Assembly: GCA_964430885.1 (NCBI GenBank) | Contig: CAYSHM010000010.1 | Location: 1-64,000 of the forward strand | Length of the DNA stretch: 64,000 nt | Direction of reading: 5' to 3' | Source: an uncultured archaeon | GTDB taxonomy: Archaea; Thermoplasmatota; Penumbrarchaeia; JASLWR01 | Shown: positions 1 through 64,000 of the stretch, piece after piece | Layout of the letters: every line of letters begins with the position of its first letter | How positions within the stretch are numbered: position 1 is the first letter of the stretch | The notes under the pieces: model-generated | What the model was told of the DNA's origin: nothing | Seen by the model: the letters and a program-made list of their open reading frames with translations, nothing else | Database searches by the model: none | Translations under genes and position numbers: made by a program

Positions 1-99
1 AGTTATATCGATTGAAAAATAATCAAGAACTTGCACAAATTCTTACGAGGAGCCAGTTTTTTATGTGAATTTTTCAACAAGAACAGAAAAATACTGTTA

Positions 100-2463
100 T
101 TAGGCGTCATTTTCCCTATGCAGTTGTGCCAAAGCTATCTTCTCGGAGGTGATGGGCATAGATCTGATCCTAATACCAGTTGCATTCTCAACGGCATTTG
201 CGATCATTGGGGCGGCAGGTATCATTGGATGCTCTCCGATACCTCTTGCTCCAAATGGTCCATCTGGTTGAGGTACCTCCACCAGTATTGGGACTACTTT
301 TTCTGGGATATCCATTGATGTCGGAATCTTATAATCCCTGAAATCATTGGTCAATAAATTGCCCTTTTCATCAAATCTCATGTCCTCATACAGTGCCGTT
401 GCAATACCCTGAAGAAGACCACCTGTTATCTGACCTTTAGCCAGATCGGGGTTGATTGCTTTCCCGGCATCAATTGCCTCCACGGCTTTTAATATGTCTA
501 TTCTGCCGGTTTCATTATCCACCCTCAGTAAAACTCCGGCAGCCCCCACTGTGTAGTGAACATTGGGATGGCCGCCCTGACTTGTCTCAGGATCCCCGAT
601 AGCCGAAGTAAATTCGGGCATGAACTTGCCCCGACCAATAATCGGACCTCCTCTGAACGTTCCGTCATCCATCATCAGTCCATCAATTACAAAATTCCTT
701 AAAGATAACTTGAATTCGGCATCGGTTCTGCTTTTAACACATTGATCATCCAAATACAGATCATCCAAATCCATAATCTTTGCTTCGGATATTATCCGAA
801 ATATCTGATCCCTAGCATCCTCGGCTGCCTTCTTCACAGCATTTCCGCAGGACCAGGTGACATGTGAGGCCACAGTCTGCCACTCATAGGGATTTCTATC
901 CGTGTCTGGGGTTTCAACCCTGATTTTCTCAGGCGGAATAGATAAAATCTCTGAAGCAATCTGCGCCATCACTGTCAGATAACCCTGTCCCAATTCCATT
1001 CCTGATACCAGTATGTTCAAACTTGCATCCTCATTGAATTTCAGAAATGCTGCCGATGATGCATTAGGGGGCATTGCAGGCGCTTTCCAGAAACAGGCAT
1101 ATCCTCTGCCGTATGATACTCTGCTCACCTCATCCTTGTTACCGCTGTCTTCCATTTCCCTGAGATCATTCAGTTCGTACTCAACCTTATCTATAGCCTC
1201 CGATAAACCGCTGGGATTCATGGGTACTCCATAGGCAAGAATATCCCCTTCCTTTATAGCATTCCTTTTTCTGAATTCAAGGGGTTTTATTCCAAGTCTG
1301 TGGGCTACCTGATCTATATGGGATTCCAGACCGAAATGGAACTCGGAATACCCAAAACCTCTATAAGGGCCACAGGGAGGAAGATTGGTATAAATTCCGA
1401 TAGAATCAATTTTTACATTGGGAACTCTGTATGGCCCAGTAGCAGATAGACCTACCGCATTCACAACATTTGCCCCATACTCTACATAGGCACCGCAATC
1501 CCAATATAACTTATGTTCAAGGGAGATGATGGTCCCATCCTTTTTAACACCCATTTTGATATTCGCTACAATCGCCTGTCTTTGGTATGTATTGTAAAAT
1601 TCCTGCTCCCGGGACCATAGTATTTTCACCGGGGAACCTTTTACACTAGTAGCCAAAGCCGCCGCAAGTATCTCCATAGTTACGCCCGCCTTCCCTCCGA
1701 AACCGCCTCCTACAAAAGGTGCTATTACCCTCACATCCTTATGAGTAATGCCAAGAGGAGACAAAGCGTTGGCAAAAATGTTTCTCTGGGTATAAGGCGA
1801 CTGTGACGATGCCCATACGGTTAGACGGCCTGCCATATCATACAGACCCACTGCACCGTGGATCTCAATGGCGCTGTGAGAATACCTGGGCACTCTGTAA
1901 GTGTCCTCATAAATCAGGTCCGCATCACGGAATCCCTTCTCTGGATCGCCTTTCAGGGTTTTTCTGTAATGAGCAACATTGGTGTCGCACCTGGGAAAGA
2001 ACCAGGGGACGCATTCATATTCTCCTAAACCTGGATGCAGAAGATTATTACCATCCTCAAAAGCTTTGACCGGATCAAAAAGAGGTTTTATAGGCCGATA
2101 TTTGACCTTGACCAATTTGGAAGCCCTTTTTGCGATACGTTCAGTTCTAGCAATGACTGCTGCTACCTGTTCACCCACAAATCGGACCCTATCCTGAGCA
2201 AATATGTATCGATCCGCCATATATAGGCCGAACTTGTAGGGAAATTCATCTCCGGTTACAACCTTTACGACTCCAGGAACTTTTTCAGCTTCCGATATAT
2301 CAATATCCAGAATATCCGCATGGGCATGGGGACTTTCGACAACCGCAGCATACAGTAATCCAGGTCCAAAATCCAGGTCCTCAATATAACTGGCAGACCC
2401 GCTTATCTTCTCCAGTCCGTCTATCCGCATTGTGGGTTTGCCGATATAGGAATACTTGTTCAT
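100..2463 (-). CDS. Xanthine dehydrogenase-family molybdopterin-binding (large) subunit
   Basis: 787 aa. N-terminal hammerhead region (RIDGLEKISG, VESPHAHA) and Moco-contact motifs GGGFGGK, YRGFG, ELGQG, ARGIGE. Overlaps the small-subunit gene by ATGA. Confidence 0.93.
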   Translation of the reverse strand: MNKYSYIGKPTMRIDGLEKISGSASYIEDLDFGPGLLYAAVVESPHAHADILDIDISEAEKVPGVVKVVTGDEFPYKFGLYMADRYIFAQDRVRFVGEQVAAVIARTERIAKRASKLVKVKYRPIKPLFDPVKAFEDGNNLLHPGLGEYECVPWFFPRCDTNVAHYRKTLKGDPEKGFRDADLIYEDTYRVPRYSHSAIEIHGAVGLYDMAGRLTVWASSQSPYTQRNIFANALSPLGITHKDVRVIAPFVGGGFGGKAGVTMEILAAALATSVKGSPVKILWSREQEFYNTYQRQAIVANIKMGVKKDGTIISLEHKLYWDCGAYVEYGANVVNAVGLSATGPYRVPNVKIDSIGIYTNLPPCGPYRGFGYSEFHFGLESHIDQVAHRLGIKPLEFRKRNAIKEGDILAYGVPMNPSGLSEAIDKVEYELNDLREMEDSGNKDEVSRVSYGRGYACFWKAPAMPPNASSAAFLKFNEDASLNILVSGMELGQGYLTVMAQIASEILSIPPEKIRVETPDTDRNPYEWQTVASHVTWSCGNAVKKAAEDARDQIFRIISEAKIMDLDDLYLDDQCVKSRTDAEFKLSLRNFVIDGLMMDDGTFRGGPIIGRGKFMPEFTSAIGDPETSQGGHPNVHYTVGAAGVLLRVDNETGRIDILKAVEAIDAGKAINPDLAKGQITGGLLQGIATALYEDMRFDEKGNLLTNDFRDYKIPTSMDIPEKVVPILVEVPQPDGPFGARGIGEHPMIPAAPMIANAVENATGIRIRSMPITSEKIALAQLHRENDA

Positions 2464-2963
2464 TCTCCACCGCCTCCTTTATCACCGCATCGGCAGTTGT
2501 CCTTCCCTGTTTCATGTACTGCCTCTAGGATAGGAGCATAACCTGTACACCTGCAGAGATTTCCTGAGAGTGCCAATTTGATCTCATCCATATCTGGTTC
2601 AGGGTTTCTGCTGAAAAGGTCCATTATGGACATGATGATCCCAGGAGCACAGAATCCGCATTGGAATGCGTTTTTTTCAAGAAGTGCTTTCTGGATATAA
2701 TTTATCCTATCCCTGGCGATCCCTTCGATGGTTGTGACCTCCAGTCCATCAACCTCAACAGCCAGGATCAAACAGCTTCTGACGCTTTTCCCTTCCAGAA
2801 TAACAGTACAGCTTCCGCATTCGCCTTGATTGCAGCCGCATTTGGGACTTTTTACTCCAAGTCTCTTGCGAAGAACCTCCAAAAGGGTTTCATGGGGTTC
2901 CACCGCTAGTTCCCGGTCCTCTCCGTTGAGGATTATTTTTATCCTGTAAAACTCAGATGTCAT
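2460..2963 (-). CDS. XDH/CoxS-family 2x[2Fe-2S] small subunit
   Basis: Motifs GCNQGECGSC...SC and FQCGFCAPG...GNLCRCTGY. ATGA overlaps on both sides. Confidence 0.95.
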   Translation of the reverse strand: MTSEFYRIKIILNGEDRELAVEPHETLLEVLRKRLGVKSPKCGCNQGECGSCTVILEGKSVRSCLILAVEVDGLEVTTIEGIARDRINYIQKALLEKNAFQCGFCAPGIIMSIMDLFSRNPEPDMDEIKLALSGNLCRCTGYAPILEAVHETGKDNCRCGDKGGGGE

Positions 2964-3847
2964 ACAGACACCTCCCCATAATTTGGACCATTTCCATTCA
3001 ATCGAGCCCGAGCTGCAAACAATGCTCTTTTGAACATTATCTTAGCCATATGATACCGGTATTCCTTTGAAGAGCGTATATCGGTTATAGGTGAGATGAC
3101 CTCCTCAACCTTGTACAGCATGTCGTCAAACACGGAATTATCAATTATTTTTCCGGAAAAATGTTTCTCCAGGGAGCGTGCTCTTAATGGTACCGGTCCG
3201 ACCGCAGAAAACGCAACCCTGTACTCATTCTCCTTTAGCGCCAATATTCCCACACCAACCTGAGCCAGATCCTGCCCTCTATACCTTCCTTTTTTAAGAT
3301 AGCAGCTGCCGTGATCACCCGGGGACCTCAAAGTAATACCCGTAACGATCTCTCCGGGCTCGATTGCAGTCTTTTGAGGAGCCAAGAACCATTTCTCTAT
3401 TGGAACTGAACGTTCTGCCTTTATACTTTTTAGCTGAACCGATGAATCATAGAGAATGACCGCGGCCCCGCTGTCCAGGGACGGAACTGCTGCGCATATA
3501 TTACCCACGAGAGTGGCTCTATTCCTTATACCCATGGATCCCATCAGGATGCTGCTTTCGTAAATGAGGGGATAATTATTTCTGACTACTGTATTCCTCA
3601 ACAAATCGTCAAAGGTAACCCCCGCTCCTATGAACAAGCGATCCTCCTTGTTGACTATGGCACCCAACTCCTTTATTCCCTTTATATCGACAACAGCTGA
3701 GACATCATATTTTTCATCTTTTAACCCCGATACAAGATCGGTCCCGCCCGCCAGAACCACGGCTTTTTTCTCATACCTATCAAGCAGATCCAAACAATTC
3801 TGCAGTTCTTCCGGCCTATAATATTTATAATCAATAAGGATGGACAC
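2960..3847 (-). CDS. XDH/CoxM-family FAD-binding (medium) subunit
   Basis: Motifs LAGGTDL, IRNRATLVGN, PITDIRSSKEYR. GTG start after an AGGTG SD. Confidence 0.94.
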   Translation of the reverse strand: MSILIDYKYYRPEELQNCLDLLDRYEKKAVVLAGGTDLVSGLKDEKYDVSAVVDIKGIKELGAIVNKEDRLFIGAGVTFDDLLRNTVVRNNYPLIYESSILMGSMGIRNRATLVGNICAAVPSLDSGAAVILYDSSVQLKSIKAERSVPIEKWFLAPQKTAIEPGEIVTGITLRSPGDHGSCYLKKGRYRGQDLAQVGVGILALKENEYRVAFSAVGPVPLRARSLEKHFSGKIIDNSVFDDMLYKVEEVISPITDIRSSKEYRYHMAKIMFKRALFAARARLNGNGPNYGEVSV

Positions 3848-3935
3848 CTTTTCACACCTAATGTATCATATATCGTTTCAACAAATTATTTACTGAATAT
3901 ATAGATGGATTTTTATTTACTTCAAATCAATATCA

Positions 3936-4757
3936 TCAGTCTACTGGGCCATCAATGGCAACTATCCTACACATGGATGATTCCAGTTCAATACCCTTGA
4001 GGGGAAAACATCCTATCCATAAACGTCTATTTCCCACTTCATTAATATCCCCTCCGAGGTTTTCAGCATGTACTAGGCCTTTGGGGAATAGCTTCAGATG
4101 CATAACCTGATAAAAAACCTCTGGCGGAAACATCTCATCCCATTTCTTTCCGTATTTTCGGATCAAGTTCTTTTCAGCCTCTAAGAATGATTTCGGATGC
4201 CAATCCCGGATAATCGTGTTCATGGGATGGTCAGCACTGCCGCAGTCAACACCTATCCACTTCAACTTCATATCCAAAGCCCACTGGTGGAACTCGGGAC
4301 CTGGACCCGGGTGTTTGACAAAATATCTAACTTCATCGGATCCAGGCTGGTCCCATGCATATCTGTTATATCCCGTATTGATAATTAGAATATCGCCTTC
4401 TTTGATATCCACCTTATCCATAAGCATCTCAGGCGAATAAAGATCATAATCTCCAACCTCGTCCGATATATCAACGATAACTCCTGGACCGATCCATTCT
4501 TCCAAGGGGACCTTTCCAATAGTTCGTCCGCTGCCGAAGAAGTGGATCTCTCCATCCATATGAGTTCCCACGTGATTACTGGTTTTGATTATCTGTCCGT
4601 TAGCTCCCTGTCCCATGTGAGCACCGGCAATTCTCTTAAAATACTGAATTTGCAGGGGCATATAACTAGGCCAAGGCGGAGTATGTACACTTAAAGGCTG
4701 TGTAAGATCATATATCCTGAAACTATTCATCAATTCGAGAAATTCTTCTGTATTCAT
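3936..4757 (-). CDS. Cyclase-family (kynurenine formamidase-like) metal-dependent hydrolase
   Basis: YDLTQPL, metal motif HVGTHMDGEIH (HxGTHxD), GDILIINTG, WIGVD, HAENL. GGAGGT SD upstream. Confidence 0.88.
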   Translation of the reverse strand: MNTEEFLELMNSFRIYDLTQPLSVHTPPWPSYMPLQIQYFKRIAGAHMGQGANGQIIKTSNHVGTHMDGEIHFFGSGRTIGKVPLEEWIGPGVIVDISDEVGDYDLYSPEMLMDKVDIKEGDILIINTGYNRYAWDQPGSDEVRYFVKHPGPGPEFHQWALDMKLKWIGVDCGSADHPMNTIIRDWHPKSFLEAEKNLIRKYGKKWDEMFPPEVFYQVMHLKLFPKGLVHAENLGGDINEVGNRRLWIGCFPLKGIELESSMCRIVAIDGPVD

Positions 4758-4976
4758 TTCATACCTCCATTAAAATCAATAAATATTGCTGGATGATTGA
4801 TATCATTACAATTTTATGATACATTTATTAACTGGATTACATCCATCAAACACCTGGTAATTGTGAAGAATGATATATGTTTTTACCGTTTTTATTCCTA
4901 TTATAATAATAGAATATCCATTAGTGCAATCCATAAAAAAAAAATGAATAATAAAAAACAACCCTAATAATAAAGC

Positions 4977-5036
4977 AGGGGGGAGTAGGTAGTTGTTCCC
5001 CCCTTCGTCTGGGATTTCATCAATATCAAAATCCCA
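4977..5036 (-). terminator. Twin stem-loops followed by T-tracts downstream of the SPFH gene
   Basis: Two 8-bp inverted repeats: TGGGATTT/AAATCCCA (5010-5017/5029-5036) and AGGGGGGA/TCCCCCCT (4977-4984/4997-5004). On the minus strand they begin ~27 nt after the stop at 5063 and are followed by T-rich runs. Confidence 0.5.
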
Positions 5037-5062
5037 TTATTCAAATCGAGAAATATATTTAC

Positions 5063-6547
5063 CTATTTCAATCCAGTCCCGCAGAATGGACACATTGCAA
5101 AGTCAGCCCTTACTTCCTTTCCGCAATTGGGGCAGGTCTGTTGCTGAGGTTGCGGGGGTGTAGCATCGATGTTCATTCGTGTCTGAACGTTGCCACTGCC
5201 GCCGCTCTGAACGAGGGTCTGGGGTCCGTTCTGCTTGGAAGCCTGCATGAGATTCGCAGCTTCCTTGTTCATGTTTATCTGATGCTGTCTCTCTCGGTCC
5301 TCGGCTGCTTTATATGTGTCTAGATTGTGGCGTTGGGCTTCAGACTCGGATAAACTCTGAACCTTATCACCTTCCCTGTCAAGTGCCTTCTGCATGGTCA
5401 TTTGCCGCATCATTTCCTGAAGTGCCCCCGAGTCCGCAGCACCTGAGGAAACTGCCTGGCTCATGATCTGCTGCATTGCGTTGGTCTGCATAGCCATCTG
5501 CTGATTCTGCTGATCAAAGTCCTGCTGCTTCTGGCTCATCTTCATCTGAGACATCTGCTGCTTTGCCATCATTGCCTGCTGTAGCTCCTTTGCATCCTGT
5601 TCAGCTTCAAGAGCTTCCTTCTGGGCTTTGAGAGCCAACTGCTCCTGCTTTCGCCTAAGCTCCTCATTGAACTTTTCCTTGGACTTGTCCATCTTATGCT
5701 CGTGTTTCAATTTGTCGCGCTCAATGGCAGAATCCAAATGAGTAGTCTTTAAGGATTCCTTCCCTGCAACTTCACCCCTTCTAAGGTCCCATTTGTCCTG
5801 TCTGGTCTTCTCCACCTTGTCATGCTTCCTCTGCTGCTTCGCAACCCAGGCTTCATGGTCGATCTCGTGTTTATCAGTCTTAAGACCCGCTTTAGCCCTG
5901 TGTTCCTCTACATGATCATGCATTGTCTTGTTCCAGTTTGTGAACATTCTTACAATGGACATTCCCCACATTGCAAAGGTTTTTCTCATCTCCACCATTG
6001 CTGCGGTTTCCATATCCTTGATAATATCTACATTGCCGTGGAATTCCTCCTTTGAGTATTTGGCAATGCGGTTCTTGAAGACCATTGATACTATCTCATC
6101 GTAGATCTTCTTCTGCAGCATGTTCTTAGATAGAACTGATTTTGCACGCATAAGGGTCAATACCTTTGTTGCATTTTCCGAAGAAAGTGTGAATCGTAGT
6201 GTACACTTACCTTTGATGGGCATGTGGTCCTTTGTAGAGGCCACGACGGGGAAATGCAGCTCAATAGGGGATATATCCATGAATAAAAGTTTATATTTCT
6301 TCCTGTCAAGAATTCCAAATAATTTCTTGATGCGGGTCTGGGTTATAACATCCTCGACCTTGCCATCTGTAATGATCACAGCACATTCATTAGGTTCAAT
6401 CGTAAAATCCTTCAGCATGTCCTTCTTAAAGATGAACTTGCGCTCCTTTTCATCACCTTTGGAAATAATCCTAGCAACGATCTTTTCAGGGTGTACATCG
6501 GCTCCCTTGATCTTTTTCCAATGCCATTTTTTGTATGCTTCACTCAT
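5063..6547 (-). CDS. SPFH/Band-7-like protein with long Q/M/K-rich coiled coil and C-terminal double zinc ribbon
   Basis: N-terminal SPFH-like region (TIEPNECAVIITDGKV...WGMSIVR), coiled-coil middle, C-terminal CPNCG...CPFCG. GGAGGAG SD. Confidence 0.72.
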   Translation of the reverse strand: MSEAYKKWHWKKIKGADVHPEKIVARIISKGDEKERKFIFKKDMLKDFTIEPNECAVIITDGKVEDVITQTRIKKLFGILDRKKYKLLFMDISPIELHFPVVASTKDHMPIKGKCTLRFTLSSENATKVLTLMRAKSVLSKNMLQKKIYDEIVSMVFKNRIAKYSKEEFHGNVDIIKDMETAAMVEMRKTFAMWGMSIVRMFTNWNKTMHDHVEEHRAKAGLKTDKHEIDHEAWVAKQQRKHDKVEKTRQDKWDLRRGEVAGKESLKTTHLDSAIERDKLKHEHKMDKSKEKFNEELRRKQEQLALKAQKEALEAEQDAKELQQAMMAKQQMSQMKMSQKQQDFDQQNQQMAMQTNAMQQIMSQAVSSGAADSGALQEMMRQMTMQKALDREGDKVQSLSESEAQRHNLDTYKAAEDRERQHQINMNKEAANLMQASKQNGPQTLVQSGGSGNVQTRMNIDATPPQPQQQTCPNCGKEVRADFAMCPFCGTGLK

Positions 6548-6562
6548 ATGAATACTCCTCCA

Positions 6563-7153
6563 TTAAAGCTTCTTGATATATTCAATTCTGTTACTGAATT
6601 CGTTCCTAGCAGTTGTGGAATACTGCTTCATCTTTCGAATCTCTTTCTGGGCCTCAAGTGCACTATCCTTGCCCAGATATTTGGTCTGAACTCTTGCCGC
6701 ACCCTTGACCAATTGATTCATCAGATCTATGATCGACGCATCAAATTTTGTTAATTTTTTGATCATTCCCCCGCTCACTGACTTTTGAGCGGAGAAAAAT
6801 GAGTATTTATGACCACTTTCTGCCAAGTCAACCTCATCAGAGAAAATGTCCATTTGATCAATGACCTTTTTGATCTCCTTCTGGGTTTTCATATCTCCGT
6901 CCTCATAGGCATCTTCAAGTATGTCATTGCACACTTCTCTAACCTTGTCGATCTCCTCAAGCACTCGCCTTCTGATAGCTAGATCATCTTCCTTTTTTCG
7001 GGATCCATTGTATCCTGAATAGGAACTTATGGTCCTTTGAACCTGAAGGAAATGCTCCCTTTTCTCAACAACCTTGGTACGGGTTGGCATTACTGGCCGC
7101 TTACCATCCGTATTCTTATTTTTCTTTTTTCCAAATACCATTTGGGTCACCAT
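6563..7153 (-). CDS. Hypothetical alpha-helical protein, probably co-transcribed with the SPFH gene
   Basis: 196-aa ORF, charged and helical (ISSYSGY...DDLAIRRR, ESGHKYSFF, LTKFD). Ends 15 bp before the SPFH start. Start may be at the second Met. Confidence 0.75.
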   Translation of the reverse strand: MVTQMVFGKKKNKNTDGKRPVMPTRTKVVEKREHFLQVQRTISSYSGYNGSRKKEDDLAIRRRVLEEIDKVREVCNDILEDAYEDGDMKTQKEIKKVIDQMDIFSDEVDLAESGHKYSFFSAQKSVSGGMIKKLTKFDASIIDLMNQLVKGAARVQTKYLGKDSALEAQKEIRKMKQYSTTARNEFSNRIEYIKKL

Positions 7154-7414
7154 ATGTTGGTTTGATAAATACTTCGACTACTCTAAATAGTTATTATTTA
7201 ATAAATTTTCCCCCTATTATCCAAAAAATCACCGGGCCTATAGGTAAATTTTTCAAGATTAGCAAACAGATTTACCCCTTTGACTTGATAATTATTTAGT
7301 AATAAAATTTCTTTTTTCCAATATTGACCTAGAGAATAAATAGGTAGGTTGTGCTTTGCTTTGTTATCATAAATTCAATTATCTATACATATATTATTAT
7401 TATCAGGTGTTCTC

Positions 7415-7960
7415 ATGATCCCTACCACTAAGATTGGAATTACAGGTATGAGCGGTGTCGGAAAAACCGACGTTATATTGAAAGTAGCTGAACTTTTGGA
7501 AAAGGAGAACATTTCAGTCGGCGGAATGGTAACAAGACTGGTAGAAGAGGATGGACAGGTGGTGGGTAAGAAATGTGAGAACTGGAAGACCGGAGAATGC
7601 GGTGTTTACGCCCACAAAGATATTCAAAGTGAGAACATTGTAGATGAAATGGGCGTGAATGTTGATGTCCTTAATGAAATCGGTGTCAAGGCCATCAAAC
7701 AAGCCTGTCAGGAATCAGACGTAGTGGTCATCGACGAGGTAGAAAAAAAATCGATTTCTTCTGAAGATTTTATTAATGTGGTAAAGGAAACCATGGATAG
7801 CGATAAAAGAATTATTATAACCCTTCATAAAAGGAGCAGGGACCCCATACTGCAGGATATCAGAAGAAGACACGACATACGAATTCTTGATGTGACCAGC
7901 ATCAATAAAAATCTTCTACCATATAAGATGATAAAGATCTTGAGAGCTGCTCAGAGGTGA
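7415..7960 (+). CDS. THEP1/NTPase_1-family nucleoside triphosphatase
   Basis: Walker A GITGMSGVGKT, VGGMVT, Walker B VVVIDEV. 181 aa, AGGTG SD. Confidence 0.88.
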   Translation: MIPTTKIGITGMSGVGKTDVILKVAELLEKENISVGGMVTRLVEEDGQVVGKKCENWKTGECGVYAHKDIQSENIVDEMGVNVDVLNEIGVKAIKQACQESDVVVIDEVEKKSISSEDFINVVKETMDSDKRIIITLHKRSRDPILQDIRRRHDIRILDVTSINKNLLPYKMIKILRAAQR

Positions 7961-7966
7961 AGCGGT

Positions 7967-9175
7967 ATCGATTCTGACGGTCTGATTCTTCACAAAGAGG
8001 GAAATATAGAATTCTTTTCATCTCCTCAAATAAATCCAAAGGGACCTGCAAAAAAAACAAATACCGCCTTCTATAACCAGGCTATGAAAACCAACCGGGA
8101 TATCCTTGTTATTTTAATGAATGTCCTCAAAGAGAGCGATCATTTCCACACAAATGACCCTGTTCTCCTTGACGGGATGGCTGCAACCGGAGTTCGGGGA
8201 CTTAGAGTTGCAAAGGAAGTCCGCGGGTTCAAACTTCATCTGAATGATGTGGACCCAAAAACTATACCAATTCTAAATAGAAATATCGAACTGAACTCTC
8301 CAATTAATGCCCAAGTCACCCGGGAAGATGTACGGAAAATCCTTCTGAATGAGCGGTTCGATGTTGTCGACATTGATCCTTTTGGATCTCCGGCACCTTT
8401 CATAGATTTTGCTCTATACGGACTGAAAATGAACGGTATATTGGCGGTGACTGCTACTGACACAGGGGCACTTTATGGAACATATCCTAAGCCCTGTATC
8501 AGGCGCTATGATAGTAAACCCCTGAAGACCTATTTCTCCCATGAGCTGGGAATCCGCATCCTGGCATCTTCAGTTATCAGAAAAGCGGCAGTCAGGGATT
8601 TAGCTGCCTATCCTGTATTATGTTATGCTCAAGATCATTATTATAGGTTATATTTCAGACTTGAAAGAGGAGCAAAGAAGGCAGATTCACTCCTTGATAG
8701 ATTGGGTTATGTAATTCAAAGAAATAATACTTCATTCTGGAATATAACACCTAGATTTGAATTAATGGGATTGAAGGAAAAAGATCAAGAACTGGGAGGG
8801 CCAATATATTTAGAGCCATTGGTGGATGAAAAATTAGGCATTTCAATTAAAAAATTCATCAATAAGCAGCAAAAAACTGAGAATTATTCCAAAACAGACG
8901 GATTCAAGGAGGCCAGTAAAATATTGACTATACTTCTCAGTGAATATGATAAACTTCCGTTTTTTTACTGTTCTCACGATATATCAATGAATATGAAAGT
9001 CTCACCTCCGCAACTAGAACGCATATTGGAAACATTTCAACAAAAGGGCATTTGTATGGGACGAACACACCTATCGCCAACCGGATTTAAGATCCACCGA
9101 AAGCATGAAAAGGACAAAGATAATATCGATAAGATGATCCGTGATGTTTTTATTGAGCTTTCTACAAACCTGTGA
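7967..9175 (+). CDS. trm1: tRNA (guanine-26 N2,N2)-dimethyltransferase Trm1 (start uncertain, upstream of the ATG at 8084)
   Basis: FYNQAMKTNRD, whose FYN lies upstream of ATG 8084. Also LDGMAATGVRGLR, LND, DIDPFGSP, VTATD, HELGIRIL, HYYR, RTHLSPTGFK. Confidence 0.9.
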   Translation: MDSDGLILHKEGNIEFFSSPQINPKGPAKKTNTAFYNQAMKTNRDILVILMNVLKESDHFHTNDPVLLDGMAATGVRGLRVAKEVRGFKLHLNDVDPKTIPILNRNIELNSPINAQVTREDVRKILLNERFDVVDIDPFGSPAPFIDFALYGLKMNGILAVTATDTGALYGTYPKPCIRRYDSKPLKTYFSHELGIRILASSVIRKAAVRDLAAYPVLCYAQDHYYRLYFRLERGAKKADSLLDRLGYVIQRNNTSFWNITPRFELMGLKEKDQELGGPIYLEPLVDEKLGISIKKFINKQQKTENYSKTDGFKEASKILTILLSEYDKLPFFYCSHDISMNMKVSPPQLERILETFQQKGICMGRTHLSPTGFKIHRKHEKDKDNIDKMIRDVFIELSTNL

Positions 9176-9351
9176 TCATTAACTTCAAAGAATCAATATT
9201 ATAATCTCTAATAAACTATCAAGAAAACATACTTATATGCCTCTTTCCAATGATGGCGATGTTTGATTACTATTCATATGGGTCCATAGCGCAAAATTGA
9301 AGATGTCGTTGATGTGCCCATTGATTCACTCACATCCGTTTGCTCATTAAT

Positions 9352-9425
9352 GGGCCCATAGATCAGACTGGAAGATCGTCTGCTTTGCAAGCAGAAGGCC
9401 GCGGGTTCAAATCCCGCTGGGTCCA
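9352..9425 (+). tRNA. tRNA-Ala (anticodon UGC)
   Basis: Acceptor stem GGGCCCA/TGGGTCC with the G3:U70 alanine identity pair. D stem GATC/GATC, anticodon stem TCTGC/GCAGA with TGC at 9386-9388, T arm GCGGG-TTCAAAT-CCCGC, discriminator A. No encoded CCA; followed by a T run. Confidence 0.97.
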
Positions 9426-9435
9426 TTTTTAACTT

Positions 9436-12400
9436 CTAATCCCAATCTTCTTCTCCGTCAAAGTCTTTATTCTGTAGGTCTTCTTCATCTTCGTCAGTCC
9501 ACTCATCTTCAGAATCCCAATTTTCCTCCTCCTCCTCCTTTACTCCGATATCTTCTTGTTCGGCCTCATCAACCATGGATTCGGCAGGTGAACTCTGCTC
9601 TTCTTCCTCTACTACTCCCATTTCCGAATCGGATGGTAACTGCAGATCAACTACTCCCGCCCTTCCCAAACCTTCAGTATCATCTTCGATAACTGTGGGT
9701 GGTGATTCCAAAATGACCCCCTCTTCCGCTGTTTCCTCTTCTTCTTCGTTTTCCTCATCCTTTTCCATATCCTCATCAAGTTCATCCGAAGAAATATCTT
9801 CTTCAGCAGCATCGCTCGATTCCCCAGTATCATCCTTCAGGTCTTCCTCCGATTCAGCAATATCTCCATCTGACTCTTCATCTTCCTCCGATTCTTCCGT
9901 ACGTTTCCTCATTACAAAGAAGAAGACAACAAGAATTATGATTGCAAGGACCACAATAATTAGAATTATCAATGTCCACGTACCAGAAGACGAATCATCG
10001 GTCCCGCTATCTTCCGTATCAGTTGTCAAACTTGCCAATGGTGAGAATATGGTTAAGTGCGTAATATTAGCCCATACTATCTTCTTATTCATATCCACGC
10101 CGGTATTAACACAAGGCGTCCATTGGGTAGTAGACGCATCCCAGAAGTATAGTTTCAGATCATCAACATCCATATCGCTTGGTACCATACTATCATCGAA
10201 GGGTACCTCGATGTAAATCCAATCTATCTCACCAAGTGTTATCTCGATAAGTAGTCCAAGCGACCTCTTGTCGTCAGGAATGGCCCCTGCAACATTATTT
10301 ATTTCATTCATATCTAGTTTCTTCAGAGTAAGTGTCCCGTTCCCTTTCACCTTAACTCTTAGTACAACATTTCCATTTTCATCCTCAAGAACAATTTCTT
10401 CGGTCTTATCTGGTGTTATTTCAACCTTTTTCACCAATTCATCCGTTGGAGTTGTCCCAGTAGATACAACAAGGGTGACAGACATACTTGCACTTGCACC
10501 CTCATCATCCTTTACAGTCAAGTTGACAATGAAGTTTCCTGCAGTAGTGTAAACATGTGTAGGATCCTTCACATGGGATGACGTTCCGTCACCGAACTTC
10601 CATGTCCAATTGGTGATATAACCTTCATCTGTACTTTGATCCGTGAATTTGATCTCATCTCCTACCTTGGGTTGAAGGGGCAAGTAGGAAAATGCAGCAT
10701 ATGGTATAAGATTTGCAGGGACCGCTCCTTCTGCATATATGCGGATAACTTTTGAGATATTCCACACATCCGAATCAGTATCAGCAGTTAAACTCACCTC
10801 CAGATTAACTGTATAATTACCCGGATCGAAATATGTATGATTGGTGGCATTACCTGTTCCAGTTGAATTGTCTCCAAAATCCCAATTGAAAATAAGATCT
10901 GACTCGGTTATATTCACCAAAGTGCTCTTTTGGATGAATTCAATAGATCGGTTTACCTCGGGTTTTGTTGGGTTGTATATGAAATCCGGTTCAATGTGAA
11001 CTTCTTTAGCGCTCTCTCCGGTCACAACCACGATCCTCGTTTTGGATGAAGACTCCAAATTGGCTCCTGTTATGGTCAAGGTGACCGTATAATCTCCGCT
11101 TGAGGGATATGCATGGATCGGATTCGGGACCGCAGTATCAGCTCCATCTCCGAAATCCCAATGCCAGGCGATCACAGGTATAACAGCTTCACCCATTGTT
11201 GTATTGGTAATATCTTCGAAAGCTATTGAATTGTTCTCACCCTGAGCAGGCATATAGTCGAAATCGGCATCCAGTACTCCTCTGGGATTGAACAGTATTA
11301 CATTCATCTCATCACTCACCACGGATCCGTAAATTGTCTCAACCTCAGCCATAAGAGTATAGTTACCGTTGGCTATGCCCAATGTGTTCCATTCAACACC
11401 CCATATCATATCCAAGGTAGGTGATGAGGAGGAGCCGATAAACTCCCATATCTCGAATCTTGTCTGTAAGGCTGATTTATAAAAAAATGAAGCCGAGACG
11501 GCCTTGCTGTCATAGGATTTAACTTCAATGGTCTTAATTCCGGTAATTTCTTGGTCATTTACCAATGAAATGAATTCTGGAACCTCCATGAGATCGATCC
11601 TCACAGGATATTTAACATAATTATTGGTTCTATTTCTATCCTGAGTGCAGTTAACGAAGAATATCAATTCAAAATTCCCTTCCAGGTTTAGATCAAAGGT
11701 CAAAGTTACATTCTCTTCTTCTCCAGGTACAAGAACATCAATGGTTTCCAATATGTATTTCTGGTGTTCCCATATACTGCCGGCTATTAATATCTCATCG
11801 ATGATCATCAGAGGTGAGGACTGCACATCCAGTACTTCATACTCGAATTTCATCCTGAACTGTGTTGAAATAAATTTATCCAGAGGGATCTCAACCCTTT
11901 CCCAATGGCCCTTGGCGTCATCAATTTCAGACCAAACCGAGTACGGATTCCATGTTGCTCCACCGTCCCTGCTGAAATGGAGTGCGCAGCTCTGAGCACT
12001 ATTTCGGAACCATGAGTTCTCCCAGAAAGTTAGGTAAGGCAACCTTACCGTGGATAGGTCGATTATTGGAGAGATAGCTGACGATATTTCCCTGTTCACG
12101 CCTGCATTCCGGGACCCATCGGTGTTCAAAGAGCTTCCGCTTTCACCAAAATCAAAATCATTGTCCATTGCCCAATCACCCTGAAGAATCCAACCCTTAT
12201 CAGAGCTGAAATTATCATGGAAAATAGTATCCAACCCGGTCCTTACTAGCTCCACACCTACCGGAAGATCATAGTAGGTTATGTTGCCCTGGTTCTTGAC
12301 TGTAACTTCGTACTGTACCTCTCCTGGCTCTCCTGTATGGCCCTTTTCAGGTGAACTGCCTAAAGGAGTAACCTCTTTGATCAGCACTTCACCCTCAGGC

Positions 12401-15400
12401 CCTTTAGCAACTATGGAGATGTTATCAAGATGCCATCCAGGATATGGATCATACCATACATTATTGGCTGCGGCATAATAGAAAACAATTTGAATTTCAT
12501 CGGATATGAAGGGTGTCAGATCATAGGTCACATTGACCCATTCATTGGAAGACTTTCTGTCATCCTGAAAACCCCAGAAATCCAAAGCCACTAACTTTCC
12601 CTTGGTTTTCACATAAAGTGCCTGCGTGGAATCATCGTCGGCATACAGCCAATGCCAGAACCGAAGGTTAATAAAATCATAACCAGTTAGATCGATCACA
12701 GGTGTTTCCAAAATTGAAATGGGGCCTTTCGTATCATTGCCAGATAGATTGGTGGCCCAAATATGAGGCCCGGGATTGTCATTTTCTGGACCTTCAGGCG
12801 GGAAATAGGTTCTGGAACCCCACTCCCAATCCCCTGTTCCATTCCAATCCTGCACTGCAGTATCGTTTTCCAGATCGTCCTCCCAGATCGTAGTTATCTC
12901 TTCCGGACCTATCCTTATTTTGAAGGTAATATTTACAGGGGGTGCAGTGGCATTAGGAAGGGCAGATTTAACAGATACTGTTATATTCTCCACATGACCC
13001 ATCTCCACTCCCTTTGGCACATCAACATGAATATTGAAGGTCCGAGGCCTACCCGGTCTGACATTCTCTATCTGATATTTTCCGGTGAAAAATCGGCTCA
13101 TCAAGCTGCCGGCTTCATTTGACATTTTGCATTGCCAGTTATTTTCCGAGACAATATCTATACCAATTGATTCTAGGGGTATGAATTTCGTCCAATTGGT
13201 TGCCAATGAAGCATTATCTGTTGTATTCGCATATATGGTGACGTTCATTCCCTCGATTTTCTCAGCAAGGTTTTCAATAGTGAAATTCAATGAAACCGAA
13301 TTTTTTGGTGCGGCAAACACCTCACCACCGGGATATTCCGGAGGAACCTCTATTACAGGATCAAAGGTAGAAGGTGTCCCCCAAATTGGCGGACCGCCGT
13401 ACCAGGCTCCACCAGCGATCGTATGCAAAGGCGGCATATTATCAGGATAATCATAGGGGTAAGCTTCGGTATAATATCCCGGTCGGTCTCCACGGCCTTC
13501 TATGGTCATTGTATGCGGGACATTGTCTCCGTTTGTAACATAATAATCAAAACCGCCCGAGGTCATTCCTGTATCAGGACAATAATCCATGCCTGGATTC
13601 TCTGAAGGGGTCCAGTAATCTCTATCAGGTGGCCGTTCATCAATTCTAGGAGCCCTGCAGCACTCGTAATCCTTTTCATCGGTCCATTCAAATTCAGCTA
13701 TGTTCCAATTCCTTGTCCAATCAACAAACTCAAACTCCGGAGTGACAAGTTTCATTTTGGCCCATATTTCTAGATCTATGGATAATTTCAAACCGGTTTT
13801 GATATGACCCATATGTGTGTTGGGATTACAATAATCTTCCACTCGAATATCCCCAACAGTCACCGTGAACCTTATTCCAGCTCCGATCTCCAGATAAAAA
13901 ATCTTCTTAATACTTTCTCCAACCTTTACCCCTATCAATAAAGTGATCTCACCCGTAGTGGTCAGACCTCCGCAGTCCTTCTCGAGTACTATCTTACCTG
14001 ATGCGGCAAGATGTATCTGCACTATCGGGAATGCAGGTATCGGTATGTCCACATCAGCGGAAGCAGTGGCCGTGAATATCCAGCCCAAGGGTTTCAGTTT
14101 TAAGCTAAGGGTTAGATAGTCACCTAATTCCAATTCCCAGGTAAGCACTTTTTCCCTAAGAGCATCATAGATCCAGTCCCGAATCTCTACAATACGGTCT
14201 ACCAGCCACTGTTCAGCTCTTAATACTCCATCCTTGATTGATTCAACTGCATCCCTGACCTTATCAACCAGCCAATCCGCTCCTGCCTTAAGCCAGTTCC
14301 AAGCTGTTTCATACCAGGCTTCTTCTCCACGGTTCTGAAATCCTCCATCGAACCAGATCTCATATACAACCAGGGTATCGCCATCTAGTTCACCTGTAGA
14401 GAGTAATATTATATCCAAACTCGTGTTGAATAATTTCTCCGAAGGTGCCTCTCCGCCGGACTCCACGAGATAATAATCACCCTCATTGTCGGAATAGTTC
14501 AGGTCTGTAATTCCTACTCCAAGATGAATGTTCAAAGTTTTGAAACCAGGCAGAACCAAAGCTGGAAACTCGACCACAACCTCACCCTTTCTGTTGTAGA
14601 TCTGCCAACCCTCAAGATCAAGTTCATTACCGTAATTTGTAAGGGAAATCCATTCCAAGCCTGCAGGTGCACTTAAATTTGCATCCCAAATCATGATCTG
14701 ATAATCATTAGTGGAGCCTATAGTCGGACCGTTTGAGAACGGCCCTCCATTAATACCCCAATCTGAAGGTGAATCAGTATCTGTAGAGAACTGATCGCGA
14801 CCGACGGAATCTCCAGCTGCGAAAGGGCCGTCAACAGCTTCACCAGAGTTCCAAATGGAATCTCCAAGAGCATCATCGGTCATGTCCCCTGAGGATTCGA
14901 TTCCCCAAGACACATAATCAACAATATCCCATTCATAGTAAAGGCCAGCAGCCCCGGAATTGTCTGGTAAAGCGCTATCCATTACCGGAAAATAATAATC
15001 CAATTTTCCATCATCGGACTCAAGATCGTTCTTATGGCTATCAATATTCATATAATCCACAAGATACAGGACAAAAGTGCTGTGGGACACCATAGTGATA
15101 TCAGGCAAATGATAAACACCTGAAGGCTCAATCTTGATCGTCCAGTTATGCATATCCACAGTTCCAGGACCGCTATTTCTCAGTTCTATTGATTCGTTGT
15201 TTATGTCATTACCGTCATCATTCGGAATACCTTTGAACACTATCTCGTTCAAAACAACCTCCCCGAAATCCCAATATTCCGGCCCAGTCTTGTCAGGATC
15301 TATGGTCTTCCTACCCAAAGCTGTTCCCTCGACCAGACCCAATGAGTTTACTGCTTCACCCATTGTCCATAGACCCAATTGATCAGCCCAAATCACAGCA

Positions 15401-15963
15401 AGCTTTTCTGTCGCCCCCGTTGATACTCCATCTCCCCAAACCAGCGCATCCTTAATATTATCCTTAGAGCTCATTCCGTTATAGAGAACCAAAGCATCGG
15501 CGGAATTATTAAAAATCTCAAGGTCAATATTGGTATAGAAATGTGCTTTAAGCCCTTCTTCAAATTCCTTATCGACACCTTTACCCAAGTGGATATTAAG
15601 TACCCCGTTTGGAGGAATTATCCAATCAGGAAGCAGCACATCAGCCTCTCCGTCTCCATTCGAAATTGTCCAGCCGGAGATGTCTGCATCATCGGTTCCA
15701 TTGTTTACAATAGATAACCACTCATTACCGCCGTCATCACTAACCGGATCGAACATGATCTCAAGTAATCTAACTTGCGATCCAACCGACCTCAATTCAG
15801 GGGTCGTGGGTTCTGGGATTAATTTTTCGGTACTGTGCTTCTTGATCTCACTTTTAATAAATTTATTCAGAGAGACCATGGGAATACTAGCAGTCAATAT
15901 AACTGCAGATATGGCAATCGTAAATAATACAAGTAAAATTTTCCTAGCTTTTTTGCCTTTCAT
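9436..15963 (-). CDS. Giant membrane-anchored surface protein (3 lamin-tail domains, CARDB/Ig-like and MAM-like domains, 3 PKD, C-terminal TM, acidic tail)
   Basis: 2175 aa with N-terminal signal. LTD signatures (LLEIMFDP...NEWLSIVNNG...DISGWTI; LNEIVF...SIELRNSG; EWISLTNYG...LEGWQI). PKD WDFGDG/WKFGDG three times. TM WTLIILIIVVLAIIILVVFFFV followed by RKR and a D/E-rich tail. Confidence 0.85.
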   Translation of the reverse strand: MKGKKARKILLVLFTIAISAVILTASIPMVSLNKFIKSEIKKHSTEKLIPEPTTPELRSVGSQVRLLEIMFDPVSDDGGNEWLSIVNNGTDDADISGWTISNGDGEADVLLPDWIIPPNGVLNIHLGKGVDKEFEEGLKAHFYTNIDLEIFNNSADALVLYNGMSSKDNIKDALVWGDGVSTGATEKLAVIWADQLGLWTMGEAVNSLGLVEGTALGRKTIDPDKTGPEYWDFGEVVLNEIVFKGIPNDDGNDINNESIELRNSGPGTVDMHNWTIKIEPSGVYHLPDITMVSHSTFVLYLVDYMNIDSHKNDLESDDGKLDYYFPVMDSALPDNSGAAGLYYEWDIVDYVSWGIESSGDMTDDALGDSIWNSGEAVDGPFAAGDSVGRDQFSTDTDSPSDWGINGGPFSNGPTIGSTNDYQIMIWDANLSAPAGLEWISLTNYGNELDLEGWQIYNRKGEVVVEFPALVLPGFKTLNIHLGVGITDLNYSDNEGDYYLVESGGEAPSEKLFNTSLDIILLSTGELDGDTLVVYEIWFDGGFQNRGEEAWYETAWNWLKAGADWLVDKVRDAVESIKDGVLRAEQWLVDRIVEIRDWIYDALREKVLTWELELGDYLTLSLKLKPLGWIFTATASADVDIPIPAFPIVQIHLAASGKIVLEKDCGGLTTTGEITLLIGVKVGESIKKIFYLEIGAGIRFTVTVGDIRVEDYCNPNTHMGHIKTGLKLSIDLEIWAKMKLVTPEFEFVDWTRNWNIAEFEWTDEKDYECCRAPRIDERPPDRDYWTPSENPGMDYCPDTGMTSGGFDYYVTNGDNVPHTMTIEGRGDRPGYYTEAYPYDYPDNMPPLHTIAGGAWYGGPPIWGTPSTFDPVIEVPPEYPGGEVFAAPKNSVSLNFTIENLAEKIEGMNVTIYANTTDNASLATNWTKFIPLESIGIDIVSENNWQCKMSNEAGSLMSRFFTGKYQIENVRPGRPRTFNIHVDVPKGVEMGHVENITVSVKSALPNATAPPVNITFKIRIGPEEITTIWEDDLENDTAVQDWNGTGDWEWGSRTYFPPEGPENDNPGPHIWATNLSGNDTKGPISILETPVIDLTGYDFINLRFWHWLYADDDSTQALYVKTKGKLVALDFWGFQDDRKSSNEWVNVTYDLTPFISDEIQIVFYYAAANNVWYDPYPGWHLDNISIVAKGPEGEVLIKEVTPLGSSPEKGHTGEPGEVQYEVTVKNQGNITYYDLPVGVELVRTGLDTIFHDNFSSDKGWILQGDWAMDNDFDFGESGSSLNTDGSRNAGVNREISSAISPIIDLSTVRLPYLTFWENSWFRNSAQSCALHFSRDGGATWNPYSVWSEIDDAKGHWERVEIPLDKFISTQFRMKFEYEVLDVQSSPLMIIDEILIAGSIWEHQKYILETIDVLVPGEEENVTLTFDLNLEGNFELIFFVNCTQDRNRTNNYVKYPVRIDLMEVPEFISLVNDQEITGIKTIEVKSYDSKAVSASFFYKSALQTRFEIWEFIGSSSSPTLDMIWGVEWNTLGIANGNYTLMAEVETIYGSVVSDEMNVILFNPRGVLDADFDYMPAQGENNSIAFEDITNTTMGEAVIPVIAWHWDFGDGADTAVPNPIHAYPSSGDYTVTLTITGANLESSSKTRIVVVTGESAKEVHIEPDFIYNPTKPEVNRSIEFIQKSTLVNITESDLIFNWDFGDNSTGTGNATNHTYFDPGNYTVNLEVSLTADTDSDVWNISKVIRIYAEGAVPANLIPYAAFSYLPLQPKVGDEIKFTDQSTDEGYITNWTWKFGDGTSSHVKDPTHVYTTAGNFIVNLTVKDDEGASASMSVTLVVSTGTTPTDELVKKVEITPDKTEEIVLEDENGNVVLRVKVKGNGTLTLKKLDMNEINNVAGAIPDDKRSLGLLIEITLGEIDWIYIEVPFDDSMVPSDMDVDDLKLYFWDASTTQWTPCVNTGVDMNKKIVWANITHLTIFSPLASLTTDTEDSGTDDSSSGTWTLIILIIVVLAIIILVVFFFVMRKRTEESEEDEESDGDIAESEEDLKDDTGESSDAAEEDISSDELDEDMEKDEENEEEEETAEEGVILESPPTVIEDDTEGLGRAGVVDLQLPSDSEMGVVEEEEQSSPAESMVDEAEQEDIGVKEEEEENWDSEDEWTDEDEEDLQNKDFDGEEDWD

Positions 15964-16206
15964 TTTTACATCTCCTTATTGAAATACGGACCAATATATT
16001 ACTCAGTAATATGAAATAGAGTACTTGAGGAATTTACATCTATATATTATTTTTTGGGTCCTTGGAGATGCATGATTTTTGATTATTGATATCTGCTAGG
16101 CGGAAATAAATTCAAAATATAGAAAAATCAATTAAGATTACCGCCGAGATGATATAAAACTGTAGGATCATACAATTAAAATCGGAATCAATCATTAGAC
16201 ATCCAT

Positions 16207-16833
16207 TTATCCCCTTACGAACATGTTGAACTTCTTCTCGGATAAAATTGTAGTATCAGGTCCATGACCAGTATATACAACGGTATCATCAGTGAGTGTG
16301 TAGAGCTGTTCACTAATAGATTTTTTTAAGTCTTTTGAAGATCCCTGGGGGAAATCAGTCCTTCCTACTGAACCTTGGAACAGGGTATCCCCCACAAAGG
16401 CTTCCTGTTCGTATATGAGACTGACACTGCCGGGAGAATGACCCGGTGTGTGGCGGACCTCCAGAGAAATATCACCCACCGGAATATCATCCCCTGGGGT
16501 TATGAACTTATCAGGCTGAGGGCAGTCCTGTATTCTGATACCCCACATCCTTGCAGTAGCAGAAGAGGTATTGAGAAGGAACATATCATCCTCATGCATG
16601 ATAAAGGAAGCTTCAGGAAATCGGTCCTTGACGCCTTTAACCCCTCCGATATGGTCAAAATGACCATGGGTAGCAATGATGTGTTCGAGTTCAATATCAA
16701 GTTTTTCAACTGTCTTGATGACCCGATCGGCATCACCCCCTGGATCAATTACGGCACCCTTTCCAGTTTTCTCATCCTTAATAACAAAACAATTTGTCTG
16801 AAGCAATCCAACTACAATTCTCTTAACAAGCAT
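16207..16833 (-). CDS. MBL-fold metallohydrolase (glyoxalase II/YcbL-like)
   Basis: TNC, IDPG, THGHFDHIGG, TPGHSPG, GDTLFQGSVGRTD, GHG. Confidence 0.92.
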   Translation of the reverse strand: MLVKRIVVGLLQTNCFVIKDEKTGKGAVIDPGGDADRVIKTVEKLDIELEHIIATHGHFDHIGGVKGVKDRFPEASFIMHEDDMFLLNTSSATARMWGIRIQDCPQPDKFITPGDDIPVGDISLEVRHTPGHSPGSVSLIYEQEAFVGDTLFQGSVGRTDFPQGSSKDLKKSISEQLYTLTDDTVVYTGHGPDTTILSEKKFNMFVRG

Positions 16834-16835
16834 GA

Positions 16836-18701
16836 TCAGTTCACCTTATCTATAGCATCATCATTTTGATCATTATTATTACCTTTGATACTGCTATCAT
16901 TTACCATTGACTTTTTTCGTTTCCTTCTTCTCATTAACAGGAAGATCGTGACCAGTATCATAAGCATAATAAAAGCGCCCATAATCATGAAAACAATAAC
17001 ACTATTATCACTAATATCAAATTTCCCCCCGTCAGCTTCTCCACTATCATCATCTCCCTGACCCGTATCATTATCCTTGTGAACCTGGGGGTTGCTCCCC
17101 GATTCAAATTCCTTAATATTGGTTATATTATCACCATCTGGATCTGCTTGGGCATCATAGGGCGATATAGGGTCCAGAGAATGTTCCAGCTCCCAACCGT
17201 CTGGAATACCATCCCCATCCGTATCTGGAATCTCGGGGTCGGTCCCGGCTTGATATTCTGCTATATTGGAGGCTCCGTCACTATCATCATCTTCACTGGC
17301 ATCATCCATGATTGGATCGGTACCCCAAAGTACCTCCCACTTGTCAGGTAAGGTATCATTATCAGAGTCACTGGAAACGGGATTCATATTTCTATTATAT
17401 TCTTCACCATTATCCAAACCGTCATTATCTTCGTCATTGAAATGATCTCTTTTAAGGGGGTCTAGGCCATACTTAGTCTCCCATCCGTCCGGCAATCCGT
17501 CATCATCGGTATCGTTATTTGAAGGACAGGTCCAAGCAAGGAATTCCTCCATTTCTGTAAGACCGTCCTTATCCCGATCCAATTTACCATCCGAACCATC
17601 TTCGGGGTCCAGATCAGTCCGGATCTCCCATACATCAAATATCCCATCATTGTCGGAATCAGTGGTGTCCGATGGATAATCATCTCCATCAATGCTGTAT
17701 CTATCTCCATCAGTGCTGATCATTATATCTCCATGCACTACTTCTAACTCATCTTCCGAAACATTCTGGGAACCCAGCTCCGTTACGTAAACGTTATCGA
17801 ACCAATTCTGTCCGCACGGCCCTTTCAATGATCGAAGATTATATATGACCTCGTCGCGCGGATGGCCGTATGAGTTGCTGGATCCTACGGAAACAACTGC
17901 ATTCTCGGGTCTCAGTTCCTCTACCATTGAATAGGGTGTGGAAGAACTGCTTCCATGGTGATCAAGGTGAATAACATCCATTTCGACCCCTCTTCTATTT
18001 AGATCACTAGCCACCATTGACTCCAGTGAAGCGGTCAGATCTCCGCATATCAGCATATCGAATTCACCGAAAACAATATGAACTCCAACACTTCTGTCAT
18101 TTTCATATAGTCCCCAATCCGCACTTGAACCTCCGATAATATTACCGTTCTCACACACAACCGTTGCCTTAACTCCGCCCCCAATATCCAATATTTCACC
18201 AGGTGTGGGGGTTCGCCGCTCCGTACCTGTATGATTCACAGCTTCAAGATAATCAGAAATATATCCTGTAGACCCAATATTATCATCGCCCCGATCCAGA
18301 ACATTCAGGATTTCAATATCATCATCAGTATCATAAATACCGTCCGATCCGGCAACCACTCGATCAATTCCACCGATGTGATCTGCGTCAAAATGAGTGG
18401 ATAGGAGATAATCCAATGTTTCGATTCCTTGGTCCTCCAGTACCTGAAGTGTTTCAAAGCCAGTCATACCAGTATCAATCAGCATGGTATTATCCGAAGG
18501 AGATATGATCAATGTGCTGTCTCCCTTGGATACATCAATGCATATTATTTCAAGGGAATGTCGGCGTGTCCGGTTCACATCATCCTGATTCATTTCTTCG
18601 ATACTTTTTTCTGAGAAGGCCGTATCTGCAGATATAATGAAAATACATGTTAATAATATAATTAAGGTCGATGACAGGTATATTCTCCTGGTATTATGCA
18701 T
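16836..18701 (-). CDS. Secreted, membrane-anchored ComEC/Rec2-type MBL hydrolase with Ca-binding DxDxDG repeats
   Basis: Signal peptide. DVSKGDS, LIDTG, THFDADHIGG, CGDL, HHGS, SVGSSNSYGHP. About 8 repeats of DSDxDG(L/I)xDxWE type. C-terminal TM followed by RRRKRKK. Confidence 0.82.
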   Translation of the reverse strand: MHNTRRIYLSSTLIILLTCIFIISADTAFSEKSIEEMNQDDVNRTRRHSLEIICIDVSKGDSTLIISPSDNTMLIDTGMTGFETLQVLEDQGIETLDYLLSTHFDADHIGGIDRVVAGSDGIYDTDDDIEILNVLDRGDDNIGSTGYISDYLEAVNHTGTERRTPTPGEILDIGGGVKATVVCENGNIIGGSSADWGLYENDRSVGVHIVFGEFDMLICGDLTASLESMVASDLNRRGVEMDVIHLDHHGSSSSTPYSMVEELRPENAVVSVGSSNSYGHPRDEVIYNLRSLKGPCGQNWFDNVYVTELGSQNVSEDELEVVHGDIMISTDGDRYSIDGDDYPSDTTDSDNDGIFDVWEIRTDLDPEDGSDGKLDRDKDGLTEMEEFLAWTCPSNNDTDDDGLPDGWETKYGLDPLKRDHFNDEDNDGLDNGEEYNRNMNPVSSDSDNDTLPDKWEVLWGTDPIMDDASEDDDSDGASNIAEYQAGTDPEIPDTDGDGIPDGWELEHSLDPISPYDAQADPDGDNITNIKEFESGSNPQVHKDNDTGQGDDDSGEADGGKFDISDNSVIVFMIMGAFIMLMILVTIFLLMRRRKRKKSMVNDSSIKGNNNDQNDDAIDKVN

Positions 18702-18936
18702 GGTCCAGAATATGTTTCGGGCGTATAAATATCCTTTTATCTCATTATATTCCCGGCCCTATACGGGAACAGATGCCAGGGATTGTAAAGTCAGGAAATA
18801 GGCTTTTATTTCAACTCTCAACAAAGTGTAAATATATCAGTAAACATATCATAATGCGGTTACTTTACCAACCCCAATAAGGATTGAATACAAATAATTT
18901 AATGATTGAAATAATAAAAAGTCAGGAGATATTGAG

Positions 18937-20277
18937 ATGTCCGTTTCCCCTCTTGAGAATCGATACGGAAGACCTGTGATGAAAGAGATTTTTCAGCAAG
19001 AGTCCCGTATGCGGTACCTTTTAAGATGTGAGGGTACACTTGCAAAATTTCAAGAGTACATGGGCGCGGTTCCTAAGGGGTATGGACTGAAAATATATGA
19101 TTCGGCCCTGTCTGGAAAAGTGACCCTAGAAAGGATTGCAGAATTGGAGAAAGAGACAAAACATGACCTAATGTCCCTAGTAAAGGCTCTTTCAGAGGCA
19201 GTAGGGGAACCAGCCAATAAGTATATACACCTAGGGGCAACATCCTCAGATATCCTAGACACGTCAACAGCAATTCAATTCAAAGATGCAAATGATATAA
19301 TCGAAGAAGCCCTTGACCATCTGGCCAGTGTTCTCAGGGACCTCACAGTAAGAAGCAGAGAAATGATTTGTATAGGCCGAACTCACGGGCAGTATGCCAT
19401 TCCCACCACTTTTGGTTTCAAATCCGCAGTGTGGGTCATGGAGATTAGAAGGCATCTTGAACGGCTGAAAGAAATGAGGAAAAGAGTCGAGGTAGGGAAA
19501 ATGTCCGGTGCTGTTGGTACTGGAGCTGGTTTCGGTGAAGATTCCTGTAAACTCGAAGACCGACTCATGAAGGAATTGGGTATAGGAAAGGAAGAGATAT
19601 CCTCCCAGATAGTACAAAGGGACAGATATGCGGAACTTATCTTCTTCATAGCAAATGTTGCCACGTCACTGGAGAAGATAGCCACTGAAATCAGAAACCT
19701 CCAACGGAATGATATCAACGAGGTGAGCGAAAGCTTTGATGCGGGTAAACAGGTAGGCTCATCAACAATGGCCCAGAAAAGGAACCCCATAACCTGTGAG
19801 AACATCTGCGGACTTGCTCGGATAGTAAGAGGATTGGTCATACCGGCTATGGAAAATGCCGTCCTATGGCATGAGAGGGATCTCACCAATTCATCAGCTG
19901 AAAGGTTCATCATCCCCCAGGCTTATATCCTCCTGGATGATATGATCCATAAAACCAGCAGAGTGATTGGAAAGCTGGAACTCTATCCTGAAAAAATGAT
20001 GGAGAAGATAGAAAGAGATGGACACAGATGTATGTCTGAATCGGTCATAATAGCCATGGTGGACAAGGGTATATCCCGGCAGGAAGCCCATGAAAGGATC
20101 AGATTGATCACCCATGATCAGAAGAATGAAAATGAAAACCTGGGACTGCGGGAATTGATATTGAATGACAGTTATTTGAAGGAATTATTTACTGATGAGG
20201 AACTCAAGGCAATATTGGACCCTAGTAATTATCTTGGGCATATCCAATATAAAATTAACAAATATATACTTAAATGA
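18937..20277 (+). CDS. purB: Adenylosuccinate lyase
   Basis: SPLENRYG, TKHD, HLGATSSDI, GRTHGQ, SGAVGT, signature GSSTMAQKRNP, HERDLTNSSAER. Confidence 0.96.
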   Translation: MSVSPLENRYGRPVMKEIFQQESRMRYLLRCEGTLAKFQEYMGAVPKGYGLKIYDSALSGKVTLERIAELEKETKHDLMSLVKALSEAVGEPANKYIHLGATSSDILDTSTAIQFKDANDIIEEALDHLASVLRDLTVRSREMICIGRTHGQYAIPTTFGFKSAVWVMEIRRHLERLKEMRKRVEVGKMSGAVGTGAGFGEDSCKLEDRLMKELGIGKEEISSQIVQRDRYAELIFFIANVATSLEKIATEIRNLQRNDINEVSESFDAGKQVGSSTMAQKRNPITCENICGLARIVRGLVIPAMENAVLWHERDLTNSSAERFIIPQAYILLDDMIHKTSRVIGKLELYPEKMMEKIERDGHRCMSESVIIAMVDKGISRQEAHERIRLITHDQKNENENLGLRELILNDSYLKELFTDEELKAILDPSNYLGHIQYKINKYILK

Positions 20278-20378
20278 TTTTTGAAGCATTGATCAAGGGG
20301 CTGGTTTCAGCCTAGTAAAATGAAATGAATACCAAGGGGCGTATCTCCAATTGACGAACGAAGATGAGGTGATTCCGC

Positions 20379-20969
20379 ATGAAGATAGGAAGTTTATACA
20401 AACAAATCATGGTTGTACTATTCTTCTGCGGTATGGGGGGTTTGTTCGCCGGCAGTGTTCTGGAGATCATGAGTGACTTCCTTACCAGGGTACCAGGTTT
20501 AATTGTTCTTATTCCCGCGATTATAGCAATGAAAGGAAACATCTTTACCACTCTCGGGTCCCGGCTTGGAAGCGCCTCTCACATGGGTATGATATCAAAA
20601 GAGGATCTTTTCAATAAGGAACTCTATGAGAATGTTAAAGGATCATTTATACTAGCGGTTCTCATGTCCCTTATAATCGGGTTATTTGCTTCAATTAGTT
20701 CATATATTCTGCATATTGCCGGACTCGTTGAAGAACCCAATTTCTATGTCATTATTGCGGTCTCATTTTTTGCTACTTTAGTAACCAGTTTACTTTTGAT
20801 AGCTTTCACAACCCTTATTGTATATATTGCTTTCAGAAAGGGGCTGGATCCAGATAATATTACCGGACCTATCCTGGCAACCCTGGGTGATTTCATCGCC
20901 CTTCTGAACATTTTCCTTGTCACTGCGGGTATAATAAGATTGGCTGAATTCATGGGAGTGGTCATATGA
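20379..20969 (+). CDS. MgtE/SLC41-type divalent cation transporter membrane domain (copy 1)
   Basis: About 5 TMs. PAIIAMKGNI...SRLGSASHMG and GLDPDNITGPILATLGD. Confidence 0.88.
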   Translation: MKIGSLYKQIMVVLFFCGMGGLFAGSVLEIMSDFLTRVPGLIVLIPAIIAMKGNIFTTLGSRLGSASHMGMISKEDLFNKELYENVKGSFILAVLMSLIIGLFASISSYILHIAGLVEEPNFYVIIAVSFFATLVTSLLLIAFTTLIVYIAFRKGLDPDNITGPILATLGDFIALLNIFLVTAGIIRLAEFMGVVI

Positions 20970-21523
20970 GCGATACCTTTTATAAGGCAAGGAATATCAT
21001 CAGACAGAGCCTTCCCCTGCTTATAGTTCTAGTGATACTGGAGATCATTGCAGGTCAGTTTCTTAATAATGAAACGCTCCTTCTCAGCTCTGGGATTCTC
21101 ATGCTCATACCTGTCCTGAACGGTATAGGAGGAAACCTCGGATCTATTCTGGCCGCGAGACTTACCTCGGCTCTGCATATGGGAACTATTGAAGCATCCT
21201 ATAAGAACAAGGAGCTGAGAAAAAATATTCTGCTGATATTCTTACTGGGAATATCCATATTCCTTCTTATGGGAATGATCATATTCATTATCACCCCCAT
21301 GTTCGAGTTCTCATCAGAACTGCCAATCTGGAAATTGGCGGTTATCTTTCTGGGTTCAGGATTATTACTGCTCACAGTGCTGACCACCGTATGCGTGTTC
21401 AGCGTGTTCATTTCATATAAAAAGGGAATTGATCCGGATAATGTGGTGATCCCCATCGTTACTACCATAGGAGATTTCATCGGGATCATTTCGATATTCA
21501 CACTCTATATGATAATAAGATAG
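20966..21523 (+). CDS. MgtE/SLC41-type divalent cation transporter membrane domain (copy 2)
   Basis: PVLNGIGGNLGS...ARLTSALHMG and GIDPDNVVIPIVTTIGD. ATGA overlap with copy 1. Confidence 0.88.
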   Translation: MSDTFYKARNIIRQSLPLLIVLVILEIIAGQFLNNETLLLSSGILMLIPVLNGIGGNLGSILAARLTSALHMGTIEASYKNKELRKNILLIFLLGISIFLLMGMIIFIITPMFEFSSELPIWKLAVIFLGSGLLLLTVLTTVCVFSVFISYKKGIDPDNVVIPIVTTIGDFIGIISIFTLYMIIR

Positions 21524-21634
21524 TATGAAGTCGCAGGAATTGAGCGATGAATTAAAATAATTTGGAATACCAGACTATGGCATTACCTGCCAAAAAACCA
21601 TTTAGTCCTGCTCAAAAACGAGGGGGAAACCAAA

Positions 21635-22285
21635 ATGAAACGCAATCGTAGGAAAAAACGGAGCGAATTGAAGAAGATAAAATATCGTCCAGCAAGTGTT
21701 AGCGAGCTACTCACTCAGATGAAGGATGTATCTGAACATATTGTAGATCTGGCATATTCGGCACTGGTCTTTGACAGTTTGGAAATGAAAGAGGAAGTTG
21801 ACACGCTAGAGGAGAAAATGGATGAATACCTGTATCTTATCAGGATGAACTGCATGTTGGCTGCCAGATCCACCGAGGATGCCGAGCAATTGTCAGGAAT
21901 ACTGCAGGTAGCTTCCGCGGCGGAGGGAATATCCGATGCTGCCAGCGATATCGCATCAATTGTGGGAAGCAAGAGTAAATACAGATTGCTTCTTCCAATG
22001 GTGCTTAAGGACGCGGATGAATCCATCCAGAGAATTCGAATAACTTCTGATTCATGCATGGTAAGCAAGAAGATAGGAAAATTAAAGGTCGAGGAGATAA
22101 CCGGAACCCGCATCATAGCTATTAAAAGAAGGTTTGTATGGAGATATGATATAGACGGTGACGTGCGTCTTCTCGAGGATGACATTCTTTTTGTCAGAGG
22201 TGTCAAAGACGGCATAGATGAACTGAGATTGTATGCAGAGAAGGGTGCAGAATGGGACAGCTACAGAAGGGAGGTTTCTTCATGA
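21635..22285 (+). CDS. PhoU-like plus TrkA-C (RCK_C) domain protein
   Basis: MKDVSEHIVDLAYSAL helical PhoU-like N-terminus. C-terminal TGTRIIAIKR...DDILFVRG. Confidence 0.85.
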   Translation: MKRNRRKKRSELKKIKYRPASVSELLTQMKDVSEHIVDLAYSALVFDSLEMKEEVDTLEEKMDEYLYLIRMNCMLAARSTEDAEQLSGILQVASAAEGISDAASDIASIVGSKSKYRLLLPMVLKDADESIQRIRITSDSCMVSKKIGKLKVEEITGTRIIAIKRRFVWRYDIDGDVRLLEDDILFVRGVKDGIDELRLYAEKGAEWDSYRREVSS

Positions 22286-22851
22286 GCGAGACATTCCAAA
22301 CCCTTATTAAAATGAAGGACACCAGCGAACTAATGGTGGACCTGGCATATTCAGCTCTGCTTTTCAATAACCGCTCCCTTGCGGAAAAGGTTCATTCACT
22401 GGAGGATTACACGGATAAACTGTATTCAAAAATGATCGAATTGGCTCTCGACATGAAAAAGGGCAATGAACCGGAGATGGCTAAGATTCTGATAAGGCTG
22501 GCAACTGGCATAGAAGCAATCGCGGATTGTGCCAAAGAGATCGCAGATGTTGTTCTCAGAGATATTGAACCTCATCCTGTCCTTAAGAAGAGCATAAAGG
22601 AATCGGATACCGGAATATTTCTCAATAAAGTTCATTTCAAATCGATTATAGTTGATATGCCCATAGGTAAAACAGGTATTGCTCAGGAAATGGGCATATG
22701 GATTCTGGCGATTCAGCAGGAAAGCCGTTGGATAGTCGGACCGGATGAGAACTCGATCCTGAGATCGGGTGATATTCTTGTTACAAGGGGGCCTACCGGC
22801 AGTAAGAAGAAATTCGCCAAATTGACATCGGGCAAAATAAGATCATTGTGA
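22282..22851 (+). CDS. PhoU-like plus TrkA-C (RCK_C) domain protein (paralog)
   Basis: MKDTSELMVDLAYSAL...GIWILAIQ...GDILVTRG. Start set to ATG 22282 (GGAGGT SD, ATGA overlap). Confidence 0.85.
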   Translation: MSETFQTLIKMKDTSELMVDLAYSALLFNNRSLAEKVHSLEDYTDKLYSKMIELALDMKKGNEPEMAKILIRLATGIEAIADCAKEIADVVLRDIEPHPVLKKSIKESDTGIFLNKVHFKSIIVDMPIGKTGIAQEMGIWILAIQQESRWIVGPDENSILRSGDILVTRGPTGSKKKFAKLTSGKIRSL

Positions 22852-22922
22852 ATGTCAATACATTACATCCGCACGAATTAAATTTAATAAGTTCATCCCT
22901 CATTGAGAAATGGGAGGACAAT

Positions 22923-23444
22923 ATGATGGAATGGAATATGGATTCATTTGTTATCAGACCCTGGAAAAAAGGGGATGATGATTCAATAGTAAAATATGCA
23001 AATAATCTTGAAGTGGCTAAGAACCTCAAGGATAGATTCCCCCACCCCTATACTATTGATGATGCCATAAATTGGATAGAGATTGCAACTGCCGAAGCAC
23101 TGTTGGACCTTAATTGGGCCATAGTGATAGAGGGTGAAGCTGCTGGAGGGATTGGGTTGGATCCTGGAACCGATATTTATAGGTATTCGGCCGAGATAGG
23201 TTACTGGCTTGGAGAAAAATACTGGGGAAAAGGCATAATGACAAAGGCCGTTAGCCTGATTACTGATTACGGACTGAGTGAACTTGGATTACATCGGATA
23301 TTCACAAGTGTATACCAGTGGAATCCGGGGTCAATGAGGGTGCTTGAGAAAAATGGGTATACCCTTGAAGGTGTACAGAGAAAAAGCGTTTATAAAAATG
23401 GGCAAATTATTGATTCCAGCATGTACAGCAGGATCAGAGATTGA
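22923..23444 (+). CDS. RimJ/RimL-family GNAT N-acetyltransferase
   Basis: FPHPYT, AEIGYWLGEKYWGKGIMT, NPGSMRVLEKNGYTLEG. Start set to ATG 22923 after GGAGG. Confidence 0.9.
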   Translation: MMEWNMDSFVIRPWKKGDDDSIVKYANNLEVAKNLKDRFPHPYTIDDAINWIEIATAEALLDLNWAIVIEGEAAGGIGLDPGTDIYRYSAEIGYWLGEKYWGKGIMTKAVSLITDYGLSELGLHRIFTSVYQWNPGSMRVLEKNGYTLEGVQRKSVYKNGQIIDSSMYSRIRD

Positions 23445-23530
23445 TGCCTTCGATCCTGATGTGGAAGATAATAGATTTATTCCAATCCCCGATCAGCATC
23501 TACACCAGGAAATTCTTCAGTATATTCCAT

Positions 23531-26500
23531 TTATTCATTCGGGATTTTATCGGTTGTATTATTCCCCGTCTTTCTATTCTGCCACCAGTTCCGACCTCTG
23601 ACCCATAACACCAAGAAAGCCGGAAGAACAGTTACTGATGAGAGGAACGAGAACAATATGGCCAATGCCGTTATCTGCCCAAATTGTTTCAAGGGCGGGA
23701 GAAGGGCAAACATAAGAAGACCGAATCCTCCAATTGTTGTGAATGCTGCACCCATCAGCGCAAAACCCGTATTCTTTGCGGTAACTGCCAAAGCTTTCAA
23801 CACATCATCATTGTTATCAATATCCTCAATGAATCGATGGGTCATATGGATACCGTATGTGATACCTAAACCTACGGTTAATGCTGCAACTGTTATTGTC
23901 AGTACATTTAGAGGAATTCCCAACAGCTGCATTGTTCCCAATATCCACAGCATGCAGAATACAACCGGCACAGTAGCTACAGCTCCTAGAACCAGACTTC
24001 TCTTTTCAATGAAAAATACAATAGTAAGAACCACTAGAGAAACCAATATTGTAATAATAAGTGAATTTTGCTGGGAGGCACTTATTGAGTCAACTATTAC
24101 CGCCGTCAATATGGAGGTTCCAGTGACCTTCACGCTCTTTGTCTCATCCTCATCCAGATCCTTCAGGGGTTTGGATATATCCTTCAATTCATCGTAGAGA
24201 TCCCATTTCTCACTATGCTCCTTTGTAATAACAGTGAAGGACATTGAAGCCTTCGTATACTCTTTCCCCTCTCTGAATAGTACTGTTCGAGCTAAAGGAC
24301 CGTACTTATCAAGGAACATGTCAAATACATCTTTGATATCGCTATTGGAGGCAGTGTCTTTCGGAAGAGCAGTATCAACATCGAACACTTCCTGGTATCT
24401 GTTATAGAAATCTGAATCGGGGTCTATTGAACCTTCGTTTATTGCCATATCCTTTATGGAATAGAGAACAAATGATACCTTGGGGCGATTTGAACCTTCC
24501 TTTTCCTTTTTAATCAATCCTGAATCGCTATCGCCAGCTTGATCAACTATATCCATCATTCCCTCAAGAACATCTGGATCTGTGATATCACCCTCGACAA
24601 TGATTATTCCAAGATCTCCCTGACCTGAAAAACCTTCAGAGAAAAGGGCGAATTGATTCATAAGATAGTTTATATCCTTTGATTCCTGCAGGCCATCGGG
24701 AAGAAAGTCATTCACATCGAATGTTACTTCGTTCTTCCTAGCGGCATAACCCATACCACCGGTGATCAAGACTATTATTACAAGTACTAGAATAGGCTTC
24801 TTCCCCATGACAACAGATACAGAAGTGATCCGGTCTGCGAATCGTCTTATGATTCCGGAAGCCCTATTATCGGAAACCACCACTCCCTCCTTGTATTTGG
24901 CCCAGAGGTTTTTTCCCTTTTTTGCCTTGGGAAGGTCGATGATCCTCTTGATTGCTGAAAGGAAGGTTAGCATTATCACAAAGGAAGAAAATATTCCGAA
25001 AGCGGCCATTGCTCCGAACTGGGCAAGAATACCTACAGGAGAAACAATGTTTGATAGAAAGGCAAGCACGGTGGTAAAGGTCGCGAGCACAAGTGCAACT
25101 CCCACTGAAGCTATCATGGTTGTTATGGCTGGTTTTACCCTCTCACCTTTCTTTATCTCTTCCCTATACCTCATTGTCAAATGTATCCCGTAATCTATAC
25201 CTAATCCGACTATAAGAACAGGTACCGCTGTAAGCATGGGATTGGAATTGAATCCCATTAAAGAACCAAAACCGTACATCCAAATTACTGCCAGAACAAG
25301 GCCTATAATGTTTATAATTATATCCCAGAAGCTCCGATACACTGCGAATAGAATCAGAACTATAAGGAGAAAAGCAAGAGGGAGGAGAATCATCATTGAA
25401 TCCATTGATGCCTCATTAATCCTTCTGTTGAGTATCTCACCACCCAGGGAATGAATCGCCAGATCGGAATTATCATCCGCATCCTCAATCAGCTCAGTCA
25501 GGTTCATCTCAATTTCATACAGTTTATCGGGATCATCAGAAGTGAGAAAATTTAGAGTGTGATTCATGCTCATCATGATCAGACAGCCCTTTGCGGAGGG
25601 TGTGGAATCCTCTAGAACAAAATCTTCGGTTACATAGTGGATCAGGGAGAAGGAGGCCATGTTATAAGCCTGCATCACATAGCCCACAACCGACGGATTT
25701 GCTGACATGGCAGACATCTGCTTGTAATCCTCGAGACCATCTATGGTCGTATTGATATCATTCCGCAGCCCTAAGAGCATTTGTCTTGTAGAAGCATTCA
25801 TTCCAAGGGAAGAATTGACATTGTTGAAATCCTTTTTCAATATGTCCCCTATGGAAGCCGAAGCATTGTTCAGATCATCTATTACGGACATGGAGGCATA
25901 CATGAAACTCCCGGAAATGAATGTAGCATTGAAAATCGCAGGATCGGTAATATCATAGGAAAGAACCTCTGTTATCTTGTCCTTCAATACTGAATCGCTG
26001 TCCATGGAACTTACAAAATTCCTTAGCGGGTTTTCAGAACTGTTTCCTTTATTTCCCGTACCGCTATGATTACCGCTGCTGTTTCCCGATCCGCCTTCGC
26101 TCCCATTATTATCCATATATACCAGCACATCATCTATGAAAGGCTGAAAGGTATTCACAATATTGTTGATCCTGACATTCTCAGAAATATTTGTATTTGA
26201 AAGATCAATGGAGAGATTATCTGATGGTGAACCTAGATCGAAAACTGGTTCCATCATACTTGAATAGAGAGAGCCGGCCTGTTTAATACCTTCAACCTGA
26301 CCAACCACATTGGACAGGGTAAAGAGTGATTGAGGGGGAGAATCTGGATTGGCCATACCCATTGAATCAGCCTGCCATTCAATGAAAGTGTCATCCTCGG
26401 TGAGATTGTCGGAAAGATCGATGATATCCAAAAAATCCTGTTTTGTGAACAAATCACCGTCCCCATCCTTAACCAGAACCACAAAGGAATAATTCGGTGT

Positions 26501-26689
26501 GAAAACCTCCTGATAATCGGTCCAGGCTTCGGTCACCTCAAGGTCGGGCATGAAATCCTCATTATCGAACTTCTCCTCCATGGGATTCAATGTCATCTCT
26601 AATATGGCCCCTAAAGTTATCAGCAAGATGACCACTAGAACAATTACAGGATGATCAGTTATCCATTGTCCAATTCTCCTCATTATCAT
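23531..26689 (-). CDS. RND/MMPL-family transporter with enlarged first extracytoplasmic loop
   Basis: Two repeats of 1+5 TMs, with GLGIDYGIH in the first and GLGITYGIH in the second. Start set to ATG 26689 after a GGTG SD. Confidence 0.9.
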   Translation of the reverse strand: MIMRRIGQWITDHPVIVLVVILLITLGAILEMTLNPMEEKFDNEDFMPDLEVTEAWTDYQEVFTPNYSFVVLVKDGDGDLFTKQDFLDIIDLSDNLTEDDTFIEWQADSMGMANPDSPPQSLFTLSNVVGQVEGIKQAGSLYSSMMEPVFDLGSPSDNLSIDLSNTNISENVRINNIVNTFQPFIDDVLVYMDNNGSEGGSGNSSGNHSGTGNKGNSSENPLRNFVSSMDSDSVLKDKITEVLSYDITDPAIFNATFISGSFMYASMSVIDDLNNASASIGDILKKDFNNVNSSLGMNASTRQMLLGLRNDINTTIDGLEDYKQMSAMSANPSVVGYVMQAYNMASFSLIHYVTEDFVLEDSTPSAKGCLIMMSMNHTLNFLTSDDPDKLYEIEMNLTELIEDADDNSDLAIHSLGGEILNRRINEASMDSMMILLPLAFLLIVLILFAVYRSFWDIIINIIGLVLAVIWMYGFGSLMGFNSNPMLTAVPVLIVGLGIDYGIHLTMRYREEIKKGERVKPAITTMIASVGVALVLATFTTVLAFLSNIVSPVGILAQFGAMAAFGIFSSFVIMLTFLSAIKRIIDLPKAKKGKNLWAKYKEGVVVSDNRASGIIRRFADRITSVSVVMGKKPILVLVIIVLITGGMGYAARKNEVTFDVNDFLPDGLQESKDINYLMNQFALFSEGFSGQGDLGIIIVEGDITDPDVLEGMMDIVDQAGDSDSGLIKKEKEGSNRPKVSFVLYSIKDMAINEGSIDPDSDFYNRYQEVFDVDTALPKDTASNSDIKDVFDMFLDKYGPLARTVLFREGKEYTKASMSFTVITKEHSEKWDLYDELKDISKPLKDLDEDETKSVKVTGTSILTAVIVDSISASQQNSLIITILVSLVVLTIVFFIEKRSLVLGAVATVPVVFCMLWILGTMQLLGIPLNVLTITVAALTVGLGITYGIHMTHRFIEDIDNNDDVLKALAVTAKNTGFALMGAAFTTIGGFGLLMFALLPPLKQFGQITALAILFSFLSSVTVLPAFLVLWVRGRNWWQNRKTGNNTTDKIPNE

Positions 26690-26969
26690 AGAATTAACAC
26701 CCGAGGGGTTCAACGTTAAATTTTTATTTATGCATTGCTGATGAAAAAATTTACTTAAAATATAATTGTATTTTTAGAATTCAGACTTTCTAATTTGAAA
26801 GAAATTTGAAATAAACTAAGTGATCCTTGAAGTTTCAGGAATCATTCCTTTATGCCTATTTTGCAACAGCAATGGTTTGATCTGTTTTATTATATATTTT
26901 ACCATATAAAATGTGCTAGGTTTGAATAAATGGGGTGCTGTAAAAGCAGATGATAATACCCTAATTTCA

Positions 26970-28040
26970 CTAGCTAAAGACAGTTTTTACCGCTCTCACT
27001 ATCTTCTCAAGATCATCCTGTGAAAGATCCTGATGAACCGGTAATGACAAGGCCTGCAGGATCAATTTTTCTGTATTTGGTATTTCCATTACCCTGGCAT
27101 TTTCGAATGGTTTGAAAGAAGGAATAGGTTTGGGATAATATATCCCGTAACCAATCTCATTGGCCTGGAGTGAATCGATTATTTCCTGTCGGTTATCAGA
27201 TTTTATTGTGAACTGGTGGTATACATGCAGGTTCTCAGGTGCGGTATAAGGTGTCTCAACCAAGCCCCTTAGTTCTTTTATAAGGTATTCTGCATTTCTT
27301 CTTCTTCTTTCGGTCCTCCCTTCTAATAGTTTTAATTCGGCAAGCCCAATTGCCCCTCCGATATCGGTCATCCTGAAATTGAAGCCCAGCAGAAGGTGTG
27401 AATATCTAGAATCCTGACCATGGTTCCTCAATAATCTAAGTCTTTCCATAACTTCCTGTGAGTTGGTTGTGACAATCCCGCCTTCCCCTGTTGTCATGTT
27501 CTTTGTAGGATAAAAGCTGAATACTCCGGCATCTCCTATACTGCCCGCCTTTTTTCCATTATGCATCGCTCCATGGGATTGGCAGGAATCTTCAAGAACA
27601 GCTATGCCGTGCTCCTTGGCAATTCTGTTTATCTGGGTCATACCGGCACATTGTCCGTAAAGGTGAACTGGCATTATAGCTTTGGTCTTCGGTGTAATTG
27701 CCTTCTCTATGGCTTCAGGATCGATATTGAAGGTCTTGGGATCAACATCAACAAAAACCGGCCTAGCACCGGTGAAAAGTATTGAGGTACCTGAAGCTAC
27801 AAATGAAAAGGGGGTACTGATAACCTCATCTCCGGGACCCACGCCGAGTGCCAATAACCCGATATGGAGTCCAGTGGTACCGTTTGAAACCGCCACAGCA
27901 TGGTCAGTTCCGCAGAAATCTGCAAAACGTTCTTCGAATTCCTTAACATTCGGCCCCTGTACCAGATAACCAGATTCGAGAACCTTCACTACCCTTTCCA
28001 CAGCTTCATCGCTTAATTTTATGGACACATTACTGATCAT
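26970..28040 (-). CDS. DegT/DnrJ/EryC1/StrS sugar aminotransferase (WbpE-like)
   Basis: VSNGT, PVHLYGQ, EDSCQSHGA, FSFYPTKNMTTGEGG (PLP lysine), NHG, GFNFRM. Confidence 0.92.
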   Translation of the reverse strand: MISNVSIKLSDEAVERVVKVLESGYLVQGPNVKEFEERFADFCGTDHAVAVSNGTTGLHIGLLALGVGPGDEVISTPFSFVASGTSILFTGARPVFVDVDPKTFNIDPEAIEKAITPKTKAIMPVHLYGQCAGMTQINRIAKEHGIAVLEDSCQSHGAMHNGKKAGSIGDAGVFSFYPTKNMTTGEGGIVTTNSQEVMERLRLLRNHGQDSRYSHLLLGFNFRMTDIGGAIGLAELKLLEGRTERRRRNAEYLIKELRGLVETPYTAPENLHVYHQFTIKSDNRQEIIDSLQANEIGYGIYYPKPIPSFKPFENARVMEIPNTEKLILQALSLPVHQDLSQDDLEKIVRAVKTVFS

Positions 28041-28107
28041 TTTTTTACCTCACAATAAACAACTTTCATAATTGAAGATCAGAATTCTATTTTTAAAATT
28101 ATTGATT

Positions 28108-28713
28108 CTAATATATTGATTTAAATTCTCTGATTCCCACCTCAAAGTCCTTGCCGCATTCATCGCATATCATAGATCTTGGAGTTATTTTATCTTTTGG
28201 TGATGCTTTCATTCCGCATTGGCAAACAAAACCAATGATACGTGCAGGATTGCCTGCAACCAATGCATGGTCGGGAACGTCCTTGGTCACCACTGATCCG
28301 GCGCCGACGAGGGCATATTTTCCTATGGTATTGCCGCATAATATCGTACAGTTCGCACCCAGTGAAGCGCCTTCCCTTACCAGCGTGTTCTTAACCCTGG
28401 AATCATTCCAGATGCTGGCCCTTGGATAGGGATCATTGGTAAAGGTCATTGAAGGTCCCAGGAACACATCATCCTCAATAACAACTCCATGATAAATGTT
28501 CACCCTGTTCTGTACCTTCACATTATTACCGATTATCACACCAAAATCCACATACACCCCTTTACCAAAATTGCAATTCGTCCCTATCTTGACACCTTCT
28601 CTTATCTGACAGTAATGCCATATTTTGGTTCCTTCCCCTATATCCGCACCCTCCGAGACCTCGCTGGTATCATGTATGAAAACCTTTTCCTTGCTCATGA
28701 TTTCAGTGAACAT
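28108..28713 (-). CDS. Hexapeptide-repeat sugar N-acetyltransferase (WbpD/WlbB-like)
   Basis: IGEGTKIWH, VKVQN, FLGPSMTFTNDPYPR, GAGSVVTKDV, GNPAR. C-terminal CxC...CxxC. Confidence 0.9.
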   Translation of the reverse strand: MFTEIMSKEKVFIHDTSEVSEGADIGEGTKIWHYCQIREGVKIGTNCNFGKGVYVDFGVIIGNNVKVQNRVNIYHGVVIEDDVFLGPSMTFTNDPYPRASIWNDSRVKNTLVREGASLGANCTILCGNTIGKYALVGAGSVVTKDVPDHALVAGNPARIIGFVCQCGMKASPKDKITPRSMICDECGKDFEVGIREFKSIY

Positions 28714-28903
28714 CAGGATTGCATTTTACCTTTACGGTGGTATTGGGAATGAGTTAATAAAAAATAATATAAAACCTGCCTATAGCTCATTAAATAGCGG
28801 TTTTCATGGTGCATTATGGTTATTCTCAACAGCCCAATAAGCAATTTCATATGGAAATAATGATAGTTAAATCAACTTCATCAAAGCCTTGGGCGGAATT
28901 CCC

Positions 28904-31900
28904 CTAAAGCCAATCAAGATCCTCATCATCCTCGAAGGAATCGAAGCCCTTATCCCCTTCATATCTGTTTCTGCTCCTGCTGCGGGACCTCTTTTCTTTG
29001 GTATTTCGGATGCGCTTTGTCTCTTTATTACCTTTTCTTCGGGGACGTTCCTTTTGGTTCTTGGATGAACTTTTCCTCTTCCTTGCCTTTTCCTTCAGCC
29101 TTTGTCTTCTTCTTTTTGAGCGGGAATTGCCTCTTCTCACATCCGGGGTTGCCCAGTCTTCAGGGAAATTATCATCCTTATCATCCAGGTGTTCACGGGT
29201 ATCCTCCTCAGTATCATCATCTCCTTCATCATTCCACCATTCATCCTCAGTCCCCTGGTTAAAAGATGTTTCTTCATGTATCTCATCAGCTTCATCCGCA
29301 TCATCAATTTTTTTTTCCTCTGCGATGTCTTTGTCGTCTATGCTGCCTTCTTCAATACCCAAGCCAAAATCATGATCCCTTTCTTCCTCAAAATCATGGA
29401 TAGCCTTCTCCCTATCCTCATCCTTATCAAACTGTTCCTCGGAAGCACCTTCTTCATCATCCTTACTTCTAACCCTGAGCCACATTAGAATAATTATCAA
29501 GAAAAGAATTACAATCAGTATTACCAGCAGATAAACTATGCTCTTGTCCACTCCTTTATTGGTATCTTTGGAGCTGCGGCCCTCATCATCACCTGTTGTA
29601 TCGTCATCCCCTGTGCTGTCATCATCACCTGTTGTATCGTCATCACCAACAGGGTCGGTGGATTTGTTGGGTATTGTCAGATTGGCCCAGATCAAATGCT
29701 TCAGATCCTCGTTGCCATATTTGTCAAAAGTGGAAACTGCATAATAATAGGTATTTCCCGGAATCAGATCAATATCGGTCCACTTTGTGGTGTTTTCATC
29801 AAATGTCACAGTCCTTACCGGTTCAGCACCATCCAGGTATGAAGCTTCATATCTAAGGCGGTATATATTAAATCCCATAATATCGTCATCAGCTTCATAT
29901 TCCCATTCAATTACCGTTGTATTGGCCTTAGTAGTATGAAGAGATGCACTCAGATTGATTATCTTTGCCGGGGCCTTGTCGTCAATGGAGGTCCCGTTGA
30001 CCACATGGAAATAATCCATATTCGCTTTTCCATCATTATCAACAGCCACAACTGCGTAGAAATAGACCTTCCCGTCCTCAACTGTATCATCCACATATTG
30101 GATGTTGTATACCCCATTGTTCGGATGGTCCATCTCAGCTACTGGTGTCAGCCCATTCAGTGTGAGTATGTATTCACTGGAGCGGTATAACCTGTAATGA
30201 TCAACATCATTCTCCAATGCAGGGAACCAGCTGATCTCCAAGGAACCCTCATCATCAATCTTATCACTTGCCGATAATCCCCTAACAAGTACTGGATACA
30301 GGTCGATATTGAATTCATACGCAGAAGGTAGACTGACCGCACCATACTCATCCTGGGACCAAATTGTCAACCGGTAATGACCGTTTTCATCTAGATCCGC
30401 ATCAAATTCGTGCTGCATGTCCATTATCTCTATCCCTGACATGATAAGGTAGCTGATATTGCCTTCAACTAATTCCAGATCAAAAAGATATCTAACCTCA
30501 TCACCGTCAGCGTCCAGGGAGCAGTTGAAGCTGAAGCTAGGCCTTAGAGAATTGGAGTTGTTGAATTCGAATCCCTGAATTGCATCTGGTGCACCATTTC
30601 TAAGGATGAAATTTAAACTAACCATATCCGATACCGCACCTCTATCATCTTCGGCCTGAACTGATACATTGTAGCTTTCATCAAACTCAAGGGTATCATT
30701 GAATTCCAGATAAAGATCATCTGTAACTGCTTCCCATTTCCAATGGGATTCAGGATTGCTCAGCACGAAATTATATGTGACATCATCTAGGTCCTGATCA
30801 GCACTAGCGTTCCAATGAAACACTGGTGTCAAGGAATGGTTGGATTCCAATCTCAGAGCCGAAGGTGATTCCGGAACATTATTGATTATTGGACCCGGCA
30901 TGAAACCAGTGATGCCGTCAGGATCCAAGGCATTATAACCCTCTATATCCCTTGCCAAGAAGCTGAACCAGGGAGTAGTCCCGGGCGGGAAGGCAGTGAC
31001 AAATTGATATTGGCAGCCATCCGTATAATTAAAATCTATCAGGGTCTTCTCCATCTGGAAGGTCCCTTCAAACATCCCATCGAAGGAGTCCTGGGTATCC
31101 CCGTCTCCATTCAGATCCAGAATGAACCTTGGAGGACCGTCGGGCATTCTATTGAAGGGTGAAGAATATTCCATATAGAAAGTGAAATTGGTATCGCTGT
31201 CCCCCTCAAGGGGCCAATAGCAAACACCTGAACCCGGTTGGGATTCAACGAAGTGGATGGAAGGGGTGTAGGTTTCCTTCTCAACCTCATAGCTGTCAGT
31301 CAATATCATATCCAGATTAAAATATCGGTTGCTTACATTTATTGATGTATCAAGAACATAATTTTCACCATTGCCCAAAATTCTGACATGTGTCCAATCT
31401 GAGGGAACTGAAACATTGACAGTTAAAGGATGATCATAAACTTGTTCATCCATTGTTGAGTTCAAAGAAAGAGTAAAGGCATTGTCCCTGAGTTCAGTGA
31501 TGTTCACCTGGGTATTATCACGGGTTTTTATATATTTAATACCGTTCACCATTGGAGTTACCCATAGAGTTGATCGGTGATTGGCCAAATAATCCAGATG
31601 AGGAATGAATTTGGATAGAGGATTGGGATCGTAACCTCCTCCCTCTATGGCATGTATCATCTCTATCAGCCATCCGTTCATTCCCACTGCGTCATTGACA
31701 AGTCCGTTGATATGAGATAATGACTCCACTTCACCGAAGTTGCAGGGGATTAGTTTGTACATATCCTCTGGAGAGCTGGGGAGGGGTACAGGGGGGCCAG
31801 TCAGATTATGATCATCTGCCCTTCCTCCGATAAAATGCTGTCTCACCAAGTTCAGTACGTTAGAATTATAAGAGCCGTAAGGATAAGCGATAGTGGGGCA

Positions 31901-32392
31901 ATCCCTGGTTGTGAGGTTCTGGATGATATATTGCTTGGCATTGACCGTTTCGTTATACAATTCTTCCGGTGAAAGGGTTGCTAGATCAGGGTGGGTAAGT
32001 GTATGACAACTGATCTCGTTCCCATCCTGAGCCATCTGGTTTATCTCATTCCAAGGCATCCCGTAGTCGCATCCAACCACATCAAGATAGATATTGAATG
32101 TCCCTGCAAGCCCTCTGTTTTTCAAGAGCGGAGCTGCGTAATAACTGTGATTGGCTAAACCATCATCGAATGTGAGGGAGACCGCTGCTGCCTTGCTGCC
32201 GTACCAGGTACATATCTCCCCTGTGACCTCAAGATCCCTAGTCAGGGATTCAGTTAATACCTGTTCTTGATCTAGAATCACATGCGTCTGATTTGATCTA
32301 ACACTTGCATCCATGGATCGAAGATTCGGTACAATGATCAACAATACTGCTATTAAAGCCATAATTACAATGACACGATTGTTTCCTTTCAT
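28904..32392 (-). CDS. Membrane-anchored polysaccharide deacetylase (CE4/NodB) with FN3/Ig-like stalk and long charged cytoplasmic tail
   Basis: Signal peptide. AVSLTFDDG, EISCHTLTHPDL, IAYPYG, GWLIEMIH. FN3-like repeats (YFYAVVAVD, YYYAVSTFD). TM at VYLLVILIVILFLIIILMWL. Start set to ATG 32392. Confidence 0.88.
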   Translation of the reverse strand: MKGNNRVIVIMALIAVLLIIVPNLRSMDASVRSNQTHVILDQEQVLTESLTRDLEVTGEICTWYGSKAAAVSLTFDDGLANHSYYAAPLLKNRGLAGTFNIYLDVVGCDYGMPWNEINQMAQDGNEISCHTLTHPDLATLSPEELYNETVNAKQYIIQNLTTRDCPTIAYPYGSYNSNVLNLVRQHFIGGRADDHNLTGPPVPLPSSPEDMYKLIPCNFGEVESLSHINGLVNDAVGMNGWLIEMIHAIEGGGYDPNPLSKFIPHLDYLANHRSTLWVTPMVNGIKYIKTRDNTQVNITELRDNAFTLSLNSTMDEQVYDHPLTVNVSVPSDWTHVRILGNGENYVLDTSINVSNRYFNLDMILTDSYEVEKETYTPSIHFVESQPGSGVCYWPLEGDSDTNFTFYMEYSSPFNRMPDGPPRFILDLNGDGDTQDSFDGMFEGTFQMEKTLIDFNYTDGCQYQFVTAFPPGTTPWFSFLARDIEGYNALDPDGITGFMPGPIINNVPESPSALRLESNHSLTPVFHWNASADQDLDDVTYNFVLSNPESHWKWEAVTDDLYLEFNDTLEFDESYNVSVQAEDDRGAVSDMVSLNFILRNGAPDAIQGFEFNNSNSLRPSFSFNCSLDADGDEVRYLFDLELVEGNISYLIMSGIEIMDMQHEFDADLDENGHYRLTIWSQDEYGAVSLPSAYEFNIDLYPVLVRGLSASDKIDDEGSLEISWFPALENDVDHYRLYRSSEYILTLNGLTPVAEMDHPNNGVYNIQYVDDTVEDGKVYFYAVVAVDNDGKANMDYFHVVNGTSIDDKAPAKIINLSASLHTTKANTTVIEWEYEADDDIMGFNIYRLRYEASYLDGAEPVRTVTFDENTTKWTDIDLIPGNTYYYAVSTFDKYGNEDLKHLIWANLTIPNKSTDPVGDDDTTGDDDSTGDDDTTGDDEGRSSKDTNKGVDKSIVYLLVILIVILFLIIILMWLRVRSKDDEEGASEEQFDKDEDREKAIHDFEEERDHDFGLGIEEGSIDDKDIAEEKKIDDADEADEIHEETSFNQGTEDEWWNDEGDDDTEEDTREHLDDKDDNFPEDWATPDVRRGNSRSKRRRQRLKEKARKRKSSSKNQKERPRRKGNKETKRIRNTKEKRSRSRSRNRYEGDKGFDSFEDDEDLDWL
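29583..29647 (-). repeat. 18-bp-period tandem repeat encoding a (GDDD[TS]T)n juxtamembrane linker
   Basis: Protein reads GDDDTTGDDDSTGDDDTTGDD. The DNA unit tcatcatcacctgttgtatcgtcatc occurs twice. Confidence 0.7.
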
Positions 32393-32499
32393 ATTACGAC
32401 CAGCCTTATTGATTTTTAACAATTGTTTATTTAATGTCTAACCAATAAATTGATTTTCAACGAGCAGATTCTCAATTTTAAAAATGTAATTCCCACTTC

Positions 32500-34458
32500 T
32501 CAGGACCACTCCACCCCTTTCTTCTTGGAGAAATCCCCATCAACATCCTCATCCTCCCAATCCATTCCGCTCTGATAGTCATCCCAGGCCTCTCGGTAGC
32601 TTATGGGTTTGCCCTTGCCGGCCCCTCGGTAACGGCCCCTTCCCTTTTTCCTTCTTCTTCTGGTCCTTACAGCCTTGATATTATCGTTTGCGACTGTGAA
32701 ATCCACTATCTCATCGTAATGCACTCTGCGGGATGAGCGTATGGAAGACGGGGCTACTTGTGCCTTCTTTTCATCAGCGCTATACGCCCTGGTTCCGTAA
32801 AGCTTCTCGGCCTCATCAAGATTGTAATCTTTTGCTATCATATTCTGAAGCCTCCTCTTATGCTCCAGGGAGAGCTCGTAGAAGTAATAACTGATAACCA
32901 GCCATGTGACATATCTCAGAGGCAGTTTCTTCTTGATCCAATCTTTTATGGAACGGGATTTCAGTTTCAAAACAAAATTGTGACATCTTTTCGCTTTGGA
33001 ATTCAGACCTTTCATCGCTGCAAACAGGTTACCCATCTCAAGCCAGGAGCCACTGTACCCTACATTTGTCTTTACCGCACTTTGATAATAAGAAATCGCT
33101 TTTTCCACCTCATTATTCTTGATGGCTATTTCAGCTTTCTTCAGCCAGATAAACTCAGCGCCCTTGATGCTCTCATCTACTTTTTCTTCCTCCTCAGCTT
33201 CCTTTTCATCCTCTTCCTTTACTCCCTTATTTTTATCACCTGACTTCTGAGAAGTGGTCTTCAGATCCAATATGTCAGTGTACTTTTGCAGAATAGCTTT
33301 TCCTTGTTTCCTGCTCAGACCCGAAGGATCGGCATTAGTACTAGAAGAAAAACTTCTCTTCATATGCTCCATAAATCCAACTCTGCGGGGATCGTCAATA
33401 TCCGTCAATGGATTATGATCAAGAGCAAGATCAATGGCCTTTAAGCTGTAATAGATCTCATCATCCTCAAGATAGCTGTAGCTGTTGACGATATGTTTCT
33501 TCATTCGATCTATATTCTTCTGAAGTTTCATATCCTGGGCTCTTTTTATTGAATACAGCAATAATCCCGCGATCATCATCAGGGTAGCAGTACCAATTAT
33601 CAGTATTGTTATCTCCCCTGACACACTAGCTTCCTCCCCAGCAAGGAAATAGAATATGAAGTAAATGAAATTTATCATTAGACCGAGTATCCACAGGTTG
33701 AAAAAACCGAAGGTCTTCGATATCAGGTCCATCTTCTGGGATTGGAGTATGGAAGCTGCAAAGAAAATTGGAAATCCTATGATTGCTACACCTGAGAGCT
33801 GAACGAACCAGGCAATACCCAGATCTCCCATATCCAAAGAAAGCCTTACTAGAACTGTCAGCATGAGTGAGGAACCTATAATATGCAGTGCAATGATAGG
33901 CCAATATATTCTGCGAATATACCTCCTATTGAAATATGCCAATAGCAAAGATATCGATAGTATGACCGCTCCTATTATCACCTTGCCGGACAATATCCAC
34001 GCAGAGTGAATGGTGTAAACCAAACCCAAAGGGCCCAATATAATAAATAAATAATAGGAAACGAACTTAGTGCAGTTGGGATGAAGAGCAATATGACGGA
34101 TCTTGATGAATTTGAAAATTGAAACGCAGAGGAAAATGAACAGAATTCCGAGGGACATCCATTTCAGAACTGGATCTGGTTCTCCTTCGATACGGAGAAT
34201 ATCTTTCAGAGATGCCATTGTGTCCGAGAAAATTAAAAACATACTCGCAAACAGCGCAATGATCGTAAAAGCATATACAAAGTTCAGATTGATAAGATAA
34301 TCATCCACCAATGGAATTCTGCAATCCCTGCACAATATTTCCCGACTCGTAATTCCCTCATTTCCGCAAGCAAAGCATCTGCGTCCTCTTTTGGAGGTGC
34401 ATTTTCCCTTTTTTCTTTGCTTATTCTGAGTGGAATCTTTATTTTTCTTCCCGCTCAT
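32500..34458 (-). CDS. Polytopic membrane protein with N-terminal zinc ribbon, C-terminal TPR-like helices and basic/acidic tail
   Basis: CFAC...CRDC at the N-terminus, ~9 hydrophobic segments, TPR-like WLKKAEIAI...AISYYQSAVKTN...SWLEMGNLF. Confidence 0.75.
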   Translation of the reverse strand: MSGKKNKDSTQNKQRKKGKCTSKRGRRCFACGNEGITSREILCRDCRIPLVDDYLINLNFVYAFTIIALFASMFLIFSDTMASLKDILRIEGEPDPVLKWMSLGILFIFLCVSIFKFIKIRHIALHPNCTKFVSYYLFIILGPLGLVYTIHSAWILSGKVIIGAVILSISLLLAYFNRRYIRRIYWPIIALHIIGSSLMLTVLVRLSLDMGDLGIAWFVQLSGVAIIGFPIFFAASILQSQKMDLISKTFGFFNLWILGLMINFIYFIFYFLAGEEASVSGEITILIIGTATLMMIAGLLLYSIKRAQDMKLQKNIDRMKKHIVNSYSYLEDDEIYYSLKAIDLALDHNPLTDIDDPRRVGFMEHMKRSFSSSTNADPSGLSRKQGKAILQKYTDILDLKTTSQKSGDKNKGVKEEDEKEAEEEEKVDESIKGAEFIWLKKAEIAIKNNEVEKAISYYQSAVKTNVGYSGSWLEMGNLFAAMKGLNSKAKRCHNFVLKLKSRSIKDWIKKKLPLRYVTWLVISYYFYELSLEHKRRLQNMIAKDYNLDEAEKLYGTRAYSADEKKAQVAPSSIRSSRRVHYDEIVDFTVANDNIKAVRTRRRRKKGRGRYRGAGKGKPISYREAWDDYQSGMDWEDEDVDGDFSKKKGVEWS

Positions 34459-34585
34459 GCATCCAACAACCTATTGTATATTTTCGTGAGTATACATTTC
34501 CAATATTCTTATGGAATTCGAATTTAATTGCATACTCTCACTCTAACCACTATTCCAAATCAAATGAAGTATTCATTTGTAATCA

Positions 34586-36130
34586 TTATTTCAATTTCAC
34601 AGTCCTTCTTCCCCAGTGAATTTTGATCCCTAAACCAGTTATATATTTGAAATAAAGGAAGGCTGCTAACATACTGTAGCCCATATCATATAAGATCTTG
34701 ATAGGCAGATAACGATATGTTCTTCTCCCTTCCTTGTATTGACTTAAAATAAGTATCCTGACAATAAAATATACCGTGAATATCATGATGGTTCTCACTG
34801 AAATAAAAACAAATAGATATTGATTGACGTACAATGCAGGTAAAAGAATTATGATAAGGGTCATTATACCCAAGAGAAAAAGCAGGTAAACAAAATTAGC
34901 CACCCAGGTGAAATACATATAGATCCCCCATGGATTCTTTTTTAGAAAATCCTTGTTCTCCCTCCATGATTGATACTGCCCATAGATCCATCTTTTCCTC
35001 TGGTTATACCAAGCTTTCCATTTTGTCGGGGCCTCGGTTCTTGAAACAGCAGTAAGGGCAGTTCGTGTTTGATAACCGCTGCCCAGAACTGTCTGTGTTA
35101 GATCTACATCTTCGCAGCATGTCCTATCCTGACATGAATATCTCTTGGCCAGTTCAGATCTCATTCCGAATACAGGACCGGGTTCTATCAGTACGTTCCC
35201 CATATCACTCTGAGGTATTCTGATCAGATGCTGGGTAAGTATATATTCCATTTGCTGTAATTTAACCAGATAACCCTTGTCAGTATTCCTTATTAGAACA
35301 AATCCTCCGACAATACCCGCGTGAGGATGTTTCTTGAACTCGTTGACAATGTTGGTGACGCAGTTCTCATCGAAATGTGAATCTCCGTCGGTGCTGACAA
35401 TTATCTCACCAGTAGCCTCCTTCAGCCCGAAATTAATGGCACTGGCTTTGCCACCGTTGGGTTTTTTAATCACCTTTACTTCACGGGTGTCGCTTTTACC
35501 TGCGAGGATCTTGCTTATAGCATAGGTGTTGTCTTGAGAGCCGTCATCAACGATAATAATAACCATATTACCAGGGTAATCCTGAAGATAGGCATTCTCA
35601 ATTGTCTGGGCTACATTCTGCTCCTCATTAAAACACGGTACTATCAATGATACATCCGGATTGTAATCCTGTGGAATCGGCTTCTGTCTCACATGGAGTG
35701 GAAAAGCAGCTTCTCTGTCAACACCTATAGGTGATTTATCCGTATAGTTACGGGTAAGTTTGAAGATGTTTCTTTTTTTCCGTGTTTTGGACAAACCTTC
35801 CGGATCGGTTATGTATTTCCCATTATCAACTCCACCGGATTGCCCCACCTTTCTCTCATATCGTTTGGTCAAACTCGACCATATTAGGAAGAATATAACT
35901 GGAAACATGCTAGCTACAAGGAAAAGATAATAAAAACCATCGATGAGAACCAGCATTAGTAGAGAGAAGGTTCTTTTATTGAACAATCCCAGTATCTGCT
36001 CATCTGCCTCCTCCTCGGACATATCCTCACTGGGATCCCTTATATAGTACCCAAAAGAATTGGGGATCAGAAACATAGGAAGTATTATGATCAAACTTAT
36101 TATAAATGCGGTAATTCTGATGCTGGCCAT
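34586..36130 (-). CDS. Processive family-2 glycosyltransferase (PgaC/IcaA/cellulose-synthase superfamily)
   Basis: VSLIVPCFNEE, IIVDDGSQD, NGGKASAIN, TDGDS (DxD), LQQMEY, CEDVDLT (catalytic base), TEAP, QRKRW, then C-terminal TMs. Start overlaps the upstream stop (TAATG). Confidence 0.92.
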   Translation of the reverse strand: MASIRITAFIISLIIILPMFLIPNSFGYYIRDPSEDMSEEEADEQILGLFNKRTFSLLMLVLIDGFYYLFLVASMFPVIFFLIWSSLTKRYERKVGQSGGVDNGKYITDPEGLSKTRKKRNIFKLTRNYTDKSPIGVDREAAFPLHVRQKPIPQDYNPDVSLIVPCFNEEQNVAQTIENAYLQDYPGNMVIIIVDDGSQDNTYAISKILAGKSDTREVKVIKKPNGGKASAINFGLKEATGEIIVSTDGDSHFDENCVTNIVNEFKKHPHAGIVGGFVLIRNTDKGYLVKLQQMEYILTQHLIRIPQSDMGNVLIEPGPVFGMRSELAKRYSCQDRTCCEDVDLTQTVLGSGYQTRTALTAVSRTEAPTKWKAWYNQRKRWIYGQYQSWRENKDFLKKNPWGIYMYFTWVANFVYLLFLLGIMTLIIILLPALYVNQYLFVFISVRTIMIFTVYFIVRILILSQYKEGRRTYRYLPIKILYDMGYSMLAAFLYFKYITGLGIKIHWGRRTVKLK

Positions 36131-39100
36131 TATTTTTCCCCTCCTTCATTCCGTTTCTCTGATCCATTAACACTGCTCAAAAGGAGGGTTTCCAATTCAT
36201 ATATCTCATTGAGTACAAGGCTCATATTGTTTGTCCACCCAATAGGGTCATCAGCCACCCTTTGATAAGAAGCTCTGCTTTTATTTTTTATAAAAAACAA
36301 ACTAATAGCCAACAGACACGTTATCAATAGGATCGTTATTATTAAAGTATAAAGATAAAAATCACCAGGTGCAAAACCGAATATCAGATTATCTTCATTC
36401 CCCTGACCATCACCCCCCGAAGTGACCGCTGAGGAAGAGTTGATGTCTTTTTTATCGATAATTTTTTCATCCTCATCCTTTGTTTCAAAACTATTATTGA
36501 TAAGGAATCCCTTCTTCTCAGTTATTATAATCCGAGACCAGGTTCTATCATATTTTCCGAAATCGTCATAAACGCTCAAGGTTATATTGAAAACCCCAGG
36601 GCAACGGTAAGTATGAAAACAATCTCTGGTATAGGAAAAGGTACCATCACCAAAGGTCCAAAAATATCCAGTAATAACTCCATCAGGATCAAAAGATTCC
36701 TTGCTACTGAATTTCACAGGTTGGCCTTCATAGCATTCTTCAATTGAACATTTATCCAACCATATTTTTGCGCTAGGTGCCAAATTCTCCACCATGAATT
36801 CATCTGATTTTATACCTTCATTCCCTCCTGAATCCACTGCAAAAACCCTGAATCTAAAACGTTCGCTCCTTTTTATGTTATTAAAATCATATTGACATTT
36901 ATCTCCCGCAGTAACGGTTAGCACTTCCCACCCCTGCATATTCTGGGAGGTATATTGAAGAATATATATGTCCACTACTCCGCCACCGGCATCTTCGGTA
37001 GAATTCCATTTTATAAAATACCCCATTAATTCCCGATTATCCTCGGATAATCTTACCTCTGCTACGAGACTGTTTACCTTATAAGGACGGATGCGGTCAA
37101 TAAGTACGGGAATTTCAGCTACGGAATAATATCCTTTGATACCTGTATTTCCATATGGAATAATTGTCAAATAAATCTCGGTGTATTTTTCGGTAATACC
37201 TTGGAAGGTGAAAGTTGTAATATTTCCTTCAAGAGTATAATTGAGAATATTTTCTTTGTAGGGTGCATTTCCTATCAGGATCCGGGTCCAATTCAAACCG
37301 GATGGAGAGTTTCCGATCATATCCCAATCCCACTTGATGGATTGGGGACCTGTCGCTAAAATGGTAACAGATATCAATTTGCGGTCCGGAACGGGAGATG
37401 AGCATCTTATTCGATATGAATCATGGTGGAAGGTATGCGTGCCCAATGAACTATTCCTGCCCAGGTTATCTTGTGCACAGATACCGAATATATGAGATCC
37501 GTTTTCAACTCTTGGAACCTGTATCTCCAGAAAACCTCTGTCAATGTCTACAGAAGAAACCTTATAGCATTCAGCGGAACCTTCGTCTACGTTCCACCAG
37601 TATCTTCCAATATTGAACAGGGGATCATTGTTATAGATATCTATCAATTCTATCCTGAAAACAGGGCAGGTTTGGTTGCTCCAGCCCTCTAATAGGTCTT
37701 CCGGCAATGGGGTTGGAATTTCAGGTAGACATGGGTAGAACTGGACCGCATCTTCCTGATAAGGATCCAAAGACTGGTTCCCTGGCAGGGTCAGCCGTGC
37801 ATAAAATCCATATTCATCTTCAGATTGGACCACCTTGAGGAGGATGCGGTTAATTCCCTGTTTAAATGTGACTGGAACGACGAACTCATCTGCCCAAGCA
37901 CAATTTGTTTTTCTTTCCTCCAATAGGATAAGTTCACCGTTCAGCCAAACTTCTATCCCGTCATCCGCACCTATCCTAAGTTCATACTCGCCCTTTTCCC
38001 TGGTAAGTATGTTTGAAAATGCGTAGATGCTGTTATATTTCAAGTTCAGATCTTCCTCAGCAAGGTCGATATAATCACAGGGACTAGTATACTGATACCA
38101 TTCCAAACCATTCTCCACATCCCCGGGTGATGGTGACTCATCCCAGAAATCCCCAGACCCCGAATCATACAAATTACCTGTATCCAATTCAATATATTGA
38201 TTCTCCAAAGCATGCGGGTAATCAAGATTTGAAAAAGGACCTAGGAAAAGCCATTCCTTTTGTGTTCTGGGAACTTCAAGAAATTTAAAATAATCAATTG
38301 ATAATACAGTGGATGGGTCCGGAGAATCCTCAAGGATGAGTTTTAAACCAGTTATATTTAAACACTCTTCAGTATTATTGGCAATCCTGATCCATCCAGG
38401 ATGTTCTTCAAGTCTAATACCAATTTTATGAAATTCGTTATCCGGCGGTACTATGAAGCGGACCTTTTCCTGATCATTTCCAGGATATGTGATGCCTGCT
38501 TTGTTAGTCCATTCGAATAATATCGTTACCGGCTGTGCTCCTGAGTTCTTCAGCCTAGCTTCTATTGAAGTATTTACTGAAGGGTCCAATTGAACTAGAG
38601 GAGATCTAAGATAGGTCCCAGCAGTAAGATCATGGATATCCCACCGGCCATCCATAGGATAATCATTTCTACGGGGAAAAATCTCCCACCCATCCTTCAA
38701 TGTAGGTCTGTCGAAATTCCAGCAATTTTTCATAACCGGTACATCCATGACCTTGAGAGGTGAAAGCAATTTCTCCGAGAAAACGCTGTCTCTTATAGCC
38801 CAGCCATAATTGGGATAGTTTTTAAAGTACCAGTATTTGAAAAGGCAAACCCCCTTGGCCCCCTCCTGTCTAGCAATGGTGATCTGGTCCTTCAACAAAT
38901 CGATTCCCTGCTCTTCTGTGTTTACAGACCCATGAGCAGAATTTTCTGGTGTATAAACATAGGTTCCAACGTAAATGTTCTTACCATTGCAGTGATCCAC
39001 ATGATTGTCTGCACAGCTCCTGAAACTCGATCTACTGGTTGTGTAGGTCATCGGCGTAAGATAGTCCACCAGATTCTCCTCGGTCCATCTTCTGGCATCC

Positions 39101-40008
39101 TGATACCAGCTAGAATATCCCCATGAATAACCGCTGGCAACATCGGCACCGATCCAAAGATAGGGCTTATAGTCATTTACCCGTTCGCGGAACATCCTTA
39201 CCATTTTTGTCAGTTCATCAGCCTGCCAATCTCTTCTGGAGCTGTAGCCTGACTCAGCGAAAGCCTGATTGGAATATGAATCATATGAATATGAGCCGGA
39301 CCGATACCGTATATGATCAAGTTTCATACCGTCTATTGGATAAGACGCAATTTCCATGAGAATATCCACAACAAACTCTCTTGCTTCGGGTATAGCAGGG
39401 TTGATCCAGTTGACCGGAGCACCGGAACTTGACACCTGCCTCCATTCAGGGTGGTCCCTGCAAGCAAAATAATTGGGCATTACACTTATCCATGGATGTA
39501 TCTCAATTCCCTTCTTATGCGCTTCGATGCATAATGTCATTAACGGATTAAAATCAGGCTTTACATCCACATGCTTCGGATAAAATTCAGAATTGTAATA
39601 CACACCTGCCCATTCACCATTGATTATAGGGCTTACGGCATTGAAATTATGCGTGACTGCAAAGTCAACCAAATCTATAATATCGGTGTGATTTACAATT
39701 CGGTAGCCAACGGTCCACAGACTTCTGTATTCGGTCTCTGCATCCTCCTTTCCTTCACGGGTTGAATCGATGATATGTTCTTTCCGGGCTGTACATTTGA
39801 GATGAGCATTTCCAATTCCTTCCGTGTTGCTGGCTCCAAATGACCTAATTTCCGATGTATCAACTTCATGATCATTACTGTCGGATGTAAAATCAGAGAA
39901 CTGAAAAGGATTTAGAAATAGGAACAGGACTAACATCAATAACAATCGGCTCCAAAATCGATACTTTGATCGATCATTGCCACCAATATTCGTACTTGGG
40001 CCCTTCAT
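36130..40008 (-). CDS. GHL10 (family-10-like glycoside hydrolase) with PA14-like, FN3 and PKD domains, membrane-anchored; paralog 1
   Basis: EYRSLW, FNPL...EAHKKGIEIHPW, WINPAIPEAR, YPIDGMKLDHIRY, QD...VDYLTPMTY. PA14-like IGADDGIEVWLNG, PKD WTFGDG, C-terminal TM. Confidence 0.85.
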   Translation of the reverse strand: MKGPSTNIGGNDRSKYRFWSRLLLMLVLFLFLNPFQFSDFTSDSNDHEVDTSEIRSFGASNTEGIGNAHLKCTARKEHIIDSTREGKEDAETEYRSLWTVGYRIVNHTDIIDLVDFAVTHNFNAVSPIINGEWAGVYYNSEFYPKHVDVKPDFNPLMTLCIEAHKKGIEIHPWISVMPNYFACRDHPEWRQVSSSGAPVNWINPAIPEAREFVVDILMEIASYPIDGMKLDHIRYRSGSYSYDSYSNQAFAESGYSSRRDWQADELTKMVRMFRERVNDYKPYLWIGADVASGYSWGYSSWYQDARRWTEENLVDYLTPMTYTTSRSSFRSCADNHVDHCNGKNIYVGTYVYTPENSAHGSVNTEEQGIDLLKDQITIARQEGAKGVCLFKYWYFKNYPNYGWAIRDSVFSEKLLSPLKVMDVPVMKNCWNFDRPTLKDGWEIFPRRNDYPMDGRWDIHDLTAGTYLRSPLVQLDPSVNTSIEARLKNSGAQPVTILFEWTNKAGITYPGNDQEKVRFIVPPDNEFHKIGIRLEEHPGWIRIANNTEECLNITGLKLILEDSPDPSTVLSIDYFKFLEVPRTQKEWLFLGPFSNLDYPHALENQYIELDTGNLYDSGSGDFWDESPSPGDVENGLEWYQYTSPCDYIDLAEEDLNLKYNSIYAFSNILTREKGEYELRIGADDGIEVWLNGELILLEERKTNCAWADEFVVPVTFKQGINRILLKVVQSEDEYGFYARLTLPGNQSLDPYQEDAVQFYPCLPEIPTPLPEDLLEGWSNQTCPVFRIELIDIYNNDPLFNIGRYWWNVDEGSAECYKVSSVDIDRGFLEIQVPRVENGSHIFGICAQDNLGRNSSLGTHTFHHDSYRIRCSSPVPDRKLISVTILATGPQSIKWDWDMIGNSPSGLNWTRILIGNAPYKENILNYTLEGNITTFTFQGITEKYTEIYLTIIPYGNTGIKGYYSVAEIPVLIDRIRPYKVNSLVAEVRLSEDNRELMGYFIKWNSTEDAGGGVVDIYILQYTSQNMQGWEVLTVTAGDKCQYDFNNIKRSERFRFRVFAVDSGGNEGIKSDEFMVENLAPSAKIWLDKCSIEECYEGQPVKFSSKESFDPDGVITGYFWTFGDGTFSYTRDCFHTYRCPGVFNITLSVYDDFGKYDRTWSRIIITEKKGFLINNSFETKDEDEKIIDKKDINSSSAVTSGGDGQGNEDNLIFGFAPGDFYLYTLIITILLITCLLAISLFFIKNKSRASYQRVADDPIGWTNNMSLVLNEIYELETLLLSSVNGSEKRNEGGEK

Positions 40009-40080
40009 ATTAATCCTTTTATTTGGTATTTTTTCGGTTGATTCATTCTATTTTTATAGCTAACCACTTATTATTTCGGA

Positions 40081-43000
40081 TCATATCTCGAATTCATTTA
40101 TCAGTAATTTCTCAGTACTCCTAACATCCATTTCCGAGAGGTCTATGTTCTGAGACCTTGTTTCCATCTCCTTTTCACTTGAACTCTTCCTCCTCAGATA
40201 CAACGCGAAATTGAGAAGAAGGAAAAACAAGCATACTATACCAAGAAGAAGAAAAGGGAAATATTTTGAGAGAAAACTGGTGATCAAACCACCTGAATCT
40301 GCGGTTTCATTTTCAGAGTTGTCCGGTCCGGAATCTGTTTCTGGCAAATCTCCGACATCGGAATCATCACCGGATTGTGCAGAGTTATTTGCATTGCTAT
40401 TTGTTTCATTTGCCAATTGCTGGGGTGGGCTGGTGATATTTATAAGATAGGTAGTTACATTATAGGCTCCGAACTCATCAAAAACTGAGAGCGAAACCGT
40501 AAAAATACCCGCCTTCCTGAATGTATGAAAGGTCTTCTCGTCGTAAGAAAAAGTGCCATCGCCATAATTCCAATAATAATCGTACACATACCCGTCAGGA
40601 TCGTAAGAATTCCCCGCATAGAATAATACAGGCATACCCACGAATGTTTCATTTATATCTATCATAGGAGAAGATATTACAGAGGTAGGAGCCAGGTTCT
40701 CAACCAGAATATCCTCGGAAGCGGGTCCTTGATTTCCGCTCACGTCAACAGCAAACACCCTGAACCTGTACCTTTCACTTCTAGAGGGATTACCAAAAGA
40801 AAAAGTCGTCTTATCTCCTTCAGTTGTACCCAGCTGCTTCCAATTCATGATGTTCTGGGATCGGTATTCAACAACAAAGCGGTCCAACTGTTCCTTGGTG
40901 CCAGATGAATACAGTTCGTCCCATGAAATGATGTAACTAATTAAACTATGGCCGTCAGGAGCAATATCTGGTAGATATCTCAATCCCGATACCTTATCCG
41001 GTTTAGAGTTATCGATAATCACAGGTACCTGAGAAGATGTCTTCAATCCCTCCAGGCCTGCATTGCTGGTAGGAATGAGAGATAAATAGATACTATTGTA
41101 ATAATCTGTAAGAATATCATAGGTAAAGGAAAGTGATTCTCCGCTTATATTGATCTTATGGATATTGGAATTTCCGGGTGAACTTCCTAACCAAATCTGA
41201 ACATGTGATATCCCAGAACAACAGGGTGTGACAATATCCCAATTCCAGGTGACTTTTTGCTGGGACTGGGATAGTTCAGTTACTCCTATGAGTTCCCTAT
41301 CAGGAACAGGAATGGAAAATTTCGGCAAGGTTCGATCAACTTTATATGTATGATTGCCCCAGCTGGAGTTTCTGCCGATACCATCCTGAGCTCTGACAGA
41401 ATATGTATGGTATCCGTTGGAAATATTGGTCAGTTCATGTTCCATATATCCTTTCAATATATTCGATTCGTGGACTGCCAATAGCTTTGGGTTTTCATTA
41501 TCTATCTTCCACCAATATTTCCCAACACTGAAAAAAGGGTCTGGATCTTCAGAGATGACGAAATGGAACCTCATTGAATTATTGTCACGGGTGATCCATT
41601 CATCTACAAGGTCGTCTGGCTCCGGTTCAGGCAGAGGAGGTAGAACAGTATAGTAACTGAGCAAATCATCAACACTGCCATTGTTCTCATCCGTCAACCG
41701 AAAATAGAAACCGTATTCTCCTGTTTTCTGAACCAGTTTCAGCATTAATGAATTTATCCCTTCTGAAAGGGAAATCGGAATGGTCAGGTTATCAACCTCG
41801 GCCTGCTGTACCACCTTGTCGTCCCGGATTACTTCCTCACCATTGACCCATAAGACCACACCATCATCCGCACCCACTTTCAGATGATATTCCATATCCA
41901 TTTCAGATATGACATTGGTATAGAAATATGTGGATTCCGCTTCATTACCTAAACCCAGATCATAGAGATCTATGTAATCTCTGGTTGTTGTGAATTCTGC
42001 CCATTCCAAACCGGATTCTATCTGTCCGGGCTCAGGAGGGATGCAGGTGAAATAGGTGTTATTATTATCTGGAGGAAGATCAAATTCACTGAATGGCCGG
42101 CCAACTATAGAAGCACGATCCATTTCCATGGCTGAAAAATAATCCGTGTTCTGAAAGGGTCCCAGCTTTAACCAATCCTTTTGGCAATCCGGATCGGATT
42201 GAAACTTGAAGTAATCAAGAGTAAGTGTAGCTGATGGATCGGCATTATCGATTACTGATATGTTGAATCGGGTGATCCTTGCGGTATTTGGATCACCATT
42301 TCCCTTGATACCCCAGCCAGCTACTTCATCCAAACGATGGCCGTAAGTGTGAAATTGTCCATCAGGTGGAAGCTGGAACTCAACCTTATTCTCATTCTGT
42401 TTGGGGTATTCCCAGCCAACATCATTTTTCCAGGTGAAAGATAATATTAAAGGGTTATTGCCGTCATTCTTTGCCCTTAACTCCAGTGTCGGAGCTGAGT
42501 GAGGATCCATATCCAAAAGAGGTGAGACCAATGTGGTGCCTTCATATGCATTGTGAATCTCCCACTGATCGTTCATGGGATGATCGTATCGTCTTGGAAA
42601 AATATTCCAGCATTCCCTGTAGGTTGTCTGGTTGAATTCCCATTCTGTTCTGTACACTGGCACTGTCAATTTCTTAACAGGGGCCCATGTTCTGTTGGGA
42701 AATACAGAATTCAAAGCCCATGCATATTCGGGATTGTCCCTCAGGAACTCATATCGGAAAAGACAGACCCCATCGGCACCTTCGGTTTGGGCAATATCTA
42801 TCAGATCCACTATTAGAGCAATTCCCTCTTCATCGGTCTCTACTTGACCGTGAGCAGTATTGCCCGCTGTATATACATATGGACCAGCTATGATCTGATC
42901 ACAATACTGAGCCCTTACATAACTTCTCACACTATTTCTGAAGCTGTTCCTGTTAGGGGTATAAATCATGGGTGTCAAGTAATCTATTATGCCTTCCCTC

Positions 43001-43842
43001 GCCCACTGGGAACCTCCCCCATCAATTGAGTACCAGAAATCGGGTTTATATTCATGAACCGCTTCACTGAACATTCTGAGCATCTCCGTAAACTGGTCAC
43101 GCTCCCAAACCTGTTTACTAGCATATCCGGATTGAGCCCAGGCCTGCATCGTATAATCGTCATATGAATCAGGAATGTAAAGATGATCCATTCTCAATCC
43201 GTCTATGGGATAAGTACACATCTCCATATACATATCTACAAGATATTCTCTACAATCAGGTCTATTAGTATTGAACCCCCGGCCTGAGGGAACGCCGTTC
43301 TGATCAACCACCCTGAATTCAGGGTGTTCTATAAAGGCCCAGCGATTCGTATGGGGATGTATCCAAACATGAACCTCTATACCCCGCTTGTGCGCCTCTA
43401 TACACAGGTTCATCAGTGGATCAAAACCAGGGGCTATATCGACATGTAGGGGGTAGAATTCCGATTGATAATACACTCCTCTGCCCTCTCCATTTATAAT
43501 TGGACTGACAACATTGAAATTATAATCCTCGCAGAAGTTCAGGAGCTCAAGGATATTACTGATATTGATTATACTGTAGCCAATGGTCCACATTCCCCTG
43601 TACTCTACAAGCTCACCGCTCTCACCAACCTCCAATCTACTTTCGAGTTCAGAATCCGAAGGAACGACCAACAATCGATTCTCCTGTGATATCCCAGTTT
43701 CCTCCGATATTGGGTTATACGTTTTGTCCAACGGGATAGGCGTAAATAGGAATAATATTGCAATGTACATAATGAACAAACGAAGTCCAGTTTTCCTGAT
43801 CTTCTTATCCCTTTTCATTCTATCACTTGGTTTACTTTGCAT
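40081..43842 (-). CDS. GHL10 with PA14-like, FN3 and PKD domains, membrane-anchored; paralog 2
   Basis: EYRGMW, FDPL...EAHKRGIEVHVW, YPIDGLRMDH, IDYLTPMIY, VGADDGVVLWVNG, WNYGDG, C-terminal TM. Confidence 0.85.
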   Translation of the reverse strand: MQSKPSDRMKRDKKIRKTGLRLFIMYIAILFLFTPIPLDKTYNPISEETGISQENRLLVVPSDSELESRLEVGESGELVEYRGMWTIGYSIINISNILELLNFCEDYNFNVVSPIINGEGRGVYYQSEFYPLHVDIAPGFDPLMNLCIEAHKRGIEVHVWIHPHTNRWAFIEHPEFRVVDQNGVPSGRGFNTNRPDCREYLVDMYMEMCTYPIDGLRMDHLYIPDSYDDYTMQAWAQSGYASKQVWERDQFTEMLRMFSEAVHEYKPDFWYSIDGGGSQWAREGIIDYLTPMIYTPNRNSFRNSVRSYVRAQYCDQIIAGPYVYTAGNTAHGQVETDEEGIALIVDLIDIAQTEGADGVCLFRYEFLRDNPEYAWALNSVFPNRTWAPVKKLTVPVYRTEWEFNQTTYRECWNIFPRRYDHPMNDQWEIHNAYEGTTLVSPLLDMDPHSAPTLELRAKNDGNNPLILSFTWKNDVGWEYPKQNENKVEFQLPPDGQFHTYGHRLDEVAGWGIKGNGDPNTARITRFNISVIDNADPSATLTLDYFKFQSDPDCQKDWLKLGPFQNTDYFSAMEMDRASIVGRPFSEFDLPPDNNNTYFTCIPPEPGQIESGLEWAEFTTTRDYIDLYDLGLGNEAESTYFYTNVISEMDMEYHLKVGADDGVVLWVNGEEVIRDDKVVQQAEVDNLTIPISLSEGINSLMLKLVQKTGEYGFYFRLTDENNGSVDDLLSYYTVLPPLPEPEPDDLVDEWITRDNNSMRFHFVISEDPDPFFSVGKYWWKIDNENPKLLAVHESNILKGYMEHELTNISNGYHTYSVRAQDGIGRNSSWGNHTYKVDRTLPKFSIPVPDRELIGVTELSQSQQKVTWNWDIVTPCCSGISHVQIWLGSSPGNSNIHKINISGESLSFTYDILTDYYNSIYLSLIPTSNAGLEGLKTSSQVPVIIDNSKPDKVSGLRYLPDIAPDGHSLISYIISWDELYSSGTKEQLDRFVVEYRSQNIMNWKQLGTTEGDKTTFSFGNPSRSERYRFRVFAVDVSGNQGPASEDILVENLAPTSVISSPMIDINETFVGMPVLFYAGNSYDPDGYVYDYYWNYGDGTFSYDEKTFHTFRKAGIFTVSLSVFDEFGAYNVTTYLINITSPPQQLANETNSNANNSAQSGDDSDVGDLPETDSGPDNSENETADSGGLITSFLSKYFPFLLLGIVCLFFLLLNFALYLRRKSSSEKEMETRSQNIDLSEMDVRSTEKLLINEFEI

Positions 43843-43922
43843 AGGGCTGGATTCTTTCCATATCGACTGTTCGAGCAGTTCTAACGATATCTCTTCCAGT
43901 AAATTGATACTAACCGGGTCTG

Positions 43923-46900
43923 CTAATCATCAATTCGATCATATTCAACATCATCATTACCAATTTCCTTAGGGGATTTCCCGAATTGTGAGCGTTTAAA
44001 AAGCAATGAAACTGAGAACAACAGCAGAAACACAGCTATACATGCAATAAGTATGTAAAGTACTGGCGATTCGGTAATCGGTTCTTCTTTTTCCTTCTCA
44101 ACATCTGTATTATTACCGTCTGTAGCATCTGAATTATTCAATTCTGTACCGTCATCATCAACATCTGTTGCGTTCAAAACCTCCCTTTCGGGTGATATTG
44201 TAATATTTATGAAATTTTTTGTGATATTGTAGGCACCGAAATCATCATAGACTGTAAGCATTATCTCGTATAATCCTTCCTCTCGGTAAGTATGAAATAC
44301 CGATCCTTCATAGGAAAAGGTTCCATCTCCGAAGGACCAAAAATGTTCATGAACAATCCCATCAGGATCATAGGAGATATTTGCCGTGAACAGCAGCGGA
44401 TATCCCGAATATGTTCCGTTCTGCTGATTTGCAGAGTATTGGATAATTGCAGTAGGCTCAAGGTTCGGGATGGTATAATCCTCTGAAACCGGGCCGTAAT
44501 TTCCCGCGGTATCAACTGCATAGATACGGAATCGATAGCGTTCGCTGCGCTGTATCTTATCGAATTGATAGCTGGTTTTGGAAACTTCTACCTCGGCCAG
44601 GATTTTCCATTCTACAAGGTTTTGACTTGTATATTCCAGCACATACCGATCTAGATCCCCAAAGGCACCAGGATCCTCAACTGGGTCCCAGGATATTGAA
44701 TATGATTCCATGCTCCTTCCATTTTGAGACACATTTGGAGTGATTTCAAGTGAACCTACTCTCTCGGGTCTCAATCTATCTATCACAACAGGATTGCTGG
44801 TCTGGGGATCTCCTGAAATATTGGTATAGCTCACTGGAACCACAGTGAAATAAATGCTCTTGTGAGAGGTTGAGATTCCATCGAATGTATATTCTTCCAC
44901 AACTCCTTCCAGTGAATCAGTATAGATATTGGATGATCCAGTAGTGTCGCCGATAAAGATCTCAGTACGTGTTATTCTGGAAGGACAGTCTTTTATCAAG
45001 GACCAGAACCAGGTAACAGGCTGTTCGGAATTCTGAAGATCGGATATGCCAATGAGGTCCTTATCAGACACTGGTTTTGAGTAAGCGGGAATGTCATTAT
45101 CCACCTTGAAGATATGTTCTCCCCATGTGCTGTTCCGTCCCAATGCGTCCTGAGCTAGAATGTAGAAAGTATGCTCTCCGCTATCCACCTGGTTCACCTC
45201 AATTGATAAAATTTCATCATTGATGATCTGGTCATTCACATATACTTCAACAGGTGAATCAGAATCTATTTTCCACCAGTAACTTGTCACATCGAAATGC
45301 GGGTCCGGGTCGGAGGTCTCTATATGGTCCATAGTAAATGAAAGTGCTGTAAGGTTAAGCCAACCGTCGGATTGATCATCTGGAACAGGAGCAGGAATGT
45401 CCGGAAGTACAGGATAGAACTTAAGTTCATCACTAACCGAATTGTTCATGTAATCGGTCATTCGAAGATAAAAACCGAAAGCGCTGGTATTCTGACTCAA
45501 CTTAAGCACCAACTGGTTCAACCCTTCTCTAACATTGATGGAAACAATGTAATTATCTACCTGAGCTTTTAGGACCGACCCATTATCATGAGATACCATC
45601 TCCCCATTGAACCACATCATATGGGCATCATCCCCACCTAGCCTTATTTGATAATCACCCTCTTGACCGGAGAGAATATGAGAAAAGACGTACATTGTAT
45701 TGAAATCATCATTCCAACCCTTATCAATAAAACTAACATAATCAGTTGTGGTAGAGTACTTTTTCCATTCTTTTCCGCTTGTGATCTGACCTTCTTCCGG
45801 CATTATATCTATCGGACCGCCAAACGACCAGTTACCCTCAGTCGAACTATCATGAGGAATATGAAGATTTCCGACGGCAACCTGGTAATCAACGTTTTGG
45901 AAAGGACCCAATAGGAGCCACTCTTTTTGGCATCGGGGAACATTTAGAAACCTAAGATAATCAAGGTGAATTTGAGGGTTCGTCTCATTTGCATCAACCA
46001 CCTTTAAAAATGTTCGTGATATCCTGAGATTTCTATCCAGATTCTCATCGAAAATCACCCATGATGAACGGTTATCGAGTCTGGACCCCATGGTGTGGTA
46101 TTCACCATCAGGCGGAATCGTAAAATAGATCGGATCTTCATCATCCTTGGGATAATAGATATTTTTCTCGTTGGACCATGAAAATTCAAGTTTTAAAGGC
46201 CGACTTCCCGAATTTTTCACCCTAAATTCAATCGATGAGTGATTCACAGGGTCCAAGTTCAACAGAGGGGAGACCAGTTCGGTTCCGGATACCGCATTTG
46301 TAACCTTCCATTCTCCATTCAGAGGATAATCATATCTTCTGGGAAACAACTCCCACCCTTCTCTGAGGGAAGGGTCGTTGAATTCCCATCCACTCTTATT
46401 GACTGGAACTGTTTGTTCCTTGAGGGGCGTCCAAACCTTTTGAGAATAGGGGCCATCCTTGAGATGCCATCCATAGCTCGGATGTTCCTCCAGATATTTG
46501 TAGCTAAACATACTGATGCCGTCAGCATTATTATTCCGTGCTATTTCTATCTGATCCAAAAGAAGATTGATCCCTTCTTCCTCGGTCTCTACACTTCCGT
46601 GGGCTGAATTTCCAGGAACATAAACATATGGTCCAGCATTTAGGAGATTTCCATGCTTATTCTGAACGTAATCTCTAAGGGAAGACTCGAATGAACTCCT
46701 ACTGGTGGTATATCCCATTATCTGTAAATAATCCACCCATCCCTCCTCTGTCCAAAACCGGTTATCCTGATAAACACCGTGATACCAGCTGGAATAACTC
46801 TGCCAAACATCCGCACCAAGCCAAAGATAGGGTTTATATTCGTTGAGCGCTGCCCTGACCATTTTAACAAGTTCACTCACTTGATCCCTCTGCCATTGAG

Positions 46901-47624
46901 CTCTATCAGTGTAACCTGAATCTGCAAAGGCCTGATTTGAATAGGGATCGTATGAATAGCTTCCGCTTCCGTACCTTATAGTATCCATCTTAATTCCATC
47001 AACAGGATAGGAGGCGATTTCCATAACCATATTTACCAGATGTTCCCTGACATCCGGTCTTGACGGCGTTATCCAAACTGTACTGGGCGATCCTCCGCTC
47101 GATACCTGGGGCCAATCCTGATGCTGAATTCTGGCTAAAACATTGTAGCACATATGGACCCATGGATGCACCTCGATCCCACGTTTATGAGCTTCTATGC
47201 AGAGATCTTCCAAAGGATTGAAATTCCAGGCTACATCAATATGTTTTGGATATATATATGAATAATAGAAAACACCGTCACTATCTCCATTAATGAGAGG
47301 GCTTAATACGTTTATATTGTGAGAATCCGCAAATTCTACCAAGGCCAAAACCTCACTGTGGTTGACTATCTTGTATCCATCGCACCACATGCCTCGGTAT
47401 TCAATGTCGTTATCATCCCTGGATATGTAAATACTACCTTTATCGGTATGAATGATATTATCTTCTATGACTGTTTCTTTTTCCGATATCGAAATTTCTT
47501 CTTCACAAACCGAATATTCATTGATGATATCGTTATAGAAAATTGAGAGCATCATCCCCAGGATAAGTATGAATAATGCAAAGAAGCAGGCAGTTTTCTG
47601 TTTGATTTTCCCAGGTACCTTCAA
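43923..47624 (-). CDS. GHL10 with PA14-like, FN3 and PKD domains, membrane-anchored; paralog 3
   Basis: EYRGMW, EAHKRGIEVHPW, YPVDGIKMDTIRY, YQDNRFW, LGGDDAHMMWFNG, WSFGDG, C-terminal TM. TTG start after an AGGTG SD. Confidence 0.85.
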   Translation of the reverse strand: MKVPGKIKQKTACFFALFILILGMMLSIFYNDIINEYSVCEEEISISEKETVIEDNIIHTDKGSIYISRDDNDIEYRGMWCDGYKIVNHSEVLALVEFADSHNINVLSPLINGDSDGVFYYSYIYPKHIDVAWNFNPLEDLCIEAHKRGIEVHPWVHMCYNVLARIQHQDWPQVSSGGSPSTVWITPSRPDVREHLVNMVMEIASYPVDGIKMDTIRYGSGSYSYDPYSNQAFADSGYTDRAQWQRDQVSELVKMVRAALNEYKPYLWLGADVWQSYSSWYHGVYQDNRFWTEEGWVDYLQIMGYTTSRSSFESSLRDYVQNKHGNLLNAGPYVYVPGNSAHGSVETEEEGINLLLDQIEIARNNNADGISMFSYKYLEEHPSYGWHLKDGPYSQKVWTPLKEQTVPVNKSGWEFNDPSLREGWELFPRRYDYPLNGEWKVTNAVSGTELVSPLLNLDPVNHSSIEFRVKNSGSRPLKLEFSWSNEKNIYYPKDDEDPIYFTIPPDGEYHTMGSRLDNRSSWVIFDENLDRNLRISRTFLKVVDANETNPQIHLDYLRFLNVPRCQKEWLLLGPFQNVDYQVAVGNLHIPHDSSTEGNWSFGGPIDIMPEEGQITSGKEWKKYSTTTDYVSFIDKGWNDDFNTMYVFSHILSGQEGDYQIRLGGDDAHMMWFNGEMVSHDNGSVLKAQVDNYIVSINVREGLNQLVLKLSQNTSAFGFYLRMTDYMNNSVSDELKFYPVLPDIPAPVPDDQSDGWLNLTALSFTMDHIETSDPDPHFDVTSYWWKIDSDSPVEVYVNDQIINDEILSIEVNQVDSGEHTFYILAQDALGRNSTWGEHIFKVDNDIPAYSKPVSDKDLIGISDLQNSEQPVTWFWSLIKDCPSRITRTEIFIGDTTGSSNIYTDSLEGVVEEYTFDGISTSHKSIYFTVVPVSYTNISGDPQTSNPVVIDRLRPERVGSLEITPNVSQNGRSMESYSISWDPVEDPGAFGDLDRYVLEYTSQNLVEWKILAEVEVSKTSYQFDKIQRSERYRFRIYAVDTAGNYGPVSEDYTIPNLEPTAIIQYSANQQNGTYSGYPLLFTANISYDPDGIVHEHFWSFGDGTFSYEGSVFHTYREEGLYEIMLTVYDDFGAYNITKNFINITISPEREVLNATDVDDDGTELNNSDATDGNNTDVEKEKEEPITESPVLYILIACIAVFLLLFSVSLLFKRSQFGKSPKEIGNDDVEYDRIDD

Positions 47625-47660
47625 TTAAACACCTTTATGATTTTCTTTGTTTCAATTGTA

Positions 47661-50639
47661 TTACAATTCTTGTGAACCGTCCTCATCATCCTTACCTTTG
47701 GCTTTCGATTTATCAGAAGGAGAACCGTTCTTGGATTTTACGGTTTTATTTACAGAAGGACTGCTAGATCCCACATCCATGTCTTCCTCCACACGCATCC
47801 CTTTAACGCTGATCGACAGATCATATATTACTATCCCGATAACGAGCAGAACAAAGACTATCCACAATAATTTTGACTTGTTCTTGCTTAGAATGCTTCT
47901 TGAAGAATAGGTCTTCCGATCGTCAAGACCGTCCAGATCTTCATCCTCAGTTTCATTCACTACTGTCTTGTTTTCAGAGGGTTCAAATATCAATATAGGC
48001 ACCTGAATGGATTCCTCATTTCCAGCAAGATCTCTGATCCTCAGTACTGCAAAATAAATTCCGGGATACTGATAGATATAATAAAATGAACTGTTCTTGA
48101 TAATAACACCGTCTCCCATCTCGCATTCCAGATTTGACAAGCCGTAATTATCGGTACAGTTGGTAAAATTGAAAAAAAGAGAATTGTTCACACGTGAAAT
48201 GAAGTAGGGCAGCAAAGAACGGTTGTCCTCCTCGCTCGGTGTGCGATATGTAAAATTCCTTAGTCGTGTAATGTTGAAATCATCCTCAAAGGAGACCAAC
48301 TCACCCAAAGAATAACAAATCTGGGTACGATTGCCGTCTGAATAGGATATTCTATATTCATGATAATTGGTAAGATTTTTATCGTCCAATATGGAAAGAT
48401 TCATAACGGCAATAGGTAATATTACATCAGTCACCTCCAAATGAAAAGTGGTGGTGTTCCAGTTTTCCATTGCATCCAGTATCTGCAGGGTAATGTAGTA
48501 AGTTCCTGGTTGATCATACCTGTAGTTCAGGATTGAACGGTTGCTACCGAAAATGATACTACCATCTCCCAAGGACCAGTTGTAGAAGGTTATATTTTCA
48601 TTATCATAGGAAGCTGTAGCATTGAGGAAAGCATACCCCCCAAGCTGTACTTTTTCCGGATAATCCACAATAACCACCGGAGGGGTCCCGTCCTTCACGA
48701 AAACAGCACCAGTATCCACATTATAATTTCCCTCTGAATCATATACTGCGAGATCTACAAAGTAGGTCCCCATCTTATTATATATGTGGTTCACCCACGA
48801 GACTGTGGTAATCTCAAATGTCCCATCACCGAAATTCCATTCATATCTTGAAATCAACCCGTTATCTGTAGATCCAGAAGCATCCAGGGTTAAGATATAT
48901 CCCTTACGAATATGATTCTCAGAAGGAATATCTGCTCTAGGGGGAGTCAGATCGTGAACCCAAACCCTCTTTGTGGTATAGGTGGTAAAACCTGTTTTGT
49001 TGATTATTGTCAAGCGGACAGTATAGTTTCCCGGGTCTTCATAGATGTGAGTGACAGCGGATCCAGCGTGATAATCCACATTTCCATCTCCGAAATCCCA
49101 GGTATAGGTTATGATCCCGTCACGGTCATAAGTTTCACTGGCATCGAACTGTATCGGGCTGTCCTCATTTACTTCGTCCATAGAATCTATCACAGGGCAG
49201 GGTACAACCTTTACTTGAGTATGATGCCTATCGATACATCCGTCATTGTCCTCAGCAGTAAGGGTCACCTGATATATTCCCTGTTTCTCATATGCATGTT
49301 CTGCATAAAGCTTGTTGGATTCGTTACCATCACCGAAATCCCAACGAATATTCTTAATAGTACCATCTACATCATAGGCAATTGCATCATTGAACCTGAT
49401 GGGTTTCCCAGGTTCGGCAAAAACACTTTTGCCAATATTGACGGATGGAGGAAGGTTGGTAGCGTTGCTCGCAATATATTTCCTCAGATGGGTATTTATC
49501 TTTCCGTCATGATGTCCCATGTACCAGAAACAGAGACCGTATAAGTTGAACTTCTTCACGAGATATAATTTATAAAGAAAACTCTGATTATCTGAATAAT
49601 GGGTTTCTCTGTATCGGTTGGATCCGTAATCAGCATTATAGGTATAGAAAGGATAACGCCCAGTTGCATTCCATTGTCTTTTAACACCGTAAACTTCCCG
49701 GACGTTCTCTGCCTGTTCATAGTTATAGATCTGGGCACCGGAGAGAGTATTCCCAACCTCATCTACCGGCCAGTCATATCCGAAAGTAGGTATTCCAAGG
49801 ATTACCTTTTCCCGGGGGATCTTGGTAACTGCATATTCCATTATGCTGTGGACCCAATCGTATGAGGCCACAGCTCCTGCAGAATGATGGGTGGACCAAT
49901 GCTCATTGTAGGCCATAATCTTCACTTGATCGGCCACAACCCCAATTGGCTCGTATATATAAGCGTCACATTGAAAACCTGTTCGGTCGTCAGTCCATCT
50001 CGGATACAGAGAAACCGATATTGTCTTGTTGATCTTCTTCATCTCTACACTGAGGTTCTCAATAAATGATACATACCTGTATCTATCAGAGTATCTCACA
50101 GACTCGTAGTTGATCTCTATTCCGTCATAACCGGTGTTGTTTACTATTTTACATATCCGTTCGATATGTTTGGCCCGAAGATCAAGATCATTGAAGAAAA
50201 GGGTATAGGTGGCATTATTACCACAATATATGATAGGGATCACGGTATAGTTCAGTTCCCTGTAAGTGTTCAGCCTGTTCCATATAAAACCCGGTTCATC
50301 AACGGTCTGTACCACCTTGGCAAAGCTGTCAAGGGTGTACCAGTAAGGATAGATATGATTGAAAACATCCCTGTTCTGGGTCATATTAAGGTGGCATTCC
50401 TCATCCCAATAAACTGTCCAGGAGCCATAATGCGCTGAATTATTTACACTTCCGTTCCTAGTAGAAATCTCAAGGAACTCCTTGAAGGAAGAATAATCAA
50501 AGGCATCATTTTCCAGACCTTCATCGACCGAAGGTTCTTCACCCAAATAGTTGGTAATAAGGGAACTCAGGGGTATAAAACCCAAAATCGCAATAATAAT
50601 TAATGAACTGAGAGTGATTATATATTCTTTGAATTTCAT
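47661..50639 (-). CDS. GH18 chitinase-like hydrolase with ~4-5 PKD repeats and C-terminal TM
   Basis: HIYPYWY, GYDGIEINYE (DxxExNxE variant), KIMAYNEH, AGAVAS..WV, KVILGIPTFGYDW, GLCFW. Repeated WDFGDG/WNFGDG/WSLGDG. Confidence 0.88.
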   Translation of the reverse strand: MKFKEYIITLSSLIIIAILGFIPLSSLITNYLGEEPSVDEGLENDAFDYSSFKEFLEISTRNGSVNNSAHYGSWTVYWDEECHLNMTQNRDVFNHIYPYWYTLDSFAKVVQTVDEPGFIWNRLNTYRELNYTVIPIIYCGNNATYTLFFNDLDLRAKHIERICKIVNNTGYDGIEINYESVRYSDRYRYVSFIENLSVEMKKINKTISVSLYPRWTDDRTGFQCDAYIYEPIGVVADQVKIMAYNEHWSTHHSAGAVASYDWVHSIMEYAVTKIPREKVILGIPTFGYDWPVDEVGNTLSGAQIYNYEQAENVREVYGVKRQWNATGRYPFYTYNADYGSNRYRETHYSDNQSFLYKLYLVKKFNLYGLCFWYMGHHDGKINTHLRKYIASNATNLPPSVNIGKSVFAEPGKPIRFNDAIAYDVDGTIKNIRWDFGDGNESNKLYAEHAYEKQGIYQVTLTAEDNDGCIDRHHTQVKVVPCPVIDSMDEVNEDSPIQFDASETYDRDGIITYTWDFGDGNVDYHAGSAVTHIYEDPGNYTVRLTIINKTGFTTYTTKRVWVHDLTPPRADIPSENHIRKGYILTLDASGSTDNGLISRYEWNFGDGTFEITTVSWVNHIYNKMGTYFVDLAVYDSEGNYNVDTGAVFVKDGTPPVVIVDYPEKVQLGGYAFLNATASYDNENITFYNWSLGDGSIIFGSNRSILNYRYDQPGTYYITLQILDAMENWNTTTFHLEVTDVILPIAVMNLSILDDKNLTNYHEYRISYSDGNRTQICYSLGELVSFEDDFNITRLRNFTYRTPSEEDNRSLLPYFISRVNNSLFFNFTNCTDNYGLSNLECEMGDGVIIKNSSFYYIYQYPGIYFAVLRIRDLAGNEESIQVPILIFEPSENKTVVNETEDEDLDGLDDRKTYSSRSILSKNKSKLLWIVFVLLVIGIVIYDLSISVKGMRVEEDMDVGSSSPSVNKTVKSKNGSPSDKSKAKGKDDEDGSQEL

Positions 50640-50714
50640 ATGTATTCACCGAAAATTGATGTTGAGCTATTCTGTTTCTTTGCTGTGTGTTATTTTACTT
50701 CTGTATAGGAATTT

Positions 50715-50738
50715 GGAATAATATCTTGAGATTATTCC
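50715..50738. promoter_or_regulatory. Inverted repeat upstream of the GH18 gene (possible operator)
   Basis: GGAATAAT-atcttgag-ATTATTCC, 76-99 bp upstream of ATG 50639, in a 447-bp AT-rich spacer. Confidence 0.35.
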
Positions 50739-51086
50739 CAACCATCATATTTATCGAGCGACAATATGCTTATACATTCAGTATTCCGTTCATAATAAAA
50801 AGTTTTGTATTCTTTTATTTGGATTGATTATTTGGCAATTCCTATAATCAACATATTTAAGGTTTAATAAAATCGAAAAGAAAAGAAATTTTCCATTGAA
50901 AACTCATGTGAACAAAAATAATAATTTCAGGTAATGAATTGAAAACAACCTCATGATAAGAAATTGAATCGAATTAATATATAGAAAAATTTCCGTAGCT
51001 TACAGCCCTTCTTCGGCAACAGAAAAGAAACCAATAATTCCACATAACATTCAATATCAATTATAGTTCCATATAAATAAATAAGC

Positions 51087-52037
51087 TCAGAGGGTCACCG
51101 TAGTTCCATCTTGTGCAGATCTTATACACGCCTTGACTATCTCAAGGGCTTTCAATGCTTCTTCACCTGTGACAAGGGGTGATTCCGCTTTCTCTATAGC
51201 ATTAAAGAAATCCAATATCTCCTTTTTGAGCGGCTCTTCTCTATGAGGGGTATGGGTTTCCATTTCGTATTCGGCGGTTTCGGGATTGAAAGTGAAAACG
51301 GACAGCTTACCTTTCAGGAGGTCAGCTTCCAGATAACCGGCATCACCTGTTATATACAGGCTCCTTCTTGGGTGTGGACGGTTCCAGCTAACATGAATAT
51401 TTGCGATTGCCTCGTCATGGAATGATAATAATATATGTGCGAGATCCTCATGTGTCGGATGCTTGTTCCTATTGGCCATTGAAGATACTCTTTTTACTTT
51501 TTTATTAATGATATACCTTGCTAGATCCACATCATGTATCGAGGTGTCCATGATCACCCCTACATCCGAGATCCGTTTGGGATAAGGCCCCACCCTTACA
51601 GCCTCATAGGATATTATATTGCCTATCTTGCGCTTATCAACAGCAGACTTCACACTCTCAACCATAGTGTTAAAGCGCTCTATATGGCCAACTGCAAGGA
51701 TCACATCATGTTCCTTGGCGGTGTCCACAAGCTCTTGTCCTTTGGATATTTCATCGCATATGGGTTTCTCAATCAGAATGTGAATTCCCTGCTCCATTGC
51801 CCTTTTGGATATTTCAAAATGGGTCGTGGTAGGAGTAGCTATTGATATAGCCTCAACTCCACTGTTTATAATAAATTCCTCAAAATCCGAATAATAGCTG
51901 CAGCCGTATTTTTCAGCCATGCTTCTAGCAGTCTCTTCATGCAGATCAAAAACCGCTTTCAGACAACCAAGATCCTTGTAGTTACGGGCGTGAAATCCAC
52001 CCATTCTACCAACACCTGCAACACCTGCCTTTATCAT
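51087..52037 (-). CDS. Gfo/Idh/MocA oxidoreductase (WbpB-like UDP-sugar 3-dehydrogenase)
   Basis: Rossmann motif GVAGVGRMG, IATPT..H, LIEKP, VGHIERFN, DVGVIMDTSIHDVD. Start set to ATG 52037 (MIKAGV). Confidence 0.88.
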   Translation of the reverse strand: MIKAGVAGVGRMGGFHARNYKDLGCLKAVFDLHEETARSMAEKYGCSYYSDFEEFIINSGVEAISIATPTTTHFEISKRAMEQGIHILIEKPICDEISKGQELVDTAKEHDVILAVGHIERFNTMVESVKSAVDKRKIGNIISYEAVRVGPYPKRISDVGVIMDTSIHDVDLARYIINKKVKRVSSMANRNKHPTHEDLAHILLSFHDEAIANIHVSWNRPHPRRSLYITGDAGYLEADLLKGKLSVFTFNPETAEYEMETHTPHREEPLKKEILDFFNAIEKAESPLVTGEEALKALEIVKACIRSAQDGTTVTL

Positions 52038-52280
52038 AATATCACAGTTAAATACCTGCACCAATAATTTAAGGTTTTGCCACCATAAACGCCAAAGGAA
52101 ATAATCCTTACAAACTATTGTCATTCTGGTCAAATCAACTGTGCCTAGAGGTGTATACAAATATTTTCCCATGAGCATATTACAAGATGAAGTTTTAATA
52201 ATTAAAAGAGAAATCAGGAAACAGAACCGATTCATGGTCAAAAATTATTTTCTTTCCCAATTTATAATTGCGGTGAAGCA

Positions 52281-54008
52281 ATGAAACGCAGTGCACTTAT
52301 CAGAGAGATCGAGGATGGAGTGGCACTCATGGACCAGGGTCTGTATAAAAAGGCCCTGATGAAATTCGATTCATTGCTTGATATCGACCCGGACCTTCAG
52401 AGGGTTTGGTATTATAGAAGTATGTGCTTTATCGAGCTTTCTAGATATGATGATGCAAGAGAGAGCGCGCTTACTGCAATAGATTATGATATTCATGATA
52501 TCGAATCCTGGAGGGCACTAGGTGAGATACATCTGGAACTGAACGAATTGACCAAATCCTTCAATGCTCTTAAAAGGGTTCTGAAAAGTGACCCGATGGA
52601 CAGGGATGCCTTGTACCTTCTGGGAAATGTTTTTCTTAAGAAGGAAAGATATGACGATGCAATCAGGATATATGATAAAGTACTGAAGATCGATCCCGAC
52701 GATGATCTTGCATATGATAAAAAGAAGTTAGCGGAGTTCAAAAAGAAAAGGGACGCAGATTATACCAGGGACAATAATTTCTATTCAGAACCTAAGAAAA
52801 CTTTCCCCATTAAAGAATCAAAGCTTGATTGGGACTATACTGATGAGGAAAATGAAGACATTTTTGATCTTATCGAGACTGGACTAAACCATCTCCAGAA
52901 CAAAGATTTCCAAAATGCTCTAGATACAGTGGAGAAAGCCCTCAGGATTGACCCCGATGACATCGATTCTTTGCTTCTAAACGGACAGATATTCTTCGAG
53001 ATGGGCCAGTACCAGAAAGCAATGTCCAGTTTCGATCGTGTAACAGATATCGAAAAATCCAATCCCGAAGCCTGGTTCAACAAGGGCGAGATACTAGAGA
53101 TCGTAAATAGATATCAGGATGCATTGGCCTGTTATAAGGAAGCCTTGAAGAACGATCCCGATTTCAGCGAAGCAAAGGAAGCGGTTGTTGAAGTTGAGGC
53201 CAAATTGGGTATGACCACAAACATCGATTTTGCAGACCCTGTGGCAGATAGAATGATCAAGAAAAAGGCCAGGGTCCGTGAGAACGAATATGATGTCGAG
53301 GCCTTTGGAATGATGGAACACCGAGAGGACGGATCTCTGGTTTCAGACAGTGAGTGGGTCGAGCGAGCGGGAAAATTCCTTGTCCAGAACTATCCACAGA
53401 GGGCTATGGTATGTTTCCAGAAGGCTCTAGATGTCAATCTTGATAATGTTGAAGCTCTTTTCGGGTTGGGCAATTCCAATCGAAAAATAGGGGAGAACGA
53501 TATAGCTGTTGAATTCTATAACAAAGCCCTACAGATCAAACCCGATCGGGCTGACATCCATTATAATAAAGGATTGGCGCTCTTAGGAGGACAGAAACCC
53601 AACGCTGCTGTCAGAGCCTTCCAGAATGCTCTAAGGATAGAACCTGATAAAAAAGAAGCAATATCCAATCTTGGAGCCGCCTACAACGAAATCAATGAGA
53701 TGATGAAAGCGATGGATACCTATAACAGATTGCTGAAACTTGACCCTAAAGACGCAAAGGCCTGGTACAATCTTGGCAATGTCTATGTTAAGGTTGGAAA
53801 GGCCAGAAAAGCCATCAAATCCTACGACCGGGCGATTAAATTCGACCCCAGAAATGTACAGTATCACTATAATAAAGGTATCACATATTATGAGATTAAC
53901 AAGTTCAAGAAGGCAAAGAAAGCCTTTCTCATGGCATTGAAAATAAAACCGGGTTATCGGCCTGCAAAGGAAGCCCTTGTTGCCTGCAAGGATGCTCTGA
54001 GAATGTAG
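52281..54008 (+). CDS. Tetratricopeptide repeat protein
   Basis: More than 12 TPR-like units (e.g. AWFNKG...Y..AL..DP, AWYNLGNVY). GGTGA SD. Divergent from the wbpB-like gene. Confidence 0.9.
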   Translation: MKRSALIREIEDGVALMDQGLYKKALMKFDSLLDIDPDLQRVWYYRSMCFIELSRYDDARESALTAIDYDIHDIESWRALGEIHLELNELTKSFNALKRVLKSDPMDRDALYLLGNVFLKKERYDDAIRIYDKVLKIDPDDDLAYDKKKLAEFKKKRDADYTRDNNFYSEPKKTFPIKESKLDWDYTDEENEDIFDLIETGLNHLQNKDFQNALDTVEKALRIDPDDIDSLLLNGQIFFEMGQYQKAMSSFDRVTDIEKSNPEAWFNKGEILEIVNRYQDALACYKEALKNDPDFSEAKEAVVEVEAKLGMTTNIDFADPVADRMIKKKARVRENEYDVEAFGMMEHREDGSLVSDSEWVERAGKFLVQNYPQRAMVCFQKALDVNLDNVEALFGLGNSNRKIGENDIAVEFYNKALQIKPDRADIHYNKGLALLGGQKPNAAVRAFQNALRIEPDKKEAISNLGAAYNEINEMMKAMDTYNRLLKLDPKDAKAWYNLGNVYVKVGKARKAIKSYDRAIKFDPRNVQYHYNKGITYYEINKFKKAKKAFLMALKIKPGYRPAKEALVACKDALRM

Positions 54009-54175
54009 CCCGTTTACTTGAAAAGATTAAACATACTAGTCATTGTTTCCAGTCGATCGCTAACCGAAGCCATGTGCTTTAAATTGAACCTGATCTGAAA
54101 GGATAGGATTCATAGGGTCAAGTGCATTTTGAAAAATCACATATAACACAATACCTCTTACAGGAAGGGAGATCT

Positions 54176-54859
54176 ATGTACAAGGTTAACGAGATATTCT
54201 TATCCATTCAGGGTGAGGGAATTCTCCAGGGAATTCCCACGGTATTCATTCGTTTTTCAGGATGCAATCTCAATTGTGATTGGTGCGATACGGAATATGC
54301 CAGGGAAGAGGGAGAGGAGAAATCTCTTGGCCTTATAATCTCCGAAATTCAGAAATTCAGTGCAAATAATGTCTGCATAACTGGAGGTGAACCATTACTC
54401 CAGAAGGATCTCGCGGAATTGATCCGCTCACTCCTGGAGAATGGATACAAAGTGTGTATTGAAACCAACGGCAGTCTGCCAATCAAGGGATTATTGGAAA
54501 AAATTTCAGTGAGAGATGGTTCATCAGGGAAAAAAGAAATATTATTTTCCGTTGATGTCAAAACCCCTTCATCGGGTGAAGTAGATTCCTTTGAGTATAA
54601 CAATCTTGAAGTAATGAGTGATGGCGACCAGTTGAAATTCATTGTAAAAGACCTATCAGACCTTATTTACGTTAGGGATTTCCTGATTAACCGAGGAAAA
54701 GTGTTCACGGGTAATATTTTTATCCAACCCGTTGACAATAAAAATCTGGAAGAATTGGCGGAAAAATTCATTCAAACTGAATGGCCCCAGGAGATGGATA
54801 TTCGTTTCGGTTTACAGATCCACAAGATAATCTGGTCACCGGATACCCGCGGCGTGTGA
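54176..54859 (+). CDS. queE: 7-carboxy-7-deazaguanine synthase (radical SAM)
   Basis: VNEIFLSIQGEG, FIRFSGCNLNCDWCDT (CxxxCxxC), ITGGEPL, IETNGS, DVKTPSSG, QLKF, LQIHKIIW. Start set to ATG 54176. Confidence 0.92.
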   Translation: MYKVNEIFLSIQGEGILQGIPTVFIRFSGCNLNCDWCDTEYAREEGEEKSLGLIISEIQKFSANNVCITGGEPLLQKDLAELIRSLLENGYKVCIETNGSLPIKGLLEKISVRDGSSGKKEILFSVDVKTPSSGEVDSFEYNNLEVMSDGDQLKFIVKDLSDLIYVRDFLINRGKVFTGNIFIQPVDNKNLEELAEKFIQTEWPQEMDIRFGLQIHKIIWSPDTRGV

Positions 54860-54935
54860 CACATAGACTACTGGGATTATATTTTGAATATCAAATCAAT
54901 GAAAAGCTTAAAATAACACTGCTTATAATTAACGA

Positions 54936-54949
54936 ACCGACCAGTCGGT
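54936..54949. promoter_or_regulatory. Palindromic TetR-type operator
   Basis: ACCGAC-CA-GTCGGT (perfect 6-bp arms), between a TTATAATT TATA-like box (54923-54930) and the tetR start at 54970. Confidence 0.65.
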
Positions 54950-54969
54950 CTTTGGATTGGGTGACGGTT

Positions 54970-55542
54970 ATGGGTCAATTCGGTGAGACAAAGAAAAAGG
55001 TACTGGAAGCCGCTTTTAATATTTTCAGTGAAAGAGGATATAATCGAACTCCTATCAGTGCAATAGTCAAGGAATCGGGGGTATCTAAAGGGGGAATATT
55101 CCATCATTTTGAAAGCAAATACCATTTAGCAAGGGATTGTCTGTTCTGGTGGGCAGAGAATCATATTTCAACGCGAATATCTAATATCGAACGGGGTAAA
55201 TTGAAGCCAGATGATATTCTCATTCATTTCATAGATTCAATGCTTGAAATGTTTGATGGTTCAAAGGGATTCACTAAATTTTTCTGGGAGGTTTTCGAGG
55301 AAGCGCTGACTAATAAAGAGGATAATTCCATATGGCTTGAATTTCTTGATGGGTATGTAAAGGAAATTGAACAGATTTATGAATCCATGGGTGTTAAGGA
55401 CCCAAAAATGAAATCGGTTTGTTTTCTTTCAAATTTAGACGGTCTTGCGCTATACTATTCCATGCTAAACGAATCACCTTTAAAGATGGACCAGCAGAGA
55501 ATAAGAAATGAACTTATCAGAACCTGGGTCAATATTTCCTAG
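54970..55542 (+). CDS. TetR/AcrR-family transcriptional regulator
   Basis: HTH TKKKVLEAAFNIFSERGY...SGVSKGGIFHHFESK. Start set to ATG 54970 after GGGTGA. Confidence 0.92.
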   Translation: MGQFGETKKKVLEAAFNIFSERGYNRTPISAIVKESGVSKGGIFHHFESKYHLARDCLFWWAENHISTRISNIERGKLKPDDILIHFIDSMLEMFDGSKGFTKFFWEVFEEALTNKEDNSIWLEFLDGYVKEIEQIYESMGVKDPKMKSVCFLSNLDGLALYYSMLNESPLKMDQQRIRNELIRTWVNIS

Positions 55543-55568
55543 GTATACCATATCACAGAGGGACATCT

Positions 55569-58043
55569 ATGAAATTTCTTGAACGACTAGGTGGATTCGT
55601 ATCAAAAAGACCCGCTATGATAATAATCGCAATAATTGTCGTGACCGTCCTTCTCATTTCTGGAATGGGATGGTCATTGGCATCAGAAAGATCGGAGATG
55701 AGAACCAATATCAATGCTCTTTTCCCGAATTATCATGAAGTTGATGTAATGAACGAAATATATAGGGATTTCGGTGATGTAGAACCGTTCATAATTCTTG
55801 TAAAATCGGATGACGTAATAACTCCAGATATATTTAGCAGATGTTCCGAGGTAATGACAAAATTGTACAGAGATAATACTACGAAAGAATCCGTTCTAGG
55901 CTCCAATGAATTGGAGAAATCCCAAAGTTTTATTTCCCTCCCCATTATTCTCGGAGGATACCGGTTCACATACAAAACAGGTGATCCAGAGCCTACCATA
56001 TTGCAATCACTCTCATGGGCAGCCAACTTCACAACAAAAGAGGAACTTATAACCGTTCTCAATAGTTATCTATCAGATCCCAATATCCCGGATTTCATGA
56101 AAGGGTATGTTTACCAGTTCCTCCCGGCAGATGCTGATTACTCAGCACCTGTTACATCCATGCTCATGTTGGTAACATTGGATGGAGCAATAAGCGATGA
56201 GGAATTGGAAGAGTTGGAGCTCCATATGAGAGACGATCTGATCAATGGGCAGAGAGGGGATGGAATAACCATCTATGTTTATGCTTTCGGTCTGCTAAAT
56301 GCTTCCTACATGGAAGCTCAGGCTGCAGCGGAACCCTTGATGATGCTTGCCCTAGTTGGTGTTTTCATCCTGTCATGGATAAATTATAGGAGATTATCTG
56401 ATGTTCTCATCGCATACACCGCGCTGTTACTGGTATTAATTTGGACCTTTGCAATTGTAGGTATTTTAGGTTTTGATTACAATTTCATGAATATTATGGT
56501 ACCCGTTCTCATGATCGGTCTAGCTATCGATTTCAGTTTTCATTCTATTATGGGATATCGTGAGAGATTGGGAACTGAAAAGGAAAAAAAGGACCCTTCT
56601 CATTATGCTGTGATCTCCATGATGAAGGTTGTCGGTGTTGCATTCATTCTAGCTACGATCACAACTGCTTTCGGATTCCTTTCAAATGTAACCTCCAATA
56701 TGCCCTCCATCAGTGAATTCGGGATATTGGCTGCTTTGGGAATAATATTCGCATGCATTCTCAATATGACCTATGTTCCATCCATTCGAATTGTATTAGA
56801 CCGACGAAGGATGAAAAAGACAGGGGAGGTGAAGGGAGTTATAGAACCTGAAAAGGTAAGTTCAAAACCTGGCAGAATCCTCAAACCTCTTTCCATTACG
56901 GTTAGATATCCCTGGCCCTTGATAATCATATTATTTCTGGTGGCAGTACCGGGTTATCTTCTTGCTGCAGATATGAAAGCTACCTACGATCCTACGGGTG
57001 AATTGCTTGAAACAATGGAAATAACAAAGGCATTTCACCAGATAAACAACGAATATTCATTAGGTACCGAATACATAATGGTCAGGATAAACGGGGATTT
57101 AGAGGATCCGGAACTATGGCAAGCAATATTCCTGGCAGTTGAAAATGCAAGCAATGACGAATATGTAAATACCATCGAAGGTAAAGCCAACATTGAATGG
57201 CTTGGTTCATTTTTTCCTTTTTTAGAAGGAAGAGATCCGTCATATTCATATGTCGATAGTGATCTAGATGGTAAAGTCGATAGGGAAGCATCGGGTGAAA
57301 AGCTTATCCTGATGATAGATAATTTGACCTCCTATTACGGTTCAACCATTGAACAGCTTATCCATAAGGGTGAACATGGATATGACGGAATTCTGCTCAG
57401 AGTTGCATCGGAAACCAATATCGGGGAGCATGGTTTGAAAGCGAGGGAAGAACTGGTGCAGGACCTGAAACCTGTTATTGAAGCCGGCGGCAGTTATGAG
57501 ATCACCGGCGAACCCATCATATGGAACAAGGGTCTTGATGATTTCAACGATTCCCTACTGAACTCGACACTGCTGGTCATGGTATTTGCAGCCCTCCTTC
57601 TGACCTTAGTATTCGGTATTATACATAGATCACCCCTTTTAGGTTTGCTCACTGCTGTACTCCCAATCCTCGTTATAGGCTGGACCCTGGGAACAATGGC
57701 CATCATGGGCATACCACTAAACATGATGACTGCTTTCGTTGGTTCGTTCACTGTAGGACTGGGAATAGACTATCCAATACATCTTGTCACACGATGGGCC
57801 GAGGAGAGAAGAAAAGGATTCGGAATAATCGAATGTTATTCCATTTCGGTGAAATCAACTGGAAAAGAACTGATGTTCTCTGCTGCCACAACCCTTTTTG
57901 CCTTCTTGGCTTTCGCACTGATGCCCATGCCCATCATGAGAGAATTCGGCATTGTTATGCTATGCGGGATCATTTTTTCATTCCTAGGAGGTGTGTTCGT
58001 CATGCCGATGCTCATAAGGATTTGGCATCGTAGGAGCGAATAA
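55569..58043 (+). CDS. RND/MMPL-family transporter
   Basis: Duplicated 1+5 TM architecture with GLAIDFSFH and GLGIDYPIH. 26 bp downstream of tetR. Confidence 0.9.
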   Translation: MKFLERLGGFVSKRPAMIIIAIIVVTVLLISGMGWSLASERSEMRTNINALFPNYHEVDVMNEIYRDFGDVEPFIILVKSDDVITPDIFSRCSEVMTKLYRDNTTKESVLGSNELEKSQSFISLPIILGGYRFTYKTGDPEPTILQSLSWAANFTTKEELITVLNSYLSDPNIPDFMKGYVYQFLPADADYSAPVTSMLMLVTLDGAISDEELEELELHMRDDLINGQRGDGITIYVYAFGLLNASYMEAQAAAEPLMMLALVGVFILSWINYRRLSDVLIAYTALLLVLIWTFAIVGILGFDYNFMNIMVPVLMIGLAIDFSFHSIMGYRERLGTEKEKKDPSHYAVISMMKVVGVAFILATITTAFGFLSNVTSNMPSISEFGILAALGIIFACILNMTYVPSIRIVLDRRRMKKTGEVKGVIEPEKVSSKPGRILKPLSITVRYPWPLIIILFLVAVPGYLLAADMKATYDPTGELLETMEITKAFHQINNEYSLGTEYIMVRINGDLEDPELWQAIFLAVENASNDEYVNTIEGKANIEWLGSFFPFLEGRDPSYSYVDSDLDGKVDREASGEKLILMIDNLTSYYGSTIEQLIHKGEHGYDGILLRVASETNIGEHGLKAREELVQDLKPVIEAGGSYEITGEPIIWNKGLDDFNDSLLNSTLLVMVFAALLLTLVFGIIHRSPLLGLLTAVLPILVIGWTLGTMAIMGIPLNMMTAFVGSFTVGLGIDYPIHLVTRWAEERRKGFGIIECYSISVKSTGKELMFSAATTLFAFLAFALMPMPIMREFGIVMLCGIIFSFLGGVFVMPMLIRIWHRRSE

Positions 58044-58326
58044 AAACCGGGGTAAAAATAGGGGCAATCCCTCTATAATGAGCCATCTATCATAACTGCT
58101 CATCAGTAATTTTCAGGCGCTAGAATCGGCAATCATTCGAGGCAGTTCAATTTCACTACTAGAATGGGTTTCTGAAAAGAACGCATTACATTTTTATATT
58201 AATTTATCAATGATTGGACCATAACTAGATCGGTCCTTTCAGAGGAATCGACGGTCATGGCAATATTGGCCAAATATATAATACCGAATATCCTGAAATA
58301 AATACAATGAACAAAGGGGTGAACAA

Positions 58327-59772
58327 ATGAAAAAGATCTATGCTCTATTGGTTATCCTCCTCGCTTTGGCAGTGATAACCACAGGTTGCGACGATAAGAA
58401 GAAAAAGGAAGATACAATTAACGGAGAAGATGACGATACTGGAGATGATGATGACAACGGTAACGGAGGAAGTACAACATATACCACTGTTGCGGTAGAT
58501 GATCTGAATTCCACACCGTATTCCTACAGCGGAAAGAACGTCAAGGTAGTGGATGCTGAAGTTACAAGCGTTCCCCAGACATTTTACTGCTATATAACTG
58601 ATGATTCAACCTCTTCCACGGTAAAACTCTACGGATATGATGAGGACCTTGGAATAAAGGTAGGTGACGTTATTACTGTCCAGGGAATATTCGAACAGTT
58701 CGAGAATAAATACTGGGAGATCAAAATCCGCTCAAAAACTGATGATAAAGTTACAATAACTGATTCCGTGACGGTAGCGTACACAAGCATAGGACTTGAA
58801 GCCCTCCTGAGTGACCCCGATTCCTATTATGGCCTTTCAGTCGAATTGAAGGATGTCACTGTGGTGAATAAGGACTCCTATTATCATTTCAAATTGACCA
58901 ATGATAAGACTACTGAAAAGCTGGCAGTTTATAATGATGGTCTTTATCTGAAACAGTTCAAGGAAGGAGACACCATCACAATAAAGGGCCAATTTATTGA
59001 ATATAACGATGCACCTGAACTTAAATTAAGAAACGAAACCGCTTACGACGACGGTGTTGTATCTGTCACAGATGGTGGTGGGGGAACAACCGTAACCTAT
59101 GAAGTGCATACCGTTTCAGAAATACTAGGGGACCCGGAAAGCTTTGAAGGTGATAATGTTCAATTGACGGATGTAAAGGTAGCTTGGATAGATGACGGGA
59201 ATTCCGCGGCTTTCACTCTCTTCGGAGTAACCGATGATACAAGAGCTGAGACCCTAGAGATAGTGGCGTTCAATAAGATCGATGAAAATGATATTGCCAA
59301 AATTGTTCCTGATGCTATTGTTACTGTTAAGGGAAAAATGGGTTATTACGATCAGAATAAAAATGATGTTAAGGACGAGGATGAGGATTGGCAGGTAACA
59401 GTTTCAAGCTATTCTGACAGCGATGAGGTAATAATTGTCGAGGAAGCGGCGGCTATAACTTATTCAGAGGTAACCTTGAATGAATTGCTGGGAGATACTG
59501 ATACCTACAATGAGAGTGACGTTAAGGTCCTGAATGCCGAGATAACAACTCTTGAAGAGAGGTCATCTGGTCTGAAGATCAACATTACGGATGCAAGCTA
59601 TAATGGTACCCTTATCCTATTCATACCCAATGATGCTGATCAACCGACAGGACTGGCTGTTGGAAACACTATTAATATTTGGGGACAGTTCAAATGGTGG
59701 CCACACAGTCACGAAGGATACTGGGAAGTAATTCTGAGAGAAAACGGTCAGGACAAGGTGGAAAAGGTATAG
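58327..59772 (+). CDS. Lipoprotein with four tandem OB-fold-like repeats
   Basis: Signal ending in the lipobox ITTG-C, then a D/G linker. Four ~100-aa repeats starting TYTTVAVDDL/AYTSIGLEAL/TYEVHTVSEI/TYSEVTLNEL, with G(D/N)xIxxxG-F-type cores. Confidence 0.72.
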   Translation: MKKIYALLVILLALAVITTGCDDKKKKEDTINGEDDDTGDDDDNGNGGSTTYTTVAVDDLNSTPYSYSGKNVKVVDAEVTSVPQTFYCYITDDSTSSTVKLYGYDEDLGIKVGDVITVQGIFEQFENKYWEIKIRSKTDDKVTITDSVTVAYTSIGLEALLSDPDSYYGLSVELKDVTVVNKDSYYHFKLTNDKTTEKLAVYNDGLYLKQFKEGDTITIKGQFIEYNDAPELKLRNETAYDDGVVSVTDGGGGTTVTYEVHTVSEILGDPESFEGDNVQLTDVKVAWIDDGNSAAFTLFGVTDDTRAETLEIVAFNKIDENDIAKIVPDAIVTVKGKMGYYDQNKNDVKDEDEDWQVTVSSYSDSDEVIIVEEAAAITYSEVTLNELLGDTDTYNESDVKVLNAEITTLEERSSGLKINITDASYNGTLILFIPNDADQPTGLAVGNTINIWGQFKWWPHSHEGYWEVILRENGQDKVEKV

Positions 59773-59930
59773 GAATATCTGTTGGAGACGGGTCAATCCT
59801 AGTAATATATCAAAATTGATACGCTTAATCAGTAAATTATTCAGTGCAGGCTTATTGTTTAAACAGCAACACTTACTACAGAAAATATATTTCAATCATT
59901 GTTGTTCCACAATTTACCGGAAGTGATTCT

Positions 59931-61043
59931 ATGAGTGTCAGTTGGATAGATAAACATACAAAGATCAAACATATGGAGATCACAGATGAATTCGTAATGG
60001 TCGATGCAGATATGCCCATGACAAGGGTTGCACGCAAAATGCTTGACCTTGGTGATCACGGTTCTGCCCTGGTAACCAGAGGGGATGACAGGGTAATTGG
60101 GTTCTTATCCAGAAAAGGATTTCTGGAACTGGCTGCAAAGGGATTTGATCCTAGGAGAACCCGGGCTCATGAGCTTATGAATGAGGATTTTATGGAGATA
60201 TCCGGTGAGGAGACTGTCGAAAAGGTCATACCCTTCATCGCCGATAAATATCCTGAAGCTATTGTTGTCATAGATTTTGATGGAAATTGTATGGGATATT
60301 TTTCCAGAAATGATTACCGTGACGCATTGGCGGGATTGGGTTGTTACGATCAGACCCATGAACCGATCACTCCGGAAGAATGGCTTACCAAGGGTATTGC
60401 CATCTCGTCTCTGGGAAAGGTACAGGAAGCTATCGAGTGCTACGAGAACTATGTAAAGATCCAGCCTGACGTCCAGAAAGGGTGGTTCATGCTGGCAAGG
60501 AAGTTTGAGAAAGAGGGACGTTTCAAGGATGCGGTCATATGTTACGATATGTATCTCAAATTGAATCCCAATGATGCCGATGGTTGGTTCAACCGGGGTA
60601 ATGTTCTGAACAGGATGCGTAATTATCTCCAGGCGGCTCAAAGTTATTCTCATGCACTGAAGATACTTCCTGACAATAAATCGATATTGATGAATCTGGG
60701 ACTCACTCTTACCGATGCGGGAAAATCGAAAAAAGCACTGGAAGTATATAGTAAATTGGAGAGCATAATCGGAGAGAGCGCTGACCTAAGCTATAAGAAG
60801 GGCAACATTTACGATAAGGACGGAAAGCACAAGGAATCCATAAAATGCTACAGCAGAGCCACTGAACTTAACCCGAATCACGAAGAGAGCTGGTTCAATA
60901 TGGGAGCCGCCCTTCACAGCCAGGGAAAAGAAAGAAAGGCCATGAAATGTTTTGATGAGGTTCTGAGAATTGATCCTAACAATGTAAGTGCCAGGGAAGC
61001 TAGGACGATCTGTGAAGAGAATAAAAGGTTCTTGTTCTTCTAA
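59931..61043 (+). CDS. CBS-pair plus TPR fusion protein
   Basis: N-terminal CBS pair (VIGFLSRKGF; AIVVID..G.CMGYFSRND), then ~6 TPRs. Start set to ATG 59931. Confidence 0.82.
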   Translation: MSVSWIDKHTKIKHMEITDEFVMVDADMPMTRVARKMLDLGDHGSALVTRGDDRVIGFLSRKGFLELAAKGFDPRRTRAHELMNEDFMEISGEETVEKVIPFIADKYPEAIVVIDFDGNCMGYFSRNDYRDALAGLGCYDQTHEPITPEEWLTKGIAISSLGKVQEAIECYENYVKIQPDVQKGWFMLARKFEKEGRFKDAVICYDMYLKLNPNDADGWFNRGNVLNRMRNYLQAAQSYSHALKILPDNKSILMNLGLTLTDAGKSKKALEVYSKLESIIGESADLSYKKGNIYDKDGKHKESIKCYSRATELNPNHEESWFNMGAALHSQGKERKAMKCFDEVLRIDPNNVSAREARTICEENKRFLFF

Positions 61044-61337
61044 AGATCCAAAGAGATAATGTCCTACTTTCGTAACAGAGTAAATTGCTAAATAACGAAT
61101 AAACACTTCCAAGTCTGGAAAATCATGATCTGAATATTTTACATTTCTATCATCCAGCGGTCTTTTTACAGTTCATTTTAAAGCAAAAAGCAATATATGG
61201 GTTTTCCATTAAAAATCAGGTTCAAAGGTCTTTACTAGGATGGCAATTTTCTAATTATCTGTTGCCATAGATGCACTAGAACATATCCATTTAGGGAGGC
61301 CGTCATAACTAAAAGCAGTAAGATGGAGGTGAATTGA

Positions 61338-63377
61338 ATGGAAAATATATTAGTTTGTACTGCATGGCCTTATGCAAACGGGCCGCTTCACTTGGGTCAT
61401 TTTGCAGGCTGTTTTCTTCCTGCAGATATATTTGTAAGGTACCAGCGTATGGCAGGGAACAACGTTTACATGGTTTCAGGTTCTGACCAGCATGGAACTC
61501 CGATCACCGTAACAGCAGAAAAGGAAAGCACAACTCCCGAAGAAGTTGCTGACCGGTACCACGAGAAGAACTATGATTCCCTTGTCCAAATGGGAATATC
61601 TTACGATCTCTTTGCCAAGACCCACGATCCTCATCATTTTAAGGTGGTACATGAGATTTTCACAACCCTTTACGAGAAGAACTACATATTCAAAAAAAAG
61701 CTAATGGCACCCTTTTGTCCAAAATGTGAAAGGTTCCTTCCCGACAGATATATTGAGGGGACATGCCCTGAATGCGGATTTGAAAAGGCAAGGGGCGATC
61801 AGTGCGATCACTGCGGAAAAACACTGGATGCTGATGAACTGGTAGATTCCAAATGCAGTCTCTGCACCACACATCCCGAGAACAGGGAGACCGAACAGTT
61901 TTACCTGCGTCTTTCCCATCTTGAGGGACCATTATGGAACATGCTTGAGGGAAAAGATTACTGGAGACCTTCAGTTCTGGGTCTGACCAAGGGATGGCTG
62001 AATGAAGGACTTCAGGATAGAGCTATCACAAGGGATCTGAGTTGGGGTGTTCCAATCCCCCTGGATGGATATGATAAGAAATGTATATACGTCTGGTTCG
62101 AAGCGGTGATCGGATATCTATCATGCACCAAGAAATTAAGCAAGAAATTGGGTAAACCCGATATGTGGAAGGATTTCTGGCTGAATGATGATGCACGGAT
62201 CTATTACTTCTTGGCCAAAGATAATATTCCTTTCCATACCCTGATCTTCCCGGCAATGCTGGCTGGATTCGATCCTCAGTATAATCTCCCCTATGATGTT
62301 CCATCAAATCAATATCTTACCCTTAATAGCGAACAGTTCTCCAAATCTAGAAAACATGCGGTCTGGGTTCCAAGCTACCTTGAGAGATTTCCCCCAGACC
62401 TCATACGGTACTATCTCACCATTAATATGCCCGAGCACAAGGATACTGATTTTACCTGGAAGAACTTCGTCCGTGTAAACAATGAAGATCTTATTGCAAC
62501 CCTTGGTAATATGATACACAGGGTACTGGTTCTTTCACAGAAGTATTTCGGTGAGATCCCAAACCACAGCGAGAATTATACTGTTGATGGCTTGGACAAA
62601 GAACTGCTTGAAGCAATACCCAGGACCAGGGATGAAATGGGTGATTTTATCAACCGATGTAAATTCCAGAATTCAATAAAATCCTTCATGAAACTCGCCC
62701 AGAAGGGAAACGAATACCTTGGACAGAAGGAACCATGGCGTCTATACAAGGATGAACCTGACAAATGCAGAGATATCCTTCACAATCTCATGTGTGTGGT
62801 GAACGGGTTGACCAGATTGATGGTTCCCTATATGCCCGGCACAGCTCAGAAGCTCCATGAGATGCTGGGAAATGAGGGGAAAGTGGAAGAAAGCCCATGG
62901 GATTTCGATCCATTAAAAATCAATATCGGATATAAATTGAGAAAACCAAGTCCTCTTTTCAGGAAATTGGAACTCAAGAAGATCATTGAAACAGAGAGCA
63001 AATTCGGTGGTGCTGAGGAAGAAAAGAAGGAAGCCAGGCCCATCAAGAAGAGGATCCCATTCAAAGATTTCCAGGCCCTTGATATCAGGGTGGCAGAGAT
63101 ACGTAGTGTAGAGCCTCATCCCAATGCTGAAAACCTTTATCTATTGAAAGTAGACGCGGGGCTAGGAAAGGAAATTCAGATGGTCGCAGGCTTGAAGAAA
63201 TATTACAAACCTGAAGAATTGAAAGGTGAAAAGATTGTGGTCATAGTCAATCTGGAACCTGCGGAAATACGGGGGATCAAGTCCGAAGCAATGCTTCTGG
63301 CTGCAGACGATCCGGGAGTGAACGTAACCCTGGTGGGTCCAAAGAGAGATATTAGAACGGGTTCATATGTATACTGA
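61338..63377 (+). CDS. metG: Methionine--tRNA ligase with C-terminal tRNA-binding domain
   Basis: TAWPYANGPLHLGH, SGSDQHG, Zn knuckles, ITRDLSWG, YVWFEA, KDNIPFH, FSKS. C-terminal DIRVAEI...SEAMLLA. Confidence 0.97.
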   Translation: MENILVCTAWPYANGPLHLGHFAGCFLPADIFVRYQRMAGNNVYMVSGSDQHGTPITVTAEKESTTPEEVADRYHEKNYDSLVQMGISYDLFAKTHDPHHFKVVHEIFTTLYEKNYIFKKKLMAPFCPKCERFLPDRYIEGTCPECGFEKARGDQCDHCGKTLDADELVDSKCSLCTTHPENRETEQFYLRLSHLEGPLWNMLEGKDYWRPSVLGLTKGWLNEGLQDRAITRDLSWGVPIPLDGYDKKCIYVWFEAVIGYLSCTKKLSKKLGKPDMWKDFWLNDDARIYYFLAKDNIPFHTLIFPAMLAGFDPQYNLPYDVPSNQYLTLNSEQFSKSRKHAVWVPSYLERFPPDLIRYYLTINMPEHKDTDFTWKNFVRVNNEDLIATLGNMIHRVLVLSQKYFGEIPNHSENYTVDGLDKELLEAIPRTRDEMGDFINRCKFQNSIKSFMKLAQKGNEYLGQKEPWRLYKDEPDKCRDILHNLMCVVNGLTRLMVPYMPGTAQKLHEMLGNEGKVEESPWDFDPLKINIGYKLRKPSPLFRKLELKKIIETESKFGGAEEEKKEARPIKKRIPFKDFQALDIRVAEIRSVEPHPNAENLYLLKVDAGLGKEIQMVAGLKKYYKPEELKGEKIVVIVNLEPAEIRGIKSEAMLLAADDPGVNVTLVGPKRDIRTGSYVY

Positions 63378-63494
63378 TGAACTAAATGGAAATTCCATTG
63401 ATACTATTGAATGTTGGCTTTAGGAAAGAATAAGTAATGCAAAAAACCAGAATGATCTGATCTAGGTGATTCGATACCTTGGAAGTGTGGTTAA

Positions 63495-64000
63495 ATGAAG
63501 ATCGATATGCATGTTCATACCAAATATTCCATAGACGGAAAGGGTGAACTGTCCGAGTTCATCAAGATGGCCAGGAAAAAGGATCTTTCAGGTCTGGCCA
63601 TTACCGATCACAACACTATAAAAGGAGCACTCAAGGCAAAGAAAATGACAAAGAAATTTGAGGACTTCGTATTGATTGTAGGTGAGGAGGTATCCACCAC
63701 AGAAGGGCATGTTCTAGCTTACAATATTCAAGAACAGATTATCCCGGGTCTTACCCCTGCTGAAACCATTGAACTGATCGAAGATGCAGGGGGCTTTGCG
63801 GCAGCTGCACATCCAGGCAGGACCCCTTCCGGAATAAAAAGGAAAAAGATCAGAAAGCTACCGTTCAAAGTTGTGGAGTCACTCAATGCCTCAAGCTTGG
63901 AATATGTGAACAAAAGAGCTTTGAAAATGGCTGTCAAAATGGGTACAAGCTGTATTGGGGGTTCCGACGGTCATAAACCCCGGAAAATCGGAAGGGCATA
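63495..64000 (+). CDS. PHP-domain metal-dependent phosphoesterase (runs off the window end; absent from the ORF track)
   Basis: Translated from ATG 63495: MKIDMHVHTKYSIDG...AITDHN...GEEVST..GH...AHP...GGSDGH. Confidence 0.88.
   Translation, partial: MKIDMHVHTKYSIDGKGELSEFIKMARKKDLSGLAITDHNTIKGALKAKKMTKKFEDFVLIVGEEVSTTEGHVLAYNIQEQIIPGLTPAETIELIEDAGGFAAAAHPGRTPSGIKRKKIRKLPFKVVESLNASSLEYVNKRALKMAVKMGTSCIGGSDGHKPRKIGRA

Follow-up and report, generated by a model that had tools for sequence, protein, structure and literature searches.

Gene content and protein features of the locus

Seven minus-strand ORFs, all in one orientation, spanned positions 28904 to 50639 of the window, by which we mean the whole 64,000-nucleotide stretch of archaeal DNA that was analyzed. 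According to the ORF listing, they encode proteins of 1172, 652, 514, 1292, 1253, 1233, and 992 amino acids (aa), and the intergenic distances calculated from the ORF coordinates were 77, 127, -1, 72, 80, and 36 bp. The initial annotation had described seven co-oriented genes with short gaps, which held at this exact span with a maximum gap of 127 bp, and the TAATG overlap reported between the GHL10-1 and GT2 genes was read directly in the sequence (AAATAATGGCC), where the stop codon TAA and the start codon ATG have one A in common. The TTG starts of the CE4 and GHL10-3 genes were taken from the longest ORF. The GC content of the cluster (0.39 to 0.44) was in line with that of the window (approximately 42%). 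A lead toward methanochondroitin, based on this GC value and on the PKD-rich proteins and pointing to Methanosarcina, was dropped, the GT2 having been placed among Thermoplasmatota. Pfam searches with the seven proteins, a check proposed earlier, confirmed the CE4, GT2, GH18, and three GHL10 domains and left the 652-aa membrane protein without a family.

In the GT2 synthase (514 aa, positions 34586 to 36130, minus strand), a cytoplasmic GT-A domain lies between two N-terminal transmembrane segments (TMs) and the C-terminal TMs, and the protein carries a W-G-R-R on its C-terminal side; TMs were predicted at residues 4 to 22, 69 to 87, 413 to 431, and 439 to 457, with further helices in the model. 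It matched PF00535 (2.4e-30) and also PF13641, PF13632, and Chitin_synth_2. The full processive D,D,D,QxxRW set with C-terminal TMs, as claimed before, was confirmed: D196, D248/D250, E340-D341, and Q377 R378 x R380 W381 were invariant in all 21 aligned relatives, and the D, DxD, ED, and QxxRW motifs aligned with their counterparts in PgaC and NodC. The top NCBIfam match was PgaC_IcaA (TIGR03937) with 144.4 bits, below the cut-off of 422.3, followed by NodC (TIGR04242) with 105.4 bits, below the cut-off of 550. When the AF2 model (pLDDT 75) was compared by Foldseek, the 13 best matches were hyaluronan synthases (3e-15 to 8e-12, 411 to 568 aligned columns), and BcsA and chitin synthases (the latter at approximately 1e-9) followed as full-length matches, with an identity of only 14 to 18% in the structural alignments with hyaluronan and chitin synthases. 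The family profile extended to Xenopus HAS1 through QxxRW and the TM region. The C-terminal W-G-x-R aligned with the W...R of PgaC, NodC, and others, and it resembles the WGTR-type motif of the hyaluronan synthase (HAS)/chitin synthase/NodC class. Judged by its motifs and model, the GT2 is a synthase of the membrane-embedded processive class, and a translocation path is predicted from the TMs flanking the GT domain. NodC, which makes oligomers only, has the same motifs and topology; thus, the chain length of the GT2 product is not fixed by the motifs.

For the phylogenetic check called for by the initial annotation, a quick tree was used. In this tree, built without non-processive GT2, IcaA, HAS, and chitin synthase sequences, the archaeal enzymes formed their own clade (SH-aLRT 100, stem of 2.0 changes per column), but the grouping with PgaC was weak (SH-aLRT 93, long branches) with no reliable sister group, and a topology forcing the GT2 with NodC was not rejected (p-AU 0.62).

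The gene downstream of the GT2 gene (positions 32500 to 34458, minus strand) encodes a 652-aa membrane protein with a CxxC...CxxC zinc ribbon, eight TMs, a TPR-like domain, and a low-complexity tail, for which no Pfam or NCBIfam family was found. The earlier statement that no PilZ or PgaD-type partner is visible was borne out by the size and eight TMs of this protein and by the finding that no PilZ or GGDEF-type domain was detected in any cluster protein with Pfam and NCBIfam. The four cysteines were invariant in the orthologue alignment (A2), and K and R residues numbered 28 in even loops versus 2 in odd loops. By this positive-inside count, the zinc ribbon and the TPR-like domain are predicted to lie on the cytoplasmic side, which argues against the partner being an export scaffold. 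The window protein scored under the Pfam cut-offs for TPR (E 0.04 to 0.08, 14 bits), two orthologues passed the TPR_11 cut-off of 26.8 bits (locus L004, 32.7 bits; locus L013, 35.9 bits), and positions 350 to 470, approximately, of the family profile matched thousands of TPR proteins. The AF2 model (pLDDT 68) was helical-repeat-like; a Foldseek search of it against the PDB gave nothing at E<=0.001, the best rows starting from E 0.05 and being mostly TPR proteins, and there was no usable Atlas match for the TM part. The TPR membrane protein of the initial annotation thus stands as an eight-TM protein whose TPR assignment is backed by orthologues and profile, but with a domain that is cytoplasmic by charge it is unlike the periplasmic TPR scaffolds PgaA, BcsC, and PelB. 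A profile search found approximately 21 full-length members of the family among the 150 best of 1.84 billion representatives, and a word-indexed homologue search reached only 2 proteins, low-complexity words having probably taken up the places for candidates.

Three GHL10 ectoproteins are encoded on the minus strand upstream of the GT2 gene: GHL10-1 (1292 aa, positions 36130 to 40008), GHL10-2 (1253 aa, positions 40081 to 43842), and GHL10-3 (1233 aa, positions 43923 to 47624). GHL10-3 has a TIM barrel, a conserved middle region, fn3/PKD domains, and a C-terminal TM at residues 1191 to 1209, and the other two share this architecture. All three exceeded the Pfam cut-off of 27.9 bits for PF02638, with 8e-26 (91.3 bits), 2.4e-10 (40.4 bits), and 7.9e-23 (81.5 bits), respectively; additionally, GHL10-2 matched PKD_4 (3e-13) and GHL10-3 matched fn3 (5.7e-6). 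GHL10-3 was 41 to 44% identical to the other two copies and was the top match to the single or GT2-proximal copy in other loci. The sole solved relative of GHL10-1 was Cwp19 (5oq2, 8.8e-14), for which the Asp195-Asp196 pair and Arg132 have been proposed as active-site residues (PMC5765458). Among 17 archaeal sequences, the first Asp was invariant, the second position was T, H, or A in every case, and the equivalent of Arg132 was not conserved, while the D-D pair is present in DigH (PF02638, 6e-136). The PA14-like middle region of GHL10-1 scored under the cut-offs both in Pfam (5.5e-4) and against PA14-type Atlas clusters (0.77 to 0.84, under 0.9), and we treat PA14-type carbohydrate-binding regions in GHL10 as a lead only.

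The first gene of the operon (positions 47661 to 50639, minus strand) encodes a GH18-like ectoprotein of 992 aa with a hydrophobic N-terminus, a TIM barrel at approximately residues 70 to 390, four PKD domains, and a TM at residues 927 to 945. It matched PF00704 (2.2e-17, 64.2 bits versus a cut-off of 29.6), and its closest solved structures were 4wiw, YaaH, YdhD, and cortical-lytic enzyme, the nearest solved relatives carrying D-F-E. The reference motifs of GH18 are the catalytic DxxDxDxE, with an Asp beside the Glu, and MxYD with its Asp. The window protein has D-G-I-E-I-N-Y-E and M-A-Y-N, in which the Glu is retained and both Asp are replaced by Asn. The I-N-Y-E and M-A/T-Y-N variants were found in 11/11 locus orthologues and in 8/8 close database homologues. 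Many further residues of the GH18 and GHL10 barrels were more than 90% conserved. Since the key Asp is replaced clade-wide in both families, hydrolysis should not be assumed, and from their sequences the two domains may be binders or transglycosylases. The trimming ascribed to them in the initial annotation needs qualification: with the key Asp replaced in all orthologues, they may lack hydrolytic activity.

The CE4 ectoprotein (1172 aa, positions 28904 to 32422, minus strand) has a hydrophobic N-terminus, the CE4 domain at residues 79 to 196, a long region without assignment, a TM at residues 962 to 980, and a charged cytoplasmic tail of approximately 190 aa. The match to PF01522 (8e-22) reached 77.9 bits versus a cut-off of 23.1. 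Alignment with the closest solved relative, the deacetylase 6dq3, placed TFDD and H-T-L-T-H (HxxxH) on their counterparts ('sltfddg', 'chtlthpd'), so that the metal motifs reported earlier are intact. A hydropathy scan gave each of the five enzymes (GH18, the three GHL10, and CE4) an N-terminal hydrophobic segment and a single C-terminal TM, followed within 15 residues by 2 to 5 K/R; because of these basic residues, the bulk of each enzyme is predicted to lie outside. These topologies derive from hydropathy and charge counts with no dedicated predictor, and the N-terminal segment may be a signal peptide or a signal anchor. The initial annotation had given all five enzymes a signal peptide, an FN3/PKD stalk, and a C-terminal TM; the hydrophobic segment, the TM, and the outside placement agree with this, but the CE4 stalk amounts to a PKD match of E 0.012 only, under the Pfam cut-off.

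Three UDP-sugar genes, absent from the initial annotation, flank the cluster on the same strand. On one side, a GFO/IDH/MocA oxidoreductase gene (positions 51087 to 52241, true start probably near 52037) is separated from the GH18 gene by a 447-bp AT-rich gap; by Pfam and NCBIfam (NF040723, 270 bits, under the cut-off of 450) its product is UDP-GlcNAc 3-dehydrogenase-like. On the other side lie a gene for a hexapeptide-repeat sugar N-acetyltransferase-like protein, 190 bp downstream of the CE4 gene (positions 28108 to 28713; Pfam Hexapep; NeuD/PglB/VioB family, 95 bits, under the cut-off), and one for a DegT/DnrJ/EryC1-type sugar aminotransferase (positions 26970 to 28040; Pfam, 1.6e-125), each with a counterpart of 68% identity at the same position in locus L001. 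All three are possibly associated with the cluster, the dehydrogenase not as a core member.

Conservation of the gene order

The synteny set, drawn from species-representative genomes, comprised 13 archaeal loci, and since L006 came without flank, 12 were informative, in Thermoplasmatota. Every organism with the cluster is uncultured. GT2 identity across the loci was 39 to 59%, and the flanks were otherwise unrelated. A GHL10 gene, in one to three copies, stood immediately upstream of the GT2 gene and a membrane protein gene stood downstream of it in all 12 informative loci, and GH18 was found beyond GHL10 in 10/10 loci reaching that far. The co-location in relatives on which the earlier proposal had been staked in advance was thus found throughout for the GHL10-GT2-membrane protein set. 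BLAST with the window partner detected 6 of the 12 downstream genes, and the remaining 6 were recognized by position, length, and alignment A2. With longest-ORF calls, the GHL10 stop and the GT2 start overlapped by 4 nt in 7/12 loci, the GT2 and partner genes overlapped in 11/12, and in L002 GH18 and GHL10 were merged in one ORF of 2112 aa.

CE4 was present in only one (L001) of the 11 loci with enough downstream sequence and absent from the other 10. Judged by this distribution, CE4 is a lineage-specific accessory rather than a core component, and deacetylation would be a lineage-specific add-on. The description of the locus as a complete machine to extrude, de-N-acetylate, and trim a polymer could not be upheld, given this distribution.

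A plasmid-encoded protein of Bacillus mycoides (WP_215576262.1, NZ_CP036118.1), itself uncharacterized, combines GH18, CE4, and GT2 in a single chain and matched the window proteins at 2e-18, 3e-7, and 2e-34, respectively. A GH18 homologue search reached only 10 other proteins, too few to count such fusions. Synteny retained at 39 to 59% GT2 identity, overlapping frames, and this fusion favor a biosynthetic over a catabolic reading. The GH18, GHL10, GT2, and partner genes form a module of four that is conserved and self-contained, in a phylum that is widespread and uncultured, and this module is a testable candidate for a new surface polymer system.

Relation to known systems

PNAG systems (pgaABCD, icaADBC) resemble the cluster in several respects: a GT2 with D, DxD, ED, and QxxRW and flanking TMs, for which PgaC/IcaA is the top named family; a CE4 deacetylase working outside the membrane; a TIM-barrel glycosidase-like partner; and a membrane partner gene directly behind the synthase gene, as pgaD lies behind pgaC in Escherichia coli. 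CE4-GT2 fusion proteins such as Streptomyces MatB count among these systems as well. However, the archaeal GT2 reached 144 bits versus the equivalog cut-off of 422, the cluster is without a PgaD/IcaD-like small protein, IcaC, or a porin (the last not being expected in a single-membrane cell), the partner is an eight-TM zinc-ribbon/TPR protein from a small unnamed family, and CE4 is dispensable in most archaeal relatives. We know of no described PNAG system that includes GH18. A term search in a bacterial operon survey gave no mention of GH18 (PMC7112194), and for Cwp19, a GHL10 member, the nearest structure is described to be that of the PgaB C-terminal domain (PMC5765458).

The closest fold matches came from the group of membrane-embedded HexNAc synthases that comprises class I hyaluronan synthases (Chlorella virus HAS, 3e-15; Xenopus HAS1), chitin synthases, and NodC, with a similar size and TM layout and the C-terminal W-G-x-R. 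The archaeal GT2s differ from them in their 14 to 18% identity and in forming their own clade, and Pfam found no UDP-glucose dehydrogenase gene in the window. The NodC system differs further in the score (105.4 versus 550 bits), in the predicted extracellular position of CE4, and in its NodA, since Pfam found no NodA-type acyltransferase gene in the cluster or its flanks. WP_215576262.1 unites three of the four enzyme types of the window in one protein and is a link to uncharacterized bacterial systems; it is bacterial, however, has a GH18 with canonical I-D-F-E and M-Y-D, and comes without GHL10 and without an annotated zinc-ribbon/TPR partner in its vicinity.

The nearest solved or characterized TIM-barrel relatives are enzymes of peptidoglycan glycan strands (YaaH, YdhD, and cortical-lytic enzyme; Cwp19 and DigH). 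Thermoplasmatota are not known to synthesize murein, and the archaeal proteins differ in their length of 900 to 1300 aa, TM tether, link to a synthase, and replaced key Asp. DigH is reported to degrade denuded glycans (PMC12288456) and Cwp19 is a peptidoglycan lytic transglycosylase (PMC6016235), the substrates being peptide-free or cortex-type beta-1,4 HexNAc glycans.

Synthase-dependent exopolysaccharide systems in general (pga, ica, bcs, pel, alg) likewise have, in one operon, a synthase together with an accessory membrane protein and enzymes of the polymer-modifying or -cleaving type, but here no c-di-GMP receptor domain (PilZ, GGDEF-type) was found and the TPR domain is predicted to be cytoplasmic, not periplasmic. 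The Pel inner-membrane complex (PelD/E/F/G) includes PelE, for which a TPR-like domain on the cytoplasmic side is predicted, so that a comparable membrane protein stands beside a polysaccharide synthase; however, there was no sequence or fold match to the archaeal partner, and the Pel glycosyltransferase is a soluble GT4 rather than a membrane GT2. The partner protein represents a candidate new synthase partner family to study. Archaeal envelopes are generally regarded as S-layers for the most part, pseudomurein and methanochondroitin being among the few special polymers, and we know of no characterized synthase-dependent HexNAc polymer system in archaea. A literature search, with most subscription journals outside its coverage, gave no description of this cluster.

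A candidate surface glycan system and competing readings

We consider it somewhat more probable than otherwise that the cluster encodes a synthase-dependent system, specific to Thermoplasmatota, for a HexNAc-containing glycan of the cell surface. Most likely, the operon makes and remodels a chitin- or PNAG-like surface polymer, whose identity we infer from the enzymes: GlcNAc-type glycans are the substrates of the characterized relatives of the GH18, GHL10, and CE4 proteins, which points to a HexNAc polymer, and the CE4 resembles peptidoglycan and chitin deacetylases (NCBIfam; 6dq3). Because the nearest solved relatives of all three act on peptidoglycan-type glycans, a beta-1,4 linkage is favored over beta-1,6, and the chitin/PNAG-like product first proposed is retained as a probable HexNAc polymer but not specifically as PNAG. 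In the proposed scheme, the membrane GT2 would take cytoplasmic UDP-HexNAc, most likely UDP-GlcNAc, build a beta-linked chain, and thread it outward via its own TM channel, by analogy with hyaluronan, chitin, cellulose, and PNAG synthases. The zinc-ribbon/eight-TM/TPR protein would be the synthase partner, acting as co-synthase, scaffold, or regulator on the cytoplasmic side. Outside, the TM-tethered GH18-like protein and one to three GHL10-like proteins, whose PKD/Ig-type stalks would raise the TIM barrels over the membrane, would bind the polymer as it emerges and remodel it by cleavage, transglycosylation, or other means, and in the lineage of the window only, the tethered CE4 would partly de-N-acetylate it. 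We infer the donor sugar, linkage, chain length, activity of the GH-like domains, and role of the partner.

That peptidoglycan is the substrate of the nearest characterized relatives of each of the three enzyme types, and that archaeal peptidoglycan hydrolases directed at bacteria have been described (PMC12356512), would fit a catabolic or antagonistic cluster, in which the tethered GH18, GHL10, and CE4 attack exogenous chitin or bacterial peptidoglycan and the GT2 is an unrelated neighbor. We regard this as improbable: all informative loci showed the link of the GT2 and its partner to GH genes, with frames that overlap in most cases; the enzymes are anchored by a C-terminal TM and not released; Pfam found none of the peptidoglycan- or chitin-binding modules LysM, SH3, and CBM in the cluster proteins, and neither in the cluster nor in the neighborhood conserved across related loci did it find genes for sugar transport or GlcNAc catabolism; and a bacterial protein carries GH18, CE4, and GT2 in one chain. 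There is equally little likelihood, in our estimate, that the GT2 makes short NodC-like oligosaccharides or glycosylates lipid or protein, yielding a surface glycoconjugate or signal rather than a matrix or wall polymer. NodC was the second-best named family, its clade was not rejected (p-AU 0.62), and CE4 stands beside the GT2 in the window and in L001 like NodB beside NodC; however, CE4 is predicted to be extracellular, whereas NodB is cytoplasmic, no NodA-type acyltransferase was found, the best fold matches were polymer synthases, and an oligomer would not readily account for large, tethered TIM-barrel proteins of the endo type.

A more serious, though still unlikely, competitor holds that the GH18- and GHL10-like domains are non-enzymatic and serve as lectin-like anchors for the GT2 product or a neighbor's glycan, the GT2 polymer remaining untrimmed. 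It draws on the clade-wide substitutions where the oxazolinium intermediate is held to be stabilized (the GH18 Asn variants in 11/11 and 8/8 sequences and D-[T/H/A] for D-D in 17/17 GHL10), on the several paralogues on long stalks, and on the PA14-type lead, yet the catalytic Glu of GH18 is kept in all sequences and many barrel residues are more than 90% conserved in both families, as expected of an active site. Moreover, GH18 chitinase Asp-to-Asn mutants retain some activity and gain transglycosylation, and these natural GH18/GHL10 variants may inform on the change from hydrolase to binder or transglycosylase. A bolder form of the synthase-dependent proposal, which we consider quite unlikely as a whole, is a true glycan wall or sacculus-like layer of a chitin/chitosan-like polymer, with GH18 and GHL10 mainly as transglycosylases and a signal-coupled partner. 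By analogy with fungal wall enzymes, the tethered GH18-/GHL10-derived proteins, held at a constant distance over the membrane, would remodel the layer and introduce cross-links, the zinc-ribbon/TPR partner would tie synthesis to a cytoplasmic signal, and the sugar in the lineage of the window may be 2,3-diacetamido-modified via the flanking dehydrogenase, aminotransferase, and acetyltransferase. If true, such a layer would add a new type to the cell-wall polymers of archaea.

Organization and conservation of the gene cluster

The seven genes of the cluster lie on the minus strand and follow one another in transcription order as GH18 (47661-50639), GHL10-3 (43923-47624), GHL10-2 (40081-43842), GHL10-1 (36130-40008), the gene for the glycosyltransferase family 2 (GT2) synthase (34586-36130), the gene for a 652-amino-acid partner membrane protein (32500-34458), and CE4 (28904-32422). 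All were placed by ORF listing, and Pfam recovered every domain named in the initial annotation except the TPR repeats of the partner, which stayed below threshold in the window (E values of 0.04 to 0.08). The ORF coordinates and the sequence bore out the co-orientation, the short gaps (36, 80, 72, -1, 127, and 77 bp from GH18 to CE4), and the TAATG overlap that had also been described, in which one base belongs both to the stop codon of GHL10-1 and to the start codon of GT2, with GGAGG a few bases 5'. The three GHL10 proteins share 40 to 44% identity with each other and are old paralogues. The GC content of the cluster (0.39 to 0.44) equals that of the window, and thus the cluster does not have the look of a recent import.

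To follow the arrangement across genomes, loci were scanned with one genome per species, which gave 197 pattern matches and 14 confirmed loci. Thirteen were archaeal, the labels naming Thermoplasmatota, Thermoplasmata, or Thermoplasmatales in 12 cases and an "uncultured archaeon" in the other, while the remaining locus was a Lewinella GT2 with 24% identity and none of the other cluster genes. One locus of 2.6 kb (L006) had no usable flank and was left out, so that 12 informative loci remained. In the search for conserved synteny proposed in the initial annotation, GHL10 immediately 5' of GT2 and a gene for a membrane protein of 480 to 900 amino acids 3' of it were kept in all 12. A GH18 gene was found upstream of GHL10 in 10 loci, and the contigs of the other two (L005 and L010) end too early to reach that position. 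Three informative loci had two GHL10 copies, and one had GHL10 fused to GH18. With the window partner as the BLAST query, 6 of the 12 downstream genes were detected; the others were assigned through position, size, and an alignment of the partner proteins, in which an invariant CxxC...CxxC and C-terminal blocks are held in common. The partner copy of L011 is incomplete and 73% identical to that of L003. On longest-ORF calls, GHL10 runs 4 nucleotides into GT2 in 7 of the 12 loci, and the GT2 and membrane protein genes overlap in 11. Beyond this four-gene block each locus has its own neighbors, among them genes for M48 peptidase, urocanase, Na/H exchanger, and pirin, and the block therefore behaves as a self-contained, vertically conserved unit. 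The nearest relative excepted, GH18 and GHL10 are only 27 to 33% identical to the window proteins, a divergence that makes chance co-location implausible.

Genes for CE4, a hexapeptide acetyltransferase, and a DegT aminotransferase were found together only in the closest relative (L001, 59% GT2 identity), and CE4 occurred in 1 of the 11 loci having sequence past the membrane protein gene. Thus, de-N-acetylation, which had been proposed as part of a complete machine, is instead lineage specific. The pattern suggests that the place after the membrane protein gene is a variable accessory slot. At this place, L003 has a large same-strand gene for a beta-helix/NosD-like protein (12969-16214), and L013 has large same-strand genes for Ig-rich and LanC/GH127-like proteins (13067-19869).

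The GT2 synthase and its partner protein

The closest relatives of the 514-amino-acid GT2 form a tight tier of Thermoplasmatota and metagenome proteins with 39 to 62% identity. Past this tier the E value steps from 1.6e-75 to 1.8e-43, and the GT2s that come next, from Nitrososphaeria and Asgard archaea among others, are about 30 to 36% identical. The processive D, D, D, QxxRW set assigned earlier held across the family, with D196, D248/D250, E340-D341, and Q377-R378-x-R380-W381 invariant in a 21-member alignment. The C-terminal end, W-G-R-R, aligns with the W...R of PgaC, NodC, and other relatives, and we take it to be the WGTR-type motif of hyaluronan synthases (HAS) and chitin synthases. The loop between TM1 and TM2 is acidic (one Lys/Arg and eight Asp/Glu) and the segment leading into the GT domain is basic (16 Lys/Arg); from these charges the catalytic domain is predicted to be cytoplasmic.

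The top NCBI curated family was PgaC/IcaA at 144 bits, below its cutoff of 422, followed by NodC at 105 bits, below its cutoff of 550, with the cellulose synthase family far behind at 37 bits. The family profile covered the QxxRW and membrane region of the solved Xenopus hyaluronan synthase, and the remaining PDB sequence matches were confined to the N-terminal GT-A half. When an AlphaFold2 model built from the 21-row alignment (mean pLDDT of 75) was compared with the PDB, the top 13 matches were all hyaluronan synthases (E values of 3e-15 to 8e-12 over 411 to 568 aligned columns), with BcsA and chitin synthases next, at modest TM-scores of 0.41 to 0.52. A quick maximum-likelihood tree was built in which the reference sequences were PgaC of E. 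coli and Enterobacter, two NodC proteins, BcsA of E. coli, and one haloarchaeal GT2. In this tree, 19 cluster-type GT2s formed one clade (SH-aLRT of 100, stem of 2.0 changes per column), which stood weakly beside PgaC (SH-aLRT of 93, with long-branch warnings); a tree forcing it together with NodC was 4.7 log-likelihood units better (p-AU of 0.62). Because the PgaC placement is weak and the NodC clade was not rejected, the GT2 falls within a PgaC/NodC/HAS-like radiation of membrane synthases and outside each named family.

The partner matched no Pfam or NCBIfam family. In a 13-member alignment, the four cysteines of a zinc ribbon were invariant, and the proteins had eight hydrophobic helices and a C-terminal domain that is also helical. 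Lys and Arg are concentrated in the even loops (15, 1, 4, 1, and 7, versus 2, 0, 0, and 0 in the odd loops), and thus a cytoplasmic location is predicted for the zinc ribbon as well as for the C-terminal domain. Among the best 150 matches of a profile search against 1.84 billion representatives, there were approximately 21 full-length partners and a few fragments, and the other matches were TPR proteins aligned only to profile positions of about 350 to 470. The orthologues of L004 and L013 passed the Pfam TPR cutoffs. The partner model (pLDDT of 68) had no PDB match at an E value of ≤0.001, its top rows being mostly TPR proteins, and an Atlas search gave no match. The partner is thus a small new family of polytopic proteins with predicted cytoplasmic zinc-ribbon and TPR modules, always beside this synthase, and its gene position would fit a co-synthase, a scaffold, or a regulator. 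The C-terminal part of the window protein (32500-32800) is a long low-complexity cytoplasmic tail with a K/R-rich end, and the tails are longer still in the L001 and P0122 orthologues.

GH18-like, GHL10-like, and CE4 proteins with predicted membrane tethers

The solved proteins closest to the window GH18 were 4wiw, YaaH, YdhD, and a cortical-lytic enzyme (E values of 2e-24 to 1e-19), with no classical chitinases among them. The catalytic strand reads D-F-E in these relatives versus G-I-E-I-N-Y-E in the window, and the second site reads M-T-Y-D in 4wiw versus M-A-Y-N in the window. Both Asn substitutions, with the Glu kept, occurred in 11 of 11 locus orthologues and 8 of 8 close database homologues, and I-D-Y-E is kept in three distant YaaH-like matches. 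Asp-to-Asn mutants of GH18 enzymes favor transglycosylation.

In the GHL10 proteins, 17 of 17 archaeal sequences kept the first Asp of the D-D pair, the second being replaced by Thr, His, or Ala, and the position of Arg132 in Cwp19 of Clostridioides difficile, their sole solved relative (8.8e-14), was not conserved. Thus, the presumed oxazolinium-stabilizing residue is replaced clade-wide in both the GH18 and GHL10 families, while many other barrel residues are >90% conserved. Cwp19 has been described as a lytic transglycosylase that acts on peptidoglycan (PMC6016235), its fold is nearest the PNAG-hydrolase domain of PgaB, with Asp196 and Arg132 proposed as key residues (PMC5765458), and E. 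coli DigH degrades peptide-free glycan strands (PMC12288456). DigH, which belongs fully to GHL10 (6e-136), carries the D-D pair. The substitutions may leave domains that only bind glycan, may favor transglycosylation or a changed substrate, or may reflect another catalytic solution. CE4 retained TFDD and HxxxH, and its top solved match was the deacetylase 6dq3.

A signal peptide, an FN3/PKD stalk, and a C-terminal TM had been assigned to GH18, the three GHL10 proteins, and CE4. A hydropathy scan supported a hydrophobic N-terminal segment and a single TM located 45 to 210 residues before the C terminus in all five, while the CE4 stalk had no significant domain match in Pfam (best PKD, E value of 0.012). 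Within 15 residues after the TM there are two to five Lys/Arg by charge count, and the catalytic-type domains and PKD/fn3 modules should therefore be extracellular and C-terminally tethered. The C-terminal part of CE4 (28904-29500) is a low-complexity cytoplasmic tail of approximately 190 amino acids, acidic and then K/R/S-rich.

Fused and paired genes link these families to the synthase elsewhere. In L002 (3645-9983), GH18 and GHL10 lie within one 2,112-amino-acid ORF, which could reflect either a genuine fusion or an error of assembly or reading frame. A tblastn search of plasmids with GT2 found a 1,116-amino-acid Bacillus mycoides protein (L020 2745-6095, NZ_CP036118.1), annotated only as "glycosyltransferase," with GH18 (amino acids 110 to 399), CE4 (479 to 582), and a GT2 synthase (755 to 1045) in one chain (E values of 2e-18, 3e-7, and 2e-34, respectively, against the window proteins); it looks like a putative uncharacterized one-protein polymer machine. 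PF01522 also occurs in the same protein as GT2 in two more distant relatives (P0041 and P0083). On Halorubrum lacusprofundi pHLAC01 (L015 6421-9131), a 4-nucleotide overlap joins a DUF2334 (CE4-like) gene to a GT2 with 33% identity to that of the window, and the two may be a separate haloarchaeal deacetylase-synthase pair. These Rosetta-stone cases tie GH18 and CE4 activities to the synthase product rather than to foreign substrates.

Interpretation of the cluster and neighboring genes

The best reading of the cluster is a synthase-dependent surface-glycan system whose core comprises the GH18-like and GHL10-like proteins, the GT2, and the partner; CE4 would be a modifier specific to the lineage. 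To judge by the families to which the four enzyme types belong, the glycan would contain HexNAc, and a beta-1,4 linkage would be favored because GH18 and characterized GHL10 enzymes act on beta-1,4 HexNAc glycans; beta-1,6 (PNAG) would be less likely. A catabolic or antibacterial cluster is a weak alternative, because the GH genes are joined to a synthase in every informative locus, the GH18, GHL10, and CE4 proteins have predicted membrane anchors and lack a binding module of the kind usual in peptidoglycan hydrolases that archaea secrete (PMC12356512), and there are no uptake or catabolic genes nearby. Lectin-like GH18 and GHL10 domains and an oligosaccharide as the GT2 product are possible alternatives. 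A literature search, partly by titles and abstract openings and with most subscription journals outside its coverage, returned no account of such a cluster. One paper (PMC10086821) mentions predicted PgaC/BcsA-like GT2s in archaea, and a term search of a bacterial operon survey (PMC7112194) found neither "archaea" nor "GH18" in the text.

Upstream of the cluster, a 447-bp AT-rich gap is followed by a GFO/IDH/MocA oxidoreductase gene (likely start near 52037), whose top curated family was archaeal UDP-GlcNAc 3-dehydrogenase at 270 bits, below the cutoff of 450. Genes for a sugar N-acetyltransferase-like protein and a DegT-type aminotransferase lie 3' of CE4. Together, the three look like genes of a route to a 2,3-diacetamido sugar nucleotide; they stand outside the conserved core and could feed the synthase in the window lineage or serve N-glycosylation. 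Divergent from the oxidoreductase gene is a gene for a 575-amino-acid soluble protein made nearly entirely of TPR repeats (52281-54008, plus strand), and another TPR protein, with a CBS domain, is encoded at 59844-61043. One of two MMPL/RND (HAE3-like) transporter genes adjoins the DegT gene (23531-26713, minus strand), and the other comes after a TetR-family regulator (54781-58043, plus strand).

Elsewhere in the window, two neighboring half-size genes of MgtE-like type precede two PhoU/TrkA-C genes in a repeated pair arrangement (20379-22851, plus strand). A 2,175-amino-acid protein that combines lamin-tail and MAM domains with three PKD domains is encoded at 9436-15963 (minus strand), with tRNA-Ala just downstream (9351-9426, plus strand), and a three-subunit molybdopterin dehydrogenase (MoCo-binding, 2Fe-2S, and FAD) is encoded beside a putative cyclase gene at 100-3847 (minus strand).
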